Assembly: GCA_049289815.1 (NCBI GenBank)
Contig: JBATMK010000325.1
Coordinates: 848-64,847, forward strand
Source of the DNA: Flavobacteriales bacterium
GTDB taxonomy: Bacteria; Bacteroidota; Bacteroidia; Flavobacteriales_F; PHOS-HE28
Direction: 5' to 3'
Length of the DNA: 64,000 bases
Part shown: positions 1 to 64,000 of the stretch, piece by piece
Numbering within the stretch: position 1 is the stretch's first letter
Layout of the letters: each line of letters opens with the position of its first letter
The notes under the pieces: generated by a model
Seen by the model: the letters and a program-made list of their open reading frames with translations, nothing else
Told to the model about the DNA's origin: nothing
Databases searched by the model: none
Made by a program: the position numbers and the translations under genes

Positions 1-403
1 CCGGTACTAACGCGCGCTGAATGGTCGATCGTTGCCGACTTGTCTCTGAACCATCGTCGCGCAAGAGCTCGGACAACCTCGCCCGAAGTGAACTCACGAA
101 GGACGGTCCGGCAAAAAGCAGCTCGTCCAACGAGCCGTAGTAGACCGCTCCTCCTTGATGAACGGCTTCCGGTAACAGTCCTTCCTCGAAGAGCAGATTC
201 AGATCGATGCCGAAATCACCTATGCGGCTCCACACGGAAGGGTTTGGATCGTCCTTTCTGTACCCGCACCCGAACGGCAGGTTCTGGATCGGGAAATCTG
301 AACCACTGGGAACATCGACCCAACTGCGTAAGGCGGGATCGTTGGCGGGTATCTTGGTCGAGGACATGGGCCAAAGGTCTTCCTTACAAGAGCATCTCCG
401 TGC

Positions 404-871
404 ATGAAGGCCGAACATGCGAATGCGAGATGGTTGGTGGTGGTGCTGGTTGCAGGCCATATGGCGTTGCTGGCCGCTTACACGCTTCCCGGCATTTGGG
501 TGCCAACACGGCTGCGCTTCTGGTCGCAGGCGTATACCCGTGTGCTGTTCCACCAGGATTGGCGGCTCTTCGCGCCGGAACCGCCTGCGTGCGGCTGCGC
601 CGTGCAGGTGAAGGGCAGCGAGGACACCGAATGGGTGGATCTCAATTCGGTGCATTCCCATTTCCTGTGGGAAAGGATGTGCAGCAATGCCTGCCGTTAT
701 GCCGAGGTGGGGCTGGCTGCTGGTGACAGTGCTGTGGTGGCCCCTGTCCCGCTCACCGTATCGCTGGAACGGATGGCGGAAGCAGTTCCTCGCAAGGGGC
801 TGCTGGAGGCGAGATTGTTGCGCGATGGCGCATCACGCGAGCGTATCGCGATCGAATTGACCACGCACTGA
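404..871 (+). CDS. DUF5819-like small protein, the usual partner of HTTM-domain proteins
   Basis: 155-aa ORF with an N-terminal TM segment and the motifs WVPTRLRFW ... FHQDWRLFAPEPP ... CGC. Its stop overlaps the start of the downstream HTTM gene (TGATG at 869-873), which suggests translational coupling. Confidence 0.45.
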   Translation: MKAEHANARWLVVVLVAGHMALLAAYTLPGIWVPTRLRFWSQAYTRVLFHQDWRLFAPEPPACGCAVQVKGSEDTEWVDLNSVHSHFLWERMCSNACRYAEVGLAAGDSAVVAPVPLTVSLERMAEAVPRKGLLEARLLRDGASRERIAIELTTH

Positions 872-1710
872 TGAAAGAGGTGACGCGCTTGTTCCGTTTT
901 GCCTTGTACGCTTGGCTCTTTTTCTACTCGACCGCCGTTCTCTTCTTGGGCGAGGATGCCTTCGTGAGCGCTCCTGTTCAACTGGCCCGTGGTGGTGGTC
1001 TTCTTTCGGGCATCGGTGAATTGGTCGGAGCGGCCACACCAGAGGTTTGCATGGCGATCGTCATGGCGCTGATGCTCTTGTCCATTGGCATGGTGCGTTG
1101 GCCGCGTTGGTGGCTGGGCCTATTGACCTGGCTCTTGTTCCGCAGCGTCACGCACCGCATGTGGCTGGCCAGTAACGGTGGGATCCAACTGATTGAGAAC
1201 ATGCTGTTCTGGTCGTCGTTCATGTCGTTCCCATCACGGCAAGCGTATGGCCACATGACCACATGGCCACATGAACTCATGTCCTCTTCTGCTTTCTGGA
1301 TCGGGCGTCTTCAGCTCCTACTTCCTTATGCTGTGGCAGCGGCGCACAAATTCACCGGCACCACTTGGCTGGACGGTACCGCGATGTCGCTCGTGGCGGC
1401 CGACCCCACGTTCCACCTCGGCTGGCTCGTGACGTCCCCGGTGGTCTGTATGGTGCTCACCTACGCCACTCTTGGCTTCATGACACTCTTCCCGCTGGCG
1501 GTCTGGTGGAAGCCCACGCGGCGCCTGTGGCTGTGCATCGGTGTAGTGTTCCACTTGAGCACGGCCATCTTCATGGACATCCCGCAGATGGCCTTCGCTT
1601 TCATTGCGTGCTATTCGATTTGGTTGAACGAGGACGAAGCGCAGGTGGTCATGCAACGCCTGCAACTCCTCTTGAGGCCGAACGCTGTGCGCGGTATGCG
1701 CACTGCGTGA
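871..1710 (+). CDS. HTTM-domain (vitamin K-dependent gamma-carboxylase-like) integral membrane protein
   Basis: 279 aa, multi-pass and hydrophobic. The N-terminal LFRFALYAWLFFYS ... RWPRWWLGLL pattern is typical of HTTM proteins. It is paired with a DUF5819-like upstream gene. Confidence 0.5.
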   Translation: MKEVTRLFRFALYAWLFFYSTAVLFLGEDAFVSAPVQLARGGGLLSGIGELVGAATPEVCMAIVMALMLLSIGMVRWPRWWLGLLTWLLFRSVTHRMWLASNGGIQLIENMLFWSSFMSFPSRQAYGHMTTWPHELMSSSAFWIGRLQLLLPYAVAAAHKFTGTTWLDGTAMSLVAADPTFHLGWLVTSPVVCMVLTYATLGFMTLFPLAVWWKPTRRLWLCIGVVFHLSTAIFMDIPQMAFAFIACYSIWLNEDEAQVVMQRLQLLLRPNAVRGMRTA

Positions 1711-1717
1711 TCCATCA

Positions 1718-2720
1718 TCAGCGCTTGGCCTTCACCGGACCTTCGATCCTCGTGTTCACGGTGTTGAAGTCGTGTCGATCACTGGCTTGTATCCCCGTTG
1801 CAGCAGGTGGTGGCTCGTGCATCAGCACTTCAGGGAACAGCTTGGTGGCCGACGCTGTTTCACCGGGCTGCGGAAAGTCGCGCGCCCATTCCTTGTGGTT
1901 GTACACGCACACCGGCAGGCAGATACTGCAGTAGTTGTGCTTCGCGAAGTAGGGAAAGCACTTGCCGGTGTCCACTTGGTAACGGTCATTGCCCAGATGG
2001 TCCTTTCCGGCAGCGGGGTTGCGGTGATCGGGGATGGCCTTCGCCGGGCAATAGATGCGGCACGCTTTGCAGCTATCGCAGAACGCGGCGATGCCGGCGT
2101 CGATCGGATGGTCCACCGCCATGGGGATGGAAGTGATCACGCTTCCCATGCGGAAGAGCGGACCGAGTTCCGGATGGATGATGGAACCATGGCGGCCCAG
2201 TTCACCGAAGCCGGCCTTTAAACCGATCGGGATGTGCAGTAGATCGCTGTCCCCGATGGGATGTTCCACAGTGCATGTGTATCCTATCGAGCGTATCCAC
2301 GCTGCTAGGTTGATCACCGTTTCGCCCAGCGTCCAATAGATGCGTAAGCATTCAACCGCGCTGGCGTGCGACGGCACTACTTGGAATTCGGTCCAACGCA
2401 TCCGTTGGCCAACAGCGATCGCGTGGGTCTCGTTCACCGATCGGCCACGGTAGATGTCGCTGGGCTCGATCAGGCAGATCCCCGCGATGTCCGCACCGAA
2501 CTCCCGGGCTTTCGCTTTCACCGCTGCACTGGCTTCCTCTTCCGTGGCGAAGACGTGGCGTTGCGGTGCCGTGGGTCCATTGAAGCGCTTGTACTGGTCC
2601 TCGTAGATCGCCTTCAGGTACTCGTTCACCTCGGCGATGCTGATGGAACGGCCACCCACTGCGGCGTACCAGTGATCCCATGAGAACGCCGGTGGGGATG
2701 TAGCGGAAGCGTCGATGGTC
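1718..2720 (-). CDS. 4Fe-4S dicluster domain protein (QueG / reductive-dehalogenase-like iron-sulfur oxidoreductase)
   Basis: Two ferredoxin-type Cys motifs, CDSCKACRIYCP and CSICLPVCVYN. Start refined to the ATG at 2718-2720 (MTIDASATSPP...). The 603-aa track ORF 1718..3529 is an upstream over-extension that overlaps a real opposite-strand gene. Confidence 0.5.
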
Positions 2721-2788
2721 ATCGATCCGAATGTAGGGTGGTGCACGTAGCTCACGTGGCGGGAACATCCGCCAGCTATCCTTGTGCC

Positions 2789-3457
2789 ATGCAGCAGCAG
2801 ATGAACGGGAACCTCCGATGTGCGTTCACCATCAGCTTGCTCTTGCTGCTGGCCGGTTGCAGCATCAACAACCCGTTGAAGTATTACGCCGCCGCCCAAG
2901 CCCGCAAACCGTACGATGCCGTGATCGTGCCCGGCGTGCCGTATGACGGTGTGTACTGGGACCCGATCATGAAAGGCCGCGTGCACTGGGCCGTATTGCT
3001 GTACAAGAAGGGGCTCACGAAGAACATCATCTTCAGCGGCGCCGCGGTTTACACGCCGTATGTGGAAGCGGAGGTGATGTCGCTCTACGCTCAGCAGCTC
3101 GGCGTGCCGAAGGAGCATTGCCTGCTCGACCCGAGAGCGGAGCACAGCACGGAGAATTTGTTCTATGGCTGGAAAGTGGCACGGGACAAGGGCTTCACGA
3201 AGGTGGGCCTGGCCACCGATCCGTTCCAGGCGAAGATGACCCGGTCGTTCGCGAAGAAGATGCATCGCAAACTCGGTGCGGATCTGGATCTCATCCCGAT
3301 CGTTTCCGACACCCTGGACATGTTCTCCTTGATCACGCCCACCATCGATCCTACCACCGCGCGGGTCGACTCGTTCATTTCCATTTATGATCGGGAAGGA
3401 TTCTGGAAACGCTTTCGTGGAACGCTCGGGAAGAACGTGGACTGGAAGGCGCCCTGA
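2789..3457 (+). CDS. DUF218 / YdcF-ElyC-SanA family lipoprotein
   Basis: Lipoprotein signal peptide with lipobox (LLLLLAGCS). DUF218 core motifs VIVPGVPYDG ... GRVHWAVLLYKKGLTKNIIFSGAAV. Start refined to M at 2789. Confidence 0.55.
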   Translation: MQQQMNGNLRCAFTISLLLLLAGCSINNPLKYYAAAQARKPYDAVIVPGVPYDGVYWDPIMKGRVHWAVLLYKKGLTKNIIFSGAAVYTPYVEAEVMSLYAQQLGVPKEHCLLDPRAEHSTENLFYGWKVARDKGFTKVGLATDPFQAKMTRSFAKKMHRKLGADLDLIPIVSDTLDMFSLITPTIDPTTARVDSFISIYDREGFWKRFRGTLGKNVDWKAP

Positions 3458-3556
3458 CTCCGGCTTGGTCTCGCGCCCCGCAAGCACGACAGGTCGAAGG
3501 TCACGGCGGGATGGGTGCGCCGGAACCAATGCGCGGATCCGTTCAGCGGAACGGCC

Positions 3557-4384
3557 TCACTTGCACAACCGGAACTGTGCGCCCAACGCCGTGCACCACT
3601 GCACATACCAGAAGTGTTGGCTGGCGCGATCGGCATCATCACCGGTGGTGAGCACATCCAGCAGATCGATGTAGCCGCCACGTACCATGCTACGCAGGAA
3701 GATGGTCTTGAAGACCGTGATGTGCAGACCACCCTGCGCCCCCGCACCCCAGCCTGCCAGATGGAACCGGTTGTTCAGTCCTTCACCGAAGAGGCGCACG
3801 TCGCTGCGCGGCACCACCGCGCCGGCATGTGCGCCGAGGAAGGCATCCACGGCGTGCCGCTTGTTGCGGCTTTGCCACAGCCGGTCGTAGTGATCCATGT
3901 CGACGGCGATGAGGTTGAGCCCATCGGTGTGCTCGTACCGGAGGAAGTCATCGGTGAGGGTAACCTCTTGTGTGCCGTGGTAACCGCCGGTTTCGCCGGT
4001 GCCGGTTGGGCGCGCGTAGCCGTCCATAAGCACTTTCTGGTTCTGGTCCACCACATATTTCATGTGGTCCATTCCCAGCGAAAGGCTCCAATGATCGCGG
4101 AGGAAGTAGCCCACACGATAGTTGTACTGCGGGATCCAGATGCTGCTCGGTGCCAAATAGGTCTTGGCATCGAAGTTCACCGGCCGATCATGGGCACGCA
4201 CTTCGCGCAGCGAGAACTCGTGATCATCGCCTTCGAAGCGGATATCGCTCGGCGTGTACCAGGCCCGGTTGTATCCCCAGTAAAGGAACCACTGCCCCTT
4301 CGCTGATGTGCTCTTGTGTATTGCTTCATCCTGCGCGTGGATGCGAGAGGACAGCAGGAGGAGCAGGAGCAGGAGCGACCTCAT
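3557..4384 (-). CDS. Secreted or outer-membrane hypothetical protein
   Basis: 275 aa. Cleavable signal peptide MRSLLLLLLLLSSRIHAQ. Aromatic-rich, possibly a beta-barrel. I recognised no named domain. Confidence 0.4.
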   Translation of the reverse strand: MRSLLLLLLLLSSRIHAQDEAIHKSTSAKGQWFLYWGYNRAWYTPSDIRFEGDDHEFSLREVRAHDRPVNFDAKTYLAPSSIWIPQYNYRVGYFLRDHWSLSLGMDHMKYVVDQNQKVLMDGYARPTGTGETGGYHGTQEVTLTDDFLRYEHTDGLNLIAVDMDHYDRLWQSRNKRHAVDAFLGAHAGAVVPRSDVRLFGEGLNNRFHLAGWGAGAQGGLHITVFKTIFLRSMVRGGYIDLLDVLTTGDDADRASQHFWYVQWCTALGAQFRLCK

Positions 4385-4388
4385 GTCG

Positions 4389-5705
4389 TCACCATGCGCA
4401 AAGCGGCCGTAAGCGCATCATGCCACCCACTTGGAAACGCACGCGGTCCAGTTCGGCCGTGTTGCCCGCGTTCTTCAATGCGGTGTCGATCATCTGAGCC
4501 ACTTGTGCGCACTCGGTTTCCTTCAGCCCACGCGAGGTAACGGCCGGCGTACCGATGCGGATGCCGCTGGTGACGAAGGGGCTCTGCGTATCGAAGGGTA
4601 CCATGTTCTTGTTCACTGTGATGCCAGCCGTGCCCAACGCGACCTCGGCATCCTTGCCGGTGATGTCCTTGTTGCGCAGATCGATGAGCATGCAATGGTT
4701 GTCGGTGCCCCCGCTCACGATGTTGTAGCCCTTGGCCACGAGTGCCTTGGCGATGGCCTTGGCATTGGCGATCACTTGCTTGCCGTAAGTGGTGAAGGAA
4801 GGATCCAATGCTTCGCCGAAGGCAACGGCCTTGGCGGCGATCACGTGTTCCAGCGGACCACCCTGCGTGCCGGGGAATACGGCCCCGTCCAGCACTGCGC
4901 TCATCTTGCGCACCTCACCTTTCGGTGTCTTCAAGCCCCACGGATTGTCGAAGTCGCGGCCCATCATGATCAAGCCGCCGCGGGGGCCGCGCAGTGTTTT
5001 GTGCGTGGTGGTGGTAACGATGTGGCAATGGGGCAGCGGATCGTTCAGCAGCTTGGCGGCGATGAGGCCAGCGGGGTGGCTCACGTCGGCCATGAGCAAC
5101 GCACCCACTTCATCGGCGATCTCACGGAAGCGCTTGTAATCCCAATCGCGACTGTAGGCGCTGGCCCCGCAGATGATGAGTTTCGGTTGCTCCTTGCGCG
5201 CTGTCTCCGCAACGATGTCCATGTCCACCCGGCCGGTCTCCTTGTTCACGCCGTAGAACGTGGCGTGATAGAGCTTGCCACTGAAGTTCACAGGGCTGCC
5301 GTGGGTCAGGTGCCCGCCATGGCTCAGGTCGAAACCCAGGATCGTATCACCGGGCTTCAAACAACCGAGCATCACGCTCGCATTGGCCTGCGCACCGCTG
5401 TGCGGTTGCACATTGGCCCATGCCGCTCCGAAGAGTTTTTTCACGCGATCGATCGCGAGGTTCTCCACCTGGTCCACGAATTCGCAACCGCCGTAGTAGC
5501 GCTTGCCCGGAAGCCCCTCAGCATACTTGTTGGTGAGCACACTGCCCATTGCGGCCATCACCTGGGCGCTCACGAAATTCTCACTGGCGATCAACTCAAG
5601 GCCATTGGTCTGGCGCAAGCGTTCGCGTTCGATCAGGTCGAAGATGGGGGTGTCGGCGTGCACCACGGGGGGGGCGGGAGCCGTGGTATCGGTGGTTTCT
5701 TCCAT
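4389..5705 (-). CDS. glyA: Serine hydroxymethyltransferase
   Basis: 438 aa. Hallmark SHMT motifs: [29 protein letters not shown], the PLP-lysine region [14 protein letters not shown], and ALKNAG near the C-terminus. Confidence 0.95.
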
Positions 5706-5744
5706 GGTGGGCCTAAGGTAGAAGCGCGGTGGTGAGCAACGAAA

Positions 5745-6203
5745 TCACCGGATGCTTTGTGCGCCCAAGGCTTTGCCCGCCACCAGGACCAACATCACCA
5801 CAGGGTATTGTACCATGTGCAGGAGCTTCACGCCCACATCCGCCAAAGGTGGCAGCCATGCAGAGAATAAGTGCAGCACCAGTGCCAGCCCGCACACCGC
5901 ACCTACGGCCAGAACGATCGGTCGCGAGTAGCTCCATCGCCTGAACAGCAAGAAGGCCAGTACCGTGGCGAGCGAAGTCATGACCAGGACATATCCGATG
6001 GACAGAGCCCACTTCAACCCATTGAGCTGGCCGAGTGACCAGCCATGGGTCCAAGCCTGGAAGATGGAATGCGCATACGAGAAGCCCGTTGCCCGGCGCA
6101 CGTGGTCCAACTGGTAGTTGAGGTTCAGGAACAGGAACTCGCGCAGGGCCCCCAGTGCGATAGCTGCTGCAAGCACTGCTGCGATCGCGAGCCTGCGCTT
6201 CAT
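5745..6203 (-). CDS. Exosortase F system-associated membrane protein (XrtF partner)
   Basis: About 152-aa hydrophobic protein immediately downstream of the XrtF-like gene, with a 4-nt overlap. Start refined to MKRRLAIAAVLAA at 6203. This gene order matches the XrtF operon convention. Confidence 0.45.
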   Translation of the reverse strand: MKRRLAIAAVLAAAIALGALREFLFLNLNYQLDHVRRATGFSYAHSIFQAWTHGWSLGQLNGLKWALSIGYVLVMTSLATVLAFLLFRRWSYSRPIVLAVGAVCGLALVLHLFSAWLPPLADVGVKLLHMVQYPVVMLVLVAGKALGAQSIR

Positions 6204-6748
6204 GTTGCGGCGGACGTCGCGCTGAAGCGCTTCACCCAAAGCCACCACAGCAGGAACACCCAGCCGTACACCACGATGTAGAACACGTAATCGTGGTTGA
6301 AGGTGAGCCACTCATAGTTGTATGTGACCACGATGGAGAGGGCTGCCACGCGCACGGCATTGATCAGGTGGATGCTGAGCAACCCGACGAGGAGGAACCA
6401 GCTGCGGTGCTTCCACGCGCCGGGGTAAGCAATGATGAACACGGCGAACACGGCCATGACCATCACCCCGTTGCACGGATCGCCGATCCACAGCGGGTGT
6501 CCGCCCTGCACGCCGATGGTGCGGTAGTGCTCCGGGTCCGGTTCCGGAAGCAGTTCGTACCCCAGTCCCCTCAAAATGAGCCCCGCCACCAGGATGAGAT
6601 TACCGATCACCACCCGATCTAGCCACGCACTTGGATGCAGGACCAGATAGTAAAGGAGCAACCAACAAGCGAACAAGATGAAGCCGAAGACGAGGAAGCG
6701 GAGGAGAGGATCCTTCTTCACCACCGCCAAGGTGGGAAGCGCCGGCAT
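6200..6748 (-). CDS. xrtF: Exosortase family protein, XrtF-type (small Bacteroidota exosortase)
   Basis: 182 aa with about six TM segments. Contains the conserved motifs IGDPCNG and R..A. The size and architecture match the small XrtF subfamily, and the partner gene sits directly downstream. Confidence 0.6.
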   Translation of the reverse strand: MPALPTLAVVKKDPLLRFLVFGFILFACWLLLYYLVLHPSAWLDRVVIGNLILVAGLILRGLGYELLPEPDPEHYRTIGVQGGHPLWIGDPCNGVMVMAVFAVFIIAYPGAWKHRSWFLLVGLLSIHLINAVRVAALSIVVTYNYEWLTFNHDYVFYIVVYGWVFLLWWLWVKRFSATSAAT

Positions 6749-6972
6749 CAGCGCGCGGCCTTGCGCTGTCGGCGCAGGTTGAGGGCCATCTTACTTCCGA
6801 AGAGGACACCGGCAGCAGCCAGCAGGCTTACGCCTCCGTCGATCGGGATGCAAGGCGGGGGCCAACAAGGAGGCGGCCCACCGATCGGCGGACCACCCTG
6901 TGCTAAGAGGCCACCAACAGCAGGTACCACCAACATTAAGAGAAGGAGGAGGGAGCGCAAAGACAACCGCAT
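6748..6972 (-). CDS. Small secreted Pro/Gly/Cys-rich peptide with a C-terminal exosortase-type sorting signal (putative XrtF cargo)
   Basis: 74 aa. Signal peptide MRLSLRSLLLLLMLVVPAVGGLLAQ. The mature part is GGPPIGGPPPCWPPPCIP. It is followed by PID + GGVSLLAAAGVLFGS (TM) + KMALNLRRQRKAAR (basic tail). Its stop codon overlaps the xrtF start. Confidence 0.4.
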   Translation of the reverse strand: MRLSLRSLLLLLMLVVPAVGGLLAQGGPPIGGPPPCWPPPCIPIDGGVSLLAAAGVLFGSKMALNLRRQRKAAR

Positions 6973-7125
6973 ATTGAGGCGAACAGGGTCAGGATTCAGA
7001 AGTGGCCAAAAGTAGGAGAATTGTGATGCGGGATCAGGGACATCCCCGAAGGATCATCAACAGGATCCGACGGGTTACGCGATACCCGCGACGGGCACCC
7101 TTGCTGGGTGGTCCGGCGCTGACCG

Positions 7126-7152
7126 GCGGGCATATATTCGCGCCCGCTTTTT
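7126..7152 (+). promoter_or_regulatory. GC hairpin followed by TTTTT (terminator/attenuator-like) in the wzc leader
   Basis: GCGGGC-atatattcgc-GCCCGC, then TTTTT at 7148-7152. It lies 40 nt upstream of the wzc ATG and contains a TATATT -10-like hexamer. Confidence 0.3.
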
Positions 7153-7194
7153 CCGGTGCGGCCCAATGGGCCCATCGTGGCGGAGAACCCCCAG

Positions 7195-9651
7195 ATGGCA
7201 GCAGCGAAGGCCCCCGGCAAGGGAGGCGTCATCGACGTTAACGATCTGCGCTTTTTCCTGCGCATCGTACAGAAGAACTGGTATTTGGTGGTATTGGCCG
7301 TGGCCCTCTCGGCTGTGCTGAGCGCCTTGTACAGCTACAAGCTTCCGGAAGTGCACGGGGCCAGCACGCAGATCCTGTTGAAGGACCGCGAGGTGTTCAA
7401 CTACCAGACCCAGATCTACCAGAACATCGGCTACATAGCCGCCTACGGCGACATCGTGAACCAGAAGCGGGTGCTGACCAGCTACGACATGATCGACAAA
7501 ACGCTGGACAAGCTCGATTTCGACGTGAGCTACTACATCCTGGGCCGGTTGAAGACCACAGAGAAGTACCATGAACTGCCCTTCGAGGTGGATGCCGTAC
7601 CACTGGACAAGAGCCTTTACGAGAAGCCGATCGACGTGAAGATCGTGGATGCCGAAACCTTCACCATCACGTACGATGCGGGTAAGAGCGGCCCGGTGAG
7701 CTACACGTTGCCGTTCGATCGCGATACCAGCGCGGGCAACGACATCCGGTTGAAGGTCCGCCGCATGAAGCATATCACACGCGAGGCCTTGGCCTCCCTG
7801 GCCGATGGCGATTACCAGTTCGTGCTGCACAGCCGCCCATGGCTGGTGAACAAGTACAAGAGCAGCATGGATGTGGAGAACCTGGAGTACACCAGCATCC
7901 TGGAGATCAAGGTGGAGGATGAAAAGCCCGAGCGGGCGAAGTTGTTCCTCGATAGTCTCAGCACGGTGTACATACACTATACGCTGCAGAGCGAATTCGA
8001 TATCAACGACAACACCATGGGTTACATCGACAAACAGCTCGATGAGGTGACCGTGATATTGAACAGCTATGAGGACGACCTACAGAACTACAAGGAGAAC
8101 AAGAACATCCTGGACCTGAGCCGGGAGGAAGAGCGCTATTTCGACCAGCTGGTGAACTTCGACAACAACCGGCGTCAGTACGAGCTGATGATCGAGAGCC
8201 TCAACTCCTTGGAGGATTACGTGCTCAACATCGGCGATGAGGAATTGCTTCCACCAAGCTTCTACATCCTCCAAGGAGACATCTTCCTTACCAGCAGCGT
8301 AAGTGAACTGTACACCATGCAGATGGGCCGCAACCGGATGCTTCAGGATGCAACGGAAGAGAACCAGGCCATCTCCAAGCTCGACGAGACCATCGGCCTC
8401 ACCCGTAACAACCTGCTCACCTACATCATCAACGATCGCAAGGCCATCCAAGAGAAGATCGGTGACGTGAAGACGCAGATCGACGACTACGAAGGCTTGA
8501 TCCGCCGCATACCACAAAGTCAACGCGACATACTCAACATCGAACGCAAGGTCCAGGTGAATGAAAAGCTCTACCTCTTCCTGCTGGAGAAACGTGCCAA
8601 TACGGTGATCGCCAAAGCGGGTATCATCCCCCAGACCAAGGTGATCGAGCGCGCGCGCGGGCTTGGCGTTGTGCGCCCCGACAAATTGGGCATCCTGTAT
8701 TCCTTCATCGTGGGTGGCCTCATCCTGTCGCTCATCGTGGTCTTCATCAGGGTGATGTTCTATGACCGGATCGAGAACGCCGATCAGTTGCGGGCCATGA
8801 CACAGACCCCCGTGTTCGGGGAGATCATCGCCAGCGAGAAGGCCGAGGAGAACTACGTGGTGGTGGACAGCGATCCGAAGTCGGCCATCACCGAGAGCTT
8901 CCGTACGGTCCGCACCAACTTGGAATACCTGCCCCAGACGCCCGCGGGCAGATTGATCATGGTAACCAGTTACCGGCCCAACGAAGGCAAGACGTTCTGC
9001 AGCGTGAACCTGAGCGCGATACTGGCCAAAGCCGGCAAGAAGGTGCTGTTGCTGGAACTCGACCTGCACAAACCCAAAGTGGGAGCCGGGCTGGGCATGA
9101 CCAGCCCGATGGGTATCAGCAACCTGATGGTGGGCAAGTGCACCATCGAGGAAGTGATACTGGCCACGCACATCGAGAATTTCCATGTGATCCTCAGCGG
9201 ACCTACGCCGCCCAATGCGAGCGAGTTGGTGCTCAGCAAGCACATGAATGAGCTTTTCGCTTACGGCCGCGAGCACTACGATTACGTGATGATCGACACC
9301 CCGCCGGTTGGCCTGATCAGCGACGCGTTGGTGATGATGAAGCTCGTGGACGCCACCCTGTTCGTGGTGAACACGCGCTTCGCGAACAAGGACCACCTGA
9401 AGAGCGCCATGGAAGTTCACTTGGCGAACCCGGTTTCCAATTTCGGCTTCATCCTGAACGGGGTGAAAATGAAGAAGAGCAAGTACTACTATAACACCAA
9501 CTACGGCTATGGCTACCGCTATGCCTATGGGTATGGTTATGGTAGCGGCTACGGCTACGGTTATGGATACGGCCGCAAACGCCGCAGCAAGAAGGACGAT
9601 GAAGCCAAGCCGGAGGTTGAGCAGAAACGGAAGCCGGATACCCGCGCGTGA
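7195..9651 (+). CDS. wzc: Polysaccharide co-polymerase / BY-kinase (Wzc-like tyrosine autokinase chain-length determinant)
   Basis: Wzz-like N-terminal TM. A long coiled-coil periplasmic domain. A second TM, then a cytoplasmic P-loop kinase domain (VTSYRPNEGKTFCSVNLS Walker A, DTPP Walker B). The C-terminal tyrosine cluster is YYYNTNYGYGYRYAYGYGYGSGYGYGYGYG. ATG start chosen at 7195; the track ORF begins at a GTG at 7156. Confidence 0.85.
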   Translation: MAAAKAPGKGGVIDVNDLRFFLRIVQKNWYLVVLAVALSAVLSALYSYKLPEVHGASTQILLKDREVFNYQTQIYQNIGYIAAYGDIVNQKRVLTSYDMIDKTLDKLDFDVSYYILGRLKTTEKYHELPFEVDAVPLDKSLYEKPIDVKIVDAETFTITYDAGKSGPVSYTLPFDRDTSAGNDIRLKVRRMKHITREALASLADGDYQFVLHSRPWLVNKYKSSMDVENLEYTSILEIKVEDEKPERAKLFLDSLSTVYIHYTLQSEFDINDNTMGYIDKQLDEVTVILNSYEDDLQNYKENKNILDLSREEERYFDQLVNFDNNRRQYELMIESLNSLEDYVLNIGDEELLPPSFYILQGDIFLTSSVSELYTMQMGRNRMLQDATEENQAISKLDETIGLTRNNLLTYIINDRKAIQEKIGDVKTQIDDYEGLIRRIPQSQRDILNIERKVQVNEKLYLFLLEKRANTVIAKAGIIPQTKVIERARGLGVVRPDKLGILYSFIVGGLILSLIVVFIRVMFYDRIENADQLRAMTQTPVFGEIIASEKAEENYVVVDSDPKSAITESFRTVRTNLEYLPQTPAGRLIMVTSYRPNEGKTFCSVNLSAILAKAGKKVLLLELDLHKPKVGAGLGMTSPMGISNLMVGKCTIEEVILATHIENFHVILSGPTPPNASELVLSKHMNELFAYGREHYDYVMIDTPPVGLISDALVMMKLVDATLFVVNTRFANKDHLKSAMEVHLANPVSNFGFILNGVKMKKSKYYYNTNYGYGYRYAYGYGYGSGYGYGYGYGRKRRSKKDDEAKPEVEQKRKPDTRA
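9484..9570 (+). repeat. Degenerate tandem repeat encoding the (Gly-Tyr)n tail of Wzc
   Basis: tacggctat ggctaccgctat gcctatgggtat ggttatggt ... ggctacggctacggttatggatacggc. About 29 codons, roughly half Tyr. Confidence 0.7.
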
Positions 9652-9670
9652 TCACCATTTCCCTGACCGT

Positions 9671-10534
9671 ATGCCCACCACCGCAGCCGCCGACCGTGAG
9701 ACCCTTATCGGGCCCGACGGGCCTTGGTGGAAATTGGATCTGGCCGAGCTCTGGCGCTACCGCGATCTGGTGGCGTTGTTGGTGCGTCGGGACATCACCG
9801 CCGTATACAAGCAGACGGTCCTCGGTCCACTCTGGCATGTGATCCAGCCCTTGCTGACCTCCTTCATGTTCGCGTTGATCTTCGGGCGCGCCGCGGGGTT
9901 CGCACCCAAAGAGATCCCCGGCATGCTCTTCTACCTGAGCGGACTGGTGCCTTGGTTCTTCTTCGCGAACGTGGTGAACAAGACCAGCAAGACCTTCACG
10001 GCCAACGCGGCGTTGATGGGCAAGGTGTACTTCCCACGGCTCGCAGTGCCCCTGAGCGTGGCCATCAGCAACCTGGCCAGTTTCGGCATCCAATTCCTGG
10101 CCTTCCTCGTGCTGCTGATCAGCTATCACGTGTTCGATCCGGGTTTCACCTGGCATCCTTCACCGGCACTGTTGCTCCTGCCCTTGCTGGTCGTGATCAT
10201 GGGCTTGCTCGGCTTGGGATCCGGTATCCTGATCAGCGCGCTCACCACCAAATACCGCGACCTCAGTTTCCTTGTCGGCTTCGGCGTGCAACTGCTCATG
10301 TACGCGAGCCCCGTCATCTTCCCGCTCTCCCGGTTGCAACAGTTCCCCATGTTGCTCAAGGTGTTCAATGTGAACCCGATGACGAGTGTGATAGAGAGCA
10401 CCCGGGCGGTCTTCTTCGGCCAGGCGATCCCGTGGAACGGGTTGGGTTATACGTGCGTGTTCACGTTGTGCATCCTGATGCTCGGCACGGCGGTCTTCAA
10501 TCGGGTGGAGCGCTCCTTCGCCGATATCGTTTGA
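9671..10534 (+). CDS. wzm: ABC-2 type polysaccharide/O-antigen export permease (Wzm/KpsM/TagG family)
   Basis: 287 aa with six TM segments. ABC-2 signature region LWHVIQPLLTSFMFALIFG. Start refined to the ATG at 9671. Confidence 0.8.
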   Translation: MPTTAAADRETLIGPDGPWWKLDLAELWRYRDLVALLVRRDITAVYKQTVLGPLWHVIQPLLTSFMFALIFGRAAGFAPKEIPGMLFYLSGLVPWFFFANVVNKTSKTFTANAALMGKVYFPRLAVPLSVAISNLASFGIQFLAFLVLLISYHVFDPGFTWHPSPALLLLPLLVVIMGLLGLGSGILISALTTKYRDLSFLVGFGVQLLMYASPVIFPLSRLQQFPMLLKVFNVNPMTSVIESTRAVFFGQAIPWNGLGYTCVFTLCILMLGTAVFNRVERSFADIV

Positions 10535-10537
10535 ACG

Positions 10538-11797
10538 ATGGAAGGCATCGCGATCCGCGTTTCCGATGTGCACAAGCAATACCGTTTGGGCGTGTTCGGC
10601 GGTACCACGCTGGCCGAGGATCTCAAAGCGTGGTGGGCCAAGGTGAACGGCAGGCCCGATCCGCGTGTGCCCATCGGTAAGGAACACATGTCGCAGCGCT
10701 CGGGCGAGTTCTTCCTCGCACTGCGCGGCCTCAGCTTCGACATCAGGAAAGGAGAGATCGTGGGCGTGATCGGTCGCAATGGCGCTGGCAAGAGCACGCT
10801 GTTGAAGTTGATGTCGCGCATCACCTCACCAACGTCAGGCACCATCCGGATCACGGGCCGCACGAGCAGTTTGTTGGAGGTGGGAACGGGCTTCAATCCT
10901 GAACTGACCGGTCGCGAGAACATCTTCCTCAACGGCGCCATCCTGGGCATGCGCAAGCACGAGATCGATGCCCGGCTGCAGGCGATCATCAGCTTCAGCG
11001 GCATCGAGCACCATATCGACTCACCGGTGAAACGTTACAGCAGCGGCATGCGCGTACGCCTTGGTTTCGCGGTGGCCGCACATTTGGAGCCGGAAGTGCT
11101 CATCATCGACGAAGTGTTGGCCGTGGGCGACACCGAATTCCAGCGCAAATGCCTAGGCAAGATGAAGGACGTGGCCAACAGCGGCCGCACTATTCTCTTC
11201 GTAAGTCATAACATGACTTCCGTGAGGAGTTTGTGCAATCGCGTGATCTGGTTGCAGGAGGGCAGGGTGACCATGGACGGCCCTGCGGAGGATGTGGTGA
11301 ACGCCTACTTGCGCACCTACACCAACAACAACGATACGGTGGAATGGAGTGAAGCGGAGGCACCGGGCAATGAGCGTGTGCGGTTGCGCCGTGTGGCCAT
11401 CGAACGCGACGACGATGGAGCCTTGCTCACTTGGCGGACACCTTTCCGCGTCCGTGTCGGTTTCGATAACATCGGCATGAATGATGATGGATTGAACGTG
11501 GGCTTGCTCGTTTTCAACAGCGACGACATCCTCGTTTTCTCCACCAGCCTGCGGGAAGGGAGCACTTTCCGTGTGAAGCCCGGAACCAACAGCGTTTGGT
11601 GCGAGGTGCCTGCGGATCTGTTGAACATCGGTGACTACCGCATCACGGTGATGTTTTTCTACAATGCCAAGCGCCTTATGCGGCATGATGATACCGTGGC
11701 ATTCGCAGTCCACGACACCGAGCGCGAAGGTGCTTGGTACGGCAAGCGCAAGGGCGTAGTGATACCGATTCTGAAATGGGGCGCGGAGGGCGGTTGA
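10538..11797 (+). CDS. wzt: ABC transporter ATP-binding protein with a C-terminal glycan-binding domain (Wzt/TagH-like)
   Basis: Walker A GRNGAGKST, signature YSSGMRVRLGFAVA, Walker B LIIDEVLAVGD. An additional C-terminal domain of about 150 aa resembles the Wzt_C O-antigen-terminus-binding beta-sandwich. Confidence 0.85.
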   Translation: MEGIAIRVSDVHKQYRLGVFGGTTLAEDLKAWWAKVNGRPDPRVPIGKEHMSQRSGEFFLALRGLSFDIRKGEIVGVIGRNGAGKSTLLKLMSRITSPTSGTIRITGRTSSLLEVGTGFNPELTGRENIFLNGAILGMRKHEIDARLQAIISFSGIEHHIDSPVKRYSSGMRVRLGFAVAAHLEPEVLIIDEVLAVGDTEFQRKCLGKMKDVANSGRTILFVSHNMTSVRSLCNRVIWLQEGRVTMDGPAEDVVNAYLRTYTNNNDTVEWSEAEAPGNERVRLRRVAIERDDDGALLTWRTPFRVRVGFDNIGMNDDGLNVGLLVFNSDDILVFSTSLREGSTFRVKPGTNSVWCEVPADLLNIGDYRITVMFFYNAKRLMRHDDTVAFAVHDTEREGAWYGKRKGVVIPILKWGAEGG

Positions 11798-11841
11798 ACT
11801 TCCTTGGTCGGTTCACCGGACCGTTCCTTCCGAGCGTGGTG

Positions 11842-11876
11842 CCGTCCTTCCTGAGCGTCGCCGCGTGGAAGGACGG
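11842..11876 (+). terminator. Perfect 10-bp inverted repeat (candidate terminator or regulatory stem-loop) after wzt
   Basis: ccgtccttcc-(15 nt)-ggaaggacgg, 45 nt downstream of the wzt stop. There is no U-tract. Confidence 0.35.
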
Positions 11877-11993
11877 TAGTTCAGCGATCTTCAACATGCT
11901 GGCGCACCAACCCCAAGTTCTCCTACTGATGCCTATGGTGGCCTTGCGTCACGACGGCGTTCTCAGTCTTCGTCCTAACTGGATCACACGACT

Positions 11994-12809
11994 TTGCCCC
12001 ACGCCATGATCGGGTGGCTCGACCGCTTCCGGCGACACATGCGCCCGGCGTTCCTCATTATCGGAGCGCAGAAAGCCGGCACGTCGTCGCTGTTCAAGAT
12101 GTTCGCTGCACACCAACGCGTCGTAGCACCTGTGACGAAGGAACAGCATTTCTTCGACCGCGGGGACCGCTATGCACGGGGTTTCAGCCACTATATCAGA
12201 CAGTTCCCCCTGGCATCCGGCAACACGGGTCGCATCACCTTCGAAGCAACACCGAACTACCTCTTCGAGGAAGCGTGCGCGCGGCGTATCCATCATCACC
12301 TGCCTGAGGTGAAGTTGATAGCGGTGCTGCGCAATCCGGTGAGCCGGGCTTACTCCGCATGGAACATGTACCGCCATTTCGCAGGCCATCCGGTCCACGG
12401 CGAATGGCACGATCCGCGTACATTCGAACAGGCCGTGGAGGACGAACTGGCCGGAAGAACCACCGCGCGTGCCCATCTTTACCTGGAGCGGGGACAGTAC
12501 GCGCGTCTCTTGGGCCGTTACTTCGATCTGTTCGGTCGCGATCGTTTGCTCGTGCTCCGGCATGATCGGCTCGATCTGGAGCCCGCCGCCGTCATGGACG
12601 AATGCTGCCGCTTCCTCGGCTTGGAGCTTTTCGCCGGGAATCCCGCACAACTACTGGTGCGGGACAACGTGCGTCCTTATCCCGCCGCGATGGATCCCGC
12701 GCTCCACGATCGCCTGGTAGCGCATTTCGCGCCGCACATGCAGGAACTTGAACAGTTATTAGGAACAGGCTGGGATCTGCTCCAAGCCCGTACCGCACGG
12801 TCGAAATAG
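11994..12809 (+). CDS. Sulfotransferase family protein (PAPS-dependent carbohydrate sulfotransferase)
   Basis: The 5'-PSB loop LIIGAQKAGTSSL and the 3'-PB region RNPVSRAYSAW, like eukaryotic-type heparan-sulfate sulfotransferase domains. The start may be the internal M at 12039. Confidence 0.7.
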   Translation: MPHAMIGWLDRFRRHMRPAFLIIGAQKAGTSSLFKMFAAHQRVVAPVTKEQHFFDRGDRYARGFSHYIRQFPLASGNTGRITFEATPNYLFEEACARRIHHHLPEVKLIAVLRNPVSRAYSAWNMYRHFAGHPVHGEWHDPRTFEQAVEDELAGRTTARAHLYLERGQYARLLGRYFDLFGRDRLLVLRHDRLDLEPAAVMDECCRFLGLELFAGNPAQLLVRDNVRPYPAAMDPALHDRLVAHFAPHMQELEQLLGTGWDLLQARTARSK

Positions 12810-12867
12810 CTTACTTTGGATCTCCCTGAAGCCCCGTTGACGTGGGTCGCATTGGTGAACATCAGAC

Positions 12868-13551
12868 ATGTCGAATATTGGATCCGAGGGTTACCTCACA
12901 TCGATGGACAAAACCGGAAAAGAGGCGGACCCGGCCAGCACTGCCTATTGGGAGGAGTATTACAAGGCGAACCCTCACCCGTTCAATCCTTCTGCCTTCG
13001 CCCTGGAGGTGGCCCGCTGGCTGGGAACATCCGGGACGATGATCGAGCTGGGTTGTGGCAATGGACGCGATGCGGTCTTCCTCAGCCAACGGATCCAGGG
13101 AACCCTGCTCGCTATCGACCAATGCGTTCACGAGGTGGAGCGGCTCAACTTGGAACAGGCGCATGAACGGTTGCATTTCCTGGCCGCTGATTTCTCGACC
13201 TATCGACCCACGGATCCGATCCAATACGCGTATTCACGCTGGACGATGCATGCCATCGATGAAGAGGCCGAGGATCGTACTTTGGACTGGCTGACACGTT
13301 CCGTTCGCAACACGGGCATATTCTTCGTTGAGGCCAGGAGCGTACGGGACGACCTTTACGGCAAGGGTGAGCACGTCGGCGGGCATGCTTACTTGACCGA
13401 CCATTACCGCCGTTTCATGGATCCTGAGGTGTTCACGCAGAAGCTAAGGACGCGCGGATGGACTATTCTGGATTCCGTTGAATCCCGTGGATTCGCTGTT
13501 CATCAGGATGATGACCCCGTCATCGTGCGTGTGATCGCACAGAAGCCTTGA
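12868..13551 (+). CDS. Class I SAM-dependent methyltransferase
   Basis: Motif I IELGCGNGRDAVFL; Rossmann-fold MTase spacing. Confidence 0.65.
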   Translation: MSNIGSEGYLTSMDKTGKEADPASTAYWEEYYKANPHPFNPSAFALEVARWLGTSGTMIELGCGNGRDAVFLSQRIQGTLLAIDQCVHEVERLNLEQAHERLHFLAADFSTYRPTDPIQYAYSRWTMHAIDEEAEDRTLDWLTRSVRNTGIFFVEARSVRDDLYGKGEHVGGHAYLTDHYRRFMDPEVFTQKLRTRGWTILDSVESRGFAVHQDDDPVIVRVIAQKP

Positions 13552-13561
13552 TGTCTCAGGG

Positions 13562-14740
13562 ATGTTGCGCGCTCTAAGGGAACGTGCCCGTGCTCTTCAG
13601 ACCAGGATCCGGGGGCTGAGGTCACGGGTGATCGATGGTCTTGCCCTCTACCGATGTGCTTGGGAGCAAAGGCGGGCACCTTCGCGCTGCATGGCGGTCT
13701 TCGCGCCGCGGAAAGCGCAGCGAAAATTCATCGAGGGCACGATCGCCCATCTCGAACGACAGGGGGTCAAGGTTCACTGGTTCACCGGACCGGAGTTCAT
13801 CGGTGATTACAAGGCCGCCTTGAGTTCGCGTCGTGTGTATCCCTATCATCTCTGTGCCCATATCCCGTACAGGGCGATCCTCACACCCGCCACGCATATC
13901 CCGACCAACAAGTACAAACATCCGCAAGCACAGGTCATCCATGTCCCGCATTCCATGGTCAGCCTGCATACGATCTTCACCAGTGCCACTTTCATTGGGT
14001 TTGACCATGTGTTTTGCTGCGGCCCGCACCACGTTAAGGAGATCGAGGCCATCTTCAGGCAAAATGGCCGAGCGGGGCGGATCGCGCGCACCGGCTATGA
14101 AGTGATCGACCGTCTGGCCCAACTGGCCCCCAAGGAGAAGAACGCGGGCATTCGACCATGTGTTCTGATAGCCCCAACTTGGGGAGAGAGCAGCCTCCTT
14201 TACCGCTTCGGGCGGGAACTCGTGGATCGGTTGATCAAGCATTACGACGTGATCCTCCGTCCACACCCGTGGCGGATAGAACAGCTATCCGACCTGCTAA
14301 GTGCGCTCAAAAGCGACTATGCCTCGAATCCCCGTTTCCGCTATGACGATGCCGTTGATTCCAAGGGATCGATGGACACGGCCGATCTGATGATCTCCGA
14401 CTATTCGGGGGCCGCCTTCGAGTTTGCCTTGGCTTATCTGCGCCCTGTGATCTTCATTGATGGTCCTAGAAAGAATGCGCACCTGCAATTCAGGGAGATC
14501 CTCGATGAGGAAGGTGTTGAGGTCAGGTGCAGGAATGTGATCGGTGTTGTCGTCCAGGACCTGAACGAGTTGGAGAACGCAATTCCCGTTTCGCTCGATG
14601 CGCGCGGGTTCTGGTCCGACAAGCTGCGCAAGGCAAGGAGCGAGTTGCTATTCAACTTCGGCCATTGCGCAGAACACGCCACAGCCGAGATCATCAAGGT
14701 ATTGGATGTCGGGGCCGTAAGCGAGCAGCGCACAACATGA
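13562..14740 (+). CDS. CDP-glycerol glycerophosphotransferase family protein (TagB/TagF-like)
   Basis: The C-terminal ADLMISDYSGAAFEFA motif is characteristic of TagF-type polyol-phosphate transferases. The N-terminal half is GT-B-like. Confidence 0.5.
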   Translation: MLRALRERARALQTRIRGLRSRVIDGLALYRCAWEQRRAPSRCMAVFAPRKAQRKFIEGTIAHLERQGVKVHWFTGPEFIGDYKAALSSRRVYPYHLCAHIPYRAILTPATHIPTNKYKHPQAQVIHVPHSMVSLHTIFTSATFIGFDHVFCCGPHHVKEIEAIFRQNGRAGRIARTGYEVIDRLAQLAPKEKNAGIRPCVLIAPTWGESSLLYRFGRELVDRLIKHYDVILRPHPWRIEQLSDLLSALKSDYASNPRFRYDDAVDSKGSMDTADLMISDYSGAAFEFALAYLRPVIFIDGPRKNAHLQFREILDEEGVEVRCRNVIGVVVQDLNELENAIPVSLDARGFWSDKLRKARSELLFNFGHCAEHATAEIIKVLDVGAVSEQRTT

Positions 14741-14839
14741 TGCTTGTGGGAAGGGTCGTGAACAAGTGGGGAGGTTCGTCGAGACCGTCCTTGTGCGCTT
14801 GCCCGCTATGGGCGACATTTGGGCTCTACCATTTGAACA

Positions 14840-15982
14840 ATGAACAGTGTGGAACGCGCCCAAGACGCACCGCTAGCGCACCTCGACGATCATCCGATGG
14901 TGGACGAAGAACCCATCCACGTTACGCGCACTGTGCTGCCAGAGAAGGCGGTCTACCAGCGGCTGATGGATCATGCATGGGACGACCGTCGCATGACCAA
15001 CAACGGCCCGCTGGTGGTGGAGCTTGAGAACGTCCTGCGCGACTACCTCGCCGTTCCGCACTTGGCGCTCGTGAGCAATGGTACGCTGGCCTTGCAGATC
15101 GCGATCCGCGCGTTGGGGCTGAAAGGAAAGATCATCACCACGCCGTTCAGCTACGTGGCTACGGCCAGTGCGATCCTCTGGGAAGGCTGCGAGCCCGTGT
15201 TCGCCGACATCGACCCCGAGACCTGCTGCATCGATCCGGCGCGCATCGAGTCGGCCATTGTGCCGGGCGTCAGCGCCATCATGGCCACGCACGTCTATGG
15301 CATACCGTGCGACGTTGCGGCGATCGAAGCGATCGCACGAATGCATGGCCTTAAAGTGATCTACGATGGTGCACATGCATTTGGTGCGATGTACCGCGGG
15401 CGCTGTCTGTCCGCTTACGGCGATGCATGCACGTTGAGCCTGCATGCCACGAAGCTTTACCACACGATCGAGGGCGGTGCGGTGATCACACACGAGGCCC
15501 GCCATGACGCCGATGTGCGCCTGCTCCGCAGCTTTGGCCACATCCGTGACGAGCACTTCGCGCTTGGGATCAATGCGAAGCTGAGTGAGCCGCACGCGGC
15601 GATGGGTCTGGCGCTGTTCCCGGAGGTGGATGGCTTCATAAAGCAGCGCAGCACTATTTCGGCCTGGTACGACGAGCGTATCGCTGATCTCCCGCTACGC
15701 AAGCCGCAGATCCCATCGGAGACCACCTTCAACTTTGGCTATTATCCGGTCTTCTTCGACTCGGAGGCCGAGCGCGAGCGTGCGATCCAGGTGATGCAGG
15801 CCGCCTGTGTGTTCCCGCGCCGGTACTTCTTCCCTTCACTGGACCGGCTTCCTTACGTGCGTTCCGCCGAAATGCCCGTATCCATCAAGGCCGCGGCGAC
15901 TTCACTCTGCCTTCCGCTTTATCCTGGGCTTACGCAAGCGCAAGTGGATCGTGTGGTGAGCGCATTGCGCCACACTTGGTGA
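14840..15982 (+). CDS. DegT/DnrJ/EryC1/StrS family PLP-dependent sugar aminotransferase
   Basis: Typical N-terminal RLMDHAWDD...NGPLVVELE...LVSNGTLAL and a central PLP-lysine region consistent with the family. Confidence 0.8.
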   Translation: MNSVERAQDAPLAHLDDHPMVDEEPIHVTRTVLPEKAVYQRLMDHAWDDRRMTNNGPLVVELENVLRDYLAVPHLALVSNGTLALQIAIRALGLKGKIITTPFSYVATASAILWEGCEPVFADIDPETCCIDPARIESAIVPGVSAIMATHVYGIPCDVAAIEAIARMHGLKVIYDGAHAFGAMYRGRCLSAYGDACTLSLHATKLYHTIEGGAVITHEARHDADVRLLRSFGHIRDEHFALGINAKLSEPHAAMGLALFPEVDGFIKQRSTISAWYDERIADLPLRKPQIPSETTFNFGYYPVFFDSEAERERAIQVMQAACVFPRRYFFPSLDRLPYVRSAEMPVSIKAAATSLCLPLYPGLTQAQVDRVVSALRHTW

Positions 15983-15988
15983 CCAGGG

Positions 15989-16789
15989 CTATGGCGCGAA
16001 CCGCTCGAGCCGCGTTCCCTTCAGATTGGCCAGTACTTCTTCGATGATGCCGGGGTCAAGCATCTCGCGCCAGCGATCGATCACGCTCTTGTTCTTGTAT
16101 ACCGCATAGTAGCTGTCGGTGTGGACCTGTCCGCTTTCCTGAAGGAACCGACGCGTCTGTTCCTCGAAGGTGATGTGGCAGAAGTCGAAAAGCCCGGGGA
16201 TGGACTTCATCGGATCATTCACGAGATCCTCGTACTGTACGATCCGGAAGCGATCGGGGTATTTATCCTGCAGGTCCAGGTAGAGGTGTGTCACCTCCTT
16301 CCATTTGTAATAGCCGAAGTAGTCCTCGTTGCCGATGTTCTTGCAGTTGCCGAAACGCCATTCCTTGCGGATGTCGGATCCCAGCGGGAATTCCTTCGCG
16401 TTCCGGCTCCAGCTATCGAGTACTCCACAGGGGTGACGAACGATACCGATGCCGGTCATCGAAGGTACGCGGCGCATCATGGGTTCCAGCACACTTTGGT
16501 AGCGGTTCTCCTTGAAAACCAGCGTGCGCGGAACGGCGAGCTTCTCGAAACGAGGGTATTCGCCGCTCGCCTGCTTGTCGGCCTGTGTCAGGAACGGTGT
16601 ATCGGCTGTGACCATCTCTTCGAAGAACCGCTCATATTCCTCACGCGTGCTGTTTTCGTTCACCCGCCCCTTGAACTCGTAAGAGAACAGCGGCTGGAAA
16701 CGGAACACCACCTCCGGCGAACTGTTGAACACCTGGCCGAGCCAGCTGGTACCGCTGCGCGCCACACCGAACAAGGCCACGGTCTTCAT
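15989..16789 (-). CDS. Sulfotransferase family protein (second copy)
   Basis: 5'-PSB loop LFGVARSGTSWLGQV. Size and motif spacing match PAPS sulfotransferases. Encoded on the opposite strand from the flanking operon. Confidence 0.65.
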   Translation of the reverse strand: MKTVALFGVARSGTSWLGQVFNSSPEVVFRFQPLFSYEFKGRVNENSTREEYERFFEEMVTADTPFLTQADKQASGEYPRFEKLAVPRTLVFKENRYQSVLEPMMRRVPSMTGIGIVRHPCGVLDSWSRNAKEFPLGSDIRKEWRFGNCKNIGNEDYFGYYKWKEVTHLYLDLQDKYPDRFRIVQYEDLVNDPMKSIPGLFDFCHITFEEQTRRFLQESGQVHTDSYYAVYKNKSVIDRWREMLDPGIIEEVLANLKGTRLERFAP

Positions 16790-17478
16790 CGGGTCACAAG
16801 CAGGTCGAAGCGGAAATGAGCACAGATCAGCTCGGGATCCTGCGCCAGCACTTCCGTGCGGGCAAAGCCGCTAGAGGCGCAGAGCGGCTGCAGCCATTCC
16901 CCGTCGAACCAGGTTCCTATCACATCGCGGCCGGCGATCAGGTTGTCGAAGTACAATGCCTGCCGCTCCGGTGTGTTGTAGAACGCCCAAAGCCGCGACC
17001 GGTCGGGGATGTCGCCGACGAACAACAGCCCACCGGGACGCAGCCAGCGTGCCATGCGCCGGAACAGCGCGATGCACTCCGCATGATCGATGTACTGTAG
17101 CCCGGCGTACAGCAGGATCCGGGAGAACGCGCCTTCGGGAAAATCGGCGGTGCGCATATCGACGCATTGGGTGGTGACATTGGGAAGTCCACGATGCTGC
17201 AGGGTGTGCAACAGGTCAGGAGAAATATCGACGGCCGTCACTGATCGGCATTTGGGCGCAAAATGCGCGGTGAAAAGGCCGTTGCCACAGCAGAGATCCA
17301 GCACGTCATCATCAGCGCCCACAGGATACACCTTGTCCAGCGTCTGAAGCGTGAAGCGCCAGCGTTGTTCGGTGATCGGCTCCTTGTTGAGCGTGCGCAA
17401 CACTTGCGTCTGCTCATCAGCGCCGCGGGTGCCACGTCCGTGGTCACGCCAGAATTCAAGCCAGCGATCGTCGCTCAT
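16786..17478 (-). CDS. Class I SAM-dependent methyltransferase
   Basis: Motif I VLDLCCGNGLFTAHFA. 4-nt overlap with the downstream sulfotransferase gene. Confidence 0.65.
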   Translation of the reverse strand: MSDDRWLEFWRDHGRGTRGADEQTQVLRTLNKEPITEQRWRFTLQTLDKVYPVGADDDVLDLCCGNGLFTAHFAPKCRSVTAVDISPDLLHTLQHRGLPNVTTQCVDMRTADFPEGAFSRILLYAGLQYIDHAECIALFRRMARWLRPGGLLFVGDIPDRSRLWAFYNTPERQALYFDNLIAGRDVIGTWFDGEWLQPLCASSGFARTEVLAQDPELICAHFRFDLLVTR

Positions 17479-18428
17479 CGGGGGTTCTGCAAGTGCTCAA
17501 CGAAGCGGCGAAGATCGTCAACGGTGTAGCGGTGATCCACCGGCAGGGGCAGTAATTCAGTGCTCAGGCGTTTCTCCCAGGCATAGCCTTCGATACCGCG
17601 TTCCAACTCATCGGGCCAAAGTTGCGGGGCGAAGAGTCCCTTCTCATACATCGCTGGCCGGTCGATCGGCACGGCAGGGAGATAGGGATAACAAAAAGGC
17701 ACGTCTGCGGGATCGAACCGGTACCGGAACGTGTTCGACGCACCAAGCTGTTCGTGGAAGTACCGGAAGTTCCTCCGGCGCGCGCTTTTCACAGCTTCGT
17801 GATCGACACCGCGCAGCAATCCCTCGCTGATCGCGCTGATGCGCTGGACGTCGCCAGTGAGCGATCGCTCATATGAGGTGTAGGCACGGTACGCTTCCGC
17901 CTGTCGGCCGAGCAGGCGCAGTAGACCGTGGTCGAGCGAGACGGCCGCAAAGCGTGCAGCATCGATCGCGACCGGTACCGGGGCAAAGAGAAATGCACCA
18001 TCCGGTACGCCGAAGTATTTCCGTGCTGAGGTGAATGACCAGTGACCGGCATGGCCGCCACGATAGAAGGCGTGGGTGTCATCGATGATCAACCGGTCGC
18101 TGTAGTGTGTCTTCAGCCGTTCAGTGATCGCACCACATACCCCGTAGTAGTCGATCCATAAGAAGTACTCGCCGCTTGCAAGATCCGGAAGTGAAACGGG
18201 GTGGAGATCTTCATCCAGCGCATAGAAACGCGTCCCCACGTTCGATCGCCGGAAAGGCTCCAACGAGGCGTCGCAGGTGTGGTAGGGCACATGCACGAGC
18301 TTCGGCTTCAGGTGCTGGAGCAATACTGTCAGGCAGGCACGGCCGGTACACAGTGCGACCGCCCCGGGGTGCGGGCTCCCGCCACCTCGAGGGAGCTCAA
18401 GTTCGAAGAATCCGCCGATCGGTTTCAT
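17475..18428 (-). CDS. DegT/WecE-like PLP-dependent aminotransferase (divergent)
   Basis: Weak similarity in fold and motifs (SFTSARKYFGVPDGA resembles the SF..K PLP-Lys region). Start refined to MKPIGGFFELE at 18428. Confidence 0.45.
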   Translation of the reverse strand: MKPIGGFFELELPRGGGSPHPGAVALCTGRACLTVLLQHLKPKLVHVPYHTCDASLEPFRRSNVGTRFYALDEDLHPVSLPDLASGEYFLWIDYYGVCGAITERLKTHYSDRLIIDDTHAFYRGGHAGHWSFTSARKYFGVPDGAFLFAPVPVAIDAARFAAVSLDHGLLRLLGRQAEAYRAYTSYERSLTGDVQRISAISEGLLRGVDHEAVKSARRRNFRYFHEQLGASNTFRYRFDPADVPFCYPYLPAVPIDRPAMYEKGLFAPQLWPDELERGIEGYAWEKRLSTELLPLPVDHRYTVDDLRRFVEHLQNPR

Positions 18429-18585
18429 GTGTGCGATCCGTTCACCCCCGCCTGCGTTGCCCAAGACCTTGAGCCCGGGTAATGGGGAGTGTTTTCGATG
18501 AGCACAGCCAAGGCAGGAGCACTTCCTGGTCCCATGGAGCAACATCGGCGTGCATAAAGCGCGGGATCTAGGGCCTGGTGCTGTA

Positions 18586-19356
18586 TCATTCGCTCACAAG
18601 CCGATGCTGTTGTAGCATGTCCCGGATCGCGGGAGGAGCGTTGAACATCATCACATCGATGATGGACAGGCCCGGCTCGAAGGTATTGGTTCGCTGCTCG
18701 TACGGTGGTAGTTCCTGCTCCAGATAGAGCAGCTTCACGCCTGCCTGCCGGAAGCGTTCCAAGTCGAAGATCCCGCGGCCTCCCGGCGGGTTCACGTAAG
18801 CGCCGGCACCGAGCGAACGGCTGATGTGCAGCGCCCAGTCGCCGGGCTCACGCGCTTCAGTATGGGCCAAGGCCATGTCGGAATACACTTCATGATCGAA
18901 GGCAAGACCCAGATAAGAACAAGTCCGTTCCAAACAGTTTGTATTGAAGGCCACGAGCGATTGGCTCTCGGGGCGAAGGCATTCTTCCAGCAACGCCAGC
19001 ACCGCATCGTAGTGCGGGGCGTGCACCGCTTTGTAGTGATCCAGGTGCCGGATGATCCGATCGAAACGGTCGGGTTCGGATGGCAGGTGAATGTCCTTGA
19101 TCAGCGTGCTGCGATCATGCGGCTCCACGGTCACTCCGATATATTTCCAGCCACCGCCTTTCTTCAACACGCGGTTGCGGTTCATCCAGCCCTTGCGGAT
19201 GTACTGCACGGGATCGAAAACGATCCAGCGATCGGTGCAGGCGATCAGGCTGAAGTACCCGAGGTAAGGGAAGAAATACGGCTGCATGATGCCCAGCCGT
19301 ACGCCGGTGTAAACGGATCGGTCGAGGCGGGAGGGAGAGGATGCGGAGGCGCTCAT
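18586..19356 (-). CDS. WbqC-like family protein
   Basis: The N-terminal MQPYFFPYLGYFSLI motif is diagnostic of WbqC-family proteins found in O-antigen loci. Start uncertain (19356 or 19287). Confidence 0.6.
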   Translation of the reverse strand: MSASASSPSRLDRSVYTGVRLGIMQPYFFPYLGYFSLIACTDRWIVFDPVQYIRKGWMNRNRVLKKGGGWKYIGVTVEPHDRSTLIKDIHLPSEPDRFDRIIRHLDHYKAVHAPHYDAVLALLEECLRPESQSLVAFNTNCLERTCSYLGLAFDHEVYSDMALAHTEAREPGDWALHISRSLGAGAYVNPPGGRGIFDLERFRQAGVKLLYLEQELPPYEQRTNTFEPGLSIIDVMMFNAPPAIRDMLQQHRLVSE

Positions 19357-19434
19357 TTTCGAGTGGGCCAAAGATGCGCGATCGCCCCGTGGACCCCCGA
19401 CTATCTTCGCCGCCCTTCCATCCGGACGTGCACC

Positions 19435-20433
19435 ATGGCCAGCGCTCCCGACCCCGCAGTACCGGCGGTTCCCGTGGTTTCCATTTCGGTCACCGCCTAC
19501 CAGCACGCAGCATTTTTGGCCGAATGCCTGGACAGCATCCTGGCCCAGCGCACTTCCTTTCCCTATGAGATCCTGTTGGGCGAGGACGGCTCAACCGACG
19601 GGACCCGGGAGATCGCCATTCGTTACGCGGAAGCGCATCCTGACAAGATCCGACTGTTCCTCCGCGACCGGTCGCAAGTAATCATGATCGACGGGCGAGC
19701 CACTGGTCGCGGGAATTTCCTCAACAACTTCCAACACGCACGAGGCCGCTACCTCTGCCACCTCGATGGTGATGATTTTTGGAACGATCCAGAGCGCCTG
19801 CGGATCATGGTAGAGCGCATGGAAGCGGAGTCTGATCTGTCCATGGCGTTCCATAATGCATGGAATCTATTCCCGAATGGCCGCCAGGTGGATTACGTGC
19901 GGCAATGGACCGGTACGGGCCCGCTCAAAGTGCGGTACAGCGGCGATGACCTGATCACCCAGAACTGGATCCCTACCGGAGGCCTCATCTGGCGCATCGG
20001 CGGTGAACGGGATGTGCCGGAGGTGTGGCGCACCACGATCGCAGGTGATTGGGTGGTCAACCTCTTCTTTGCGCAGCGCGGCCCCATCGGCTGCATCGAC
20101 AAGCATATGAGCGTACGGCGCGTTCACGGTGGCGGCCTGATCAGCGGCATGGATCCGGTGCGTAAGATGGAGTTGAACCTGCGCATGCTGGGCATCGTCG
20201 ATCGGTTCACGCACGCGAAGCACAGCCAGCCTATCGCGAAGCGCCGCGTTGAGATCCTCTCAGAGGCATTGCGCGCGTGTGTGCAGAACGGGCGCACCGC
20301 CGATGCGCGTGGCATCTGGAAACAACTGAGCGGCTCACCCAGCTACAGTGCCACACTGCGAGAGCGCATGCGCTGGATGGTGCTGGTGCGCTGGCCACGG
20401 CTGGCTCGCTGGATCCATCGCGCGCGCTCTTGA
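19435..20433 (+). CDS. Glycosyltransferase family 2
   Basis: VSISVTAYQHAAFLAECLDSILAQ...YEILLGEDGSTDGT (GT-A DXD region). Start refined; the track ORF 18826..20433 is a 5' over-extension across the divergent intergenic region and WbqC. Confidence 0.75.
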   Translation: MASAPDPAVPAVPVVSISVTAYQHAAFLAECLDSILAQRTSFPYEILLGEDGSTDGTREIAIRYAEAHPDKIRLFLRDRSQVIMIDGRATGRGNFLNNFQHARGRYLCHLDGDDFWNDPERLRIMVERMEAESDLSMAFHNAWNLFPNGRQVDYVRQWTGTGPLKVRYSGDDLITQNWIPTGGLIWRIGGERDVPEVWRTTIAGDWVVNLFFAQRGPIGCIDKHMSVRRVHGGGLISGMDPVRKMELNLRMLGIVDRFTHAKHSQPIAKRRVEILSEALRACVQNGRTADARGIWKQLSGSPSYSATLRERMRWMVLVRWPRLARWIHRARS

Positions 20434-20635
20434 GCGGCGACCCATCTTTGCCCGGTGCCAGCCGCGCCCAAGGAACTCCTGTCCCTGCTGCTCGCTGTGG
20501 ACATCGTGGATCCGTTCTGGATGCGCAACTCGATCCCCCGCGAGCTGGCCAGGAATTTCGTGATCGCTTACCTGCCGGGTTTGGCTGGATGGGTGGCGCG
20601 TAAACGCATGGGGTAGTGCGCCCATCCGATCACCT

Positions 20636-21340
20636 TTGCCGTTCATGCATCCCTTCACCGATCCACAACTCACGCGCGACACGCAGGACCTTTATCCTGT
20701 GCGGTCTTCCATCCTGAAGGCGCTGAACCTGGTAAAGCCGCGCCTCCAGGGCTCCTTGCTCGACATCGGTTGCGGCGTGATGCCTTATCGGGAATTGTTG
20801 CTGGCCAAGCCCAGCAGCATCACGCGGTACATCGGCATGGACCTCGGCAGCCACGGCATCTACAAGAAGGTGCCGCCCGATATCGAGTGGGATGGCCGCA
20901 CTGCCCCGCTGGAGGATGCCAGTGTGGAGAACGCCATGGCCATCGAAGTGCTGGAACATTGTCCCGAACCGATGGTGGTGCTGCGCGAAGCACACCGTGT
21001 GATGTGCACCGGTGGAACGTTCTTCTTCACCGTTCCCTTCTTATGGCCCTTGCACGATGTGCCGTACGATGAGCACCGCTATACGCCCTTCGCCATGGAG
21101 CGCATGTTGAAGGATGCCGGCTTCAAGGATGTGATCGTGACACCGCATGGCGGATGGAACGCGAGCCTGGCACAGATGATCGGGCTCTGGGTAACACGGA
21201 AGCCGATGACCGCTCGCCGCCGGTCCATCCTGAAACGCTTGACTTTCCCGGTCGTGCGTAGCCTCCTGCGCAACGACAACATCGGGCCTTTGGCGCACGG
21301 GCCGATGATCACCGGGCTTTGGGGCACGGCGGTGAAATGA
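20636..21340 (+). CDS. Class I SAM-dependent methyltransferase (type 11)
   Basis: LLDIGCGVMPY motif I and the AIEVLEHCPEP motif. Confidence 0.65.
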   Translation: MPFMHPFTDPQLTRDTQDLYPVRSSILKALNLVKPRLQGSLLDIGCGVMPYRELLLAKPSSITRYIGMDLGSHGIYKKVPPDIEWDGRTAPLEDASVENAMAIEVLEHCPEPMVVLREAHRVMCTGGTFFFTVPFLWPLHDVPYDEHRYTPFAMERMLKDAGFKDVIVTPHGGWNASLAQMIGLWVTRKPMTARRRSILKRLTFPVVRSLLRNDNIGPLAHGPMITGLWGTAVK

Positions 21341-22452
21341 GCACGCTCCGCACCATCATCGTCTCGCCCAACCGCGATGCATGGAGCGAGACCTTCATCC
21401 GCACGCACATCGAACGCTTGCCGGGCGAGCATCTGGTGCTGACCGATGGCTTCCTGCCGAAGCGCTTCGAGAGCGGTGAAGAGATCATGGCCACCGGCAG
21501 CTTGTCGCATCTCTTGCGCAGCATCCGGTTGCGCACAGGTAGCACTTGGCACAAGGAGCACCTCCGGACGCTCACAACCCTTGTGCGCACCATCGATCCC
21601 CAGGTCGTGTTGGCGGAGTACGGCCCCACCGGGGCAGCGATGTTACCGGTTTGCCGTGCGGTGAGCGTACCGCTGGTGGTCCACTTCCACGGAGTGGATG
21701 CCTTCAGTACGAAGTTGCTCCGGGAACAGGACAACTACACCGACCTCTTGCAGCAAGCTGCCGCGATCGTTGTTGTGAGCCACGAGATGGAACGGCAGAT
21801 GATCTCGCTCGGTGCTTCACCCGAGCGCGTGCATTACAACTGCTATGGGATCGATCTGCAACACTTCATGCTTGGATCGTCCCATGCGTTGGACAAGCGG
21901 TTCGTTGCCATCGGCCGGTTCGTGGAGAAGAAAGCACCACAACTCACCCTTGCAGCCTTCCACAAGGCCTGGCGGCAAGACAGCACATTACGGCTTTCCA
22001 TGATCGGCGATGGACCGTTGCTGGAACGCTGTGGAGCCCTCGCGCGTGAACAAGGCATGGCCGACGCCGTTGAGTTCACCGGTGTCCTGCAACACGAGGA
22101 AGTGGCCGAACGCTTACGCGACGCGCGGGCCTTCGTGCAGCACAGCATCATCAGCGGCGACAACGATCACGAAGGCACTCCGCTCGCTGTGCTGGAAGCG
22201 ATGGCCAGCGGCGTTCCCGTGATCGCCACACGGCATGCGGGCATTCCGGATGTTGTGGAGCATGGCGTGCAAGGACTGCTTTGCGACGAACATGATGTGG
22301 ATGCCATGGCCAGCAACATGCTCGTTCTTGCACGTGATCCGCAATTGGCAATGGAGATGGGCAAAGCCGGTCGCGCCAATGTGGAGGCGCACTATACCGT
22401 GGAACGCTCGATCGCGGGCCTCCACCGGATCCTTCTGTCCGTGGTGCGCTGA
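21337..22452 (+). CDS. Glycosyltransferase family 4 (GT-B, retaining)
   Basis: C-terminal EGTPLAVLEAMASGVPVIATRHAGIPDVV (EX7E region). ATGA overlap with the upstream gene. Confidence 0.8.
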   Translation: MSTLRTIIVSPNRDAWSETFIRTHIERLPGEHLVLTDGFLPKRFESGEEIMATGSLSHLLRSIRLRTGSTWHKEHLRTLTTLVRTIDPQVVLAEYGPTGAAMLPVCRAVSVPLVVHFHGVDAFSTKLLREQDNYTDLLQQAAAIVVVSHEMERQMISLGASPERVHYNCYGIDLQHFMLGSSHALDKRFVAIGRFVEKKAPQLTLAAFHKAWRQDSTLRLSMIGDGPLLERCGALAREQGMADAVEFTGVLQHEEVAERLRDARAFVQHSIISGDNDHEGTPLAVLEAMASGVPVIATRHAGIPDVVEHGVQGLLCDEHDVDAMASNMLVLARDPQLAMEMGKAGRANVEAHYTVERSIAGLHRILLSVVR

Positions 22453-22476
22453 CCACCCGCGGATAGCTTCGCGCCG

Positions 22477-23664
22477 ATGCGCTTGGCCACCTTCACCCAC
22501 TACGCGGAACTCTACGGTGCCAACCGCAGCTTGCTGGAGGTGCTGCTGGAACTGCGCACCACAGGTGCCATCGAGCCGATCGTGATCGTTCCACGCGAAG
22601 GACCGCTCACTGCGCGCCTGACCAAGGAGGGCATCCCGTTCAGGACCGCGCCCTTCGAGCCGTGGATGAGCGAGCGGTACTATGGTGGTCGTTTGCACCA
22701 CCACATTGCGCAATGGATCCGCCACACCCGCGCCGCGCGCAAGCGCCGCGCGGCCAGCTCGGCTGCCTTGGAAGCCCTGCTGCCTGAACTGCGCGAGTGG
22801 AAGCCCGACCTCGTGCATAGCAACAGTCTCGCGGTAAGCATCGGTTGGCGGGCAGCGGGCAGGCTGGGCGTGCCGCATGTATGGCACGCACGCGAATTCC
22901 CGGAGCAGCACTACGGATTGCACTACGACGATGGTCGCATCCGGTACGGCAAGGCCTTACGCACTTCGGCGCGTATGGTTGCCATATCCGAAGCGTTGAA
23001 AGAGGATCTTTTGCGCTTCGGTGTTGCTGGGGACAAGGTCGATGTGGTGGCCAACGGCGTGTTCCGTGCCAAGACGTACGAGAGCCTCGCACATCGGGAG
23101 CGGCGACCGGATCCAGCCGTGTTCACGTTCGTCCAGATGGGCTTGCTGCACCCGAGCAAGGGCCAGTCGGAGACCGTCCGGGCGTTGGCATTGGTACGGG
23201 AGCAGCGGCCGGAGGCACGGCTGATCATCGCAGGCACCGGGCGCGATCGCGACTTGCGTGCAGCGATCATCCGCACAGGGCAGCAGGATGCCGTGGAACT
23301 CCCGGGCTATGTGGAGGACCCCATCAGCTTGATGCTGCACTGCGATGCCTTCGTGTCGGCCTCGCGTTGGGAAGCTTTCGGTCGTTCCATGGTGGAAGCC
23401 ATGGCTTGTCGCCTTCCTGTTGTGGGCCATGCGAGCGGCGGCACAACGGAGATCCTGGAAGAAGGGGTCACCGGGCTCTTGTACAAGAGGGATGAAGGCG
23501 ATCTTTCGACGGCCATGCTCAAGTTGATGGAAGATCGGAACGCAGCCCGTGCGATGGGGGAGAAGGGACACGTGCGGGCACGTGAGCGCTACACGGTGGA
23601 AGCGAGTGCACAGGCGTTCGAACGATCGCTGGAGCAAGCCATGCAAAGCGCGAAGGCCACATGA
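22477..23664 (+). CDS. Glycosyltransferase family 4
   Basis: [31 protein letters not shown]7E motif; GT-B fold. Confidence 0.8.
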
Positions 23665-24671
23665 GCACATTGCCGCGCATCACCATCATCACGCCGAGCT
23701 TCCAGCAGGCCACGTACCTGGAAGACTGCATCCACTCGGTGATGGAGCAGGACTATCCGCATGTGGAGCACATCATCGTTGACGGTGGAAGTACCGATGG
23801 TAGCAAGGCCATCATTGAAAAGCATGCACCGAAGCTCAAATGGTGGTGCAGTGAAAAGGATGAGGGCCAGAGCCAGGCGATCAACAAGGGCCTGGCCCAC
23901 GCCACCGGGGATGTATTCACCTGGCTCAACAGCGATGATGCACTGACACCGGGCGCGCTGCACAAGGTGGGGCAGGCGTTCGCAGCGGAGCCGTCGTTGC
24001 GCGTGTTCGGTGGCCGTGTGATCCACAGCGACAAGCATGGGCACCGGGTGTTCGACCGGCTGAACGACGCCGATGACATTCCCCGTCTATTCACCGATCC
24101 CGTCATCAACCAGCCGGCCACCTACTACAAGCTCGACGTGGTGCGTGCCATCGGCGGCGTTGATCCGCGGTTGCGTTACGTCATGGATGTTGAGCTATGG
24201 TGGCAGTACCTGTTGCGGAACGGCACGCAGCATATGCACTTCGTTCCGGTTGAACTCGCGGTATTCCGCCTTCACGACGCCAGCAAGACCATTACGGCGC
24301 ATGCACATTTCCTGGACGAGATGGCCACTCTCCTGCACGGTCTCTGTACCGCGAGCGGTCTCCACGATATGGCAGCGATCTTCCCATTGGGCCATTCGCT
24401 CAGCTCGGGTTTACGCGGCATTCCGGCAACACCGAAGAACAAGGAGATCGTGCGCAGCATGGCCATCACCTTCCTGCTCAAATGGCACGGCACGATCCAC
24501 CGGCAGGACGACTTCCGGATGATGAAGGCCTTCCTGCGCATGCGCCCATGGCTGCATCCTGGCCTCACCGCCGACCAGGAACGAAGGGTGCAACAGCTGC
24601 GCAAGGAACTTGTGGTGCCCTCGTGGGCGCTCTTCCGCACACGTCGCAAACTGCGCAGCCTCCTGCGATGA
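23661..24671 (+). CDS. Glycosyltransferase family 2
   Basis: [21 protein letters not shown]...[16 protein letters not shown] overlap upstream. Confidence 0.8.
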
Positions 24672-25669
24672 GGGTTTCGGTGCTGATGCCTGTTCACAAC
24701 AAGGCTCCCTTCGTGAAGGAAGCCATCGAGAGCGTATTGAACGGCGGTTTCCAGGACTTCGAGATCGTGTGCGTGGACGACAAGAGCACCGACAACAGTG
24801 TGCAGGTGATCCAGGGGATCAGCGATCCGCGTGTGCGCCTCATCCTCATGGATAAGAACCTCGGACCTGCCGGCGCAGCCAACCGTTGCTTGGATGAAGC
24901 GCGCGGCGAGTACCTGGTGCGGTTGGATGCCGATGACCTTGCGGTACCCGACCGACTGGCCAAGCAGGTGGCTTACATGGATGCACATCCAGAGGTGGTG
25001 GCCAGCGGCGGCCACCTGCAATTGTTCGGCGCGCGCGAACGGCTGTGGAAGTTCCCGCTCGAACACGACGATTGCGTGGCCAACCTGCTCTTCGGTGTGC
25101 CGGTGAGCCAGGGTGCCAGCATCATGCGCCGCAGCGTGGTGGAACAAGATGCCCTCCGCTATGATCCATCCTGGCCGCGCGTCGGTGAGGATTGGTTGTT
25201 CTGGCTGCGCGTTTCGCGCGCCGGCCGCTTCGGGAATCTCGACGAAGCGATGACCCTCTACAGGCGTGGAGAGCAGAACATCAGCCATGGCCGCGACAAG
25301 TCCGAGGATTTCGCCGATCTCACACGACGCGTCTTCGCGTTCTTCGAGCTACCGCTCAGCGCTCAGCAATTGGAACTTCACCTGCTCGCTGGCAAGATCT
25401 TCCGCAAGCCACCCGACGCGGCAATGGTGCGCTCGCTCCGGGCCTGGCTCGATGAGTTGCTGCATATGAACGCAGCGCGCGCACTGTTCCCGACGGCAGC
25501 GTTCGAGCGGCGGATCGCAGCGGCATGGGACGGCCTCTTCCACTTTTTGGCCGATCGCGATGCAGGTGCCGCGCTCGCCCATATGCGCCTGAGCCGTCGT
25601 TGGCCGATGGATCGGTTGATGTACCTCGGTAAGCGAAGGATCAGCGCCATCTTGCGCCGGCACCCATGA
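24668..25669 (+). CDS. Glycosyltransferase family 2
   Basis: [21 protein letters not shown]...[13 protein letters not shown], then LDADD. Start refined to M at 24668 (ATGA overlap). Confidence 0.8.
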
Positions 25670-26892
25670 ACGCCGGCAAGGAACTCTGGCTCTTCACCGT
25701 GAGCTATCCGTACGGAACGAACGAGGCGTTCCTGGAGAACGAGTTGCCGGTATTGGCCAAGCGCTTCCGCAAGGTGGTGTTGATCCCCTTGCTCGGCAAA
25801 GGCGCTGCGAACCCTCTGCCTCCGGGTGTTGAAGTACGTCATACCGTCGCCGACCCATACCGCGCGGCGAGCATCGGTGAGATGCTCTCGTGCCTTCCTG
25901 CACTGCTCACCGTGTTGAGGTGCACCATCGCATCGGCACCGTCGTTCGGTGTGTTGCGCCGGCGATGGCCCGACCTCCGCAGCCGCTTGCGGCAAGCGTT
26001 GCACCGTGCGTTGGAGTTGAAGCGCTTGTTGGGAAAGGAATGCGACCCGGACCAGGTGGTCCTCTATTCGTTCTGGACAGCCGATTGGGCCACCGCCCTC
26101 GGTCTGTGGCGATCGATGGATCCCCGTGTCAGCTTCCGCAGTCGCATGATGGGCTTCGACATGTACGCGCACCGGGCGAAAGAGGGATGGCAGATGTTCC
26201 AGCGCTTCCACGTGCGTCAGGCCAAGGGCTTGCATCCGATCAGTCAGGATGGGGTGAACGCCATGTGCAAGGCTTACCCGGCGCATGCTGAAAAGTTCCG
26301 GTTGAGCTATCTGGCAACCGTGGATCACGGTGCCGGACCTTGGGCAGCAACGGATGTGCTGCGCATTGTGTCGTGCAGCAATCTGGTGGAGTTGAAGCGT
26401 GTACACTTGATCGCCGAGGCGTTATGCCGATGCAACGTGCCGGTGCAGTGGACGCATTTCGGTGACGGGGCCGAGCGCGCGAAGGTTGAAGCAGTGCTGC
26501 GCGATGCTCCGGCGCACGTGAACGCTGCATTGGTCGGTAGCAGGCCGAACGTGGAAGTGATCTCTTGGTACAGGACGAACCCCGCGGATGTTTTCATCCA
26601 TCTGAGCCGCACGGAAGGCGGAGCACCTGTGGCGCTACAGGAGGCCGCCAGCTTCGGTATTCCGCTCCTGGCAGCGGAGGCAGGAGGCGTGAAGGAGATC
26701 GTGACCGATCGCACGGGTGTGCTCCTGCCGAACGCGGTCGACACCGGATCCGTGGCCGCCCTCCTCGATGGTTGGAAAGGAACGAAATGGTACGGAGAAG
26801 CGGGGAGGGCACAGGTGCGCGGGGCATGGAAAGAGCGGTTCGATGCGGAAGTGGTGTACAACGCCTTCGCCGATATCCTGCTTGAGGGTTAG
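25666..26892 (+). CDS. GT4-like glycosyltransferase (tandem paralogue A)
   Basis: C-terminal EGGAPVALQEAASFGIPLLAAEAGGVKEIV. The N-terminus LENELPVLAKRFRKVVLIPL is shared with the next gene. Confidence 0.6.
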   Translation: MNAGKELWLFTVSYPYGTNEAFLENELPVLAKRFRKVVLIPLLGKGAANPLPPGVEVRHTVADPYRAASIGEMLSCLPALLTVLRCTIASAPSFGVLRRRWPDLRSRLRQALHRALELKRLLGKECDPDQVVLYSFWTADWATALGLWRSMDPRVSFRSRMMGFDMYAHRAKEGWQMFQRFHVRQAKGLHPISQDGVNAMCKAYPAHAEKFRLSYLATVDHGAGPWAATDVLRIVSCSNLVELKRVHLIAEALCRCNVPVQWTHFGDGAERAKVEAVLRDAPAHVNAALVGSRPNVEVISWYRTNPADVFIHLSRTEGGAPVALQEAASFGIPLLAAEAGGVKEIVTDRTGVLLPNAVDTGSVAALLDGWKGTKWYGEAGRAQVRGAWKERFDAEVVYNAFADILLEG

Positions 26893-26918
26893 CCGACTAT
26901 CCTTGTTCCGCCACTGAC

Positions 26919-28163
26919 GTGATCGGGATGAACCACATGACCCGCGATCTGCACCTCTTCACGATGCGCTTTCCCAATGGCATGGGGGAGGCTTACCTGG
27001 AGAACGAGTTGCCGGTGCTGGCGCAGCGCTTCCGTACCGTCACCTTGTTGCCGCTGTTCAGCGATGCGAAAGGTCAGCGCCCGTTGCCGGCGAATGTCGC
27101 GGTGAAGTACGTGGTGTCCGACCCGTATGCGTCGGCATCGGTCCTGAGCAAACTGCAGTATCGCGCGCTCATGAGCGAAGTGATGGGCGAGATCCGCAAG
27201 AGCGCACCGTCGTTGTGGGTCTTCGCGCGGCGTTGGCCCTTGGAGATCAGGCCGCGGTTGAGCCAGGCGCTGCAGCGGGCGCTGGCCCTCAAGCATGCGT
27301 TCGCGCATGGTCACCTGAGCAAGGAAGCGGTGCTGTACAGCTATTGGGCCTACGACTGGCCGATCGCGCTGGGCCTGCTGAAGCGGATGGATCCGGCGCT
27401 CCGGTTCTTGACCCGCATGCATGGCTTCGATCTGTACGCCGAACGGAGCCCCGATGGTTGGTCGGCCTTCCGCGACTTCGTGATGCGCAGTGCCGACGCT
27501 GTGTATGTGCCCAGCCAGGCCGGACTGGACCATCTGCAGGAAACCGCTGCCGAGCATGCGCACAAGGTGGTGTTGAGCCGCATGGGCACCACCGATCACG
27601 GACTGGCACCATGGTCGCCCAGCGGTACGCTGCGTATCGTCAGCTGCAGCAACCTGTTCGCCTTGAAACGGGTGGACCTGTTGGTGGCCGCCTTGAAGCT
27701 GCTGCAACTGCCGGTACACTGGACGCACTTCGGTGAAGGACCCGAGCGCCAACGCCTCGACGATGTGCTGGAGGATCTTCCGCCCAACGTTACCACCGAC
27801 TTCCGTGGCGCAACGCCGAACGCGGAGATCATGCAGTGGTACAAGACGAACCCGGTGGACCTGTTCGTGCACTTGAGCAGCAGCGAAGGCGGTGTGCCGG
27901 TGGCCTTGCAGGAAGCGGCCAGTTTCGGTATCCCATTGTTGGGGGCCGATGCCGGTGGTGTGCGCGAGATCATCGATTCCCACACCGGTTTCCTGTTGGA
28001 AGTGGATCCGGTTGCGGAACGTGTTGCCGAGGTGCTCCGGAAGTTCTCCTACGGCGATGCCGATGTGATGGCCTTCCGCGAAGGGGTCCGCGCACGTTGG
28101 GCTGATGGCTTCCGTGCCCAGGACAACTTCGGCAAGCTCTGCGATCGGTTGATGGCCGTGTAG
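26919..28163 (+). CDS. GT4-like glycosyltransferase (tandem paralogue B)
   Basis: Clear paralogue of 25666..26892 (LENELPVLAQRFRTVTLLPL; EGGVPVALQEAASFGIPLLGADAGGVREII). Confidence 0.6.
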   Translation: MIGMNHMTRDLHLFTMRFPNGMGEAYLENELPVLAQRFRTVTLLPLFSDAKGQRPLPANVAVKYVVSDPYASASVLSKLQYRALMSEVMGEIRKSAPSLWVFARRWPLEIRPRLSQALQRALALKHAFAHGHLSKEAVLYSYWAYDWPIALGLLKRMDPALRFLTRMHGFDLYAERSPDGWSAFRDFVMRSADAVYVPSQAGLDHLQETAAEHAHKVVLSRMGTTDHGLAPWSPSGTLRIVSCSNLFALKRVDLLVAALKLLQLPVHWTHFGEGPERQRLDDVLEDLPPNVTTDFRGATPNAEIMQWYKTNPVDLFVHLSSSEGGVPVALQEAASFGIPLLGADAGGVREIIDSHTGFLLEVDPVAERVAEVLRKFSYGDADVMAFREGVRARWADGFRAQDNFGKLCDRLMAV

Positions 28164-28165
28164 CG

Positions 28166-29599
28166 ATGCTCTTCAACAGTTTCGCCTTCCTCATCTTCTT
28201 CCCGGTCGTCACCATCGGGTACTACCTCTTGCCGTACAAGCAGCGTTGGTGGTGGCTGCTGGGGGCGAGTTGCTGGTTTTACATGGCCTTCGTGCCGGTG
28301 TATATCCTCATCCTCGGCTTCACCATCGGCGTGGATTACCTGGCCGGCATCCTCATCGACAGAACGGAAGGCCGCACGCGCAAGTGGTGGTTGGTGGCCA
28401 GCATCGTTGCGAACGTGGGCGTGCTCGCGTTCTTCAAGTATTTCAACTTCCTCAACCAGAGCATCGCGGCGGTGGTACGCGGAATGGGACTTCCGTACGA
28501 AGTCCCCGATCTCGGTATCCTGCTCCCCATTGGCTTGTCGTTCCACACGTTCCAATCGCTCAGCTATACGATCGAAGTGTACCGCGGGAACCAGAAGCCC
28601 GAGCGGAACCTTGGCGTGTTCGCGCTCTACGTGATGTTCTACCCGCAGTTGGTGGCCGGTCCGATCGAGCGTCCCGGCAACCTGTTGAAACAGCTCGGCA
28701 TGCACTTCGATCCCGATGCCGACAGGATCGCGCACGGTCTCCGGCAGATGGCATGGGGCTTCTTCAAGAAGTTGGTGATCGCCGATCGCTGTGCGGCCAT
28801 CGTGAACATCGTTTACGCCGATCCCGGCCAGCACGACGGATGGACCACGCTGGTGGCCACCTACTTCTTCGCCATACAGATCTACTGCGATTTCAGCGGC
28901 TACACCGACATTGCCCTGGGTGCCGCGCGAACGATGGGCTTCGAGCTGATGGTGAATTTCCGGACGCCGTACCTGAGCAGCAGCATCAGCGAGTTCTGGG
29001 GCCGCTGGCACATCAGCCTCAGCAGCTGGTTCCGTGATTACCTCTACATACCGCTCGGTGGCAACCGGGTAGCCGTGCCGCGTTGGTATTTCAACCTGTT
29101 CGTGGTTTTCCTCATCAGTGGTCTGTGGCACGGCGCCAACTGGACGTACGTGTGCTGGGGGGCGCTGCACGGTGTGTACTTGATCGCTGCCATTGTGTTC
29201 AAGCCTTTCTGGGCGCGGGTTCTGGGCTCGGCCCGGCATCGCGGTTTTCACTGGCTCAACGTATTCCTCACATTCCATCTGGTGGTCATCAGCTGGGTGC
29301 TGTTCCGTGCGGAGAACATCGGCCACGCACAGGGCATCTTCAGCAAGTGGATCAGGTTGGACGGCACCGGTCGTTCGCTCGGTGAGCTCATCACGCAAGT
29401 CAAGCCGGGTCTCTTCGCCATCACCGTTGGTCTCGTGTTGTTGTTCCTGTTCATCGACCCGTGGGTGGACAAGTGGATCAAGCGGGAAGTGAAGGGACCG
29501 TCGCGGCGGTTCGATTACGCCTTCCAAGCCGGGCTTGTGGTGGCTTGCCTGGTCTTCGGGTACTACGGCAGAACCATGTTCATCTACTTCCAGTTCTGA
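28166..29599 (+). CDS. MBOAT family membrane-bound O-acyltransferase (AlgI/DltB-like)
   Basis: 477 aa, multi-TM, with conserved [25 protein letters not shown] and the catalytic His region (GLWHGANW). Confidence 0.85.
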   Translation: [477 protein letters not shown]

Positions 29600-29600
29600 G

Positions 29601-30548
29601 ATGGGCGTGCTTCTCCGCATCCTACGCCAAGCCAGCCTCGTCGGCTTGATCGCGGCGGTCGCGTACATCGCCGTCTTCTTCGTGTTGTGCAATGTGAAGG
29701 CCGGTGACAACGCGTTTGTGTACCGCACGAGCGACGTGTACAACCTGAAGGGCGGCAACACCTACCGGAAATTCCAAGAGTACGATCCGGCGAAGCGCCA
29801 CGATGTGATCGTGATCGGCAGCAGCCACGCGTACCGCGGATACGACCCCGGGATCTTCCGCGAGCAGGGCATCAGCATGTTCAACCTGGGTACCAGTGCG
29901 CAGACACCCATCAACACGTACGCGATCCTGAAGGAGTACATCACCAGCGCGAACTGCGGGTTGGTGCTGCTGGATGTATACGAGGGCGCCATGGCCGCCG
30001 ATGGGTTGGAAAGCACTGCTGACCTGAGCCAGAACATCACCAGCGATGCCGCGGTGCTGCGCATGTTCGCCGCGATCCGGGATCCGCGCATCCTCAACAT
30101 GTTCACCATCCGCAAGATCATGGCCGATTCGCCCCCGGCCTACGTGGACAGCTTTTATGTGGAAGCCGGTTTCAGCACGAAGACCGACAGTGTGAAGGGC
30201 ACCATCGACTACGGCCTGGGCCTGGACCTACATCTTGGCGAACACCAGACCGAGTACCTGGCGAAGTGCATCCGGCTCTGCCAGGAACGCGGCATTCCGA
30301 TCGTCCTCGTGTCGTACCCGCTTCCGAAGGCCGGCAACCGTGGGCGACACGAAGCCTTCCATGCCGTGATAGACAGCGTTTGCAAAGTCACTGGAGCGGG
30401 ATACCTCGACTATGCTTTCGATCACGGCCTGCCCTTGGACGACCGCCAACACTATTACGATCACAACCACTTCAATCGTGCCGGGGTACGCATCTTCAAC
30501 CCGAAGCTGATCGGGGACCTGCGCAAGAGGGGATATCCGGGCAGCTAG
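29601..30548 (+). CDS. MBOAT partner protein (AlgJ/AlgX/DltD-like SGNH-type O-acyltransfer accessory)
   Basis: N-terminal TM anchor followed by a periplasmic domain with HDVIVIGSSHAYRG (SGNH-like Ser block). Starts 2 nt after the MBOAT stop. Confidence 0.5.
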   Translation: MGVLLRILRQASLVGLIAAVAYIAVFFVLCNVKAGDNAFVYRTSDVYNLKGGNTYRKFQEYDPAKRHDVIVIGSSHAYRGYDPGIFREQGISMFNLGTSAQTPINTYAILKEYITSANCGLVLLDVYEGAMAADGLESTADLSQNITSDAAVLRMFAAIRDPRILNMFTIRKIMADSPPAYVDSFYVEAGFSTKTDSVKGTIDYGLGLDLHLGEHQTEYLAKCIRLCQERGIPIVLVSYPLPKAGNRGRHEAFHAVIDSVCKVTGAGYLDYAFDHGLPLDDRQHYYDHNHFNRAGVRIFNPKLIGDLRKRGYPGS

Positions 30549-30592
30549 CCCGCCAAGCAGGCCCCGCCTACATTCGCGGCCCCTGTAGGCCA

Positions 30593-31618
30593 ATGCCCCA
30601 CACGGTCGGGCGGCGGCGAACGATCACTGTGAGAATATCCATCATCATTCCTTGCTGGAACGTTGAGGCCTTGTTGCCGGCCACGCTGGACAGCGTGCTT
30701 GCGCAGGAGCACAGCGATTGGGAGATCATTGCCGTGGATGATGGTAGTACGGACGGCACACCCGCCGTGCTGGAACGCTACGTGGGGAATACCGGTGGCA
30801 GGATGCAGGTGCTCAAGCAGTTGAACCAGGGTGCGTGCGCTGCGCGCAATGCAGGCATGGCCCTGGCTACGGGTGAATGGTTGCAGTTCCTGGATGCCGA
30901 CGATGTGCTGGACCCGGGGAAGTTGAGCGGGCAGGTGGAGTTGTTGAAGTCGTCCTTCGACCCCTCGACAAGCTCGTGGCAGGCTCAGCTCCGGATGACA
31001 GCGCATAGCGGGCCAGCATTGATCGTGGGCGACTACGAGAAGATCATGCCCAACGGCCTGCTCTTACCCACCGAGGCGTTGTACGATGATCCATGGATGG
31101 CGCTCATCCGCACGCGCATGGGAACCACCAGCGCCAACCTGTGGCGCAAGGCCGAAGTGGAACGCGCAGGTGGCTGGCGTACCGATCTGGCCAGCAGCCA
31201 GGATTATGAGCTCATGTTCCGCCTGTTGCGTGATGGGGCAGGGGTGCTGTGGGACAAGCGCATCGCCACACATGTGCTCAAGCGCACCAGCGGCAGCATC
31301 AGCCTGATGAGCGTGCAGGACAACTGGAGGCGGTACATTGCTCTGCGCCGCGCCATGAAGGACCATCTGAAAGCCACCGATGCCCAGCGCTACCGTCAGG
31401 AGATAGCGGTGCTCGACCAGTATCTGTTCATGGCGATCCGCATCCTGGCCATGTATGACATGAAAGAAGCCGTGCGTGAGTTCCGTGCTGCCATCAGCAA
31501 GGGCTTCCGTCCGGATGTGAGCAAGGCCATCACGGAGAAGTACGTGTTCCTGTTCAACCTCTTCGGGTTCGCCAATGCCGAGCGGCTGGTGCGCTGGAGA
31601 AAAGGTGCGCACGCATGA
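30593..31618 (+). CDS. Glycosyltransferase family 2
   Basis: RISIIIPCWNVEALLPATLDSVLAQ...EIIAVDDGSTDGT...LDADD. Start is the ATG at 30593 or the GTG at 30629. Confidence 0.75.
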   Translation: MPHTVGRRRTITVRISIIIPCWNVEALLPATLDSVLAQEHSDWEIIAVDDGSTDGTPAVLERYVGNTGGRMQVLKQLNQGACAARNAGMALATGEWLQFLDADDVLDPGKLSGQVELLKSSFDPSTSSWQAQLRMTAHSGPALIVGDYEKIMPNGLLLPTEALYDDPWMALIRTRMGTTSANLWRKAEVERAGGWRTDLASSQDYELMFRLLRDGAGVLWDKRIATHVLKRTSGSISLMSVQDNWRRYIALRRAMKDHLKATDAQRYRQEIAVLDQYLFMAIRILAMYDMKEAVREFRAAISKGFRPDVSKAITEKYVFLFNLFGFANAERLVRWRKGAHA

Positions 31619-32208
31619 TCCGCAGCAGAGCTGACTACAACGCGTACCTCGATGCGGATCGCATCGCGCTGCGCCGTGAGCACAGCATACACCAGTGGTA
31701 CGATGAAGTGTGGAAATTCCAACGGCTGCTGCGGCGGGTGGAGTTCCTGATGAACACGCGCAAACACGCGGGCGTGCTCGGCAGACTGGTGTACAAGTTC
31801 TGGAGCCTGCGCTTCCACAACCAGAGCGTGCGCTGCGGGTTCGACATCCCACCCAATGCCTTCGGCCCCGGCCTGAGCATCGCGCACCGCGGTACCATCG
31901 TGGTGCATCCGGATGCGCGCATCGGGCGCAACTGCCGCATCCACGTGGACGTTGTCATCGGCACACGGCCCGGGCCCAAGGACCTGGTGCCCACGCTGGG
32001 TGACAACTGCTACATCGGCCCCGGCGCGAAGATCTTCGGCGAGATCATCATCGGCCCCAACACGGCCATCGGCGCCAACAGCGTGGTGAACCATTCCTTC
32101 CCGGAGGGCAACATGACCATTGCCGGTGCGCCCGCGCGAAAGGTCAGCGACACGCCGAGCACCGAGTTCATCATCGCCACGCGCAGCAGCAACCAGGTGC
32201 TGGGATGA
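31615..32208 (+). CDS. Hexapeptide-repeat (LbH) sugar O-acetyltransferase (CysE/WbbJ-like)
   Basis: Tandem hexapeptide repeats: RIGRNCRIHVDVVIGTRP...CYIGPGAKIFGEIIIGPNTAIGANSVV. Confidence 0.75.
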   Translation: MIRSRADYNAYLDADRIALRREHSIHQWYDEVWKFQRLLRRVEFLMNTRKHAGVLGRLVYKFWSLRFHNQSVRCGFDIPPNAFGPGLSIAHRGTIVVHPDARIGRNCRIHVDVVIGTRPGPKDLVPTLGDNCYIGPGAKIFGEIIIGPNTAIGANSVVNHSFPEGNMTIAGAPARKVSDTPSTEFIIATRSSNQVLG

Positions 32209-33338
32209 AGAAGCTGTTGATCGTGGTGGGCACGCGGCCCAACTTCATCAAGGTAACGCGGTTCAAGCAGGTGGCCATCGAACGCGGTGGCATCGATGTC
32301 CGGATCGTGCACACCGGCCAACACTTCAGCAGCAACATGGCCGATGTGTTCTTCACACAGTTCGGGCTTTCGCCGGATATCTTCCTGGAGATCGGTGCCG
32401 GAACGCCGCTGGGCCAGATGGCCGGCATCATGGAAAAGTTGGAGCCTGTGGCGCTACGCGAACAGCCCGATTTGATGATGGTGGTGGGCGACGTGAACAG
32501 CACGTTGGCCGCCGCCCTGGTAGCCAACAAGCTGGGCATACCGCTAGCGCACCTGGAAAGCGGCCTGCGCAGTTCCGACAACACGATGCCCGAAGAGCAC
32601 AACCGCGTGCTCACCGACCGGATCACCGATCACTTCTTCATCACAGAGCAGAGCGGGCTGGACAATCTTCGGAAGGAAGCGGTAGCCGTGGATCGGCTGC
32701 ACTTCGTGGGCAACACCATGATCGATACGCTGGTTGCTTTCGAGGAAGGTGTGATGGCCTCGCCGATCCTGGACGAGTTGAAGCTGGGAGCCGGAGGTCA
32801 CATTCTCATGACCATCCATCGGCCGGCCACTGTGGATGTCGAAGACCGATTGGGAGAGCTGCTCGACCTGATCGCGGAAGTCGCGGCAAAAAGGAAGGTC
32901 GTGTTCCCGATCCATCCCCGTACGGTGAAGAACCTGGAGCGCTTCGGACTGAAGCAGAAGGCGGAAGGGATCAAGGGCCTTGTGCTCACCGAGCCCTTGG
33001 ATTACTTCGCCTTCCAGAAGCTCATAGCCAGCTGCGCCTTCATCATCACCGACAGTGGCGGCATCCAGGAAGAAAGCACGTATCGCCGCGTTCCTTGCCT
33101 CACCCTGCGCCCGAACACGGAGCGTCCCATCACGGTGACCATGGGTAGTAACGAACTCGTGCCTTTGGATATGAAAGCCGTGCGCAATGCGATCGCACGC
33201 ATTGAAGCCGGGACGTTCAAGAAAGGTGAAGTGCCGCCGCTTTGGGATGGAAAGGCGACGGAACGGATATTCGATGTTCTGGAGCGCGTACTGACCTCAC
33301 CCCCAGCCCCTCTCCCAAGGAGAGGGGGGCAGGCATGA
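32205..33338 (+). CDS. wecB: UDP-N-acetylglucosamine 2-epimerase (non-hydrolysing)
   Basis: MKKLLIVVGTRPNFIKV...MMVVGDVNSTLAAALVANKLGIPLAHLESGLRS...DSGGIQEES. Full-length, 377 aa. Confidence 0.85.
   Translation: MKKLLIVVGTRPNFIKVTRFKQVAIERGGIDVRIVHTGQHFSSNMADVFFTQFGLSPDIFLEIGAGTPLGQMAGIMEKLEPVALREQPDLMMVVGDVNSTLAAALVANKLGIPLAHLESGLRSSDNTMPEEHNRVLTDRITDHFFITEQSGLDNLRKEAVAVDRLHFVGNTMIDTLVAFEEGVMASPILDELKLGAGGHILMTIHRPATVDVEDRLGELLDLIAEVAAKRKVVFPIHPRTVKNLERFGLKQKAEGIKGLVLTEPLDYFAFQKLIASCAFIITDSGGIQEESTYRRVPCLTLRPNTERPITVTMGSNELVPLDMKAVRNAIARIEAGTFKKGEVPPLWDGKATERIFDVLERVLTSPPAPLPRRGGQA
33296..33320. repeat. Palindromic element CCCCTCTCC-caa-GGAGAGGGG (copy 1)
   Basis: A 9-bp perfect stem embedded in the last codons of wecB and the first codons of the next gene. 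A near-identical palindrome recurs at 55866..55890. Confidence 0.5.
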
Positions 33339-34465
33339 TCCTCTACCTCACTTACAACGATCAGCCCAGTGGCGTTTACTGGAGCCAGGTGACTGACGTT
33401 GTGGAGCACCTGAACGCGCTTGGTGGAAAGGTGAAGCTGGTGGCGTTGGTAAGCGGGCGTGACTTCCTCAGCACGCGTCGCGCCATTAAGGCGCACTCAC
33501 CGAGCGCGTGGGTTTTGCCGATGGTGCCCACGATGAAGCGGTGGAGGATGAACTCGAGGATCATCGCAGGCGTGTGCCGTTTTCTCCGGCCCGTTGGAAT
33601 GATCTGTCGCGGACCGTTCGCCACATGGATGGCCGTTCGCATGCGGGACCGTGGGCTGGTGAAGAAAGTCTGCTTCGATGGCCGCGGCGCCTATGCCGCC
33701 GAGTGGGAAGAATACCGCATCATCGACGATGACGCCTTGATCGCACAGTTCAGGCCGTTGGAGAACGAGGCGGTGAACACGAGCGACTTCCGCATAGCCG
33801 TCAGCAACGCACTGGTGGCGCATTGGCGGGAGCGGTATGGATACATCGGGGATGCGCATGTGGTGGTGCCTTGCACATTGGGGGTCGATACCGAGGTCGG
33901 CGGCGCGAGCAGTGTTGAACCAACGGGCCGACCGACCGATCCGGGAACGGTCCGTTTGGCCTACAGTGGCAGCACTGCCGGCTGGCAGTCGTTCGAATTG
34001 TTGGAGAAGTTGCTGGCCAAGGTGCTGGATACCCAGCCGGAGGCCAGGGTGTTGTTCCTGAGCAAGCATGATGCGCATACGGCCCAATTGGAAAAGAAGT
34101 ATCCCGGTCGTGTTGAAGTGAAGTGGCTGGACCACGCGCAGGTAAAGACAGCGTTGGAAAGTTGCGACCATGGCATCATGGTGCGCGAGAACACCATCAC
34201 CAACCAGGTCGCCAGTCCAACCAAGTTCGCCGAGTACCTCAGCAGCGGGCTCCGGATCATCACCAACGATGGTCTTGGCGATTTCAGCGAACTCGTGAAG
34301 AAGTACGATCTGGGTGTGGTGCTGGATGCCAGCGGTACGGTGCCACAACTCTCGCCGACGACGGTGGAAGAGCGGGCAAGGCTGAGGTCTTTCGCCTCAG
34401 CTCATTTCACCAAGAGGGCTTACGAGAACCAATTCCAGCGGTTGCTGGGCGCGGTGAGTGCCTGA
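33335..34465 (+). CDS. GT4-like glycosyltransferase (divergent)
   Basis: C-terminal SPTKFAEYLSSGLRIITND resembles the GT4 EX7E region. Start refined to MILYLTYND at 33335 (ATGA overlap with wecB). Confidence 0.45.
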   Translation: MILYLTYNDQPSGVYWSQVTDVVEHLNALGGKVKLVALVSGRDFLSTRRAIKAHSPSAWVLPMVPTMKRWRMNSRIIAGVCRFLRPVGMICRGPFATWMAVRMRDRGLVKKVCFDGRGAYAAEWEEYRIIDDDALIAQFRPLENEAVNTSDFRIAVSNALVAHWRERYGYIGDAHVVVPCTLGVDTEVGGASSVEPTGRPTDPGTVRLAYSGSTAGWQSFELLEKLLAKVLDTQPEARVLFLSKHDAHTAQLEKKYPGRVEVKWLDHAQVKTALESCDHGIMVRENTITNQVASPTKFAEYLSSGLRIITNDGLGDFSELVKKYDLGVVLDASGTVPQLSPTTVEERARLRSFASAHFTKRAYENQFQRLLGAVSA

Positions 34466-34490
34466 ACGCAAGGACTACTTTCGCGGGCCT

Positions 34491-35414
34491 ATGTTGAAGA
34501 AAGTCCTCATCACCGGCGGCGCCGGCTTCATCGGCAGCGCGCTCAGCAAGCATTTGCAGGAGGAAGGTCACGAAGTGTTGGTTCTTGACAACCTGAGTTT
34601 CGGTCGTCGTGACCTGGCCGGTGTACCCGATACCCGGTTCTTCAACGTGGACATACGCGATCGCGCGGCCACGCAACAGGTGATGGACGACACGCGACCG
34701 AACATCGTGCTGCACTTGGCGGCCATCCACTTCATCCCATACTGTAACCAGCATCCGGCGGAAGCGGCCGACATCAACATCAACGGCACCATCAACGTGC
34801 TGGAGGCCGCAGGAAGCAAAGGGAGCGTGGAGCAGGTGTTCGTGGCGAGTACGGCCGCCGTGTATCCCATTGCCGATGGCGCGATGGACGAGGAACAAGC
34901 GACCGGCCCGATGGACATCTATGGCACCACGAAACTTGCCACGGAGAAGCTGGCGAGCGAATTCCATCTGCGTACCAAGATGCCGGTGATCGTGGGTCGT
35001 TTCTTCAATGCCTTCGGACCGAACGAGACGAACCCGCACCTCTTCCCCGAGATCCAGAAGCAGGTGCTCGGTGGGGCGCGCACATTGAAGCTCGGGAACC
35101 TGGACCCCAAGCGCGATTACATACATACCGAGGACATGAGCCGGGCGATGAGCGCCTTGCTGGCCATGGGTAACAAGGGGTACGACACCTTCAACATCGG
35201 GCGTGGCATCGAGTACAGTGTGCGGGAGATCGTCGAAGCGTTCGAGCGGCAGCTCGGCGAGAAACTCAGCATCGAGGTGGAGCCGGCCCGCGTGCGGAAA
35301 GTCGAGCGCATGCACCTGCTCGCCGACGTGCGCAAGTTGAAGAGCGCCACGGGTTGGGCCCCGAAATGGGACATCGACGAAGGCGTTGCAACCCTCTTGA
35401 AGGAGGAGCTTTGA
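34491..35414 (+). CDS. NAD-dependent epimerase/dehydratase family protein
   Basis: Rossmann GGAGFIGS, catalytic YGTTKLATEKL (YxxxK). Start refined to MLKKVLITGGAGF. Confidence 0.8.
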   Translation: MLKKVLITGGAGFIGSALSKHLQEEGHEVLVLDNLSFGRRDLAGVPDTRFFNVDIRDRAATQQVMDDTRPNIVLHLAAIHFIPYCNQHPAEAADININGTINVLEAAGSKGSVEQVFVASTAAVYPIADGAMDEEQATGPMDIYGTTKLATEKLASEFHLRTKMPVIVGRFFNAFGPNETNPHLFPEIQKQVLGGARTLKLGNLDPKRDYIHTEDMSRAMSALLAMGNKGYDTFNIGRGIEYSVREIVEAFERQLGEKLSIEVEPARVRKVERMHLLADVRKLKSATGWAPKWDIDEGVATLLKEEL

Positions 35415-35423
35415 AGGTTCAGT

Positions 35424-36530
35424 ATGCACGTTGTCCTTTGCACTGACGGCATCTATCCGCACGCCATGGGCGGCATGCAGCGGCATTCGCGGTTGCTGGC
35501 CGAGCACCTGGCGAAGAGCGGTAAGGTGAAGCTGACCGTCATCCATCCGCACGTGCAACACGTGTTCGATGCTGCGCTCGGCATTGCGGAGGTGCGTATT
35601 GCGGATATCGATCGGAGCAAGTTCTACCTGCGTGAATTGTGGCGTTACAGCGATCGGGTCGGGGAGCAGTTGGAGGAGTTGAAGCCCGATGTGATCCTCT
35701 CCCAGGGCTACTGCGTGTGGAAGGGCATCGGGCGGTTCAGCGATCGGCTGGTCACGCACCCGCATGGGTTGGAGATGTTCCAGATGCTCACGTGGAAGGA
35801 GCGCTTTCTCGGCTGGCCGTTCCGCGCATCGTTGCGGTTCATTCTCCGGCACAGCAAGGTCTGTGTTTCGCTGGGCGGCAAACTCACCGCCATCCTTCGC
35901 GAACAAGTGAAGGGCACGCCGTGCGAAGTCGTGGTGCTGCCGAACGCGGTGGAAGTACCAGCGGTCCCAAGTGGGTTACCGGCGAACAAGGGGGTCGGCC
36001 TCCTCTTCGTGGGCCGTTTCGCCTTCAACAAAGGCTTGGATGTTCTGATGACCGTGGCCGAACGCCTGGTCCAGGAAGGCAAACAGGATCTTGTCCGTTT
36101 CGACCTCGCTGGCGACGGTCCCTTGCTTGCGCAGTACCAACAAGCCGGTCTGCCACCGAATGTGCGGTTGCTGGGCCGGGTGGACGATGCACAACTCGCG
36201 GAACTATACAAGGCCTGCAGCGCGTTCATCCTGCCCACACGCTTCGAAGGCATGCCTACCGTGGTGCTGGAAGCCATGGCATACGGAAAGCCCATCATCG
36301 TAAGCGAGGTGGGCGCAACAGCCGAACTCGTTTCACCGCACAACGGCTATCTGTTGCCACCGGGAGATGCCCACGCGCTGTACGATGCCGTGGTCGCTTT
36401 CGCTGCCCGCGAACCGGCGATACATGCCAAGATGGGCCGCTACAGTTACGATCGCATCCTCGAACGCTTCAGCTGGCACGCTGTCACCAAGGACTTCGTC
36501 GCGTTGTTCACCCGTATCGCGGCGGGCTGA
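35424..36530 (+). CDS. Glycosyltransferase family 4
   Basis: PTRFEGMPTVVLEAMAYGKPIIVSEVGATAELV EX7E motif. Confidence 0.8.
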   Translation: MHVVLCTDGIYPHAMGGMQRHSRLLAEHLAKSGKVKLTVIHPHVQHVFDAALGIAEVRIADIDRSKFYLRELWRYSDRVGEQLEELKPDVILSQGYCVWKGIGRFSDRLVTHPHGLEMFQMLTWKERFLGWPFRASLRFILRHSKVCVSLGGKLTAILREQVKGTPCEVVVLPNAVEVPAVPSGLPANKGVGLLFVGRFAFNKGLDVLMTVAERLVQEGKQDLVRFDLAGDGPLLAQYQQAGLPPNVRLLGRVDDAQLAELYKACSAFILPTRFEGMPTVVLEAMAYGKPIIVSEVGATAELVSPHNGYLLPPGDAHALYDAVVAFAAREPAIHAKMGRYSYDRILERFSWHAVTKDFVALFTRIAAG

Positions 36531-36539
36531 ACCGACAGG

Positions 36540-36863
36540 TCAGCGACGCGCGCCAATGACGTCCCGGAGCAACCGGTCGGTGATCCCGCTCAGCAGGTAG
36601 GGACGGGGATCGAAGCTGTTGCCGACCTGGATCCGGCGTTCGCCGGTAAGCAGGGGCAGCAAGCCTTTTGCAACGGCGTCCACCGGCATCGTGTCGCCCA
36701 AGTGCTGCTGTATGATGTGCCGTGAAAGACCACCTGGCTCACCGATGTGCAGGATCGGTGTGTGCAAGCAGGCGATCTCGTTGAACTTGGTGCTGACGAA
36801 ATCGCGTTTCTCCGGTGGCATGTACGCGAGCACAAGGTCAACGCGATGGATCATCGGGAACAA
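36540..36863 (-). pseudogene. Truncated duplicate of the C-terminal third of the adjacent gene 36882..38156 (gene remnant)
   Basis: The 107-aa ORF aligns residue-for-residue with the C-terminus of the neighbouring 424-aa protein (LAYMPPEKRDFVSTKFNEIACLHTPILHIGEPGG vs LAFMPREKKDLVTTKLNEIAYLGTPILHIGDAGG). It lacks the N-terminal two-thirds. Confidence 0.5.
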
Positions 36864-36881
36864 TGCTATGCCCGGCAGCGG

Positions 36882-38156
36882 TCAAGCCAGGATGTTCCGC
36901 AGCAACTTATCGGTAACAGTGCCGAGCAGGTGCTCCTCCGCCCGATAAACACCAGTGTTCTCCACGCGGCGCTCGCCCATCAGCACAAATGGCAATTGCG
37001 CGGCAACATCCTCCACGCGCAGGGTATCGCCCAATCCGCGTGATACAACGTGGTCGGCCATGCCGCCAGCATCGCCGATGTGAAGGATGGGCGTTCCCAA
37101 GTACGCGATCTCGTTGAGTTTGGTGGTGACCAGGTCCTTCTTCTCGCGGGGCATGAAGGCAAGAACCACGTCGGCGCGGCGGATCAGTGGGGAGAGTTCA
37201 TGGCCCGGCACCGGATGGCGGAAATGGATACGGTCCTCTTGGCCGGCCTCATGCACCATGCGTTGGACGCGGGTGGTGTCATGGCCGGTGATGAAGAGGT
37301 CGAACACGAGGTTGCGCCAGCGCTCCGGTGCGAGATCCCGCACGCTGCCGAACGCCTTGAGCACTTCAACGAAGTAGTCGGCAAAGCCAGCTTCATGGCC
37401 CATGCTTCCTGCGTAGATCATGCGGAACATTCCGTCGTTCACAGGCTGCGGCAGTTGGGAGAGCTCATCGGGATCGATGATGTGTTCAAGCAATGTGCAT
37501 TTCGCCGCGTGCTTGGGGTAGGCCTGGTGGAGGTGGGCCAGGATCGCCGCTGATGGTGTGGTGATGCGATCGTAGCCCATCATCACTTCCAGTTCCAGCC
37601 GGTCCTCCGTTGCGCGTTGCCGCATTCCCATGCTTTCGCGGCCGTACAGGTGGCCCCATGTCCAGGGATCCCGCAGATCGGCAACCAAGTGAACGTCTTT
37701 GGAACTCTTCAGCACGAGCAACCGCTGCAAGTACGCGAAGGGAGGCCCCGTGGCGATAACGTGCAGGATGCCGTGCCTGTCGATCAACGCTTGGCAAGCG
37801 GGAAGCAGCACCGGTGCCCACCGTACCGAACGGTCGAACACATTTCCCCTCACCATCCAGGGCAACACACGCACCCATAGGCGGTAAGCAAGCCGTTCCG
37901 CAAAGGACGTGAGCGGCCGTTTCATCAGTACTTGCGGATAGCGTGCTGGCAGTACATACCGGTGTATCCCTTCCTGTTCGATGTCGGCATTCCAAAGCGA
38001 ACCCTTCAAGGCCTCACCCTGATCCGCGTGCACCACGTGCACCGGGTGCCCGCGCCGCGCCAGTTCCTTCGCCAGCTTGGCCCAGCGCCTTCCTCCGACC
38101 CCGCGGTAGGGCGGAAAGGTGTGGCTGATGATCAGGATGGGTTCGCCCGGTTGCAT
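36882..38156 (-). CDS. Glycosyltransferase-like protein (GT-B-like, family uncertain)
   Basis: 424 aa. The N-terminal ILIISHTFPPYRGVGGRRWAKLAKEL resembles a GT4 N-terminal domain. It is the source of the downstream duplicated fragment. Confidence 0.4.
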   Translation of the reverse strand: MQPGEPILIISHTFPPYRGVGGRRWAKLAKELARRGHPVHVVHADQGEALKGSLWNADIEQEGIHRYVLPARYPQVLMKRPLTSFAERLAYRLWVRVLPWMVRGNVFDRSVRWAPVLLPACQALIDRHGILHVIATGPPFAYLQRLLVLKSSKDVHLVADLRDPWTWGHLYGRESMGMRQRATEDRLELEVMMGYDRITTPSAAILAHLHQAYPKHAAKCTLLEHIIDPDELSQLPQPVNDGMFRMIYAGSMGHEAGFADYFVEVLKAFGSVRDLAPERWRNLVFDLFITGHDTTRVQRMVHEAGQEDRIHFRHPVPGHELSPLIRRADVVLAFMPREKKDLVTTKLNEIAYLGTPILHIGDAGGMADHVVSRGLGDTLRVEDVAAQLPFVLMGERRVENTGVYRAEEHLLGTVTDKLLRNILA

Positions 38157-38189
38157 GGAACGCGAAGGTGATGGGACGGTGGTGGCCGA

Positions 38190-38957
38190 TCACCGCTTCA
38201 CAAAGCGCTTGATGGCCTGCCACGTTGCCGCAGGGAAGAAGCGGATCAGGTCCTTGTAGGAAATGTGCATGGGATGGCGGTAACCCAGCTGCCTGATGAA
38301 GAGGTCCGGGTGCACAGCATCGAGCAAGCGGCTTTCCGGTCGGTAATAGGGGAGCAGTTGCGGCGATCGCTCCATCGCATCGCGCTGAACGTAGAGGAAG
38401 GTGTTCTGTTTGTACCAGACCTTCACCGCTGGGTTGTCCCAGAACACGGGGCGAACGGCATCCACGCAGACATAACCTCTCTTGGCGAAACGCTCCATCC
38501 AGAACGTGGGCCACCTCTCGTTCACATGATCCACCCCGCCTTGTCCCGGGATCGCCGCGCCGAACAGGACCATGGGTGCAGCAAGCGTAAGGCTCTCGAC
38601 CAGGTGATCGCTCTCCGCTTCGGGAAGGTGCTCACCGACTTCCAGCGATAGGGCCAGATCGTAACGATGCTCGGGCCGGTATACCTGTTTCAGGTCCCAA
38701 TGCTTGAAGGAACCGGGATCGATGGCCAGTTGGCGCGTATCGAGCCATTCCCCTTCCAAACCCATGACCTCCGGAACGCCTTTCTCTTGAAAGGCCTTCA
38801 ACCAAGTGCCTACCCCACAACCCATATCGATCACAGAGCGTGGCTCCACCAACTGCATCATGTGCGCTACGATGGCTTCGGCGGAACTGGAAGTCTTTAC
38901 ATGCCGGGTTTCGTAGAACGCCTTCCGGTAAGTGGCTTTGGATGCGGGAGCTGACAT
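38190..38957 (-). CDS. Class I SAM-dependent methyltransferase
   Basis: VIDMGCGVGTWLKAF motif I. Start refined to M at 38957. Confidence 0.6.
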   Translation of the reverse strand: MSAPASKATYRKAFYETRHVKTSSSAEAIVAHMMQLVEPRSVIDMGCGVGTWLKAFQEKGVPEVMGLEGEWLDTRQLAIDPGSFKHWDLKQVYRPEHRYDLALSLEVGEHLPEAESDHLVESLTLAAPMVLFGAAIPGQGGVDHVNERWPTFWMERFAKRGYVCVDAVRPVFWDNPAVKVWYKQNTFLYVQRDAMERSPQLLPYYRPESRLLDAVHPDLFIRQLGYRHPMHISYKDLIRFFPAATWQAIKRFVKR

Positions 38958-39226
38958 GGGTGGAACGAACAAGTCGCGGATAGCTGGCTGCGCCAGGCGA
39001 TCTTCCCGATGCCTGTCCGGTGGACAAGAATACGCACTGCCCCAGAACCCCATGGAGCATGCGTTCCCCGCGGCGCTGTGGCGTCCGTGTGCATCCCGGA
39101 GCAGTGCTCGTCGGGAACGATGGCATTGATCCGTGAGGCCGCGGTCCTGACTTCACAGCGTGAACGAAGGATTAGTTTCGCGCCCGCCCCAACAGGCCGG
39201 GTCCGCTCAACCCAGTAAGGTCCAAC

Positions 39227-40219
39227 ATGCGTCACGCGCTCATCACCGGAGGCTCCGGCTTCATCGGCAGTCATTTGGTGGACCGTTTGTTGGCCGAGGG
39301 CTCCCGGAGTGCTCCGGGATGGCGCATCACGGTGGTGGACAACTACGATCCGTTCTATGCACGGGAGGTGAAGCTTGCGAACCTTGCTCAGCATGTGGAC
39401 AACGAACGGTTACGGGTGCTTGAAGCCGATATTCTCGACAAGGATCTTGAGGAGCGCATCGGTCCGGGACCGATCGATGTGATCGTGCACATCGCGGCTA
39501 AGGCGGGCGTGCGTCCCAGCATCAAGGATCCTCTGGCCTACCACCGCGTGAACGTGACGGGCACGCTGAAACTGTTGGAATTGGCGCGCCACCGGAAGGT
39601 GCCGCACTTCGTTCTGGCCAGCAGCAGCAGCGTATATGGTGTGGACCCGAATGTGCCGTGGAAGGAGCAGGAACTGGGGTTGAAACCGATCAGCCCTTAC
39701 GCAGCCACGAAGCTGGCGGCCGAGCAATTCGGGCAGGTGTACGCGCACCTGCACGGCATGCAGGTAACGGCCTTGCGCTTCTTCACGGTATATGGTCCGC
39801 GTCAGCGCCCCGATCTGGCCATCCACCAGTTCTTCCGGAAGATCAAGGCCGGTGTACCGATCCAGCAATACGGCGATGGCAGCACGCGGCGCGATTACAC
39901 CTACGTGGACGATATTGTAAGCGGCGTTCGCGCCGCGATCGACCGGACCAAGGGCGGGCGCTTCGACATTTTCAACCTGGGCAACAGCGGCACGGTGACA
40001 TTGAAGGAGCTTATCGCGGCCATTGAAGACGAACTCGGGCTGAAGGCCATCATCGATCGGCAACCGGAACAGCCCGGCGATGTTCCGCAGACCTACGCTG
40101 ATACGGCCAAGAGCCTGCGCGATCTGGGGTTCGCACCCAGCACGCCCCTGGCGGTGGGCCTGAGGAAATTCCATGAGTGGATGCGCACGGTGGAAGTCGC
40201 GAACCCGGCCTCGCGATGA
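39227..40219 (+). CDS. NAD-dependent sugar epimerase (UDP-glucuronate 4-epimerase-like)
   Basis: GGSGFIGSHLVDRLL. The VVDNYDPFYAREVKLANL motif resembles the DNLNDYYD motif of UDP-GlcA 4-epimerases. Catalytic YAATKLAAEQF. Confidence 0.7.
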   Translation: MRHALITGGSGFIGSHLVDRLLAEGSRSAPGWRITVVDNYDPFYAREVKLANLAQHVDNERLRVLEADILDKDLEERIGPGPIDVIVHIAAKAGVRPSIKDPLAYHRVNVTGTLKLLELARHRKVPHFVLASSSSVYGVDPNVPWKEQELGLKPISPYAATKLAAEQFGQVYAHLHGMQVTALRFFTVYGPRQRPDLAIHQFFRKIKAGVPIQQYGDGSTRRDYTYVDDIVSGVRAAIDRTKGGRFDIFNLGNSGTVTLKELIAAIEDELGLKAIIDRQPEQPGDVPQTYADTAKSLRDLGFAPSTPLAVGLRKFHEWMRTVEVANPASR

Positions 40220-41277
40220 CCAATGGCAGTGAGCGGACCATGCGTGTGATCGGCATCAGCAACAAGACGCGCTACTGGCAGCACTACGCGTTCAGCAATC
40301 CGCCGGAGGGTTACCGTTACAGCCGCATGGCCGATGTGCCGTGGCATGTGTTGAAGGTGAGCAACCAGTTCCTTGCCCACACCAAATTGTTCCATCCGCT
40401 CAAGAAGGCGGACATCTTCCACACCTACAACAGCATCGTGGTGAACCACCGGCCGTGGGTGATCGAGGTGGAGAGCTACCTGCCACGGTACAAGCCGATG
40501 CCCGAGAGCCACCCGTTCTTCAAATGGGGCCTGCGGCGCTTGCGTAGCAAAGAGTGCAAGGCGTTGGTGTACACCAGCGAGAACACGGCGCGCATGAACC
40601 GTGATCGGCTGATCGAGCAGGGCGTGGATCCTGCCAAAATGCACGTGATCTATCGTGCCATTGAGCAGTACCTGCCCGGCGAGAAGGACAAGGAACGTTT
40701 CACGATCCTCTTCGCCGGCAACGGGTTCTACCGCAAGGGTGGCGTGGAATTGCTCAAGGCGTTCCAGCGGTTGGGGCGGGCCGATGCACGCCTGGTGATC
40801 GTGAGCACCCTGGAAGTGGATTGGGGCATCACGCCCTCGTTGGAGGACATTGCATATGTGGAGAAGACCATTGCCGAGGACAAGCGCATAACGCTGCACC
40901 GTGGCATGAGCCACGCTGCGTTGTTGCAGGAAATGCGCAAGGCGCATGTCTTCGTCAGCACCACGTTCGCCGACCCCTTCAACAACACGGTGCTGGAGGC
41001 CATGGGTGCACAGTTGCCTGTGATCAGCAGCGTCGTGAGTTCGATACCGGAAATGGTGGAACACGAGGGCAACGGCTGGTTGCTGCCGGTCAATGATCGC
41101 AGCAGCGATGCCATCGCCGGCGATATCACCGGCCACCTGCGACAGCTCATGGACGACCCTGCGCTTTTGCAACGCATGTGTGCGCGATCGCTGGCCATCA
41201 CACGGGAGAAGTTCGACCTGCGCGTACGCAATAGGCGTATGGTCGAACTCTACGACAAGGCTCTGGAAGGGAGGTAA
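40216..41277 (+). CDS. Glycosyltransferase family 4
   Basis: TTFADPFNNTVLEAMGAQLPVISSVVSSIPEMV EX7E motif. ATGA-type overlap with the upstream epimerase gene. Confidence 0.75.
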   Translation: MTNGSERTMRVIGISNKTRYWQHYAFSNPPEGYRYSRMADVPWHVLKVSNQFLAHTKLFHPLKKADIFHTYNSIVVNHRPWVIEVESYLPRYKPMPESHPFFKWGLRRLRSKECKALVYTSENTARMNRDRLIEQGVDPAKMHVIYRAIEQYLPGEKDKERFTILFAGNGFYRKGGVELLKAFQRLGRADARLVIVSTLEVDWGITPSLEDIAYVEKTIAEDKRITLHRGMSHAALLQEMRKAHVFVSTTFADPFNNTVLEAMGAQLPVISSVVSSIPEMVEHEGNGWLLPVNDRSSDAIAGDITGHLRQLMDDPALLQRMCARSLAITREKFDLRVRNRRMVELYDKALEGR

Positions 41278-41323
41278 GATCTGCGATCATGCCACTTCAA
41301 CCTTCCACACTGCACTTTCCAGT

Positions 41324-42100
41324 CTACCTATCGTAGCAACAGCGCAGTTTCCGGGGCACCGTATCGAACGCCGGACCAACGCTTGAATGGGTGCAGCTCG
41401 TGGCTCCGACCACACGCACCCCGCCGGGGCCGTTCCCGGTATTGTTGGTCCACTCCCATTGGTTGCCCATGTTCTGCAAGCCGATCATGCCGGCCTGCGT
41501 GCAGGCGAAATACCATTCGCCCCAAGTGCATACACGCGCATCGAGGTTGCCGCACAGAACGGATGCGGCATCCAGGTACAGTGTATCATGGGATACCGGC
41601 TCAATGCAGTACAGTTCGTTCACCTGCACGAAGCCCGTAGGGCAGGCGCGGCGTTCCACCCTGCGCGCGTTCGTGAGGTGGAAGACGGTGCCATCGAACA
41701 CCAAACCGGCCACCATGCCGGGTTGCAGATCGCCGGCCTGCAGATCGAGCGATCCGTTCTTGAGCACCGGATAAGGACCGCTGCCGTCCACACTGATCGT
41801 AACGGCGCCAGTGTTCGCAGCCGTGATCTTCACCAGCACGTTCGTACCCGCGATCGGCACGGTCAGGGCTGGGGTGAGGAATATGGACAGCACATCGCTG
41901 CCGGTGGCTAACGCGTAACTGTAAGCTCCTGCTTGCAATGTGCCCGCGCCCAGGGCATGATCCGACGCGGCGCCATCGGGAAGCCCGGCCACATGCCTAT
42001 CGGCGGCCGCGCCGGTGAGGATGATCGGTGCGTCGATGGAAACCTGCGCCGTTGATCGCAATGTGCCGATTGCCAGCAGGAGCAGGAGCGCGTGCTTCAT
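41324..42100 (-). CDS. Secreted protein with a conserved Cys-rich C-terminal domain ending RCCY (tandem paralogue 1)
   Basis: Signal peptide MKHALLLLLAIGTLRSTAQ. N-terminal beta-rich domain of about 130 aa, then CPTGFVQVNELYC...LCGNLDARVCTWGEWYFAC...NQWEW...RCCYDR. Start refined to 42100. Confidence 0.55.
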   Translation of the reverse strand: MKHALLLLLAIGTLRSTAQVSIDAPIILTGAAADRHVAGLPDGAASDHALGAGTLQAGAYSYALATGSDVLSIFLTPALTVPIAGTNVLVKITAANTGAVTISVDGSGPYPVLKNGSLDLQAGDLQPGMVAGLVFDGTVFHLTNARRVERRACPTGFVQVNELYCIEPVSHDTLYLDAASVLCGNLDARVCTWGEWYFACTQAGMIGLQNMGNQWEWTNNTGNGPGGVRVVGATSCTHSSVGPAFDTVPRKLRCCYDR

Positions 42101-42876
42101 CACCGGAGTTGATAACAGCAGCGCGTGGTGCCCAGGTCGGTGGTGGTGGCCGAGATGTTGAACATGCTCTTGCAGGTCCAACGCCCGATCTGGTCCACCG
42201 AATGCGTATGATCGCTCGTGTCGTCGATCCACTCCCAGTTGTTGAACAGGCCCGCTAGCTGCCCCTGCAAAGCCTGGCAAGTGAAGAGGTATTCATCCCA
42301 AGTACACAGCGCCGCGCCGCGTTCGGCACAATACTGGGCTGCGGCGAACCAGTTGAGCGCCGGCCCTTCCCCCTGCATGATGCACAACCTGGCGTTCGCT
42401 TGCAAGTAGCCATCGGGGCAACCAGTGGGTTCGGATCCCAGCAGGATGAACATGCTATCGGCGTATTGCGCTTCAGCCGGCAGGCCGGAGCGCAGGGCGC
42501 TCACCGGCAAGGATAGGCCAGTGCGATCGCGCAGCGGCACGGGCCCCAGGCCGTCCAGGTCGAGCGTTACCGCAGCCGTGTTGGAAGCCGTGGGTATCCA
42601 CCGCACACGCAATCCGTTGGTGTATGCCAGGGTGGCCGGTTGCAGGGTGAGGAGGACCGCGTTGGCACCTCCACTGGTAAGGGCCCATGCAAGACTTCCG
42701 CCCTGGGCGGCTCCCAGGGTCACCAGGTTATTGAGCGAAGTGGCCGGTGCGAGGCCATCGATCCGGCGATCTGTGGGATCCGCCCCGGTGAGCACCAATG
42801 GTTTGTCCAGGTTGACTTGCCCGAACGCGAGGTGTGCGATCAGCGCTGCTGGACCGATGATCAGCGCGCGCCTCAT
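42100..42876 (-). CDS. Secreted Cys-rich C-terminal domain protein (tandem paralogue 2)
   Basis: MRRALIIGPAALIAHLAFGQ signal peptide. CPDGYLQANARLC...YCAERGAALCTWDEYLFTC...NNWEW...TRCCYQLR. Start refined to 42876. Confidence 0.55.
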   Translation of the reverse strand: MRRALIIGPAALIAHLAFGQVNLDKPLVLTGADPTDRRIDGLAPATSLNNLVTLGAAQGGSLAWALTSGGANAVLLTLQPATLAYTNGLRVRWIPTASNTAAVTLDLDGLGPVPLRDRTGLSLPVSALRSGLPAEAQYADSMFILLGSEPTGCPDGYLQANARLCIMQGEGPALNWFAAAQYCAERGAALCTWDEYLFTCQALQGQLAGLFNNWEWIDDTSDHTHSVDQIGRWTCKSMFNISATTTDLGTTRCCYQLR

Positions 42877-43649
42877 TTGTTGTAGCAGCAACGGAAGTTG
42901 TTCGTGCCCAACGGGACCTGGGTCCCACCGCCATAGCAATCGGGGTTCATCGTTCCGGTTGTCAGGCCTGCGCGCTTTCCATGGTTGATGTCGTTGGCAG
43001 CACTATCGACCCATTCATACTCCACAATGCTGTTGACGAAACCGCCCGGCATGCTGCAACCCCGGAACCAATCGGCCCAACCGCACAAGCGCAAGCCGCG
43101 CAAACCGCATTGGCTCACAGCATTGTACCACGATGTGGGCCCATAGGGCACTGCCTCTGCGCACACCTCCCGGCTTACGTCCAGGAAACCCGGAGGGCAC
43201 GCGATACCGGTTTGCGAGAGCAGTTGGAAAGCGGCGCCATCATACACCAGCAGGACTGGAATGCCGGGTCGCAGATCCGCGCTGTCGAGCTGTTCCGTAG
43301 TGAATTTCAGTACCGGCACAGCACCAAGCCCATCCACGTTCAAGGTGGTCGGTGCCGTATTGGCAACGCTGGGCGTAATGCTCAGCAGCATGCCTGCGGT
43401 GTAACCGGTGATAGCGGGGACCAGGACAGCAGTGAGCGCATCGGTGCCTTGTGCCACGGCATAGGTGGTGCTTTGCGTGCGCACGCTCGCTGCGTTCGCC
43501 CCGTGATCGGCGGCGGTGGGCAAGGCAAGGCCCATCAATTGGCGATCCGCAGGAGTGGCACCATCCAAGACCACAGGCACCGGCAAATCCCATTGTGCGT
43601 TCGCGGCGACGCACGCGAGAACGGCGAGAACGGTGAGTGAATGCTTCAT
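42873..43649 (-). CDS. Secreted Cys-rich C-terminal domain protein (tandem paralogue 3)
   Basis: MKHSLTVLAVLACVAANAQ signal peptide. CPPGFLDVSREVC...QCGLRGLRLCGWADWFRGC...EYEWV...FRCCYNK. Confidence 0.55.
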   Translation of the reverse strand: MKHSLTVLAVLACVAANAQWDLPVPVVLDGATPADRQLMGLALPTAADHGANAASVRTQSTTYAVAQGTDALTAVLVPAITGYTAGMLLSITPSVANTAPTTLNVDGLGAVPVLKFTTEQLDSADLRPGIPVLLVYDGAAFQLLSQTGIACPPGFLDVSREVCAEAVPYGPTSWYNAVSQCGLRGLRLCGWADWFRGCSMPGGFVNSIVEYEWVDSAANDINHGKRAGLTTGTMNPDCYGGGTQVPLGTNNFRCCYNK

Positions 43650-44518
43650 GGTTTCACGAAGCGCAGTTGATGTGTGCCGTTCACCAATACGGCATAGGCC
43701 CCCGGCGACAACATTGAAATGTCAATGACAGCGTTGGTGGTGGATGCGGAGCCCGAGTACACGATCCGGCCGCGCGCATCGAACACCTGGAACGGGCCGA
43801 TCCGTGTTGCGCCATGCACTGTAACAGTTCCGGTGGCCACGGTAGGGAACAGGTGGAAACCATCGCGACCGACCAACACCGCTACATCGGAGATCACCGC
43901 ATCATCGAAGAGGGTGAACCAGCCCAAACTGTCGGGCAGGGTTGCCGTAGCCGTGTGTGCGCCGAGATCGATCGTGCTGCCGAGCTCCGGCCACCAAGTG
44001 CCACCAGTGCCACTGCGCGCCATGCGCAGGGCGGCTTCAGGGATCCCGTTCAGTTCGGTAAGGTCGAAGAACAACACGCCACTTGCACCAAGCGCTTGCA
44101 CCGCTCCGGATCTCACGCGGTACCAACGTGCGATGCTCTCCACAGCGAGGTTGTTGATGCGCGGCAGATGTCCGCGCTCCACAATGAAACTGTCGGGCGC
44201 AAGAGCAGTGGTGAAGCTGAAACCGAGCCCGGCCGGTTCGGTGAAAGTGAGCGGTGCACTGTAGAGGCGGGAAGTGATCTCGGTACCTGCACCGGTAATG
44301 GGCGCACCCGCTTGCTCATCCAGTTCCGCTTGCGGGCCGAAGACGATACGGCCATCGTTCACCATGTATGATCCAGCCTCAACAGTGAAGCTGACCGGCG
44401 CTTCGATGTGAAGGGTCGTGCCATTGCTCACGGCCAATGACGTGCCCTGATGCAAGACCATCTGGCCTTGGCAAGTCATAGAGACCACTGCAATGCAAGA
44501 AAGAAGGGCCCGCTTCAT
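43646..44518 (-). CDS. T9SS type-A C-terminal sorting domain protein (secreted cargo)
   Basis: Signal peptide MKRALLSCIAVVSMTCQGQ. The C-terminal roughly 80 aa (..IVYSGSASTTNAVIDISMLSPGAYAVLVNGTHQLRFVKP) matches the Por-secretion tail. ATGA overlap with paralogue 3. Start refined to 44518. Confidence 0.6.
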   Translation of the reverse strand: MKRALLSCIAVVSMTCQGQMVLHQGTSLAVSNGTTLHIEAPVSFTVEAGSYMVNDGRIVFGPQAELDEQAGAPITGAGTEITSRLYSAPLTFTEPAGLGFSFTTALAPDSFIVERGHLPRINNLAVESIARWYRVRSGAVQALGASGVLFFDLTELNGIPEAALRMARSGTGGTWWPELGSTIDLGAHTATATLPDSLGWFTLFDDAVISDVAVLVGRDGFHLFPTVATGTVTVHGATRIGPFQVFDARGRIVYSGSASTTNAVIDISMLSPGAYAVLVNGTHQLRFVKP

Positions 44519-44602
44519 TAGGAGGCCGAAAATAGCCCTGCCAGCACCTTTCCACCAAACGCCCCCGGCTACTTTTGGCCGCCTTCGAGCAACAAGGCTC
44601 TC

Positions 44603-45001
44603 ATGGACCTGAAAGCACTTCTGTACGATCAGCTCGGCCACTTCACGGTTGCGGACATTGCCATGATCCTCTTCGGCATGTTCGCCGCTGCATTGCTGGC
44701 CTGGCTGGCAGGTTTCATCGGCAGGGCGGTTGAAGGTGAGAGACGGCAGATGGCCTTGTTGGCGTGTGCGATCGCATTCGCTGTTTCCATCGTACGTGCC
44801 TCACTTCCGCTATCCGTGGCGTTGCTGGCCTCAGCGCTTTTCCTCCGGTCACCCATGAGCGAGGGCGGCTGGAAGCCTTTCGCACTGCGCGCGGTAACGC
44901 TGGCCATCGGTATCGGCTGCGGTGCCAGTGCTGCGTTGATCACCGTGGTACCGGCGGTGCTTCTCGCATTCCTACTGCGGTGGGCCAATAGCCGTTCCTG
45001 A
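44603..45001 (+). CDS. Small hydrophobic membrane protein (hypothetical)
   Basis: 132 aa with 3-4 predicted TM helices. Directly upstream of the CotH gene. No recognised motif. Confidence 0.3.
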   Translation: MDLKALLYDQLGHFTVADIAMILFGMFAAALLAWLAGFIGRAVEGERRQMALLACAIAFAVSIVRASLPLSVALLASALFLRSPMSEGGWKPFALRAVTLAIGIGCGASAALITVVPAVLLAFLLRWANSRS

Positions 45002-45006
45002 CGCTG

Positions 45007-46494
45007 ATGATGACGCGCATTTGGAACGTCCCGGCGGCGCTGTTCATCGGTTCGGCCGTGTGCTTCCTGCTTGCTGCGGCGCTACGGCCGGGATCGGTGG
45101 CGGGCTCGGAGCAACTGGCCCGGTATGGCAGGGTGGAGGATCTGCTGTATGCGCCAACCGCACTGCAATGGCGTCGGCCGATGGGCGACTTTCCTTGGGC
45201 GATGTTCACAACGGGACCCGTGCGTACGCAGCCGCCACGGGTCCATAGCCGGCTTGCTGTGGTCTCGTTGGTATTGCCTTACGATCACCTCTTCGATCCG
45301 GAGCATGGTCTTTACACCGTTGGCCATGCGATCCTTCACGATGCAGACCGCGTGGCCCTGAAGTACCTGCGCGAACCACGTTGGTGGAAGTATCCCGGCA
45401 ACTACTTGTTCCGCGGCAAGGAATGGGAGCGGAGCGCCAACATCGAGATCTTCGATGGCAACGGTGAACCGGTGTGCAACGAGCCGGTCGGCATCCGCAT
45501 CAACGGCAACACCACGCGCGGCTTCCCGCAAAAGGCGCTGCGCGTTTCCTTCTTTCCCGGGGCAGGGGGAGGACAAGCCATACGCCTCTTTGGCGATGAT
45601 GCGCGACACTATGACGAGATCGTCCTGCGGGCCAGCGGGAACGACCAGGACCGCACCATGTTCCGGGATGCGGTGCAGCACCGGCTGTGCGAAGCGCTTC
45701 CCTTCGACGTGAGCCGTGCCGTGCAGAGCGTGGTGTACATCAATGGTGCGTACTGGGGCATCCACAACATACGCGAACGGGTGGAGGACGATGAGCTGGC
45801 CATCCGATATGGGTTGAAGAAGAACAACATCGTGGTTTTGGCCGATCGTGCATTGCCATACCGCGGCGATGATGATGGTGTGGAAGCGAAGCGTTTCAAG
45901 ATGTGGTTGAAGCGGATGGAGCGGATGGATCCGCAGGCAGGGATGCTGCAGGATTCGATCGCCGCCGTTGTGGATCCCGAGGGGTTCCTGCACTACATGG
46001 CCGCACAGATCATTTTCGGCAACACCGATTGGCCGGACCAGAACGTGAAATTCTGGAGGTTCACCGGCAAGGCCGATACGGCGAACGCGAAGACCGATGG
46101 TCGTTGGCGCTTCATCATGGGCGATAGCGACCTGAGCTTCGGATATGCCGAACTACCCGCCGACGCGTACCCGGACATGTTCGCGCATTTGGAGCGCAAA
46201 CAAGGCCCGGTGGCCCGGTTGTTCCGTTGTTGTATGCGGTCACCGGAAATGGAAGCGCGGTTCGGCGTTATCCTGCGGCAGCTCTTGGACGGGTCGTTAT
46301 CGGGACAGCGCATGGAAAGCATGGTGCACGAGATGGCCCGCAACATCGACGCGGAGATGCATCGGCAGGTGCGCCGTTGGCGCCGACCACGGGATCACGC
46401 GGTCTGGCAGAGCCATGTGCACCATATGGTCACCTTTGCGCGGGGCCGCTCCACCGTGGTGTGGGGTCAATGGCAGGCCTGGCAGCAGCACTGA
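45007..46494 (+). CDS. CotH-family protein (atypical kinase fold)
   Basis: CotH-like blocks: VGIRINGNTTRGFPQKALRVSF, DRTMFRDAVQHRLCEALPF...VVYINGAYWGIHNIRERVE, IFGNTDWPDQNVKFWRF, IMGDSDLSFG. Confidence 0.55.
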   Translation: MMTRIWNVPAALFIGSAVCFLLAAALRPGSVAGSEQLARYGRVEDLLYAPTALQWRRPMGDFPWAMFTTGPVRTQPPRVHSRLAVVSLVLPYDHLFDPEHGLYTVGHAILHDADRVALKYLREPRWWKYPGNYLFRGKEWERSANIEIFDGNGEPVCNEPVGIRINGNTTRGFPQKALRVSFFPGAGGGQAIRLFGDDARHYDEIVLRASGNDQDRTMFRDAVQHRLCEALPFDVSRAVQSVVYINGAYWGIHNIRERVEDDELAIRYGLKKNNIVVLADRALPYRGDDDGVEAKRFKMWLKRMERMDPQAGMLQDSIAAVVDPEGFLHYMAAQIIFGNTDWPDQNVKFWRFTGKADTANAKTDGRWRFIMGDSDLSFGYAELPADAYPDMFAHLERKQGPVARLFRCCMRSPEMEARFGVILRQLLDGSLSGQRMESMVHEMARNIDAEMHRQVRRWRRPRDHAVWQSHVHHMVTFARGRSTVVWGQWQAWQQH

Positions 46495-46500
46495 ACCGCC

Positions 46501-47871
46501 ATGATCGCCTTCGTCCGCGAATACCTGCAGTTCTTCTTGATCATACTGGTGTGGGTGGTGACAACCATCTACCTGGGTCCGCTGATCTATTTGATCATGC
46601 CGGCCACCTTTTTCATGTTCCGTGCGCAGGGTAAGTACCAAGAGATAGTGATGGGCTTCCTGATCGTGCTGATCATGTCGGACATCGATCCGGATATGAT
46701 CGCAATGGGTCCGGTGAAGGAGGCGAAGAACTTCGTGATGCTCACCCTGGCGATCATCTTCTTCATGGAGCGCCCGAAATTCGAGCCGCTCAGTGGCATC
46801 TTCCCGATCTTCCTTCCGTTCTTCGTCTATTCCATTTTCCCGCTCATCTTCAGTGGCCGGATCGTGGTGGCCTCACAGAAGACGCTGAGCTACGCATTGC
46901 TGTTCCTGTTGGTGCCGAATTGGTTCCTCCTGAACTTCCGGTTGTACAAGTGGGACTTCGTGCGTAACCTCATCTACTTCATCTGCCTGGTTTTGTTGGT
47001 GGCACCGCTGATCGGCCAGATCGAGCGCTGGTACACCATCATCGATGGCCGGTACCGTGGTGTGTTCGGCAACCCCAACGGATTGGGCATTTTCTGCTTC
47101 CTCAGCTTCCTGGTGGTGGCCGTGGCGGAGCACATCAACAAAGAGCTCTTCCCCAGCAGGATCATGCGCTACCTCGTGTACGGCATCATCCTGCTCAACC
47201 TGATCCGGTGCGGGTCGCGCACCGGCCTCACCGCCACCTTGCTGTTCCTGGTCTTCTCCCGGTTCTTCAGCGTTTCCCCCTTCATCGGCTTCATCATCTT
47301 CCTCTTGTTCGTCGCGGGTTTGCACTACCTCACGAGCAACCTGGCCCACATCGTCATCTCGCTCGGGTTGCAGGACTTCATGCGGGTGGATACGCTGGAG
47401 GATGGGAGCGGCCGCTACTTCGCATGGGCCTTCGCCTGGGAGAAGATCCAGGACTATTTCCTGTTGGGCGGTGGTTTCGGTAACGATGAGTATGTGATGC
47501 GGCAGCACTACGTGTATCTGCGTTCGATGGGCCACCACGGCGGGGTGCACAACAGTTACCTCACCATGTGGTTCAATGTGGGCATCATCGGACTGGGTAT
47601 CTATCTGCGCAGCCTGTTCGTCACCTTCGTGAAAGCGAGCAAGCTCACACCCATCGCCTTCGCGGTGCTCTTCGCCATCCTGTTCAGCGCGCTGTATGAA
47701 AGCTGGCTCAACGGCTCGTTGAACCCCTTCACCATCCTGGTGGTGATCGTAATGACCATGATCAGCGAGGAGGAAGTGGCCCACTGGCGTGAATACGAAG
47801 TGGACGCTCTCCAGCAGGATGAAGTTGAAGCCCTTGAGCCAGCACCCGTGTTGATCCTGCCGGCCCGATAG
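46501..47871 (+). CDS. O-antigen ligase / polymerase family membrane protein (Wzy/WaaL-like)
   Basis: 456 aa, about 10-12 TM helices, with a large loop carrying the conserved region RCGSRTGLTATLLFLVFS...LGGGFGNDEY typical of Wzy_C domains. Confidence 0.6.
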   Translation: MIAFVREYLQFFLIILVWVVTTIYLGPLIYLIMPATFFMFRAQGKYQEIVMGFLIVLIMSDIDPDMIAMGPVKEAKNFVMLTLAIIFFMERPKFEPLSGIFPIFLPFFVYSIFPLIFSGRIVVASQKTLSYALLFLLVPNWFLLNFRLYKWDFVRNLIYFICLVLLVAPLIGQIERWYTIIDGRYRGVFGNPNGLGIFCFLSFLVVAVAEHINKELFPSRIMRYLVYGIILLNLIRCGSRTGLTATLLFLVFSRFFSVSPFIGFIIFLLFVAGLHYLTSNLAHIVISLGLQDFMRVDTLEDGSGRYFAWAFAWEKIQDYFLLGGGFGNDEYVMRQHYVYLRSMGHHGGVHNSYLTMWFNVGIIGLGIYLRSLFVTFVKASKLTPIAFAVLFAILFSALYESWLNGSLNPFTILVVIVMTMISEEEVAHWREYEVDALQQDEVEALEPAPVLILPAR

Positions 47872-47958
47872 GCCTCGGGTAACGTAGCGCCCCCGTCGGC
47901 CGGACACTGCACAGGGAGCGGCTGGCTACATTCGCCAGCCTTTCCCCCGGCGGCCGGA

Positions 47959-49383
47959 ATGCTCTTCAACTCGTTCGCGTTCATCGTCTTCCTGCCGCTG
48001 GTCTTTCTCGGTTACTGGTGGTTGTTCGGCCGCTCCTTGCGCGGGCAGAACCTGTTCATCATTGCCGCCAGCTACCTGTTCTACGGGTGGTGGGACTGGC
48101 GCTACCTGATCCTGCTCTTCGTCAGTTCGTTCACCGATTACTGGCTGGGGATCTACATCGACAGCAACGAGGACCAACGCAAACGCAAGCGGGCCCTCAT
48201 CCTGAGCCTGGTGTTCAACCTGGGCATCCTGGGCTTCTTCAAGTACTTCAACTTCTTCATCGACAGTTTCGCCGACCTGCTGCGTTCGGTGGGTTTCCAG
48301 CCCAACATGTGGAGTTTGCGGGTGATCCTTCCGGTGGGCGTGAGCTTCTACACGTTCCAATCGCTCAGCTATACCATCGAGGCGTATAGGCGCAACTTCA
48401 AACCGGCCCGCGACCCGATCGCCTATCTCGCGTTCGTCAGCTTTTTCCCGCACATGGTGGCCGGCCCCATCATGCGGGCGGTCGACCTGTTGCCGCAGTT
48501 CCAGCGCCTGCGCACCTTCGATATGGCGAAGGCCCGCGACGGTGCGCGCCAGATGCTCTGGGGCTTCTTCAAGAAGATCGCCATCGCCGATCCCTGTGCA
48601 TGGATGGTGAACCGCATCTTCGATATGGACCCGGCACAAACGCCCGGCATCACGCTGTTCTTCGGTGCCGTCTTCTTCGCCTTCCAGATCTACGGCGATT
48701 TCAGCGGCTACTCCGATATCGCCATCGGTTGCGCGCGCTTCTTCGGCATCGACCTGATGCGCAACTTCAACTACCCGTATTTCTCGCGCAGCATCGGCGA
48801 GTTCTGGCGCCGCTGGCACATCAGCCTCAGTACGTGGTTCCGCGATTTCCTCTATGTTCCTTTGGGCGGGAGCCGTGTGCCGCGGGGGCGACACATCCTC
48901 AATCTCATGATCACCTTCACCATCAGCGGCCTCTGGCACGGCGCCAACTGGACTTTCGTGACGTGGGGCGCCTTGAACGGCGCGTACTACGTGCCTGAAG
49001 TGCTCTCCGGCACCAAGGAACGCATCGGGCACCCGATGTTGCGCGACCTGCCGCGCATCCTCTTCACGTTCGTACTGGTCACCCTCACTTGGGTGTTCTT
49101 CCGATCGGTTTCGATCCACGATGCCTTCGCTTACCTGCGCTACACGTTCGCGAACATCGGTTCGCATCCTGGCGCTGCTCTGGTGTGGCTGCAAAGCCAA
49201 CAGGCGCTGTTGGTGGGTGTGCTGTTGGTGGTGGAATGGATCCGCCGTCGGCGCCAGCACCCATTGGAGGATATTCACTTCCACGTGGCCGTTCGCTGGA
49301 TGATCTACCTGGTGATCGCCCTCGTGGTGCTCTACAAGCTGAACGTTGATGCCGAGAACGAGTTCATCTATTTCCAGTTCTGA
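47959..49383 (+). CDS. MBOAT family O-acyltransferase (second copy, AlgI/DltB-like)
   Basis: Paralogue of 28166..29599 (MLFNSFAF..., FWRRWHISLSTWFRDFLYVPLGGSR, GLWHGANW). About 50% identical by eye. Confidence 0.85.
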   Translation: MLFNSFAFIVFLPLVFLGYWWLFGRSLRGQNLFIIAASYLFYGWWDWRYLILLFVSSFTDYWLGIYIDSNEDQRKRKRALILSLVFNLGILGFFKYFNFFIDSFADLLRSVGFQPNMWSLRVILPVGVSFYTFQSLSYTIEAYRRNFKPARDPIAYLAFVSFFPHMVAGPIMRAVDLLPQFQRLRTFDMAKARDGARQMLWGFFKKIAIADPCAWMVNRIFDMDPAQTPGITLFFGAVFFAFQIYGDFSGYSDIAIGCARFFGIDLMRNFNYPYFSRSIGEFWRRWHISLSTWFRDFLYVPLGGSRVPRGRHILNLMITFTISGLWHGANWTFVTWGALNGAYYVPEVLSGTKERIGHPMLRDLPRILFTFVLVTLTWVFFRSVSIHDAFAYLRYTFANIGSHPGAALVWLQSQQALLVGVLLVVEWIRRRRQHPLEDIHFHVAVRWMIYLVIALVVLYKLNVDAENEFIYFQF

Positions 49384-49384
49384 A

Positions 49385-50311
49385 ATGCGCAGCGAGGTCA
49401 ATGCCTTCCTGGTCCGCTTGCTGCTCTTCGGATCGGTGCTCGGCTCCGTGCTTGCGGTGGTGGCTGTCACCGGTCCGTTGCTCGGCTATATAGATTACAT
49501 GGGGGCTATACGCAGCAAGCACCAGCGGCTGGCATCCACGCCTTCGCCACGGCTGGTGATCATCGGTGGTTCCAACGCAGCGTTCGGCATCAACAGCACG
49601 GAACTGGAACAGGCCGTGGGCATGCCGGTGGTGAACATGGCCCTGCACGGGAGTCTGGGCTACCGCTTCATGGTGAACGAAGTGATCGACGATCTGCGCG
49701 AAGGGGACGTGCTGCTGGTGGTACCCGAGCATTCTCAGTTCCAAACGCCGGAAAAAACACAGGATGTACTGTACAGCGCCTTGGAGCTGTACCCGCCAGC
49801 TTGGCGCTACGTTCCGGTCGCTTCCTGCGTGCAGGTGGCGTTGACCTATTCCGTCAAGAAGCTCCAGGCCGCCGTTGATGTCGTGGTCGATCCGGACATT
49901 CCCAAACCCGAACCCGTATACCGTGCCGATGGGTTCGATGAGCGCGGCGACCTGCTGTTGCATTTGAACAGGGTGAGCTTCGGGACGAAGTATGCCAAGC
50001 CGATGGAAGTGGATCGCATTGATGTGCCCTGGCTTTTCTGGGCCATAACCGATCGACTGACGAACAGGGCGGATAGGCAGCACTTCAAGGTGCTCTTCGC
50101 CTGGCCCAGCCAGGCACGCTCAACGGCCAAGGCGAGCATTGATGCCGGTCTGGTGGAAGACCTCAAGGCCCACGACATTGCCATTGTAGGGCAGCCCGAA
50201 GAGCATGTCTATGACGATTCGCTCTTCTACGATACCAAGTACCACTTGGGCGGCGTAGGCCGCGAGTTGCGGACACAACGGTTGATCACGGATCTGAAGG
50301 GCGCCCTCTGA
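49385..50311 (+). CDS. MBOAT partner protein (second copy, AlgJ/DltD-like)
   Basis: N-terminal TM, then RLVIIGGSNAAFGINS (SGNH-like block I). Same gene-pair layout as 28166..30548. Confidence 0.5.
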   Translation: MRSEVNAFLVRLLLFGSVLGSVLAVVAVTGPLLGYIDYMGAIRSKHQRLASTPSPRLVIIGGSNAAFGINSTELEQAVGMPVVNMALHGSLGYRFMVNEVIDDLREGDVLLVVPEHSQFQTPEKTQDVLYSALELYPPAWRYVPVASCVQVALTYSVKKLQAAVDVVVDPDIPKPEPVYRADGFDERGDLLLHLNRVSFGTKYAKPMEVDRIDVPWLFWAITDRLTNRADRQHFKVLFAWPSQARSTAKASIDAGLVEDLKAHDIAIVGQPEEHVYDDSLFYDTKYHLGGVGRELRTQRLITDLKGAL

Positions 50312-50354
50312 AATACATGTACTGCCAACGGAGGAAATACTTTCACCGCACCGG

Positions 50355-52859
50355 ATGAAGAAGCGTTGGAAGATCCTGCTGGCCGTGGTGCTGCTCGTGG
50401 GTGCTGGTGCCTGGTACGGGAACCGCAAGCTGAAGGCCGTAGGGCATCCGGGCCTCGGCACCTTCATCGGTCAGTGGTGGAACAATTGGCCGAAGAGTTT
50501 CGCCATGGATCCGCCGGTGATCGAGCTGCAGGTGAACGACGAGGGCATGGCGCAGTTGGAAGCCGTGGTCGATTCAGCGCGTCGGCGCGGTGTGATCATG
50601 CCCGAAGGCAACGGCTACGTGAAGGCGAAGTTCACCGTGGATGGTGTGGAGGCCAAGTGCAAGCTGCGGATCAAGGGTAAGCTCAGCGACCATGTGCAGG
50701 GTGCGAAGTGGAGTTTCAGGGTGATCGCGAAAGGCGGTGGCGGATTCCTCGGCATGAAGCGGTTCAGCCTGCAGCATCCGGGCACGCGCAATTATCTGTG
50801 CGATTGGTTCTATCACCAGCTCAGCAAGGGTGAAGGCATCGTGGCGTTGCGCTACGGCTTTTGCAAAGTCTCACTGAACGGCGATGACCTCGGCGTATAT
50901 GCCTACGAGGAACACTTCGGTCCCGAGCTGTTGGAGAACAACGGCCGGCTCAAGGGACCGCTGGTGCGTTTCGATCCGGGGCTCTATTGGGTGCACAGGC
51001 TCAACGGCATGGAGGGCCGCGACTTCGAGGAAGCCTATGCCGACTACCAGGCTGCCGCGCTCGATGCCTTCGACAGCGAGGAACTGGTGAACGATCCCCA
51101 ACAAATGCGCTACTTCCAGCAGGCGCTTGCCCTCGTGAACGGTTTCCGTCGAGGAGAATTGACCGCTGCGCAGGTCTTCGATCTCCGGAAGATGGCCAAG
51201 CGCCATGCGATCATCGATCTGGTGGGTGGCCACCACAGCATGGATTGGAGCGACGTGAAGTTCTACTTCGATCCTGTGGCGCAACGCTTGGAGCCGGTGA
51301 GCTACGAGAGCTTCAGCGCCTTCCCCACAACGAAACTCGCGGGAGCAGGAAAGTTCTCTGGGAATGACAATGCTGGCGCCGAACTGCACGATGCGCTGTT
51401 CAACGATGCCGGCTTCTTTGCGGCCTATGTGCACGAATTGGAGCATGTGAGCCGCAAGGCCTACCTCGACAGCACGTTCATGGCGATCGCCGGTGCGCTC
51501 GATACCGCGAGCGCCACACTCTATGGTGAGTTCCCTTACAAGGAGCTCGACCGGTCGATCTACTACAGGAACCAGGACATCATACGGCGCTCATTGGATG
51601 TGCCCAAGGCGGCGCACGTGTACTTGCAGGGGCATCTGGGCGATCACACCGTGTTGAAGTTGGTGCCGCTCAACAGCCTGCCTGTGGAAGTGGACGCGCT
51701 GAAGCTTGGCGACGGAAGTCTGGTGGAACCGTTACAGCGCACCATCGTACCCGCTCGTCGTGCAGGTGGTTTGGGAACACCGGTCCTCGCGGAATTCCTG
51801 ATGGCCAAGCCGCTCGATACGCTCTCGGCAAAGATCTCGTTGTTGTGCCGGGTGCTCGGTTCTTCCAAGGTGTTGGAGACGGGGATCTTCCCTGAAGCCT
51901 TGCAGGAACCAGGGGCCATGGATGCCCTGCTTGCGTTCGAAGAACCGAACGTTGCGCACTTCAACTTCCTCGTTGTTGACGATAGTGCACGCACGATCCA
52001 CTTCAGGTCGGGCAAATGGAATCTCGCGGAGACCTTGGTGATCCCCGCGGGTTACATGGTGCATGGGTCGGCCCCGCTCGAAGTCGACCTGTCGAACGGC
52101 GCAGCTATCATCAGCTATTCGCCGCTCGCATTGACCGGAAATGAGGAGTCCCACATCCGTGTGTTCAGCAGCGACAGTTCGTCGCATGGTGTGCATGTTA
52201 TCGAAGCGCCGGCCCGCAGCAGCCTTGCCTTCGTGGACTTCGTTCACCTTGGCCGGTTCGCCGAGGATCAGGTTGTGAGCGGGGATGTGTCCTTCCACAA
52301 GACCACGGTGGAGATAACACAATGTTCCTTCTCCGGCAGGGCGAACACCTTGCTCGATGTCTCGGTGGGAAGCGCTTCCCTTGTCGGATGCTCCTTCACC
52401 GGAGGCAGCGATCAACTGGAATTGCATCATGTGCGTGGGAAGCTCCGTTCGGCGCGCTTCAATGGCGCGGCCGACGATGCCTTGAGTGTCGAAGGCGGAG
52501 TTTTGGAGTTGCGCGATGTGGACGTTGCAGACGCAGTGGGGATCGCAGTGAAGGCCACGGCGGGGGCTGATGTCACAGGAACGGACATCCATGTCGTGGG
52601 CGTGGGCCAAGGTGTCGAAGCAAGGACCGGAAGCACAGTGAAGCTTACTGGCGGCAACATGGAGGCGGAACACGTCGGTGCCGAGACCGGCAAGGCCAGC
52701 ATGCGCGATGGTGCTGCACGCGTGGTCCTGGAGAAGGTGACATTGCGGGTGAAAGAGAAGGCCACCCTATGTGGCGAGGGCAGCAGCTTGGTGATCGATG
52801 GAAAGGAGATGTGTGCGCCTGTTGCGAAAAAGTCAGAACCACAAGCTGGGAACGAATGA
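50355..52859 (+). CDS. CotH-family kinase-fold protein with a C-terminal right-handed beta-helix (pectate-lyase-like) repeat domain
   Basis: N-terminal TM/signal, then CotH blocks (KLRIKGKLSDHVQGAKWSFRV; YLCDWFYHQLSKGEGIVALRYGFCKVSLNGDDLGVYAYEEHF; GGHHSMDWSDVKFYFDPV). The C-terminal roughly 250 aa consists of parallel beta-helix repeats (...VSVGSASLVGCSFTGGSDQLELHHVRG...). Confidence 0.6.
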   Translation: MKKRWKILLAVVLLVGAGAWYGNRKLKAVGHPGLGTFIGQWWNNWPKSFAMDPPVIELQVNDEGMAQLEAVVDSARRRGVIMPEGNGYVKAKFTVDGVEAKCKLRIKGKLSDHVQGAKWSFRVIAKGGGGFLGMKRFSLQHPGTRNYLCDWFYHQLSKGEGIVALRYGFCKVSLNGDDLGVYAYEEHFGPELLENNGRLKGPLVRFDPGLYWVHRLNGMEGRDFEEAYADYQAAALDAFDSEELVNDPQQMRYFQQALALVNGFRRGELTAAQVFDLRKMAKRHAIIDLVGGHHSMDWSDVKFYFDPVAQRLEPVSYESFSAFPTTKLAGAGKFSGNDNAGAELHDALFNDAGFFAAYVHELEHVSRKAYLDSTFMAIAGALDTASATLYGEFPYKELDRSIYYRNQDIIRRSLDVPKAAHVYLQGHLGDHTVLKLVPLNSLPVEVDALKLGDGSLVEPLQRTIVPARRAGGLGTPVLAEFLMAKPLDTLSAKISLLCRVLGSSKVLETGIFPEALQEPGAMDALLAFEEPNVAHFNFLVVDDSARTIHFRSGKWNLAETLVIPAGYMVHGSAPLEVDLSNGAAIISYSPLALTGNEESHIRVFSSDSSSHGVHVIEAPARSSLAFVDFVHLGRFAEDQVVSGDVSFHKTTVEITQCSFSGRANTLLDVSVGSASLVGCSFTGGSDQLELHHVRGKLRSARFNGAADDALSVEGGVLELRDVDVADAVGIAVKATAGADVTGTDIHVVGVGQGVEARTGSTVKLTGGNMEAEHVGAETGKASMRDGAARVVLEKVTLRVKEKATLCGEGSSLVIDGKEMCAPVAKKSEPQAGNE

Positions 52860-53896
52860 CGAAGCGCGGCCCGGTCCTACTGCTGATGTTGATGGCCGTT
52901 GTAATGCATGGTGCTGAACCCGTCAGTCCCATCACGAAGCAACCCGTCGTCATCCCCGACAGCCTGCTCACGTACAAGTTCTTGGTAAGCGGTCATTGGT
53001 ATGGTGCGAGCACCAGCCGCAGTGGCTTTCCCGCCAGCACCGTGCTGGGCAACGTGGAGAAGTTCAACGCCACAGGTGCATCCTTCTTCCTTCTCACAGG
53101 CGACATCTTCCAGAACGCGAAAAGCGATCAGGCGCGGTACACATCTGCGCTTTACGACCGACTGCATATCCCGCTCTTCAACGCCGTAGGCAACCACGAC
53201 CTTGACGGTGGATACTACACGGGCCTGTTCGGCAGCACAAGTATGCAAATGGAGTTCTACGGCGACCGGTACATCATCCTGGATACCGAGCGCGACGACA
53301 GCAGCATCAAAGGAGATCAGCTGGCCATGTTGGAGACGGCTGCTGCGGACGCGGAGGCCGGCAAGTTGCGCTACATCTTCATCACGAGCCACCGGCCGAT
53401 CTGGGCGGAAGCGGGGAACTACGCCGACCTGTTCCCGAACAACACGCGATCGGTCGCGGGTTGCAACTACGATAGCGAGGTGCTGCCACTGATCCGACGG
53501 ATGATGAAGCATGCCGAAGTGTTCTGGGTGGCTGGCAGCATGGGAGGGACAGCGGTTTCCAGCATCCTGTTCGAAACGCCCGAACCGAAGTTGCACTACG
53601 TCATGAGCTCCATCCGCGACGAAGCGCGCGATGCGGTACTGCTGGCGGAAGTCGGCCCCGACAGTGTGCGGTGGGAAGCGATCGGCCTCACAGGCAAATG
53701 GGTGGGGCCGGTGCACGAATACAATGCGGCGTGGTGGCGCGCGAATGCTGGCCGGCCGACTGGTTTTGAATGGAAGTTGTTGCCGTACTACTTCAAGAGC
53801 ACCGTATTGCATCGCGCTTTCTGGATCGGCGCCGGATCGACCCTCTTTCTGGTGATGTTGGTGCGCGCTCTCCTCCGCAGGCGGCGTGCCGGTTAG
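52856..53896 (+). CDS. Calcineurin-like metallophosphoesterase
   Basis: Signal peptide. Metal-binding blocks FFLLTGDIFQN (GD) and FNAVGNHDLDG (GNHD). ATGA overlap with the CotH gene. C-terminal TM. Confidence 0.6.
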   Translation: MTKRGPVLLLMLMAVVMHGAEPVSPITKQPVVIPDSLLTYKFLVSGHWYGASTSRSGFPASTVLGNVEKFNATGASFFLLTGDIFQNAKSDQARYTSALYDRLHIPLFNAVGNHDLDGGYYTGLFGSTSMQMEFYGDRYIILDTERDDSSIKGDQLAMLETAAADAEAGKLRYIFITSHRPIWAEAGNYADLFPNNTRSVAGCNYDSEVLPLIRRMMKHAEVFWVAGSMGGTAVSSILFETPEPKLHYVMSSIRDEARDAVLLAEVGPDSVRWEAIGLTGKWVGPVHEYNAAWWRANAGRPTGFEWKLLPYYFKSTVLHRAFWIGAGSTLFLVMLVRALLRRRRAG

Positions 53897-53920
53897 ATTC
53901 GCAGCCTTCAACAACCACGC

Positions 53921-54856
53921 ATGGCGAGGATACTGGTAACGGGAGGCGCGGGCTTCGTGGCGAGCCACTTGGCCGAGAAATTGGCCATGGACACCGCCAA
54001 CGAGGTGACCATTGTGGACAACCTCCTCACGGGCGATATGGCCAAGCTGCCGGTGCACCTGCCCAATGTGCGGTTCATCAAGTGCGATGCGAACCGCTTC
54101 GAGGACATCAGCGCGGTGTTCTATGCGCACCGTTTCGAGTACGTGTTCCATTACGCCGCCGTGGTAGGGGTGAAGCGCACGACCGACAACCCTGTGATGG
54201 TGCTGCGCGACATCGATGGCATCCGCAACGTGCTCGACCTGTCGAAGAACACCGGTGTGAAGCGCGTGTTCTTCAGCAGCAGCAGTGAGGTGTACGGCGA
54301 GCCGGTGGAAATACCGCAGAACGAGAAGACCACCCCGCTCAACAGCAAGCTGCCGTACGCCATCGTGAAGAACATCGGAGAGGCGTTCCTGCGGAGCTAC
54401 CAAAAGGAATACGGCCTGGAGTACACGGTCTTCCGCTTCTTCAACACCTACGGTCCCAAGCAGAGCCGCGATTTCGTGGTGAGCAAGTTCATGCGAGCGG
54501 CGATCAAGGGCGAGGACATCACCGTTTACGGCGATGGCAGCCAGACGCGGACCTTCTGTTGGGTCGACGACAACATCGACGCATGCGTGAACGCGTTCCA
54601 GCGCAACGCCGTCCTCAACGATGTGGTGAACATCGGGAGCGACAAGGAGATCACGGTGCTCGAACTGGCCAAGCTGGTCATCGAGCTTACGGGTTCCAAG
54701 AGCAGGATCGTTCACCTACCTCCACTGGAAGAAGGCGATATGACACGGCGCATGCCCGACATCTCCCTTATGCGCCAACTGCTGGGCCGCGAGCCCTTGC
54801 CGCTGCGCGATGGGTTGATGCGCATCCTGAAGGACCCGCGGTTCATCTTGAATTGA
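53921..54856 (+). CDS. NAD-dependent epimerase/dehydratase (UDP-glucuronate decarboxylase / UXS-like)
   Basis: GGAGFVASHL, DNLLTG, catalytic YAIVKNIGE (YxxxK), FRFFNTYGPKQ (UXS-type NTYGP signature). Confidence 0.7.
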   Translation: MARILVTGGAGFVASHLAEKLAMDTANEVTIVDNLLTGDMAKLPVHLPNVRFIKCDANRFEDISAVFYAHRFEYVFHYAAVVGVKRTTDNPVMVLRDIDGIRNVLDLSKNTGVKRVFFSSSSEVYGEPVEIPQNEKTTPLNSKLPYAIVKNIGEAFLRSYQKEYGLEYTVFRFFNTYGPKQSRDFVVSKFMRAAIKGEDITVYGDGSQTRTFCWVDDNIDACVNAFQRNAVLNDVVNIGSDKEITVLELAKLVIELTGSKSRIVHLPPLEEGDMTRRMPDISLMRQLLGREPLPLRDGLMRILKDPRFILN

Positions 54857-54879
54857 GCGGCACCTACCGCTTCGGGACT

Positions 54880-55707
54880 TCAGCGAACGACCATCAACCG
54901 CTGCGCGCCGATCGGCTGTCCGGCAACATGGAGCTGATAGAGATACGTTCCTGCCGCCAGCTCCTCGGTGCTTATCCGTGCTTGACCGGAGTGTTCAACA
55001 CCAATCCGAAAGACCTGCTGGCCGCGGTTGTTGAAGAAGAGGATATCACCGGAGTTGGAACCAGCGGGCAGCTCGTACTGGATCACAGTGCTATTGTCCG
55101 AAGGGTTCGGATACGCCTGCATGCTCCATCCTCCGGGTTGGGCGAAATGATCACCTCCGCCCGTGATCAGTGAGCCTGAACAGTCGTCACAGGGTAGATG
55201 GCCGGGAAGCTGGTAGATGGTGCTCTGCGAAGCATTGGTGGTGATCATATATGTTCCCGAATCCGTGGTGAAGATGGGCTCGTTGATACTGCCTATTCCC
55301 AACCCCACTCCAAGGGCGCCACCCAAGACCGTGAGCAAGGCTGAACCGGTCTCATCGATGACCTGCAAAGCGTATTGTGTTGGAGGGCCCGGGTTGGTGT
55401 CCACGAGGTTCGCAATGAATTCGATCGTGCTTGGATCGGTATCGAAGAGAGCTTCGGTGATGTACTGGAAGTAATTGGAAAATTCGAAGCCGGGCAATGG
55501 TGTCAAGGGGATGGACCGGAACAGCGTGAGGTCGGGGTCGTAGATGTTGAGCGCGGTCGGGGTCTGCTCAACGAACTTGACGCCGTTGGTTTCCAATGCG
55601 ACCGCAGCGTAATACGTGTTCGGTGCTTGACCCAGAACCGTGATCTGGGCATTGAGCACGGAGGCACAGGAACAGAACAGGACGAGGCATGCAATGCGAG
55701 GGTTCAT
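54880..55707 (-). CDS. T9SS type-A C-terminal sorting domain secreted protein
   Basis: Signal peptide MNPRIACLVLFCSCASVLNAQ. C-terminal Por-secretion tail (..NSTVIQYELPAGSNSGDILFFNNRGQQVF...GTYLYQLHVAGQPIGAQRLMVVR). Confidence 0.6.
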   Translation of the reverse strand: MNPRIACLVLFCSCASVLNAQITVLGQAPNTYYAAVALETNGVKFVEQTPTALNIYDPDLTLFRSIPLTPLPGFEFSNYFQYITEALFDTDPSTIEFIANLVDTNPGPPTQYALQVIDETGSALLTVLGGALGVGLGIGSINEPIFTTDSGTYMITTNASQSTIYQLPGHLPCDDCSGSLITGGGDHFAQPGGWSMQAYPNPSDNSTVIQYELPAGSNSGDILFFNNRGQQVFRIGVEHSGQARISTEELAAGTYLYQLHVAGQPIGAQRLMVVR

Positions 55708-55827
55708 GGCGGTGTGGTTTATTCAGCGGTTGTTGAAGGTAGCCTGCAACCCGGTGATGACATCGTGCAGTGCCCGAACGCTGTCCGCGGTCTGGAAGAA
55801 TGAACAACCAGCACCAAACTCAATGAA

Positions 55828-55849
55828 GAAGGGGGCCGCAGCCCCCTTC
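55828..55849. terminator. 9-bp GC-rich hairpin GAAGGGGGC-cgca-GCCCCCTTC (terminator-like)
   Basis: Perfect stem, 4-nt loop, flanked by T-rich sequence on both strands. It lies between two minus-strand genes, downstream of the OMP gene stop. Confidence 0.45.
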
Positions 55850-55865
55850 CATTCGTTCTTCTGAA

Positions 55866-55890
55866 AGCCCTTCTCCTTGGGAGAAGGGTT
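55866..55890. repeat. Palindromic element CCCTTCTCC-ttg-GGAGAAGGG + TTT (copy 2 of the 33296 element; terminator-like)
   Basis: The reverse complement ACCCTTCTCCCAAGGAGAAGGGC matches CCCCTCTCCCAAGGAGAGGGG at 33296..33320 at 19 of 21 positions. Confidence 0.5.
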
Positions 55891-55900
55891 TGGGATGAGG

Positions 55901-56866
55901 TCAGAACTTCGCCCGGCTCTTCCGGCCGATGCGCTTCTTGCCACGCACCCAGCTGTAACGCTGGCGGTAGAAGTTCGACTGCCCCTTCAATACGTAGCTG
56001 TATGTCAGCGTCATGGTGAGGTAGCTGTCGTTGTGCGTGGGATCGCCACGTATGTTGTCCAAGCCATCGCTGCGTTCTTCCCAGCCATATTGGTACTGGT
56101 CAGGCAAGCTGTTGTCATTGGCCCATGCCGCTGCGCTCTGGTCATACATATCGAAGGCCAATCCACCTACGCCACCAGGCAACAATTCCGGGTTCACGTA
56201 CACCGTGCTGGCATCGTCCAGGTAATCGGTGAAGGTGGTACGCCAGCCGAAGTCCCAACCGATGCGATGGCGGCGCTTGAAGGTGAAATGGAAGCCGAGG
56301 CCGGCCGGGATCGCGAACCCGATCGGGCTGTAGTTGGCCAATTCGGTATCCAGCGGTCGCAAGGACACCCAATCGCCATTGGAAACGTTGGGTGTATCCT
56401 GGCCAACGAACTTGCCTTTCGGGTTGTGGTAGAACACCGCAGCGCCCACGTAGGCGAACAACCGGAAGTCGGCGCGGTACCGTCCGCGGCCCCCGATGTC
56501 GTTGTCGGCATAAATGGTGAACTCCGGCCGCACGTACAACTCGAACATGTCGTTGCGGAAATTCAGGTTGCGGCCGCGGCGCGGGCGGTAGATCGTAAGG
56601 TCATCGTTGCCTTGGATACGCAGGTACATCAAGCCGGCATTGATGCTGATGAACCGGTTGATCTTGCGGCGGGCGAAGATCCCGAATGCCCAGCGGGTCT
56701 GGCTCAACTTCAGGTCGTAGATGAAATCGCGGCGTGGTTTGTCCTTGCCGCCCATCTCACCCAGGTAGTTGGCGGCACCGGCATGTATGCCGATGTCCCA
56801 AGCGTACTGGGCGTTCGCGGTAGCCGTCAGCAGAACGGCAACGATCAGGACGTACAGCTTTCTCAT
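55901..56866 (-). CDS. Outer-membrane beta-barrel protein (porin-like)
   Basis: Signal peptide MRKLYVLIVAVLLTATANAQ. Alternating amphipathic beta-strands. C-terminal aromatic residue (..RAKF). Confidence 0.5.
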   Translation of the reverse strand: MRKLYVLIVAVLLTATANAQYAWDIGIHAGAANYLGEMGGKDKPRRDFIYDLKLSQTRWAFGIFARRKINRFISINAGLMYLRIQGNDDLTIYRPRRGRNLNFRNDMFELYVRPEFTIYADNDIGGRGRYRADFRLFAYVGAAVFYHNPKGKFVGQDTPNVSNGDWVSLRPLDTELANYSPIGFAIPAGLGFHFTFKRRHRIGWDFGWRTTFTDYLDDASTVYVNPELLPGGVGGLAFDMYDQSAAAWANDNSLPDQYQYGWEERSDGLDNIRGDPTHNDSYLTMTLTYSYVLKGQSNFYRQRYSWVRGKKRIGRKSRAKF

Positions 56867-57017
56867 CAGCGGTTGGCTAGGCAGGGATCACGAACGCGCA
56901 AACTTAGAAAAGTTCCCACCCGGCCGACGGGTCGGCCGGGCAGGGAGATTTCAACGATCGACAAGGGCAGGAGGATGCCCGACCGGCAGTGTGGGCGCGG
57001 TTACATTCGGCACCCCG

Positions 57018-57977
57018 ATGGAGAACCGCGTCAGTGCCCTGTTCCGTACCCGTTACCCTGTGGTGCAGGCGGGAATGATCTGGTGCAGCGGGTGGAGGTT
57101 GGCGAGCGCCGTGGCCAATGCCGGTGGGCTGGGCCTCATCGGTAGTGGCAGCATGTACCCCGATGTTCTGCGGGAGCACATCCGCAAGTGCAAGGCCGCA
57201 ACGCAACAACCCTTCGGGGTCAATGTTCCTCTGCTCTATCCCAACGTGCAGGAGCACATGACCACCATCATCGAGGAAGGGGTGAAGGTTGTCTTCACCA
57301 GCGCTGGAAGTCCCGGGACCTGGACGGCGAAGCTGAAGGAGCATGGGATCACGGTGGTGCATGTGGTCAGCAGCGTGAAGTTCGCCAGGAAGGCCGTGGA
57401 GGCAGGGGCGGATGCCGTGGTGGCCGAAGGCTTCGAGGCCGGTGGCCACAATGGCCGCGAGGAGACCACCACGATGGTGCTCATCCCCATGGTGCGCGAC
57501 GCTGTGGATGTACCGTTGATCGCCGCTGGTGGCATCGGTGATGGGCGCGCCATGGTGGCGGCCATGGCCCTCGGTGCCGATGGTGTTCAGGTGGGCAGCC
57601 GTTTCGCTTGCAGCGAGGAGAGCAGCGGCCATGCCAACTTCAAGCAACGCGTGATCAACAGCTCCGAAGGCGACACGATCCTCACTTTGAAGGAACTGGC
57701 CCCGGTGCGGTTGATCAAGAACGGGTTCTACAAGGACGTTGAAGCCGCATATGCCCGTGGCGCGAACGTGGACGAACTGAAACAGGTGCTCGGCCGTGCC
57801 CGGGCCAAGCGCGGCATGTTCGAGGGGGATCTGGAGCAGGGTGAACTGGAGATCGGGCAGGTGAGCGCGGCATTGAACGACATTCTGCCGGCCGCTGCGA
57901 TCCTCGAACGGTTGATGGAAGAATACCGGACCTCTCTTGTCCGGATCGCAGGAATGTCGAGGTTCGATCGGCCATGA
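57018..57977 (+). CDS. Nitronate monooxygenase / enoyl-ACP reductase II (NMO/FabK family, FMN-dependent)
   Basis: RYPVVQAGMIWCSGWRLASAVANAGGLGLIGSG, GGIGDGRAMVAAMALGADGVQVGSRF. Start refined to the ATG at 57018. Confidence 0.8.
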   Translation: MENRVSALFRTRYPVVQAGMIWCSGWRLASAVANAGGLGLIGSGSMYPDVLREHIRKCKAATQQPFGVNVPLLYPNVQEHMTTIIEEGVKVVFTSAGSPGTWTAKLKEHGITVVHVVSSVKFARKAVEAGADAVVAEGFEAGGHNGREETTTMVLIPMVRDAVDVPLIAAGGIGDGRAMVAAMALGADGVQVGSRFACSEESSGHANFKQRVINSSEGDTILTLKELAPVRLIKNGFYKDVEAAYARGANVDELKQVLGRARAKRGMFEGDLEQGELEIGQVSAALNDILPAAAILERLMEEYRTSLVRIAGMSRFDRP

Positions 57978-58029
57978 TGGCAACAAGCCGACCTTTGCGA
58001 GCGTCTGCCATGTGGCAACGATCCGGCCG

Positions 58030-60105
58030 ATGAAGCGTTGGTATCCCGTGCGGTTTTCCCTGTTCGCGCTTGCGTTCGTTGGCGGCTTGCGGTCACAGGC
58101 CGTTGTCCTCGACCCACCGGTCCTGCATTGCGCCTCGGTGAACCTGGTCGGCGACGTCACCATTACATGGACCCCTCCAGCCGATCCGGGTGGTGATTTC
58201 CAGGAATACCAATTGTTCAGCGGCCCTAGTGGTGGCCCTTATTCTCTGCTGACGGTGATACCCGTGTACGGTACAACCTCGTACTACAACGCGGGTGCGG
58301 GAGCCGACTCCGGTCCGCAGTGCTATTTCCTCACCACCGTCTCCACGTCGCCACCACCGAACACTTCGGTGCCGAGCGATACCCTGTGCACCATTTTTCT
58401 TACGGTGGGGCAAAGCGCGCCGTTGGGCAGCGCTGTCTTGGATTGGACCCCGCAACATGTGCCGCCGATCCCTTCGGCAAGTGCCAACTACAGCATTTGG
58501 ATGGAGTATCCGCAGGGTACATGGAGCCAGGTGGCGGCTGTGCCCAATACGGTGCTGCATTACGAGCACGTGATCGATATCTGCGACGATTCGCTCACCT
58601 TCCGCATCGGGCTGGTGGACGCATTGGGCTGTGTGAGCTTCAGCAATCTGGCCGGGGATATGTTCGCCGACGCGACCCCGCCGAGCGTTCCGGTGATGCA
58701 AACCGTGAGCGTCGATTCAGTGACCTGTCTCACCACCGTGACATGGGCCCCGAGCCCTGAAGCGGATACGGATGGCTACATCCTTGTGTTGGTAACAGCA
58801 GGGGGCAATATCGTCATCGATACCGTTTGGGGCGGCACGAGCAGCACCTTCATCTGGCCGCTGAGCGGACCATGTACCGGACCCGAGGGATGGACGGTAG
58901 CCGCCTTCGACACGTGTTACACCGGGAACCCTGCAAGCCCGAACACCAGCGCCACCGGTTCTCCGCACACCACTGTTTTCGCTTTCAACGATTACGACGC
59001 ATGCGATGCGGAGATCACCATTGGCTGGACGCAGTACGAAGGGTGGGATGTGGCCGCGTATGACCTGTACGCGCAGGTGGATGGTGGTCCGTGGTTCCTG
59101 TTGAGCATCCATGGACCGAACGACTTCAGCGCCGTGCACACCGGAGTGGATCCATTCAAGACATACTGCTACGTGGTGAAGGCGCGCGAGAGCGGTGGCC
59201 TTCGGACGGCATTGAGCAACAAGACCTGCGTGGTAACGAGCTATCCCGGTCTGCCCGCGTTCAATTATCTGAGCAACGCAACGGTGGTGGCCCCGAACGA
59301 AGTGCTGGTGACCGACGAGGTGGATATGACCGCCGAGGTGAAACGGTATCACTTGCAACGCAGTCGCAACGGGCTCCCATTCGAAACAGTGCAGAGCATC
59401 CCCGGCGGTGGCGGACCAACACTCAACTTCACGGATCTTGATGTGCAAACGAACGAGCGCAGTTACCGTTACCGCGTGGTGGTGGAGGACAGCTGCGGTA
59501 CGATCACCCTCACGAGTAACGAAGGGAACACCATCCACCTTACCGTGGAAGCCGGGCTGGACGGCATCAACAGTTTGCGGTGGAACGGCTATGTGGGTTG
59601 GGCCGGCGTGCCGTCGGGTTTCAACATCTACCGCAGCATCGGCGATGCACCCTTCGCCCTCTTGGCGAGCAACCCGCCTGCGCAAGCCGACTTCATGGAT
59701 GACGTGGGCGACTTCTTCGAGAGCAACGGCCGCTTCTGCTATTACGTGGAGAGCCTCGAAGCGGCTGATCCTTCAGGCGTGAACGCTGTGTCGGTGAGCA
59801 ACGTGGCGTGTGCGGTGCAACAGGAACAGTTCTGGGTGCCCAACGCGTTCATTGCCGGCGGTGCGAACGAGTACTTCATCCCGGTTACCGCTTACACAGA
59901 TATCACCGGATACGAGTTCACCATCTTCAACCGATGGGGACAGCCGATCTGGACCACCAACGACAGGTTCCAACCATGGGATGGCCGTGTGGAGGGTGAT
60001 TTCGTGCCGCAGGGCGTGTATGCTTGGTACTGCACGTTCCGCAACGGTGGCGGGCAGCAGTTCACCGAGCGCGGCACGGTGACTTTCCTCTACGCCGTGG
60101 ACTGA
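58030..60105 (+). CDS. Gliding-motility-associated C-terminal domain (T9SS type-B CTD) cell-surface protein with Ig/Fn3-like repeats
   Basis: Signal peptide [24 protein letters not shown]. Repeated beta-sandwich modules. The C-terminal roughly 90 aa, [35 protein letters not shown]...[21 protein letters not shown], is the canonical type-B CTD. Confidence 0.7.
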
Positions 60106-60140
60106 TGATCGGGCATTTCGCCCGATCATTACTTTTGGCC

Positions 60141-61670
60141 ATGGATCAGAACACTGCGATCACGGGCAGAGCCAAGGTTGCCCCGGCTGTTGATGTGAAC
60201 GGCCAATCCGCTTCCAGCAAGTTCATCGAAGGCCTTACGTACGACGACGTACTGCTCGTACCTGCTTACAGCGAGGTGTTGCCACGCGAGGTGGACATCC
60301 GTACCCGTCTCTCGCGCAACATCATCCTCAACGTGCCGATCGTCAGTGCGGCAATGGATACGGTAACCGGAGCGGACCTGGCGGTTTCCATCGCACAGCA
60401 GGGTGGCATCGGCGTGATCCACAAGAACCAAACGATCCTGGAACAGGCGGCCGAAGTGCGCCGCGTGAAGCGCAGCGAGAGCGGCATGATCCAGGATCCC
60501 ATCACCCTGCACGAGGATGCGCTCGTAGGCGATGCATTGAAACTGATGGCCGAGAACAAGATCGGCGGCATACCGGTGGTGAACGCCGCAGGGATCCTCG
60601 TGGGCATCGTAACGAACCGCGATCTGCGGTTCGAGAAGAAGACCGGCCGTCCGGTGGTGGAAGTGATGACCAAGGATCACATCATCACGGCCAAGCCTGA
60701 TACTTCAATGGCGCAGGCCGAGGACATCCTGCAGGAACACAAGATCGAGAAGCTGCCGGTGGTGGATGCGAAAGGCAAGCTCGTGGGCCTCATCACGTAC
60801 AAGGACATCATCAAGCTGAAGCAGCGGCCCAACGCGGCCAAGGACAAGCATGGCCGCCTGCGCGTGGCGGCCGCGATCGGTGTTACTGCGGACAGCTTGG
60901 AGCGCGCCCATGCCCTCGTTGAAGCTGGCGTGGATGCATTGGTGATCGACACCGCGCACGGTCACACGCGCGGGGTGATGGACATGCTGAAGCAGGTGAA
61001 ATCAACGTTCGGCGCGATCGATGTGATCGTGGGGAACATCGCCACGGCTGCGGCAGCACGAGCGTTGGTGGATGCCGGTGCGGATGCCGTGAAAGTGGGC
61101 ATCGGGCCGGGCAGCATCTGCACCACGCGGGTCATTGCAGGAGTCGGGGTTCCACAGCTCACGGCGGTCTTCGATTGTGCAAAGGCTATTGAAGGCAGTG
61201 GTGTGCCCGTGATCGCCGATGGTGGCATCCGTTACACGGGCGATATGGTGAAAGCCCTCGCCGCCGGTGCGGGCACGGTGATGATCGGCAGCATGTTCGC
61301 CGGCGTTGAAGAGAGCCCCGGCGAGACGATCATTTTCGAAGGCCGCCGCTTCAAGACCTACCGCGGCATGGGCAGCATCGAAGCCATGCAGCAGGGTAGC
61401 AAGGACCGTTACTTCCAGGACATGGAGGACGACATCAAGAAGTTGGTACCCGAAGGCATCAGTGGACGTGTGCCATACAAAGGCAAACTGGCCGAAGTGG
61501 TGCACCAGCTCGTTGGTGGTTTGCGTGCCGGCATGGGTTACTGCGGAGCCAAGGACATGACCGCGCTCAAGGGCGCGCAGTTCATCCGGATCACCAGCGC
61601 CGGTGTAACGGAGAGCCATCCTCACGACGTGTTCATCACGCGCGAGGCACCGAATTACAGCCATCTGTAG
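60141..61670 (+). CDS. guaB: Inosine-5'-monophosphate dehydrogenase
   Basis: [11 protein letters not shown]. Tandem CBS domains. Catalytic loop [43 protein letters not shown]. Confidence 0.9.
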
Positions 61671-61728
61671 CCCAACTTGAGCGCTTAAGAACACTTGTGC
61701 TTCCTGCCCCATCGGGCGAGCACGCGCC

Positions 61729-62499
61729 TCACATCTTCACGAACCGCGCAGTATGCCCGCCGCGGTCGGTACTGCACACGATCGCATAAGCCCCGCTGGC
61801 GAGATGCCGCACATCGATCGTAGACACCACATCGGTCGTCTTGATCCGTTGCACGGGCCGCCCATCGCTGGCGATGATCCAGAATTCAGCAGGTTGCCCG
61901 TTGCCGGTGCTCAACGTGATGGTCTCCTCGGCAAGGGCCGGCACCACTGTTACGCCGCCGATCGCATGCTCCTGGACCGCCCCCGGTTCACCACCCGAGA
62001 TCACGATGTTGTCGATCACATAGGCCGTGGTCTGGTCATCGTCGAGAATGATGTACGCGATGTTCGCTGAGCCTGTTGTAACCTCAATGCGTTCGGGGCT
62101 CGCACTTGAGAAGGTCGTGAGGATGTTGCTGTTTACGTCGTACGCCGTGCCGACGATATAGTCGATCTCCGAACCGATCGGATTGTCGAACGACACGTAA
62201 CCCACGGGCACATGCGTGGTTCCGTTAACCGGGTCCACGAAATCCATGCGCAGCTCGCCGTACCAATCGTAGCTGTGCAACACGCTGGTCCAGCTCAAGC
62301 TGCCATAGTCATAGGTCACCGGTGGGGTGGCGATTCCGTTGCTGCTGAAGACCACGCCGCAGGCTTGGTACTGGTTCGTGAAATCAGTGCCGCTGGCAAT
62401 ACCTTCAAAATCGAGCGTATCGCACTGAGCGACCGATCCAAGCTTGCATAGCATAAGGAGGACGGTGGCAAAAGAGAGGAGGGGGAGACGTGTGGTCAT
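61729..62499 (-). CDS. T9SS type-A C-terminal sorting domain secreted protein
   Basis: Signal peptide MTTRLPLLSFATVLLMLCKLGSVAQ. C-terminal Por-secretion tail (..DVRHLASGAYAIVCSTDRGGHTARFVKM). Confidence 0.55.
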   Translation of the reverse strand: MTTRLPLLSFATVLLMLCKLGSVAQCDTLDFEGIASGTDFTNQYQACGVVFSSNGIATPPVTYDYGSLSWTSVLHSYDWYGELRMDFVDPVNGTTHVPVGYVSFDNPIGSEIDYIVGTAYDVNSNILTTFSSASPERIEVTTGSANIAYIILDDDQTTAYVIDNIVISGGEPGAVQEHAIGGVTVVPALAEETITLSTGNGQPAEFWIIASDGRPVQRIKTTDVVSTIDVRHLASGAYAIVCSTDRGGHTARFVKM

Positions 62500-62703
62500 A
62501 AGCCTGTTGTTTTGATATGGAAAGGTAGGTGGCCGGTGTTTGCGCGCGCGACTTACACCGGTCATCGGCCTTCGATCTTTTTAACTGCGGTGCGCCCTGC
62601 GGCCCGCAAGCGATCCCGGTTAGATTTGGCACCCTTTTGCAAGCCCCCGTCCACAGTGAGCGTGGGGGCTGATCCCCGAACAACGACTCAACCCCTACTC
62701 GAG

Positions 62704-64000
62704 ATGATCCTGAAGATGTGGATGCCGGCCATCGCCCTTACGGTGTTGGCACAAAGCGCCGTGGCCCAGAGCAGCAACGGAAAAGGCGAGGGCCTCGCCA
62801 CCGATGATCCCGTGCTGATGACCGTTGATGGCAAGCCGGTCACCCGCAGCGAGTTCGAGGGGATCTACAAGAAGAACAACAAGGACGCCGCCGTTACCAA
62901 GGAGGCGTTGAACGAATACCTGGAGCTCTTCATCAACTACAAGTTGAAAGTGCGCGAGGCCGAGACCCTGGGCATGGATACGGTGAGGAAGTTCCGCGAT
63001 GAACTGGCCGGGTACCGCACGCAACTGGCGCGGCCCTACTTGGTGGACCGCAACCTGAACGACCAGTTGATGCAGGAGGCCTATGGCCGCAGCCAGCAGG
63101 AAGTGCATGCCAGCCACATCCTTGTCTCCTGTACTCCTGAGGCGTCGCCCGAAGACACCATGAAGGCTTTCAAACGGATCATGAGCTTGCGCGATCGTGT
63201 GATGGGTGGCGAGGATTTCGCCGTGGTGGCCAAGGCCGGAAGCAACGACCCCAGCGCTGCGCAGAACGGGGGCGACCTGGGTTACTTCAGTGCCCTGCAA
63301 ATGGTATATCCCTTCGAGACCGTTGCCTACTCCACTCCTGTCGGTGAAGTGAGCAAACCGGTGCGTACGCGCTTCGGTTACCACATCATCAAGGTGCTGG
63401 ACAAGCGTCCCGCGCGCGGCCAGGTGAAGGTGGCCCACATCATGCTGCGTGCGGCTGAGAACGATACAGCGAAGCAAGCGGCGATCGAAAAGAAAGTGCA
63501 TGAGATCCATGCCCTGTGCGTTGCAACCCCGGACCAGTTCGCCGATCTGGCGTTGAAGTACAGCGAGGATGGTGGCACCAGTGCGAAGGGCGGGGAGCTG
63601 CCCATGTTCGGCACGGGCAAAATGATCGAGGAGTTCGAGAACGAAAGCTTCAAGCTCACGGCCGATGGCCAGATCAGCGAGCCGTTCAAGACGCGCTACG
63701 GCTGGCACATCGTGAAACGGTTGGAGTACCAGGCACCGCCCACCTTCGATCAGGCGAAGAGCGAGTTGAAAGGCAAGATCCAAAAGGACAGCCGCGCAGA
63801 CATCACCAAGCGCGCTTTCAGTGCACAACTGCGCAAGGATTACAAGTACACGCCGGTGATGAAGAACATCAAGCCGCTGTACGCGATGATCGACAGCACG
63901 ATCTTCATGAAAGGCAGCAACCTGAGCGACACGCTTCTGCGTAGCCAGGTGGTGGAAGGTCCGCTTACCATGAACGGTATGCGCTACAACCGGGAGATCA
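62704..64000 (+). CDS. Peptidyl-prolyl cis-trans isomerase, SurA/PpiC (parvulin) family; 3'-truncated by the window edge
   Basis: Signal peptide MILKMWMPAIALTVLAQSAVAQS. SurA-like N-terminal chaperone region. Two parvulin motifs (HASHILV...GGDLGYF...GYHIIK and VAHIML...GGELPMF...GWHIVK). No stop before 64000. Confidence 0.75.
   Translation, partial: MILKMWMPAIALTVLAQSAVAQSSNGKGEGLATDDPVLMTVDGKPVTRSEFEGIYKKNNKDAAVTKEALNEYLELFINYKLKVREAETLGMDTVRKFRDELAGYRTQLARPYLVDRNLNDQLMQEAYGRSQQEVHASHILVSCTPEASPEDTMKAFKRIMSLRDRVMGGEDFAVVAKAGSNDPSAAQNGGDLGYFSALQMVYPFETVAYSTPVGEVSKPVRTRFGYHIIKVLDKRPARGQVKVAHIMLRAAENDTAKQAAIEKKVHEIHALCVATPDQFADLALKYSEDGGTSAKGGELPMFGTGKMIEEFENESFKLTADGQISEPFKTRYGWHIVKRLEYQAPPTFDQAKSELKGKIQKDSRADITKRAFSAQLRKDYKYTPVMKNIKPLYAMIDSTIFMKGSNLSDTLLRSQVVEGPLTMNGMRYNREI

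Follow-up and report, generated by a model that had tools for sequence, protein, structure and literature searches.

The three small genes that lie beside a polysaccharide locus in this DNA raise the question of which exosortase system they encode, and what such an enzyme would do with a substrate whose exposed part is a peptide of about 19 residues. Exosortases entered the literature in 2006 as a proposed Gram-negative equivalent of sortases, and have repeatedly been linked to exopolysaccharide, floc and biofilm formation. Where they cut, which molecule receives the product and what becomes of a processed substrate has, to our knowledge, yet to be established. We consider it probable that the locus is a dedicated PID-CTERM/exosortase X (XrtX) cassette, with one enzyme and one adjacent substrate, in which the peptide is cleaved and then passed to an acceptor.

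The window, the whole 64,000-nucleotide stretch analysed, is DNA of about 60% GC from an uncultured member of the Flavobacteriales. As shown in Table 1, the cassette consists of three overlapping genes after a conserved Bacteroidetes-type promoter box. A sequence-only reading had placed the three genes on the minus strand at 6972-5745, and both the coordinates and the stop/start overlaps were as it described. The ATG of xrtX and the TGA of the cargo gene overlap by one base, and at 6203 the ATG of the third gene overlaps the stop of the 182-aa gene in the sequence ATGA; the cargo, XrtX and partner genes are translationally coupled. A program-made list of open reading frames gives the third gene as a 188-aa form starting with GTG, while the alignment with the family model already begins at the first residue of the shorter, 152-aa form. 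The Wzc-type gene on the other side has an alternative ATG at 7195, and downstream of it there are genes for an ABC ATPase, sulfotransferases, methyltransferases and glycosyltransferases.

Table 1. Features of the PID-CTERM/XrtX locus, in positions of the window.
Feature	Coordinates	Strand	Basis
74-aa PID-CTERM mini-protein, presumed XrtX substrate	6748..6972	-	NF046080 score; position 5' of XrtX; PF28310 in relatives
182-aa exosortase, XrtX clade, small five-helix membrane enzyme	6200..6748	-	NF046081; TIGR04178; alignment; AlphaFold2
152-aa XrtX-associated polytopic membrane protein	5745..6203	-	NF046082 alignment; synteny
Wzc-type chain-length-determinant/tyrosine-autokinase gene, with Tyr/Gly-rich C-terminal tail	7156..9651	+	Pfam Wzz, GNVR, AAA_31
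Signal peptide, residues 1-24, MRLSLRSLLLLLMLVVPAVGGLLA, predicted cleavage between A and Q	6901..6972	-	n-, h- and c-regions in sequence
Predicted exposed peptide, residues 25-42, QGGPPIGGPPPCWPPPCI, with invariant C36-W-P-P-P-C41	6847..6900	-	Conservation
PID-CTERM sorting signal, residues 43-74: P-I-D-G-G, Gly-rich TM segment, basic tail RRQRKAAR	6751..6846	-	NF046080 over residues 43-61
Bacteroidetes-type -7 promoter box TACTTTTG (TAnnTTTG), start 42 nt upstream of cargo ATG	7007..7014	-	Read directly from sequence

The 182-aa protein passed the exosortase/archaeosortase signature TIGR04178 with 49.3 bits (cutoff 23). Its best model was exosortase X (NF046081, 156.4 bits), the curated cutoff of 170 being missed, and the XrtF model TIGR04128 came second with 83.2 bits, 73 bits behind XrtX and under its own cutoff of 90. 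Pfam Exosortase_EpsH was missed (16.1 bits, threshold 25.7), the ArtC model gave 11.8 bits (cutoff 100) and the ArtA model only 20 bits. When ten close relatives were scored with NF046081, seven passed with 171-185 bits and three reached 158-165 bits; against the XrtF model, relatives scored 72-89 bits. Cys92 (in WIGDPCNG), Arg133, His127 and His152 were invariant in an alignment of 18 sequences, and the same columns were invariant in a wider alignment of 9 sequences; Cys/Arg/His is the presumed triad of the exosortase family (bioRxiv 10.1101/2023.06.07.544157). The AlphaFold2 model of the enzyme had a mean pLDDT of 85.3 and five helices. No solved structure matched in sequence, and a comparison of the model with the PDB gave no significant fold match, only V-ATPase c-ring noise at E > 0.6.

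One relative is named exosortase X by NCBI, relatives from the subclade of the window are named either hypothetical or archaeosortase/exosortase family protein, and many relatives are annotated as XrtF by JGI. Judged by its best match, the window enzyme belongs to the XrtX clade, though it is just outside the operational cutoff; clade and synteny are shared, and the window copy is a slightly divergent member of the PID-CTERM/XrtX family.

The 152-aa partner aligned with the XrtX-associated model NF046082 over model positions 1-142 of 147 (32.8 bits, E = 4.9e-8) and missed the curated cutoff of 75. In the related locus L085, XrtX passes its cutoff, yet the partner scored only 40.8 bits with NF046082. 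At E values up to 10, the window partner matched only the XrtX-associated model and, by chance, a transporter model; the XrtF-associated model was unmatched. All 80 of 80 genome loci, and 76/82 of the other loci, have a partner homologue on the downstream side of XrtX. Cargo, enzyme and partner are consecutive genes in the window, and the same order was found in 78/80 loci. By its best match, the third gene encodes the XrtX-associated membrane protein, and not the XrtF-associated protein that had been claimed for it. Because both the enzyme and the partner of the window score under the curated cutoffs, the high-GC subclade would go unnamed in automatic annotation.

The sequence-only reading had taken the enzyme for XrtF and the P-I-D of the cargo for a non-canonical replacement of the P-E-F normal in XrtF substrates. 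That the locus is an XrtF operon whose cargo carries such a degenerate PEF signal now seems highly improbable. XrtF was indeed the second-best model and JGI labels many relatives with this name, but the XrtF identity is refuted by the model scores, and the cargo passes the curated PID-CTERM signal model NF046080 (33.9 bits, cutoff 26, over residues 43-61 of 74), which makes P-I-D the normal signal of its family. Moreover, PEF-CTERM is the signal of archaeosortase C and not of XrtF (PMC5244752), and the substrates of XrtF are unknown (PMC10936215). The cargo matched neither the PEP-CTERM model nor, at E values up to 10, the PEF-CTERM model. The earlier description stands as to the exosortase operon and its tiny substrate, which is rich in Pro, Gly and Cys and has the tripartite sorting-signal architecture.

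The 74-aa open reading frame, 6972..6748 on the minus strand, reads MRLSLRSLLLLLMLVVPAVGGLLA before and QGGPPIGGPPPCWPPPCIPIDGGVSLLAAAGVLFGSKMALNLRRQRKAAR after the predicted cleavage. It is short, low-complexity and Pro/Gly-rich, and chance overlapping open reading frames are plentiful across a window of 60% GC, so that a spurious frame within GC-rich intergenic DNA had to be considered. The comparison with relatives leaves practically no room for this. The gene immediately before XrtX encodes the mini-protein in 78/80 loci from genomes and in 68/80 from metagenomes; about 146/160 related loci have the mini-protein in place, and in most of the loci without one XrtX is at or near a contig end. 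The cargo core PPCWPPPCIPIDGG was invariant across 79 loci while synonymous variation was saturated: within the 14 residues of the core, which stay the same as protein, Pro is written with all four of its codons, and Cys and Asp with both of theirs. The core was also present in 117/120 database clusters. The motif TAnnTTTG, which we take to be the Bacteroidetes sigma-A -7 element, precedes the cargo start by 19-46 nt in 72/77 loci, whereas background frequency alone would give about 1.6%. Apart from the NCBIfam match of the cargo itself, relatives carry Pfam PF28310 (PID_CTERM). The loci counts, the invariant core with its saturated synonymous sites, the conserved promoter box and the curated model matches refute a spurious frame, and thus confirm that the 74-aa frame is a real gene under protein-level selection.

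The region 5000-7600 matched no Rfam family and showed neither a sigma-70-type promoter nor a credible intrinsic terminator. The single terminator-like match in this region was inside xrtX and at the shuffled expectation. Transcripts may read through from the cassette into glyA, which follows it in only 48/80 loci. We rejected glyA as a part of the system because most second-clade loci lack it.

The product of the first gene is a 74-aa pre-peptide composed of a signal peptide, a Pro/Gly-rich segment of 18-19 residues and the PID-CTERM signal. Gln follows a conserved Ala in 68/79 homologues, and a Gln after signal-peptide cleavage fits the Q-rule of Bacteroidetes (PMC5837995); cleavage between A and Q is the site expected from the sequence, and the mature part would have about 14-21 residues among the homologues. 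A Cys pair was present in 147/147 XrtX-adjacent mini-proteins, with the last Cys 0-2 residues before PID, and the Cys loop has 4 residues in one clade and 7 in the other. The strongest conservation was just outside the membrane, in CWPPPCIPIDGG. The TM segment and tail were also unusually conserved (GG.S.L.AAG...GGKKA.D.R).

A profile built on the PID-CTERM tail and the preceding Cys-Ile matched 767 representative proteins at E<=0.001. Among the best 150 of these 767 matches, 148 were proteins of 36-121 aa with the tail at the C-terminus; almost all members of the PID-CTERM superfamily are mini-proteins with low-complexity ectodomains. In other Bacteroidota, Cys-less PID-CTERM mini-proteins adjoin T9SS cargo genes, with an exosortase absent within 5 kb, and because of this the role of the superfamily may not be bound to polysaccharide. 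Some genomes have several PID-CTERM copies away from any exosortase gene.

The conservation of the TM segment and tail is unusual for a disposable sorting signal and would also fit a stable subunit. The mini-protein could then be a permanent, uncleaved small subunit or pseudo-substrate of the XrtX complex, its TM helix packing on XrtX or on the associated protein and its Cys-loop serving as a sensor or gate, while the true substrates, if any, would be encoded elsewhere or would not be proteins. Conservation of the Gly-rich TM segment and the KKALDLRR tail goes well beyond that of usual sorting signals, the mature part is very short, the superfamily is made up of similar mini-proteins, and the three genes are coupled in translation as for stoichiometric partners. 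We nevertheless regard such a subunit as unlikely. The protein has the full tripartite layout, with a P-x-D/E-type motif abutting the TM segment as in PEP-CTERM (bioRxiv 10.1101/2023.06.07.544157), its conservation peaks where the cleavage or recognition site and the functional product would sit, and the multiple copies away from exosortase genes look like a pattern of many substrates.

In 74/80 genome loci and 65/82 other loci, a Wzc-type homologue occupies the same divergent position, and this pairing holds across clades in which XrtX is only about 40-50% identical. The Wzc-type gene heads the polysaccharide island, on the opposite strand to the cassette and head-to-head with it. The Wzc counterpart in L085 matched polysaccharide tyrosine autokinase models, and XrtA-associated kinase models matched the Wzc homologue. 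The sequence-only reading had noticed that the operon abuts an EPS island; this link is conserved in about 140 loci, and the pairing is near-universal.

A further possibility is that XrtX merely hydrolyses its substrate, releasing a free, disulfide-looped, Pro-rich periplasmic or extracellular peptide that binds metal or acts as a signal and regulates Wzc and polysaccharide production. The very small product, its conserved Cys pair and invariant Trp, and the divergent promoter region common to the cassette and wzc are consistent with this, but the cassette has no conserved exporter or receptor gene, and the related enzymes that have been studied (ArtA and rhombosortase) attach a lipid or another moiety rather than simply releasing the product (bioRxiv 10.1101/2023.06.07.544157; PMC7468200). 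We hold a free peptide to be a good deal less probable than an uncleaved subunit.

If the peptide is cleaved and passed on, as we prefer, the pre-peptide would be exported by Sec and cut after Ala24, and the new N-terminal Gln would probably be cyclised to pyroglutamate, giving pGlu-GGPPIGGPPPCWPPPCIP. The two Cys would close a disulfide loop in the periplasm. At the membrane surface, Cys92 of XrtX would then attack the PID motif or a position beside it, leaving behind the TM segment and the basic tail. The peptide of about 19 residues would be transferred to an acceptor, for which the best guess is a Wzc-dependent polysaccharide component or its lipid carrier, and the alternative a membrane lipid. 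The product would be a short peptide cap or anchor and not a surface protein. All of this, from pyroglutamate and disulfide to the site of cleavage and the acceptor, we infer from other exosortase, archaeosortase and rhombosortase systems, for which the general cleave-and-conjugate model has been summarised (PMC7468200). A search for a second PID-CTERM frame in the 64-kb window and in about 650 kb of related flanks (first 80 loci; six-frame open reading frames, narrow and broad tail HMM) found none. The arrangement therefore appears dedicated and matches the one-to-one sorting systems encoded by consecutive genes that were described by Haft (bioRxiv 10.1101/2023.06.07.544157). Against this explanation, the enzyme (156.4 bits, cutoff 170) and the partner (32.8 bits, cutoff 75) of the window fall under their NCBIfam cutoffs.

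A more specific proposal is that the exosortase product is a disulfide-looped, Pro-rich peptide of about 15-20 residues, probably pyroglutamyl-capped, which XrtX ligates covalently to a Wzc-dependent (possibly sulfated) polysaccharide or its lipid carrier, PID-CTERM mini-proteins being substrates without a passenger domain. In this detailed form the proposal is tentative, and we think it rather unlikely to hold in full.

Among known systems, PID-CTERM/XrtX/XrtX-associated protein (NF046080, NF046081, NF046082; PF28310) is the closest, with the best models of all three window genes and the gene order of the relatives. The window cargo and close relatives of the enzyme pass the curated cutoffs, whereas the window enzyme and partner fall under them. 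A literature search found no publication or experiment on PID-CTERM or XrtX; so far, databases alone (NCBIfam, Pfam PF28310) record this kind of system. The closest named sister family is XrtF of Flavobacterium johnsoniae (Fjoh_1448/1449; 83 bits), which likewise combines a small Bacteroidota exosortase with a small membrane protein, although the cutoffs of both XrtF-related models were missed by the window proteins. Deletion of Fjoh_1448 or Fjoh_1449 abolishes biofilm formation and surface colonisation (PMC10936215), which hints, by analogy, at the phenotype to expect for the window cassette. Neither a substrate nor a sorting signal is known for XrtF (PMC10936215), whereas the window cassette has a candidate substrate directly upstream.

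The PEP-CTERM/XrtA (EpsH) system of Proteobacteria and others likewise has a C-terminal signal in three parts, its Pro-acidic motif lying directly against the TM helix, XrtA and the window XrtX are both membrane enzymes with conserved Cys, Arg and His as presumed triad, and both are found at EPS loci with Wzc-like chain-length/tyrosine-kinase genes (PMC7468200; bioRxiv 10.1101/2023.06.07.544157). However, XrtA has at least 8 TM helices and serves many, often large and glycosylated PEP-CTERM substrates (bioRxiv 10.1101/2023.06.07.544157), while the window has a 182-aa enzyme and a single peptide. The homologous PGF-CTERM/ArtA system of Haloferax volcanii is the best studied; the C-terminal helix is removed and a lipid is attached (PMC7157517; bioRxiv 10.1101/2023.06.07.544157). 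The cleave-and-attach step proposed here is modelled on ArtA, but unlike the window XrtX, ArtA is archaeal, with large S-layer and other glycoproteins as substrates and a prenyl-derived lipid as acceptor. JDVT-CTERM/MrtJ is similar in having one target per enzyme, adjacent co-operonic genes and an invariant Cys beside the signature motif (bioRxiv 10.1101/2023.06.07.544157). In contrast to the exosortase and paired Cys of the window, MrtJ belongs to an unrelated, CPBP/Rce1-like protease family, and the Cys of its target signal is presumed to be modified before cleavage.

NCBIfam and Pfam have already captured the system as annotation, and the finding corrects its label without adding a further type of system. 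The carriers are uncultured Flavobacteriales, and the names of several MAGs point to samples from activated sludge and lakes, where floc and EPS biology is of practical weight. With the cassette, the exosortase problem comes down to three components: a 182-aa enzyme, an accessory protein and a single peptide of about 19 residues and fixed sequence, which lends itself ideally to mass spectrometry and to assays with synthetic substrates. The acceptor can be sought at a concrete place, since a Wzc-type gene accompanies the cassette almost everywhere. If ligation of the peptide to polysaccharide is true, the cassette would be a peptide-polysaccharide conjugation system and the simplest natural model for finding the acceptor of an exosortase. 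By extension, the Cys-less PID-CTERM mini-proteins next to T9SS cargo genes, and perhaps the substrates of XrtF as well, would be similar peptide tags.

Three closely coupled genes on the minus strand, as the sequence-only reading had described them, were present in the window at the coordinates it gave (see the table). The ATG of the 182-aa ORF and the TGA of the 74-aa ORF (the mini-gene) have one base in common, and an ATGA overlap couples the 182-aa and 152-aa ORFs. GC content was about 60% across the whole window.

Features of the XrtX cassette and its flanks in the window
Feature	Position	Strand	Remark
74-aa ORF (mini-gene)	6972..6748	-	ORF reading
182-aa ORF (exosortase)	6748..6200	-	ORF reading
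152-aa ORF (partner)	6203..5745	-	ORF reading
glyA (serine hydroxymethyltransferase)	5705..4389	-	downstream of cassette, same strand
Wzc-type gene	start 7156	+	Wzz, GNVR, P-loop kinase domains
TAnnTTTG box TACTTTTG	7014..7007	-	match upstream of mini-gene
Signal peptide	residues 1-24, ends L-L-A	-	74-aa mini-protein

Identities were assigned with NCBIfam models and their curated cutoffs. The 74-aa protein scored above the PID-CTERM protein-sorting cutoff (NF046080; 33.9 bits, cutoff 26). The top model for the 182-aa protein was exosortase X (NF046081), below cutoff at 156.4 bits versus 170; its XrtF score was 83.2 bits, under the cutoff of 90, and its match to the general exosortase/archaeosortase signature (49.3 bits, cutoff 23) bore out the earlier view that it is an exosortase. 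The sole meaningful NCBIfam match of the 152-aa protein was the XrtX-associated membrane protein (NF046082; 32.8 bits, cutoff 75), aligned end to end. The XrtX cutoff was exceeded by seven of ten enzyme relatives. NCBI gives the name 'exosortase X' to one relative, and relatives of the mini-protein bear Pfam PF28310, labelled PID_CTERM by another tool. We are highly confident that this is a PID-CTERM/XrtX system, of which PID is the proper signal. The sequence-only reading had called the enzyme XrtF, the third gene XrtF-associated and PID a non-canonical replacement of PEF; this labelling was wrong on both counts, XrtF and PEF, given the model scores, the PID-CTERM match, the pairing of PEF-CTERM with archaeosortase C (PMC5244752) and the explicitly unknown substrates of XrtF (PMC10936215). 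Both NCBIfam and Pfam already have curated entries for the family, and it is not a new category; the window copy is a slightly divergent member, with enzyme and partner beneath the curated cutoffs. A literature search on PID-CTERM and XrtX found no paper and no experiment.

Gene content and order were established directly by a scan in which each species was represented by one genome; its 80 loci all belong to uncultured Flavobacteriales/Bacteroidota MAGs. In 78 of these the mini-gene was the immediate upstream neighbour of the exosortase, and in the other two the exosortase was about 30 nt from the contig end. The partner gene followed the exosortase in 80/80. Among 79 mini-proteins (78 related loci and the window) the core P-P-C-W-P-P-P-C-I-P-I-D-G-G was essentially invariant, next to exosortases that had diverged to 52-84% identity. 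All four Pro, both Cys, three Ile and both Asp codons were in use at the core positions, so selection acts on the peptide and not on the DNA. The protein database held 174 mini-protein clusters, and the motif was present in all of the best 120. A TAnnTTTG box, which we take to be the Bacteroidetes -7 promoter element, was found 19-46 nt 5' of the mini-gene start codon in 72/77 loci (expected, ~1.6%). A spurious ORF, which the sequence-only reading had raised, is refuted by this box, by the invariant core with varied codons and by conservation directly upstream of XrtX, which extends to 68/80 loci of a second scan. The intergenic region common to the mini-gene and wzc (window 6973-7155; ~185-220 bp) carries on its opposite strand a near-match to the box, TATATTCG, around 7135; shared regulation of the two transcription units is possible.

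The residue after the signal peptide was Gln in 68/79 homologues. Next to the predicted cleavage site, it fits the Bacteroidetes 'Q-rule', under which cyclisation turns the exposed Gln into pyroglutamate (PMC5837995, PMC10653852). From Gln to the Pro of PID there were 14-21 residues across homologues and 19 in the window, QGGPPIGGPPPCWPPPCIP. After PIDGG the protein runs on as a hydrophobic stretch rich in glycine and ends in a basic tail. The main rival to a cleaved substrate is a permanent subunit or pseudo-substrate, a stable partner; the unusual conservation of the Gly-rich transmembrane segment and tail and the tiny ectodomain would fit it.

A profile of the tail and preceding Cys-Ile was compared with 1.84 billion representative proteins and matched 767 at E<=0.001. 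Among the 150 best matches, 148 had a length of 36-121 aa and ended in the tail, and the ectodomains of the best matches were short, low-complexity and Pro/Gly/Asp-rich; PID-CTERM proteins are therefore generically mini-proteins, the CWPPPC type of the window being one subfamily. The second scan, of metagenome contigs, started from a distant XrtX that shares 40% identity with the window's enzyme and scores 188.5 bits against the XrtX model. In most of its loci without a mini-gene, XrtX was at or near a contig end, and the motif of this clade was typically P-P-C-G-G-P-F-G-P-x-C-P-I-D-G-G. In all 147 XrtX-adjacent mini-proteins the exposed segment contained two or more Cys (exactly two in 141), with 0-2 residues from the last Cys to the Pro of PID and an inter-Cys loop of 4, 7 or 8-13 residues by clade.

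Away from XrtX, Cys can be wholly absent. Cys-less PID-CTERM mini-genes in other Bacteroidota (L084:1273-1479, L084:5001-5204 and L087:4104-4361) follow large genes whose products have T9SS type-A sorting domains (weak to borderline matches); in both L084 pairs the mini-gene begins 1 nt past the stop of the large gene. No exosortase gene was found within 5 kb of these mini-genes, and this arrangement suggests a second, T9SS-linked role. In a Chitinophagaceae MAG, a P-L-D-type mini-protein (L082:4745-4972) is encoded directly upstream of an exosortase (L082:5023-5610) whose best model was XrtY (104 bits, cutoff 160); XrtX is thus not the only exosortase with a putative mini-protein substrate.

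In an 18-sequence alignment, C92 (in WIGDPCNG), R133, H127 and the N151-H152-D153 motif of the enzyme were invariant, and remained so after the distant clade was added. Cys/Arg/His is the presumed catalytic triad of exosortases (bioRxiv 10.1101/2023.06.07.544157). AlphaFold2 modelled the enzyme with confidence (mean pLDDT 85.3) as a membrane protein of five helices, and a PDB search found no similar entry by sequence or by fold.

The Wzc-type gene was divergently upstream of the mini-gene in 74/80 genome loci and 65/82 other loci, and this head-to-head arrangement is kept through the full sampled depth of the XrtX family, which is stronger evidence than proximity in one genome and upholds the earlier link to an EPS locus. 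The Wzc counterpart in L085, a contig of the low-GC XrtX clade, matched polysaccharide tyrosine-autokinase models and, below cutoffs, XrtA-associated kinase and chain-length models. In the window, the Wzc-type protein is closed by a long Tyr/Gly repeat (9400-9651; …YGYGYRYAYGYGYGSGYGYGYGYG…), the expected tyrosine-autophosphorylation cluster, though unusually regular. An ABC-transporter ATPase, two sulfotransferases, methyltransferases, an aminotransferase and several glycosyltransferases lie 3' of this gene; the Wzc-type gene, ATPase and sulfotransferases in one island (10538-11797, 11994-12809, 15989-16789) hint at an ABC-exported, sulfated polymer. A 279-aa ORF (871-1710) had a weak match to the HTTM domain (vitamin-K-dependent carboxylase-like; 26.4 bits, cutoff 27.7). 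In the low-GC clade a fourth conserved gene (L085:6320-6808; ~162 aa) follows the XrtX-associated gene in 59/82 second-scan loci; it matched no NCBIfam family and has no Pfam match on record. The window's clade lacks this gene and often has glyA in its place. PorV and a PorU-like (Peptidase_C25) T9SS gene (L085:7836-10213) lie ~1 kb downstream of one XrtX cassette, possibly by coincidence. The enzyme might instead release its product as a signalling or metal-binding peptide, a possibility for which no conserved exporter or receptor speaks.

On the general exosortase/archaeosortase/rhombosortase model (PMC7468200; bioRxiv 10.1101/2023.06.07.544157; PMC7157517), the pre-peptide would be exported by Sec and cut by signal peptidase after Ala24, pyroglutamate might form at the new N-terminus, and a disulfide would close the Cys36-Cys41 loop. 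At the membrane surface, Cys92 of XrtX would then attack in or next to PID and hand the ~19-residue peptide to an acceptor. We give this cleave-and-transfer mechanism roughly even chances. The conserved synteny leads us to favour the Wzc-dependent polysaccharide pathway as the source of the acceptor, but such a polysaccharide acceptor is tentative and, taken by itself, rather unlikely; the alternative that readily suggests itself is a membrane lipid.

All relatives seen came from MAGs or metagenomes, so experiments would need heterologous expression. For specialists, the universal Cys pair adjoining PID, substrates that are essentially only mini-peptides and the family-wide head-to-head pairing with wzc may be of note, as may the suitability of the cassette, which follows from them, as a minimal system for working out the exosortase reaction.

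Follow-up and report, generated by a model that had tools for sequence, protein, structure and literature searches.

Big glycan loci are ordinary, and in the standard O-polysaccharide pathway a polymer exported by an ABC transporter is then ligated by WaaL. The closest described system to the locus presented here is the WzmWzt route of E. coli O9a/O8 and Aquifex aeolicus with its ligase WaaL. As in this route, our locus encodes a permease of the ABC-2 type, an ATPase that ends in a carbohydrate-binding domain and a probable WaaL-type ligase; it includes methyltransferases as possible chain-capping enzymes, lacks a flippase and a polymerase, and the initiating transferase lies outside the locus. 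It differs in that a predicted kinase-competent Wzc is conserved directly upstream of the exporter, that sulfotransferases are present, that the biosynthetic set is very large and heterogeneous, that the ligase belongs to a CotH-containing operon, and that no WbdD-type terminator was identified in the locus.

Polysaccharide co-polymerases with a built-in tyrosine kinase form the class PCP-2a. Reviews assign these proteins to Wzx/Wzy pathways (PMC12220298). With the group 1 capsule and colanic acid loci (Wza-Wzb-Wzc), our locus shares the full PCP-2a architecture and the position of Wzc in the conserved flank of a variable region; in contrast to them, no Wza, Wzb, Wzx or WbaP is encoded in the locus or near the Wzc of the clade, and the variable region opens with wzm-wzt. 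In group 2 capsule loci (KpsMT with KpsE and KpsD), an ABC-2 exporter is likewise genetically coupled to a co-polymerase, for which we propose a functional analogy; however, the co-polymerase here is a PCP-2a tyrosine kinase and not a PCP-3 protein, KpsD, KpsC and KpsS are missing, and Wzt has an O-antigen-type binding domain. The PEP-CTERM/EpsH loci and the XrtF locus of Flavobacterium johnsoniae also combine an exosortase and a cis-encoded sorting-signal protein with a nearby chain-length determinant/tyrosine kinase and many GT4 genes, whereas our locus has a PID-CTERM signal, an XrtX-like exosortase and ABC-type export genes, and a 74-aa mini-protein is the only candidate substrate found. 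Lastly, PMC10936215, citing McBride 2009, describes a 76.5-kb multi-operon cell-surface polysaccharide cluster in F. johnsoniae, which belongs to the same bacterial order. Our locus resembles this cluster in its very large size and its organisation into multiple transcription units, and thus size and gene richness alone are ordinary; what appears to set it apart are the Wzc-Wzm-Wzt unit and the CotH/WaaL module.

To our knowledge, a Wzc with an O-antigen-type ABC exporter immediately behind it is not described in textbooks, and we found no precedent in the literature for a Wzc coupled to an ABC exporter. We propose, with a probability of roughly 0.5, that the locus specifies an ABC-dependent, sulfated or otherwise decorated glycan that the WaaL-like protein ligates and whose exporter has Wzc as its co-polymerase partner.

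Organisation of the locus

The window, that is the whole 64-kb stretch of DNA that was analysed, comes from an uncultured wastewater-type Flavobacteriales bacterium. Its surface-glycan locus (7156/7195-54856) comprises 43 genes within the window. A preliminary description had placed the locus at 7195-54856, and these boundaries are good: 7195 is an ATG that lies 13 codons into the longest ORF of Wzc and 54856 ends the stop codon of the last SDR gene. The gene inventory of that description was largely right, apart from the gene total (about 45), the number of glycosyltransferases and DegT proteins, one epimerase label and the strand share. That almost all genes lie on the plus strand was overstated, as 33 genes are on the plus and 10 on the minus strand. 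The latter form three blocks (15989-18545, 36540-39053 and 41324-44461), which results in seven strand blocks, and thus the locus is not a single operon. Many ATGA overlaps do occur: there are 14 four-base gene overlaps, nine of which are ATGA on the plus strand. The term co-directional island is only partly true given the seven strand blocks and at least one internal promoter motif of the Bacteroidota type (TAnnTTTG), at 44570.

Comparison of about 85 related loci revealed a conserved chromosomal locus with a variable centre. Judged from this comparison, the locus is modular, with two conserved arms on either side of the centre. In the left arm, the genes for a PID-CTERM mini-protein, for exosortase X and for its partner diverge from wzc-wzm-wzt, and the right arm contains three tail-fibre-like secreted proteins and the CotH/Wzy_C operon. 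In one relative (L002), ribosomal protein genes directly follow the left arm, which shows that the two arms can occur apart. As in exosortase-associated exopolysaccharide loci, the locus of relatives ends in an AsnB-like gene. The exosortase side comprises:

5745..6203, minus strand: membrane protein with four predicted TM segments (TM scan), weakly of the XrtX-associated type (NF046082, 32.8 bits, below the cut-off of 75)
6200..6748, minus strand: exosortase X-like protein (NF046081, XrtX, 156 bits, cut-off 170)
6748..6972, minus strand: 74-aa PID-CTERM mini-protein (NF046080, PID_CTERM, 33.9 bits, above the cut-off of 26)

The exosortase X-like protein, which also scores 83 for XrtF (cut-off 90) and 49 for the exosortase signature TIGR04178 (cut-off 23), is present in 71 of 83 loci, and a membrane protein of the first type adjoins the exosortase in 64 of 83. 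The mini-protein, presumably the exosortase substrate, consists of a signal peptide, the core 'GGPPIGGPPPCWPPPC', an IPIDGG motif, a TM helix and a basic tail. Its ORF shows triplet-periodic conservation in the DNA alignment, one such ORF occurs in 69 of 87 loci, and a TAnnTTTG promoter motif lies just upstream of the gene (7007, minus strand).

Wzc and the ABC exporter

Pfam and NCBIfam annotation supports the Wzc, Wzm, Wzt and Wzy_C assignments made earlier. The first three genes are:

7156..9651, plus strand: Wzc, tyrosine autokinase co-polymerase of class PCP-2a (Pfam Wzz, GNVR, AAA_31)
9671..10534, plus strand: Wzm, ABC-2 permease (ABC2_membrane, E=3e-19)
10538..11797, plus strand: Wzt, ABC ATPase (ABC_tran) with C-terminal carbohydrate-binding domain

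The proposed wzc-like BY-kinase is a Wzc with 158 bits for TIGR01007 (cut-off 108). Its longest ORF opens with GTG at 7156; translation probably begins at the ATG at 7195, which agrees with where the homologues start. TM segments are predicted near residues 37 and 513. The Walker A, A' and B motifs and the Tyr/Gly-rich tail are invariant in 18 homologues, which argues that Wzc is kinase-competent. The closest match of the Wzt ATPase domain is Aquifex Wzt (8dku/7k2t, E=1e-63), and a profile of the C-terminal domain (approximately residues 262 to 419) matches the Aquifex carbohydrate-binding domain (8dky/6o14, E=2.5e-5); PF14524 (Wzt_C) is present in several orthologues.

The ATG of wzm lies 19 nt past the wzc stop codon. 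Strict tblastn detected Wzm in 50 and Wzt in 53 of 63 loci, and with sensitive phmmer Wzm was found directly after Wzc in 61 of 62 loci (species), 58 of which have both Wzm and the Wzt ATPase domain. Exceptions are L083, which has no ABC pair, and L081, where an inversion splits wzt from wzm. In 13 loci, a strongly divergent allele of the ABC pair with another C-terminal domain still stands behind the same conserved Wzc. Furthermore, the adjacency of Wzc and Wzm holds while the neighbours rearrange: the WecB block switches sides and the adjacency to glyA is lost. Synteny is the sole basis on which we infer that Wzc may be physically and functionally coupled to Wzm/Wzt.

Wzx, Wza, Wzb and an initiating transferase are not encoded within the window. 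Our domain search of the 64 kb found no MOP-family flippase (Wzx), Bac_transf, Glycos_transf_4, Poly_export, LMW-PTP or KpsC/S, and the TM scan of the window left no polytopic protein that could serve as a flippase. That no Wza-like outer-membrane exporter is present in the window agrees with both the domain search and the E. coli Wza probe. A search for wza beyond the window had been suggested, and neither the Wza nor the Wzb probe from E. coli gave a match in the 1.5 Mb of sequence that surround Wzc in about 80 species, whereas a Wzc probe, used as a control, recovered 85 ORFs; in all of about 80 loci, the 10 kb around Wzc lack Wza and Wzb. A Wzx/Wzy/Wza set that uses this Wzc may lie elsewhere in the genome, outside the searched surroundings.

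It is conceivable, if unlikely, that the locus encodes at least two independent glycans, an alternative that the preliminary description had also raised: an O-polysaccharide would be the product of Wzm/Wzt and the WaaL-like protein, whereas Wzc, perhaps together with the exosortase system, would belong to another exopolysaccharide of the Wzx/Wzy type with its remaining genes at other sites, and the wzc-wzm adjacency would be inherited gene order. Capsule loci with a Wzc indeed adjoin Wzm/Wzt O-antigen loci in E. coli O9a:K30 and in Klebsiella. The seven strand blocks, the independent promoter motif of the right arm and the modularity, with the left arm alone in L002, also fit two glycans, as does the outer-membrane exporter gene of Synechocystis, which lies apart from its cluster (PMC8205485). 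However, the gap of just 19 nt, an adjacency that survives shuffled neighbours and a replaced ABC allele, and the lack of Wza and Wzb near Wzc throughout the relatives argue against this reading.

Biosynthetic and decorating genes

Between the exporter and the right arm, the following genes were assigned by Pfam (the WecB block also by NCBIfam):

11994-12809, plus strand: sulfotransferase
12868-13551, plus strand: methyltransferase
13562-14740, plus strand: TagF-like glycerophosphotransferase (Glyphos_transf, 31 bits, cut-off 22)
14840-15982, plus strand: DegT aminotransferase
15989..18545, minus strand: convergent block of sulfotransferase, methyltransferase and 356-aa ORF with 4-bp overlaps
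18826..30548, plus strand: variable centre with GT2, methyltransferase, GT4, GT4, GT2, GT2, GT4, GT4, MBOAT and SGNH-like partner
28166-29599, plus strand: first MBOAT
29601-30548, plus strand: SGNH-like partner of the first MBOAT (faint signal)
30593..36530, plus strand: WecB block with GT2, LbH acetyltransferase, WecB, weak GT4-like protein, SDR and GT4
36540..39053, minus strand: 107-aa ORF, GT4 and methyltransferase

A sulfotransferase is found directly 3' of Wzt in 19 of 52 loci and a DegT within 8 kb in 45 of 52. The convergent block has 59-68% identity in L079. Relatives match the variable centre, in which ATGA overlaps occur, only in patches. The WecB block is conserved and mobile, as it is located upstream of the exosortase on the minus strand in about 20 relatives. 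The GT4 of the last block is conserved in L085 and L086.

We count 12 GT2/GT4 glycosyltransferases (four GT2 and eight GT4, one of them weak) in addition to the TagF-like enzyme, instead of the at least 14 reported before. Only one of two reported DegT aminotransferases was recovered; the 356-aa protein at 17475-18545 (minus strand) was rejected as a second one, as it is not DegT-like. The last epimerase had been labelled UXS-like, which no equivalog model supports. The remaining assignments stood: two sulfotransferases, four SAM methyltransferases, three SDR epimerase/dehydratase-family proteins, the LbH acetyltransferase, the TagF-like enzyme, WecB (TIGR00236, 292 bits, cut-off 210) and two MBOAT genes, each followed by a partner with faint SGNH/AlgX signals only. 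Neither a signal peptide nor a TM segment was predicted for the sulfotransferases and methyltransferases, which fits full assembly in the cytoplasm.

The right arm and the probable WaaL-type ligase

The right arm contains the following genes:

39227..41277, plus strand: SDR and GT4 with ATGA overlap, first genes of the arm (Pfam)
41324..43649, minus strand: three tandem secreted 258-aa paralogues (profile match to tail fibre)
43646..44461, minus strand: secreted protein whose C-terminus has a weak type IX secretion (T9SS) sorting domain (Por_Secre_tail, 23 bits, below the cut-off of 27; gene call taken from L001)
44603..46494, plus strand: 132-aa polytopic membrane protein, then membrane-anchored CotH-family protein (CotH, E=5e-40)
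46501..47871, plus strand: probable WaaL-type ligase of the Wzy_C family with about 11-12 TM segments (Wzy_C, 47 bits, cut-off 31.7)
47959..50311, plus strand: second MBOAT and partner (Pfam)
50355 onward (within 50355..54856), plus strand: 834-aa CotH/beta-helix protein (Pfam)
52856-53896, plus strand: Metallophos-like 346-aa protein (Pfam)
53921-54856, plus strand: last SDR (Pfam; 77-97% identity in relatives)

The SDR and GT4 pair has 84-93% identity in L085 and L086. The paralogue triplet, kept in L085-L087, is mutually 32-34% identical and combines a phage tail-fibre-like N-terminal with a Cys-rich C-terminal domain; a profile of 12 sequences matches the gp47 tail fibre 9b45 (E=2.8e-16) and 8oks_B (E=2e-4), and further phage tail-fibre matches were seen. 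The genes at 44603..46494 head the right-arm operon, 33 nt downstream of the motif at 44570, and their order is the same in L085-L087. The second MBOAT pair is optional: the window and L086 have the insertion, L085 and L087 lack it. Both CotH proteins noted earlier were found, the second being weak (25.9 bits, cut-off 23.8), with a Beta_helix match recorded in its L086 orthologue. The WaaL-like gene sits in an unusual operon with CotH proteins that no standard pathway explains, which weighs against the pathway that we favour.

The Wzy/WaaL-like membrane protein reported before corresponds to one Wzy_C protein. The sole significant PDB match of its AlphaFold2 model (pLDDT 83.6) is WaaL 7tpg (probability 1.0, TM 0.49/0.54), where the matches include no Wzy structure and the comparison may be biased towards WaaL. 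H350-N-x9-G361-xx-G364 and several Arg are invariant in 42 orthologues, and the protein is a conserved orthologue across the clade, not hypervariable like a polymerase. Modelled fold, motif and conservation suggest that it is probably a WaaL-type ligase, and the ABC exporter and the Wzy-like protein would then form the canonical O-polysaccharide route. The preliminary description had called this combination mechanistically mixed, which the ligase features contradict; its idea of an ABC-exported polymer that is then ligated is probably right, but the label hybrid does not suit a canonical route whose real oddity is Wzc.

A true hybrid seems improbable to us. In such a Wzy-type pathway, Wzm/Wzt would replace Wzx as the flippase of lipid-linked units, the Wzy_C protein would polymerise them in the periplasm and Wzc would set the chain length; the product would be a conserved 'common antigen'-like polymer from the conserved WecB, SDR and GT4 genes. 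Wzc, a Wzy_C protein, WecB and DegT together do recall the enterobacterial common antigen locus, Wzx is absent from the window, the conserved GT4, SDR and WecB genes move together with the Wzy_C module, and Pfam Wzy_C takes in some polymerases too. However, the motif (H-N-x9-G-xx-G) is of the ligase type, the structural match is to WaaL, and sulfotransferases and methyltransferases in the cytoplasm suit a glycan that is fully assembled there. Moreover, export of capped, finished chains is implied by the carbohydrate-binding domain of Wzt (PMC9445017). Finally, it is very improbable that the Wzy_C protein is a PglL-like protein O-oligosaccharyltransferase that glycosylates the three tail-fibre-like paralogues and the protein with the T9SS sorting domain: these four are encoded divergently from the operon in a conserved arrangement, PF04932 holds both WaaL and PglL, and pglL genes often adjoin those of their targets (PMC3643930), but the Pfam search gave no PglL_A (PF15864) match on the protein, and its gene lies inside a glycan locus, a position that the same paper regards as typical of WaaL.

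Proposed pathway

For the ABC-dependent glycan that we favour, the GT2/GT4 enzymes would build the whole glycan in the cytoplasm on a presumed lipid carrier, with the initiating transferase encoded elsewhere. The still cytoplasmic glycan would take up WecB-, SDR- and DegT-derived sugars, and the two sulfotransferases and the SAM methyltransferases may modify it. Wzt would then recognise a modified chain end through its carbohydrate-binding domain, and Wzm/Wzt would export the polymer. In the periplasm, the MBOAT/SGNH-like pairs would O-acylate the glycan, and the conserved WaaL-type protein would, presumably thereafter, ligate it to lipid A-core or another acceptor. Wzc would act as co-polymerase and regulatory partner of the ABC route in a KpsE-like role and pass the polymer to an unlinked outer-membrane component; we place it there because no Wza, Wzb, Wzx or Wzy partner is encoded in cis and wzm-wzt nearly always comes next.

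The region is best explained as one chromosomal surface-glycan locus with several transcription units that is common to a clade of uncultured Flavobacteriales. Its non-canonical element, as indicated by the conserved gene order, is a kinase-competent Wzc that appears coupled to an ABC exporter.

Gene organisation and content of the island

For gene calling we trained a codon-usage model on the long ORFs of the window itself, and gene starts were then refined using overlaps and the gene calls of identical or related public contigs. Within 7156–54856 we found 43 genes, close to the about 45 genes of the preliminary description, which had presented them as a co-directional island with almost all genes on the plus strand. 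Most genes are indeed on the plus strand (33), but a quarter of them (10) are on the minus strand, where they form three blocks.

15989–18545, minus strand, first block
36540–39053, minus strand, second block
41324–44461, minus strand, third block

The island thus consists of seven strand blocks, which rules out a single 47-kb operon. The borders proposed earlier fit the gene map: position 7195 is an ATG 13 codons into the longest Wzc ORF, in agreement with the N-terminus of the homologues, and the stop codon of the final SDR gene lies at 54856. The flanks are housekeeping, with glyA upstream and DUF6089, NMO, a CHU_C protein and guaB downstream. Overlaps of 4 bp occur in 14 gene pairs; nine of these are ATGA overlaps on the plus strand, in line with the many that had been noted. 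Convergent gene ends are separated by just 6–46 nt.

As Bacteroidota promoters differ from sigma-70 promoters, we searched for the Bacteroidota -7 motif TAnnTTTG. It occurs four times in 2738–61670 (~59 kb), always within the 4.4% of bases that are intergenic and each time ~30–70 nt upstream of a gene start.

7007, minus strand, ~30 nt upstream of the PID-CTERM gene and thus of the exosortase operon
44570, plus strand, 33 nt before the 132-aa gene, the first of the operon of CotH and the WaaL-like gene
56899, minus strand, upstream of a gene start
60130, plus strand, upstream of a gene start

No such motif was found on the plus strand upstream of wzc. The promoter motifs and the closely spaced convergent gene ends indicate that the island comprises several transcription units.

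Annotation with Pfam and NCBIfam supports Wzc, Wzm and Wzt, two sulfotransferases, four SAM methyltransferases, three SDR proteins and one LbH acetyltransferase. WecB scores above its equivalog cut-off, and Pfam recovers the TagF-like enzyme and one Wzy_C-family protein. Both MBOAT pairs are present, their downstream partners giving only faint SGNH/AlgX signals, as are two CotH proteins, one of them weak. The Wzy_C protein, both CotH proteins and the TagF-like protein have no NCBIfam match. Three labels of the preliminary description had to be revised. Instead of at least 14 GT2/GT4 glycosyltransferases there are 12, plus the TagF-like enzyme. Only one DegT aminotransferase was found instead of two; a 356-aa protein considered as the second has no Pfam match and aligns to DegT by BLAST with E=1. 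Lastly, none of the three SDR proteins reaches any equivalog cut-off, so the label 'UXS-like' for the final epimerase is not supported.

Rfam and tRNA scans of the window returned nothing. Upstream of the locus, at 404–1710 on the plus strand, lies a pair of DUF5819-like and HTTM-domain genes, both just under the Pfam cut-offs, which is also kept in two relatives (loci L003 and L004).

A kinase-type co-polymerase and an ABC exporter

Wzc contains a periplasmic Wzz domain (residues 30–120) and a periplasmic GNVR domain (residues 455–534) in Pfam, flanked by two TM segments predicted near residues 37 and 513, and its TIGR01007 score exceeds the cut-off. The Walker A, A' and B motifs (P608xEGKT613, E634-L-D636 and D714TPP717) and a C-terminal Tyr/Gly-rich tail (residues 777–806) are invariant in 18 homologues. 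Thus, Wzc looks like a kinase-competent PCP-2a co-polymerase.

The 64-kb window has no Pfam match for Poly_export (Wza), as the preliminary description had stated, and none for LMW-PTP (Wzb); neither a Wza partner nor a cognate phosphatase of the Wzb/LMW-PTP or PHP type was detected in it. The Pfam tables of five related loci likewise lack Wza. We also searched six-frame ORFs of the window and 87 related loci (1.5 Mb) by phmmer with E. coli K-12 Wza, Wzb and Wzc as probes; Wza and Wzb matched 0 ORFs and the Wzc control 85 ORFs, where a single-sequence Wza probe could miss a very divergent outer-membrane exporter. Furthermore, Pfam detected in the window no MOP-family flippase (Wzx, Polysacc_synt family) and no Bac_transf or Glycos_transf_4 domain of a WbaP/WecA-type initiating transferase. 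In a hydropathy scan, every polytopic protein of the window was assigned (Wzm, the Wzy_C protein, two MBOATs, the 132-aa protein and the exosortase pair), leaving none as a flippase candidate.

The exporter consists of an ABC2_membrane permease (Wzm) and an adjoining ABC_tran ATPase (Wzt), as assigned by Pfam. The ATPase domain of Wzt is closest to Aquifex aeolicus Wzt and TagH, and the Wzt proteins of the clade are all 412–433 aa long. A profile of 34 Wzt C-termini matches the carbohydrate-binding domain of Aquifex Wzt (8dky/6o14, E=2.5e-5), and several Wzt orthologues have a precomputed match to PF14524 (Wzt_C). Such domains are reported to recognise the chemically modified terminus of the chain (PMC9445017), which would imply that finished, capped chains are exported. 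Candidate capping enzymes are the sulfotransferase after Wzt, the nearby methyltransferases and the TagF-like enzyme; a WbdD-like architecture was not found.

Linkage of wzc, wzm and wzt across relatives

In the window, wzm begins 19 nt past the stop codon of wzc. By scanning species-representative genomes with a Wzc alignment, we obtained 80 loci, all from Flavobacteriales, Cryomorphaceae or 'Bacteroidetes' MAGs, with a Wzc identity of 51–84%. Judging by the isolate names, we take many of these to be Danish activated-sludge MAGs. The recurrent order is glyA, a small membrane protein and an exosortase-like gene on the minus strand, followed by wzc-wzm-wzt-sulfotransferase-DegT on the plus strand. 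A strict tblastn search (E<1e-10, coverage of 50% or more) detected Wzm in 50 and Wzt in 53 of the 63 loci whose sequence extends 2.5 kb or more downstream of Wzc. More sensitive phmmer searches place a Wzm homologue no more than 5 kb from Wzc and on its strand in 61 of 62 loci; in 58 of 62, both Wzm and the Wzt ATPase domain are found. In 19 of 52 loci the gene directly after wzt encodes a sulfotransferase; within 8 kb of Wzt, a sulfotransferase is found in 28 of the 52 loci and DegT in 45.

In 13 loci, a very divergent ABC pair lies behind the same conserved Wzc (Wzm E=1e-9 to 1e-22 vs ~1e-88), and with a different Wzt C-terminal domain, which is not recognised. This second allele class, found downstream of Wzc in L044–L046, L048, L051, L052, L058, L059, L063, L066, L072, L075 and L084, resembles serotype-specific exporter variants.

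The surroundings of the unit are rearranged. The WecB block, which is downstream in the window (30593–36530, plus strand), is upstream on the opposite strand in ~20 relatives, and these have lost the adjacency to glyA. In the related locus L002, the five-gene unit wzc-wzm-wzt-sulfotransferase-DegT is directly followed by rpsF-rpsR-rplI. Among the few loci with a broken wzc-wzm-wzt order is L081, where an inversion leaves wzm and wzt on opposite sides of wzc and moves the exosortase pair downstream. As the adjacency of Wzc and the ABC genes is almost always kept amid this rearrangement, Wzc behaves as a conserved border of a variable region whose first genes are wzm-wzt. This synteny suggests that Wzc is coupled to the Wzm/Wzt exporter.

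Alternatively, the locus might make two glycans that are independent of each other, and the pathway that Wzc serves might be encoded at another site. The modularity of the locus would fit such an arrangement, and there is a precedent in E. coli, where a capsule locus adjoins the O-antigen locus. However, the 19-nt wzc-wzm junction and an adjacency that outlasts both rearrangements and the replacement of the ABC allele argue against it, and we consider two separate glycans unlikely.

The Wzy_C protein resembles the O-antigen ligase WaaL

Orthologues of the Wzy_C protein are found throughout the clade (47–85% identity, 450–464 aa), several of them on the same contig as Wzc. Based on these comparisons, the gene is a conserved orthologue and not a variable serotype-type gene.

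46501–47871, plus strand, gene of the Wzy_C protein (WaaL-like protein)

An AlphaFold2 model from a 42-sequence alignment has a pLDDT of 83.6 and a pTM of 0.84. In Foldseek, its sole significant PDB match is the O-antigen ligase WaaL (7tpg_B, E=6.7e-4, probability 1.0, TM 0.49/0.54), in a comparison with no Wzy structure among its PDB matches. A sequence profile of the orthologues found no match among PDB sequences; the fold comparison alone succeeded. Residues R240, R295, R305, H345, H350-N351, G361 and G364 are invariant, and the motif region (H350-N351-x9-G361-xx-G364) reads GGVHNSYLTMWFNVGIIG. The motif of the ligases is H[NSQ]x9Gxx[GTY]. WaaL has an Arg/Arg/His triad in its periplasmic loops (R215, R288 and H338 in E. 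coli; PMC3643930). The invariant Arg, His and Gly residues fit this triad and the ligase motif.

Because of the WaaL fold and motif, the presence of Wzm/Wzt and the absence of a flippase, ligation would be the simplest role for the Wzy_C protein, judged from the predicted structure and the sequence. The preliminary description considered an ABC exporter together with a Wzy-like protein to be mechanistically mixed. With a Wzy_C protein that acts as a ligase, the combination would instead be a canonical one. The acceptor would be lipid A-core or another molecule.

Polymerase activity is still compatible with the sequence. In a hybrid pathway, the ABC pair would flip units that the Wzy_C protein then polymerises; given the fold match to WaaL, we regard this as improbable. 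Even more doubtful is a protein O-oligosaccharyltransferase that acts on the adjoining secreted proteins: no PglL-specific motifs (PglL_A/PglL_B) were found flanking Wzy_C, and PF04932 is the only Pfam match of the protein at E<0.01, the PglL_A model being PF15864 (PMC3643930).

A proposed pathway

We favour a single pathway with ligation of the exported glycan, and give this six-step model as a whole a probability of about one half. (1) A lipid-linked glycan would be assembled in the cytoplasm by the GT2/GT4 enzymes. (2) Still in the cytoplasm, it would be decorated by sulfotransferases and methyltransferases, in which no signal peptide or TM segment is predicted, and amino and N-acetyl sugars would be incorporated. 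(3) The binding domain of Wzt would recognise a terminal cap, and Wzm/Wzt would export the chain. (4) The MBOAT pairs may then acylate it in the periplasm, where (5) the WaaL-like protein would ligate it. (6) Wzc would partner the exporter in the manner of KpsE, with transport of the polymer across the outer membrane left to an unlinked component.

A candidate exosortase X/PID-CTERM system on the left arm

An alignment of the seemingly intergenic DNA between XrtX and Wzc showed triplet-periodic conservation, which revealed a gene of 74 aa.

6748–6972, minus strand, PID-CTERM gene

The protein matches NCBIfam PID_CTERM with 33.9 bits (cut-off 26), and the mature core of the protein, PPVGGPPPCWPPPC, hardly varies. 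Of 87 loci, 69 have one such ORF, and the window has a single copy. The gene, directly upstream of the exosortase X-like gene, is overlooked by lists of ORFs of at least 100 aa. The exosortase falls just short of the XrtX cut-off (156 bits, cut-off 170), and its putative partner membrane protein falls well short of its own (33 bits, cut-off 75). PID-CTERM gene, XrtX-like exosortase and partner form an operon that is divergent from wzc, with a short shared control region, and lies outside the stretch covered by the preliminary description. Our literature search found nothing on XrtX or PID-CTERM, and the matches returned were spurious. In F. johnsoniae, biofilm formation requires xrtF and its partner (PMC10936215).

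It is conceivable, if improbable, that the left arm is one undescribed machine. Here, Wzc would be dedicated to an O-antigen-type ABC exporter that replaces the Wza/Wzb/Wzx/Wzy partners, and exosortase X would attach the Pro/Cys-rich PID-CTERM peptide of ~18 residues to the exported, often sulfated, amino-sugar-containing glycan.

The right arm and its secreted proteins

The order of the right arm is kept in three related loci (L085, L086 and L087), whose WaaL-like proteins are 81%, 71% and 53% identical to that of the window.

Conserved gene order of the right arm in L085–L087
Around the WaaL-like gene: GT4, GT4 (minus strand), SDR, GT4
Three tandem 258-aa genes and a ~290-aa gene (minus strand)
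132-aa membrane protein, CotH, WaaL-like gene
834-aa CotH/beta-helix protein, Metallophos-like protein, SDR
Followed by: DUF6089, NMO, CHU_C protein

Further features of the right arm
41324–43649, minus strand, three tandem secreted 258-aa paralogues
45007–46494, plus strand, first CotH-family gene
47959–50311, second MBOAT pair
50355–52859, plus strand, second CotH-family gene
54880–55707, minus strand, protein with a T9SS sorting domain

On contig JADJCX010000001.1, Wzc is located at ~195 kb and the WaaL-like gene at ~231 kb, so that the chromosomal site of the whole island matches that in the window. The GC content of the window is ~60% throughout (flat, 0.57–0.63). Because of the flat GC content and the shared site, a recent horizontal acquisition of the island is unlikely.

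The second MBOAT pair is optional: the window and L086 carry it as an insertion, and L085 and L087 do not. In L085–L087, the last SDR gene is followed by an AsnB-like amidotransferase, which the window lacks; its position there is taken by the T9SS-sorting-domain protein. T9SS sorting domains in the window are in line with an origin in the Bacteroidota. The two CotH-family (atypical kinase) genes bracket the WaaL-like gene in a conserved operon that also includes the 132-aa membrane protein and the Metallophos-like protein; a literature search found no link between CotH and a glycan or O-antigen ligase. The triplet of 258-aa paralogues is kept in relatives. As AlphaFold2 gave a pLDDT of 35.8 with a 3-sequence alignment, a 12-sequence profile was compared to PDB sequences. 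In their N-terminal half, the paralogues share homology with phage tail-fibre domains (9b45 gp47; PB1-like Pseudomonas phages), and the Cys-rich C-terminal half resembles 8oks_B, deposited under the name 'Peptidase S74 domain-containing protein'.

Comparison to known systems and implications

In its working, the proposed pathway is closest to the ABC-dependent O-polysaccharide pathway, with which it shares a Wzt bearing a binding domain and ligation by WaaL. With group 1 capsules the locus shares the type of co-polymerase (Wzc), but no Wza, Wzb, Wzx or clear Wzy was found in the window. Unlike the PCP-3 proteins of group 2 (Kps) capsules, its co-polymerase bears a kinase domain; furthermore, Pfam detected no Poly_export or Capsule_synth match in the window, and membership in group 2 is ruled out by the absence of KpsC, KpsS and KpsD. 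PEP-CTERM exopolysaccharide loci have the theme of exosortase and tyrosine kinase in common with the island. Large glycan loci with multiple operons are usual in this bacterial order; for instance, that of F. johnsoniae measures 76.5 kb (PMC10936215).

In current schemes, PCP-2a tyrosine-kinase co-polymerases act with Wzx/Wzy and kinase-less PCP-3 proteins with ABC exporters (PMC12220298; bioRxiv 10.1101/2022.02.11.480155). In the literature, we found no description of a wzc-wzm-wzt operon and no precedent for combining Wzc with Wzm/Wzt. The export schemes would gain one more combination from a clade-wide wzc-wzm-wzt unit, which would also suggest that tyrosine-kinase control can apply to ABC-exported polymers.

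Many MAGs of the clade presumably trace to a study of Danish wastewater plants. [quoted passage not shown] The locus is a concrete candidate pathway for such glycoconjugates, and it gives a defined glycan setting to CotH-family proteins and to an uncharacterised exosortase/PID-CTERM system.

Follow-up and report, generated by a model that had tools for sequence, protein, structure and literature searches.

Export operon and the sulfotransferase ST1

The window, by which we mean the whole 64-kb stretch of DNA analysed, stems from an uncultured, high-GC, Flavobacteriales-type bacterium. Its export genes lie in one operon-like run on the plus strand. The first of them encodes a PCP-2a-type co-polymerase/BY-kinase (7156..9651, beginning at 7195 in the public gene call; Pfam Wzz, GNVR and AAA_31); more than 30 related loci have a homologue of 58-84% identity ahead of Wzm/Wzt. 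It is followed by Wzm, the ABC-2 permease of the polysaccharide exporter (9671..10534; Pfam ABC2_membrane E=3e-19), which shows eleven hydrophobicity peaks and has Wzm/RfbD and KpsM as best NCBIfam matches, both under the cut-off, and by the ABC ATPase Wzt (10538..11797; 419 amino acids; ABC_tran E=1.6e-24). Judged from these genes, the polysaccharide locus uses the ABC-transporter pathway. A C-terminal extension of Wzt (~160 amino acids, roughly nucleotides 11290-11794) looks like a carbohydrate-binding domain. A profile of 35 such Wzt C-terminal domains matched the CBD of the A. aeolicus Wzt (6o14/8dky) at E=0.0025, and 9 of the 35 matched Pfam Wzt_C (best E=2.7e-8); searched singly, the domain from the window gave no significant match.

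Directly downstream, a PAPS-type sulfotransferase gene, here called ST1, was found at 12006..12809 of the plus strand. The public gene call (P0001, 100% identical) also uses the ATG at 12006 and yields 267 amino acids; an alternative TTG start lies upstream at 11994. ST1 matched Pfam Sulfotransfer_1 (E=4e-16, 59.6 bits versus a cut-off of 22) and secondarily Sulfotransfer_3 (E=4e-12). It carries the 5'-PSB QKAGTSSL and the 3'-PB LRNPVSRAYSAW, both of which had been noticed in the first-pass annotation, the latter as a 3'-PB-like region. By sequence, its PDB matches were 3rnl (2e-23), NDST1 (1e-21) and 3-OST-1 (3e-17). A search with the AlphaFold2 model (pLDDT 94.2) in Foldseek gave solely sulfotransferases as top PDB matches (3rnl at 4e-16), with TM 0.72-0.77 and 24-28% identity toward the heparan-sulfate 3-OSTs and NDST1, so that the predicted likeness to these enzymes was borne out. 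Residues K23, G25, T26, K45, E46, R109, R114 and S117 were invariant in 52 homologues. The predicted active site, K23, E46-x-H48-F-F-D51 and R109...S117, resembles that of heparan-sulfate 3-OSTs, and we take E-x-H-F-F-D to be the catalytic Glu/His/Asp set of 3-O-sulfotransferases. His48 and Asp51 vary across the family, being kept in 31/52 and 30/52 homologues. With a pI of 9.5 and no transmembrane segment predicted, ST1 seems to be a basic, soluble protein without membrane anchor.

Three further plus-strand genes follow. They encode the SAM-dependent methyltransferase MT1 (12868..13551; Pfam Methyltransf_25/23/11), found at the same position only in L007 among the relatives examined, a TagF-like protein of the CDP-glycerol glycerophosphotransferase family (13562..14740, start 13691 in the public gene call; Glyphos_transf E=1.6e-7, 31.1 bits versus a cut-off of 22.1) and a DegT/DnrJ/EryC1-family sugar aminotransferase (14840..15982; Pfam E=6e-83). 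The best NCBIfam match of the latter, PLP_DesI (DesI-type 4-aminotransferase), reached 252.6 bits, under the cut-off of 650.

The surroundings of ST1 are conserved. Counting homologues 40-70% identical to ST1, 33 of 41 related Flavobacteriales loci had the end of wzt no more than 400 bp upstream; of 39 loci, 18 had the start of a DegT homologue at most 300 bp downstream and 34 had it within 3.5 kb. Tight ST1-DegT pairs were found in many loci, some of them outside Flavobacteriales. Within the clade the slot after wzt holds sulfotransferases of at least two unrelated families, and in close relatives ST1 was only 45% identical although Wzm and Wzt were 81-93% identical.

The minus-strand cassette and ST2

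A second PAPS-type sulfotransferase, ST2 (15989..16789, 266 amino acids), is the final gene of a minus-strand module of four genes. The module starts with a WbqC-family gene (18586..19356; Pfam E=1e-58), followed by a gene of unlabelled family (17475..18428, 317 amino acids) and the SAM-dependent methyltransferase MT2 (16786..17478; Methyltransf_25 E=1e-19). Stop/start overlaps of 4 bp each, at 17475-17478 and, between MT2 and ST2, at 16786-16789, suggest co-expression. For the 17475..18428 product no match was obtained in Pfam, NCBIfam and PDB sequence searches. It has an invariant S-x-R-K...G..DG motif and aligned co-linearly with the window's DegT over 271 columns in hhalign, weakly (Prob 9.8%, E=0.0033), and is possibly a divergent DegT-like PLP-fold protein.

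The order WbqC-(DegT')-unknown-methyltransferase-sulfotransferase was kept in all nine contexts examined, which include Shewanella halifaxensis, Vreelandella utahensis, a Flavobacteriales MAG, a Pontiella/Kiritimatiellales MAG, one Pseudomonadota MAG and three other contigs. An MT2 homologue lay directly upstream of the ST2 homologue in 9/9, and WbqC in or beside the cassette in 8/9, the ninth (L174) ending at the contig edge. The cassette spans several phyla and was found in O-antigen loci, capsule loci and one flagellin glycosylation island. In S. halifaxensis the gene directly upstream of it is a bona fide cysN, and in L090 the whole cassette comes after a Wzt-like ATPase. Most other copies have the DegT' gene, which the window's copy lacks. 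The four-gene module is real, as first described, and conserved, but its description as inserted did not hold up: its GC content equals that of the flanks and a related MAG (L091) has the same convergent arrangement, so that it is no recent insertion in the window.

ST2 matched Sulfotransfer_3 (E=6e-12, 46.7 bits versus a cut-off of 27) and Sulfotransfer_1 (E=8e-10). As for ST1, these Pfam scores are far above chance level. Besides the ARSGTSWLG motif already recorded, it contains a 3'-PB-like VRHPCGVLDSWS that had been overlooked. With the AlphaFold2 model (pLDDT 92.4), all top PDB matches in Foldseek were sulfotransferases (TPST2 9e-10, CurM ST 4e-8), retinol dehydratase and LGS1 being among the fold matches; by sequence, only the CurM and olefin-synthase (OLS) sulfotransferases were found in the PDB. 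Residues R11, G13, R118, P120 and S126 were invariant in 53 homologues, and homologues across phyla were 52-69% identical. Tyrosylprotein and CurM-type sulfotransferases are thus nearest to ST2, and ST1 and ST2 are not paralogues. No transmembrane segment was predicted, and ST2 looks like a soluble cytoplasmic protein; the lack of such segments in both enzymes fits access to cytosolic PAPS. Pfam scores above cut-offs, intact PAPS motifs and AlphaFold models together confirm the initial assignment of two PAPS-type sulfotransferases.

Divergent from the cassette, a GT2 glycosyltransferase gene (19435..20433, plus strand; Glycos_transf_2 and gene call), with homologues in most related loci, opens a plus-strand run of glycosyltransferases, methyltransferases and acyltransferases to ~41 kb. 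Further methyltransferases lie at 20636-21340 and 38190-39053 and a hexapeptide acetyltransferase at 31615-32208, and the locus holds two MBOAT acyltransferases. The kinds of neighbour listed at the outset, sugar aminotransferase, methyltransferases and acetyltransferase, were all found. No cysD, cysN or cysC for PAPS synthesis and no UDP-sugar dehydrogenase, uronic-acid, GAG-synthase-type or heparosan-type synthesis gene was detected within the 64-kb window.

Possible acceptors of ST1 and ST2

As both genes stand in operon-like arrangements with sugar-modifying genes, sulfation of the locus glycan is the natural prediction. The best reading of the gene content is a sulfated, methylated, amino-sugar-containing polymer, and a sulfated sugar polymer is a likely product of the locus. 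We put at about 0.65 the probability that ST1 and ST2 are functional, soluble, cytoplasmic PAPS-dependent sulfotransferases of unrelated families that decorate this glycan. Beyond the fold, cofactor motifs, gene order and conserved context established above, we infer the acceptors, the timing of sulfation and the persistence of sulfate in the exported polymer. Before the chain is exported, ST1 would O-sulfate one of its sugars on the cytoplasmic side, while the chain is still linked to undecaprenyl diphosphate; the amino-deoxy sugar formed with the help of DegT, or an adjacent residue, may be the target. The ST2 cassette, which moves between different glycoconjugate systems, would make a single defined amino-sugar derivative, methylated as well as sulfated and probably built on a nucleotide-linked or lipid-linked monosaccharide. 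The high identity of ST2 across phyla versus the 45% of ST1 in close relatives is in keeping with an ST2 that acts on one small, constant substrate and an ST1 whose polymer acceptor varies.

Prokaryotic sulfotransferases acting on lipid-linked or polysaccharide glycans have been described before (PMC8205485, PMC11641403, PMC11980604). Several points count against the proposal. In one paper, PAPS-synthesis genes within the cluster are regarded as a hallmark of sulfated-polysaccharide loci (PMC11641403), and they are not in the window. The window's cassette is without DegT', and the nearest solved relatives of ST2 are not carbohydrate enzymes. In A. salmonicida a sulfotransferase-domain gene follows wzt, and the published O-antigen repeat is without sulfate (PMC4483657).

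The last observation would be expected if ST1 or the sulfated and methylated sugar of the ST2 cassette modified only the non-reducing terminal residue as a sub-stoichiometric cap, stopping growth and giving the signal that the Wzt C-domain has to bind for export to begin, in the manner of methyl, methyl-phosphate or Kdo caps elsewhere. We consider this unlikely, although known cap-binding domains are homologues of the Wzt C-terminal domain family and transporters with such a domain need a cap (PMC9445017). The filling of the slot after wzt by unrelated sulfotransferases, and the Wzt-like ATPase before the cassette in L090, also point this way. Moreover, the divergence of the Wzt C-domain and ST1 co-varied when the ATPase domain was controlled for (partial r=0.47, p=0.001; DegT 0.19). 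Physical linkage can explain this as well, since Wzm also gave r=0.36, and close relatives have C-domains 78% or 61% identical with sulfotransferases of only 45%. In a set of ~55 remoter Wzt homologues that share this C-terminal domain, picked without regard to sulfotransferases, only 2 had an ST1-like gene downstream. A sulfate cap is not known to have been described, ST1 is without a coiled-coil or ruler domain like that of WbdD, and the four methyltransferases could give a conventional methyl cap.

For ST2, the sulfate might instead serve as a leaving group for later elimination or replacement, perhaps by the PLP-like proteins of the cassette, and be absent from the finished sugar. The CurM and olefin-synthase enzymes sulfate a hydroxyl to promote elimination, retinol dehydratase and LGS1 likewise have sulfate as leaving group, and one or two PLP-type or PLP-like proteins accompany ST2 in the cassette. 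We nevertheless rate this as quite improbable. The similarities are remote (TM ~0.5-0.6, 15-19% identity), the top fold matches, tyrosylprotein sulfotransferases, make stable esters, the PLP assignment of the 17475..18428 protein is weak, and ST2 ends the cassette with no obvious processing enzyme downstream.

Conversion by ST1 of the free amine from the adjacent DegT into a sulfamate, as by the NDST domain on glucosamine, appears very unlikely. ST1 matched the NDST1 N-sulfotransferase domain nearly as well as the 3-OSTs (E=1e-21; TM 0.74), yet NDST aligns with E-I-Q where the window's ST1 has E-x-H of the presumed 3-O-sulfotransferase set. Two genes separate ST1 from DegT in the window, against the tight pair of many other loci, and the variability of His48 and Asp51 also speaks against N-sulfation. 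In its favour, N-linked sulfate was measured chemically in granular-sludge EPS (PMC10483923), and some related MAGs bear activated-sludge-type isolate names.

Least probable of all is that either enzyme, or both, act on a lipid, small molecule or protein tyrosine as mere neighbours of the glycan genes: the sequence of a sulfotransferase does not reveal its acceptor, ST2 has its best structural counterparts in tyrosylprotein sulfotransferases and the A. salmonicida equivalent has no known O-antigen product, but across dozens of loci in several phyla the sulfotransferase genes keep their place among sugar aminotransferases, WbqC, glycosyltransferases and Wzm/Wzt, and the overlaps in the cassette suggest co-expression.

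Comparison with known systems

The sulfated-polysaccharide prediction of the first-pass annotation thus fits the enzymes and their context, while its rarity and its glycosaminoglycan-like character were not supported. ST1 relatives were found at 552 places in GTDB species representatives with two peptide patterns only, 14,200 cluster representatives came up at E<=1e-10 when the search was exhaustive, and ST2 gave 749 matches. By these counts, ST1- and ST2-type genes are common in bacteria, as families of hundreds to thousands, and several sulfated loci are published. Likeness of the polymer to animal glycosaminoglycans is not supported, because enzyme likeness to GAG sulfotransferases does not reveal the acceptor and the window showed neither a UDP-sugar dehydrogenase nor a GAG-synthase-type gene. 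The heparan-sulfate 3-OSTs, the NDST domain and 3RNL from Alicyclobacillus share with ST1 the fold (TM 0.69-0.77, 24-30% identity), the K-x-G-T-S/T 5'-PSB, the R...S 3'-PB and the K-E-x-H-F-F-D catalytic stretch. Unlike the heparan-sulfate enzymes, ST1 is apparently soluble, bacterial and part of an ABC-transporter polysaccharide operon. Tyrosylprotein and CurM/olefin-synthase sulfotransferases, the nearest solved structures for ST2, have the same Sulfotransfer_3-type variant of the 5'-PSB, R-S-G-T/S; at 15-20% identity and TM ~0.5-0.6, ST2 differs in being a stand-alone enzyme encoded in a sugar-tailoring cassette, whereas those are Golgi enzymes or PKS domains.

Cap-dependent Wzm/Wzt O-antigen export, as in E. 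coli O9a (WbdD), K. pneumoniae O12 (WbbB) and A. aeolicus (methyl cap), resembles the window in a Wzt C-terminal domain homologous to the cap-binding domain and in small tailoring enzymes beside wzt. The known caps are methyl, methyl-phosphate and Kdo, no sulfate cap being known, and neither a WbdD-like kinase nor a coiled-coil ruler or GT99 domain turned up in the window. The A. salmonicida O-antigen cluster, also an ABC-transporter locus, has its sulfotransferase-domain ORF19 directly after a long Wzt of 438 amino acids (PMC4483657); it belongs to a gammaproteobacterium, and ORF19, likened to ST1 by description only, has 216 amino acids and is followed by WbbB. Two different sulfotransferases for different sugars of one glycan are described in PMC11980604 for the Halobacterium salinarum N-glycan, a comparison by description only with an archaeal protein N-glycosylation system whose product is a tetrasaccharide, not a bacterial polymer.

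The published sulfated-polysaccharide loci, Synechocystis synechan (xss), Vibrio sp. KMM 8419 CPS, Cobetia marina CPS and Pontiella EPS (PMC8205485, PMC11641403, PMC11766843, PMC7356697), have in common with the window sulfotransferase genes amid glycosyltransferases and export genes. The Vibrio locus also uses an ABC transporter and, unlike the window, has its own cysNDC PAPS genes. Compared with these loci, the window has Wzm/Wzt together with a PCP-2a kinase, and its Wzt may bear a carbohydrate-binding domain.

Two sulfotransferases in a polysaccharide export locus

Both reading frames that the first-pass annotation had described as sulfotransferases were recovered. ST1 (12006-12809, plus strand) encodes 267 aa; a TTG at 11994 is a possible upstream start, and the public gene call of P0001, a protein identical to ST1, uses the ATG at 12006. 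ST2 (15989-16789, minus strand) encodes 266 aa. Using Pfam, ST1 matched Sulfotransfer_1 (PF00685; 4e-16, 59.6 bits, gathering cut-off 22) and Sulfotransfer_3 (PF13469; 4e-12, 47.3 bits, gathering cut-off 27), and ST2 matched Sulfotransfer_3 (6e-12, 46.7 bits, cut-off 27) and Sulfotransfer_1 (8e-10, 38.9 bits, cut-off 22), while NCBIfam held no specific model for either protein. The translations contain QKAGTSSL and LRNPVSRAYSAW in ST1, and ARSGTSWLG and VRHPCGVLDSWS in ST2. The 5'-phosphosulfate-binding loop of ST1 is Q22-K23-A-G25-T26-S27, with the pattern (K/R)-x-G-(T/S)-(T/S), and its 3'-phosphate-binding motif is R109-N-P-V-S-R114-A-Y-S117; K23, G25, T26, K45, E46, R109, P111, R114 and S117 were invariant in all 52 homologues aligned. 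The corresponding elements of ST2 are A10-R11-S12-G13-T14-S15 and R118-H-P120...S126-W127, with R11, G13, R118, P120 and S126 invariant in 53 homologues. E46 is the candidate catalytic base of ST1 and lines up with K-E-x-H-F-F in 3RNL and the 3-OSTs. It opens the stretch E46-Q-H48-F-F-D51, which we take to be the Glu/His/Asp arrangement of the 3-O-sulfotransferases (His48 in 31 and Asp51 in 30 of the 52 homologues). Candidate bases of ST2 are E38 (kept in 49 of 53 homologues), E94 and E133.

Searching the PDB by sequence, ST1 matched 3RNL (2e-23), the N-sulfotransferase domain of NDST1 (1e-21) and HS 3-OST-1 (3e-17), and ST2 gave weak matches to the sulfotransferase domains of an olefin synthase (2e-4) and of CurM (1e-3). 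AlphaFold predicted both structures with high pLDDT (94.2 for ST1, from the alignment of 52 homologues; 92.4 for ST2). In Foldseek comparisons with the PDB, the ST1 model was closest to 3RNL (4e-16), followed by 3-OST isoforms and NDST1 (TM 0.72-0.77, 24-28% identity), and the ST2 model to TPST2 (9e-10), followed by the CurM and OLS sulfotransferase domains, SULTs and 3-OST (TM ~0.5-0.6). All top matches of ST1 were sulfotransferases, and the top of the ST2 list held sulfotransferases exclusively. Since both predicted models match sulfotransferase folds, the original assignment withstood the structural comparison. Judged by motifs and models, ST1 and ST2 are members of the PAPS-dependent sulfotransferase superfamily with predicted transfer activity. 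They are not duplicated paralogues, their pairwise similarity being not significant (E=0.13). As neither contains a hydrophobic segment, both are expected in the cytoplasm, where PAPS is found.

Upstream of ST1 and on the same strand lie genes for a PCP-2a-type co-polymerase/tyrosine kinase (7156-9651; Pfam and public gene call), the ABC-2 permease Wzm (9671-10534; Pfam ABC2_membrane, E=3e-19) and the 419-aa ABC ATPase Wzt (10538-11797; Pfam ABC_tran, E=1.6e-24). In NCBIfam, the permease/ATPase pair scored highest with models of the Wzm/Wzt, KpsM and TagH types, without reaching any of the equivalog cut-offs. Tyrosine-kinase PCP-2a co-polymerases usually partner with Wzy-dependent systems; here, a PCP-2a with a tyrosine-kinase-type ATPase domain and a Wzm/Wzt exporter share one operon-like run, a pairing retained by over 30 related loci. 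The window showed no outer-membrane exporter of the Wza/OPX type. Between ST1 and the DegT aminotransferase gene (14840-15982, plus strand), a methyltransferase and a TagF-like protein of the glycerophosphotransferase family are encoded (12868-14740, plus strand). Among the relatives examined, this insertion was shared with one locus alone (L007), and it may point to an additional decoration with glycerol phosphate or methyl groups. Beyond the minus-strand block that contains ST2, Pfam identified a GT2, a further methyltransferase, about 12 GT2/GT4 glycosyltransferases, two MBOATs, a hexapeptide acetyltransferase, a UDP-GlcNAc 2-epimerase and several epimerases/dehydratases. The glycosyltransferase run reaches ~41 kb, and more envelope genes follow. 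Scanning 9000-21500 for sigma-70 promoters, promoter-like sites were no commoner than in shuffled controls (the consensus used is not that of Bacteroidota), and the terminator-like sites checked in the same interval all fell within coding regions.

Several further observations concern the flanks. Divergent from and 5' of the PCP/Wzm/Wzt operon, an exosortase XrtX-like protein (6200-6748, minus strand; NCBIfam NF046081, 156 bits, slightly below the cut-off of 170) adjoins an ORF resembling the XrtX-associated membrane protein (5745-6311, minus strand). The gene order SHMT-exosortase-PCP-Wzm-Wzt recurs in a related Flavobacteriales MAG (L091) and on the contig of another public protein, P0004. 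Two CotH-kinase-family proteins (45007-46494 and 50355-52859), an O-antigen ligase- or Wzy_C-like protein (46501-47871) and a second MBOAT (47959-49383), all on the plus strand, are possible further members of this envelope-glycan region. A 603-aa ORF (1718-3529, minus strand) matches a reductive-dehalogenase (RDH) subfamily model (E=2e-35) and also QueG, both below cut-offs, and Pfam reported no family for it. C-terminal sorting domains of type IX secretion (Por_Secre_tail, CHU_C) occur in three proteins, at 43646-44641 and 54880-55707 (both minus strand) and at 57937-60105 (plus strand), and support a Bacteroidota-type host despite the GC content of 60%. Together with the closest genome matches, they point to an uncultured organism of ~60% GC with relatives labelled "Flavobacteriales bacterium"; the contig is also present in two ENA metagenome assemblies (ERZ28613422, ERZ15185498).

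The best-supported reading, to which we assign a probability of about 0.65, is a PAPS-dependent sulfation of the locus glycan in the cytoplasm before export by Wzm/Wzt. The acceptor of ST1 would be the polymer or a lipid-linked oligosaccharide, ST2 would work inside a sugar-tailoring pathway, and the glycan sulfated at this cytoplasmic stage would then leave through Wzm/Wzt. Pfam scans found no member of the ATP-sulfurylase, CysN-type GTPase or APS-kinase families (cysD/cysN/cysC) among the sizeable ORFs of the window. The proposal of a sulfated glycan stands on the identity of the sulfotransferases and on their glycan setting, but its wording as "glycosaminoglycan-like" is not supported. ST1 is indeed homologous to HS 3-OST/NDST, and the label has this enzyme ancestry alone behind it: Pfam scans of all large ORFs of the window recovered the glycosyltransferases, epimerases/dehydratases and UDP-GlcNAc 2-epimerase but no UDPG_MGDP_dh dehydrogenase or GAG-synthase family, i.e., no genes for a uronic-acid/GAG backbone.

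A sulfotransferase slot beside wzt

For the genomic context of ST1, the best 80 of 552 confirmed matches, collected with two peptide patterns, were chosen and their loci were searched with the window proteins. Most of these loci carry PCP and Wzm 5' of Wzt and variable glycosyltransferases 3'. Homologues 40-70% identical to ST1, nearly all from Flavobacteriales/Bacteroidota MAGs, were preceded by the end of wzt within 400 bp in 33 of 41 cases and followed by the start of DegT within 300 bp in 18 of 39 and within 3.5 kb in 34 of 39. At 29-40% identity, the respective values were 5/29, 6/33 and 13/33. In two loci (L018, L023) Wzt and Wzm are 81-87% and 92-93% identical to those of the window, with an ST1 homologue of 45% identity. 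In L003-L005 and in L091, wzt is followed by a sulfotransferase of a third family (314-315 aa, GAPRSGTxW loop), essentially unrelated to ST1; the L003 copy (5094-6038) stands in tandem with an ST1-like gene, the L091 copy (12914-13861) takes the place of such a gene, and the two copies are 43% identical to each other. Diverged ST1 homologues and a third family beside wzt point to a "sulfotransferase slot" that is conserved and lies on the border of the variable region.

A second sample was drawn with the full-length Wzt alignment as query and comprised 80 metagenome loci with 41-59% identity among the matches listed, the closest relatives not included. A homologous C-terminal domain was present in ~55 of these 80 loci. 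Among these listed matches an ST1-like gene was found downstream in 2 of the ~55, compared to ~14 with DegT directly downstream, several of them with WbqC. Consequently, the broader partner of this type of Wzt is an amino-sugar pathway, and the sulfotransferase next to wzt is a clade-specific addition, not a general Wzt-sulfotransferase link.

The C-terminal part of Wzt itself (residues ~255-419) gave no significant Pfam match, and a homologue search with the last 167 aa alone found nothing. A profile built from the homologous C-terminal domains of 35 related loci matched the carbohydrate-binding domain of Aquifex aeolicus Wzt (6O14/8DKY) with E=0.0025. Taken singly, 9 of these 35 domains matched Pfam Wzt_C (best 2.7e-8). 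On these alignments the Wzt C-terminus is probably, though not provably, a carbohydrate-binding domain. Domains of the 6O14/8DKY type read a terminal cap consisting of methyl, methyl-phosphate or Kdo (PMC9445017). Candidate chain-terminating enzymes in the locus are four methyltransferases, the two sulfotransferases and the TagF-like protein. Comparing identities over 40 loci by a partial Mantel test, with ATPase-domain identity controlled, the Wzt C-domain co-varied with ST1 (r=0.47, p=0.001), Wzm (r=0.36) and DegT (r=0.19). The co-variation with ST1 fits functional coupling, but no better than it fits genes that are physically linked and share recombination breakpoints. A strict coupling is not established, as linkage confounds the co-variation and the Wzt-based sample, among the matches listed, rarely has a sulfotransferase.

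These data bear on a different role for the sulfate. Sulfate, or the methylated and sulfated amino sugar that the ST2 cassette would produce, could form a new non-reducing-end cap which ends chain growth and serves as the ligand read by the Wzt C-domain before export. Such a cap would account for the unrelated sulfotransferase families that occupy the slot beside wzt in this Flavobacteriales clade, and for the O-antigen repeat unit of Aeromonas salmonicida, in which no sulfate was seen. The rarity of a sulfotransferase 3' of Wzt (2 of ~55 among the matches listed) speaks against it, and we consider it unlikely. If true, it would add a new chemical signal at the export checkpoint of an ABC transporter.

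The minus-strand cassette of ST2

The proposed minus-strand block of four genes was confirmed by Pfam and gene call. It consists of ST2, a methyltransferase (16786-17478), a 317-aa protein without family (17475-18428) and WbqC (18586-19356). The notion that this module had been inserted did not hold up: its GC content (0.596-0.597) equals that of the flanks and the same arrangement is repeated in L091, which rules out a recent horizontal insertion. In other genomes the cassette runs in the order WbqC, a short DegT-like protein (DegT', 310-320 aa), a protein without Pfam match (290-329 aa), methyltransferase (~230 aa) and sulfotransferase (~266-286 aa), and the ST2 homologue was its final gene in all 9 genomic contexts inspected. 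The cassette is complete in L086-L088, L090, L091, L172 and L173 and partial in L174. DegT', elsewhere located between WbqC and the family-less protein, is missing from L089 and from the window, which has a 158-bp gap at this position.

ST2 homologues show an unusually high conservation (52-69% identity) across several phyla, with hosts in Flavobacteriales, Pontiella/Kiritimatiellales, Pirellulaceae, Planctomycetota and Chromatiaceae as well as Vreelandella utahensis and Shewanella halifaxensis. The surroundings of the cassette differ widely. It occurs with a Wzt-like ATPase and DegT (L090), with a Wzx flippase, GT2 and DegT (L089, L172, L173) and, in L091, within a Flavobacteriales locus syntenic with that of the window. 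In V. utahensis (L088, 4188-18523), it is part of an apparent flagellin glycosylation island with rmlA/rmlB-like genes, DegT and an HMW1C-like glycosyltransferase, followed by fliC, flaG, fliD and fliS. From this island, a flagellin bearing a sugar both methylated and sulfated is predicted; a literature search returned no bacterial example of it. In S. halifaxensis (L086 and L087, 5138-10819), a near-identical cassette region was found on two contigs, flanked by IS/transposase and integrase genes. WbqC is immediately preceded there by a bona fide cysN (690 bits, cut-off 590), which connects the cassette with sulfate activation.

Two cassette proteins resist annotation. The family-less protein had no Pfam, NCBIfam or PDB sequence match, alone or as a profile; it contains the invariant motif S-x-R-K...G..DG, and its hhalign alignment with DegT was co-linear yet weak (Prob 9.8%). 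It may be a divergent PLP-fold enzyme. For WbqC, there was no sequence relative in the PDB and the literature search on its function gave nothing informative. Being portable between unrelated glycoconjugate systems and highly conserved in sequence, the cassette suggests one defined modified sugar as its product, with a monosaccharide linked to a nucleotide or a lipid as its probable substrate.

The sulfation by ST2 might alternatively be transient, with sulfate serving as a leaving group. The CurM and OLS sulfotransferases are relatives of ST2, which is in line with this idea; we nevertheless judge it distinctly improbable. That ST1 is an N-sulfotransferase for a DegT-derived amine, a proposal to be seen next to its NDST1 match and its 3-O-type residues, is very doubtful. 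Acceptors other than a glycan for one or both enzymes are scarcely to be expected in this glycan setting.

Known sulfated polysaccharide loci

Cytoplasmic sulfation of the locus glycan, the preferred reading, is a sound prediction at the annotation level and no surprise. Bacterial sulfated polysaccharides had been called uncommon in the first-pass annotation, a view at odds with the several published loci and with two large enzyme families, ST1 alone yielding 32,961 cluster representatives at E<=1e-3, of which 14,200 pass E<=1e-10 and 232 pass E<=1e-30. Many members of both families already carry the NCBI label "sulfotransferase". Polysaccharide loci with sulfotransferases are known for synechan, the CPS of Vibrio sp. 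KMM 8419, Cobetia and Pontiella (PMC8205485, PMC11641403, PMC11766843, PMC7356697). Because such loci are established and both families are large, the locus is not a novel kind. What is mildly new are two uncharacterised conserved arrangements recognised here. One is wzt-sulfotransferase-DegT, from a Flavobacteriales clade without cultured members; the other is the WbqC-PLP-like-methyltransferase-sulfotransferase cassette, which spans several phyla. The latter is a defined, portable target for enzymology and sulfated-sugar engineering.

Comparing the window with these systems, similarities and differences became visible. The cluster of Vibrio sp. KMM 8419 has its own PAPS-synthesis genes, whereas that of the window is without cysD/cysN/cysC. 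Two sulfotransferases acting on one glycan are described for Halobacterium (PMC11980604). In A. salmonicida a gene with a sulfotransferase domain follows a long Wzt, as in the window, but the published O-antigen repeat is without sulfate (PMC4483657), which calls for caution in reading a sulfated polymer from this gene order. Finally, sulfated glycoconjugates have been chemically measured in environmental biofilms, e.g., granular sludge, with producers and enzymes largely unknown (PMC10483923). Several MAGs with related loci bear isolate names that suggest activated sludge, lakes and soil, and the locus and both arrangements provide concrete candidate genes for sulfated surface polymers of uncultured Bacteroidota.
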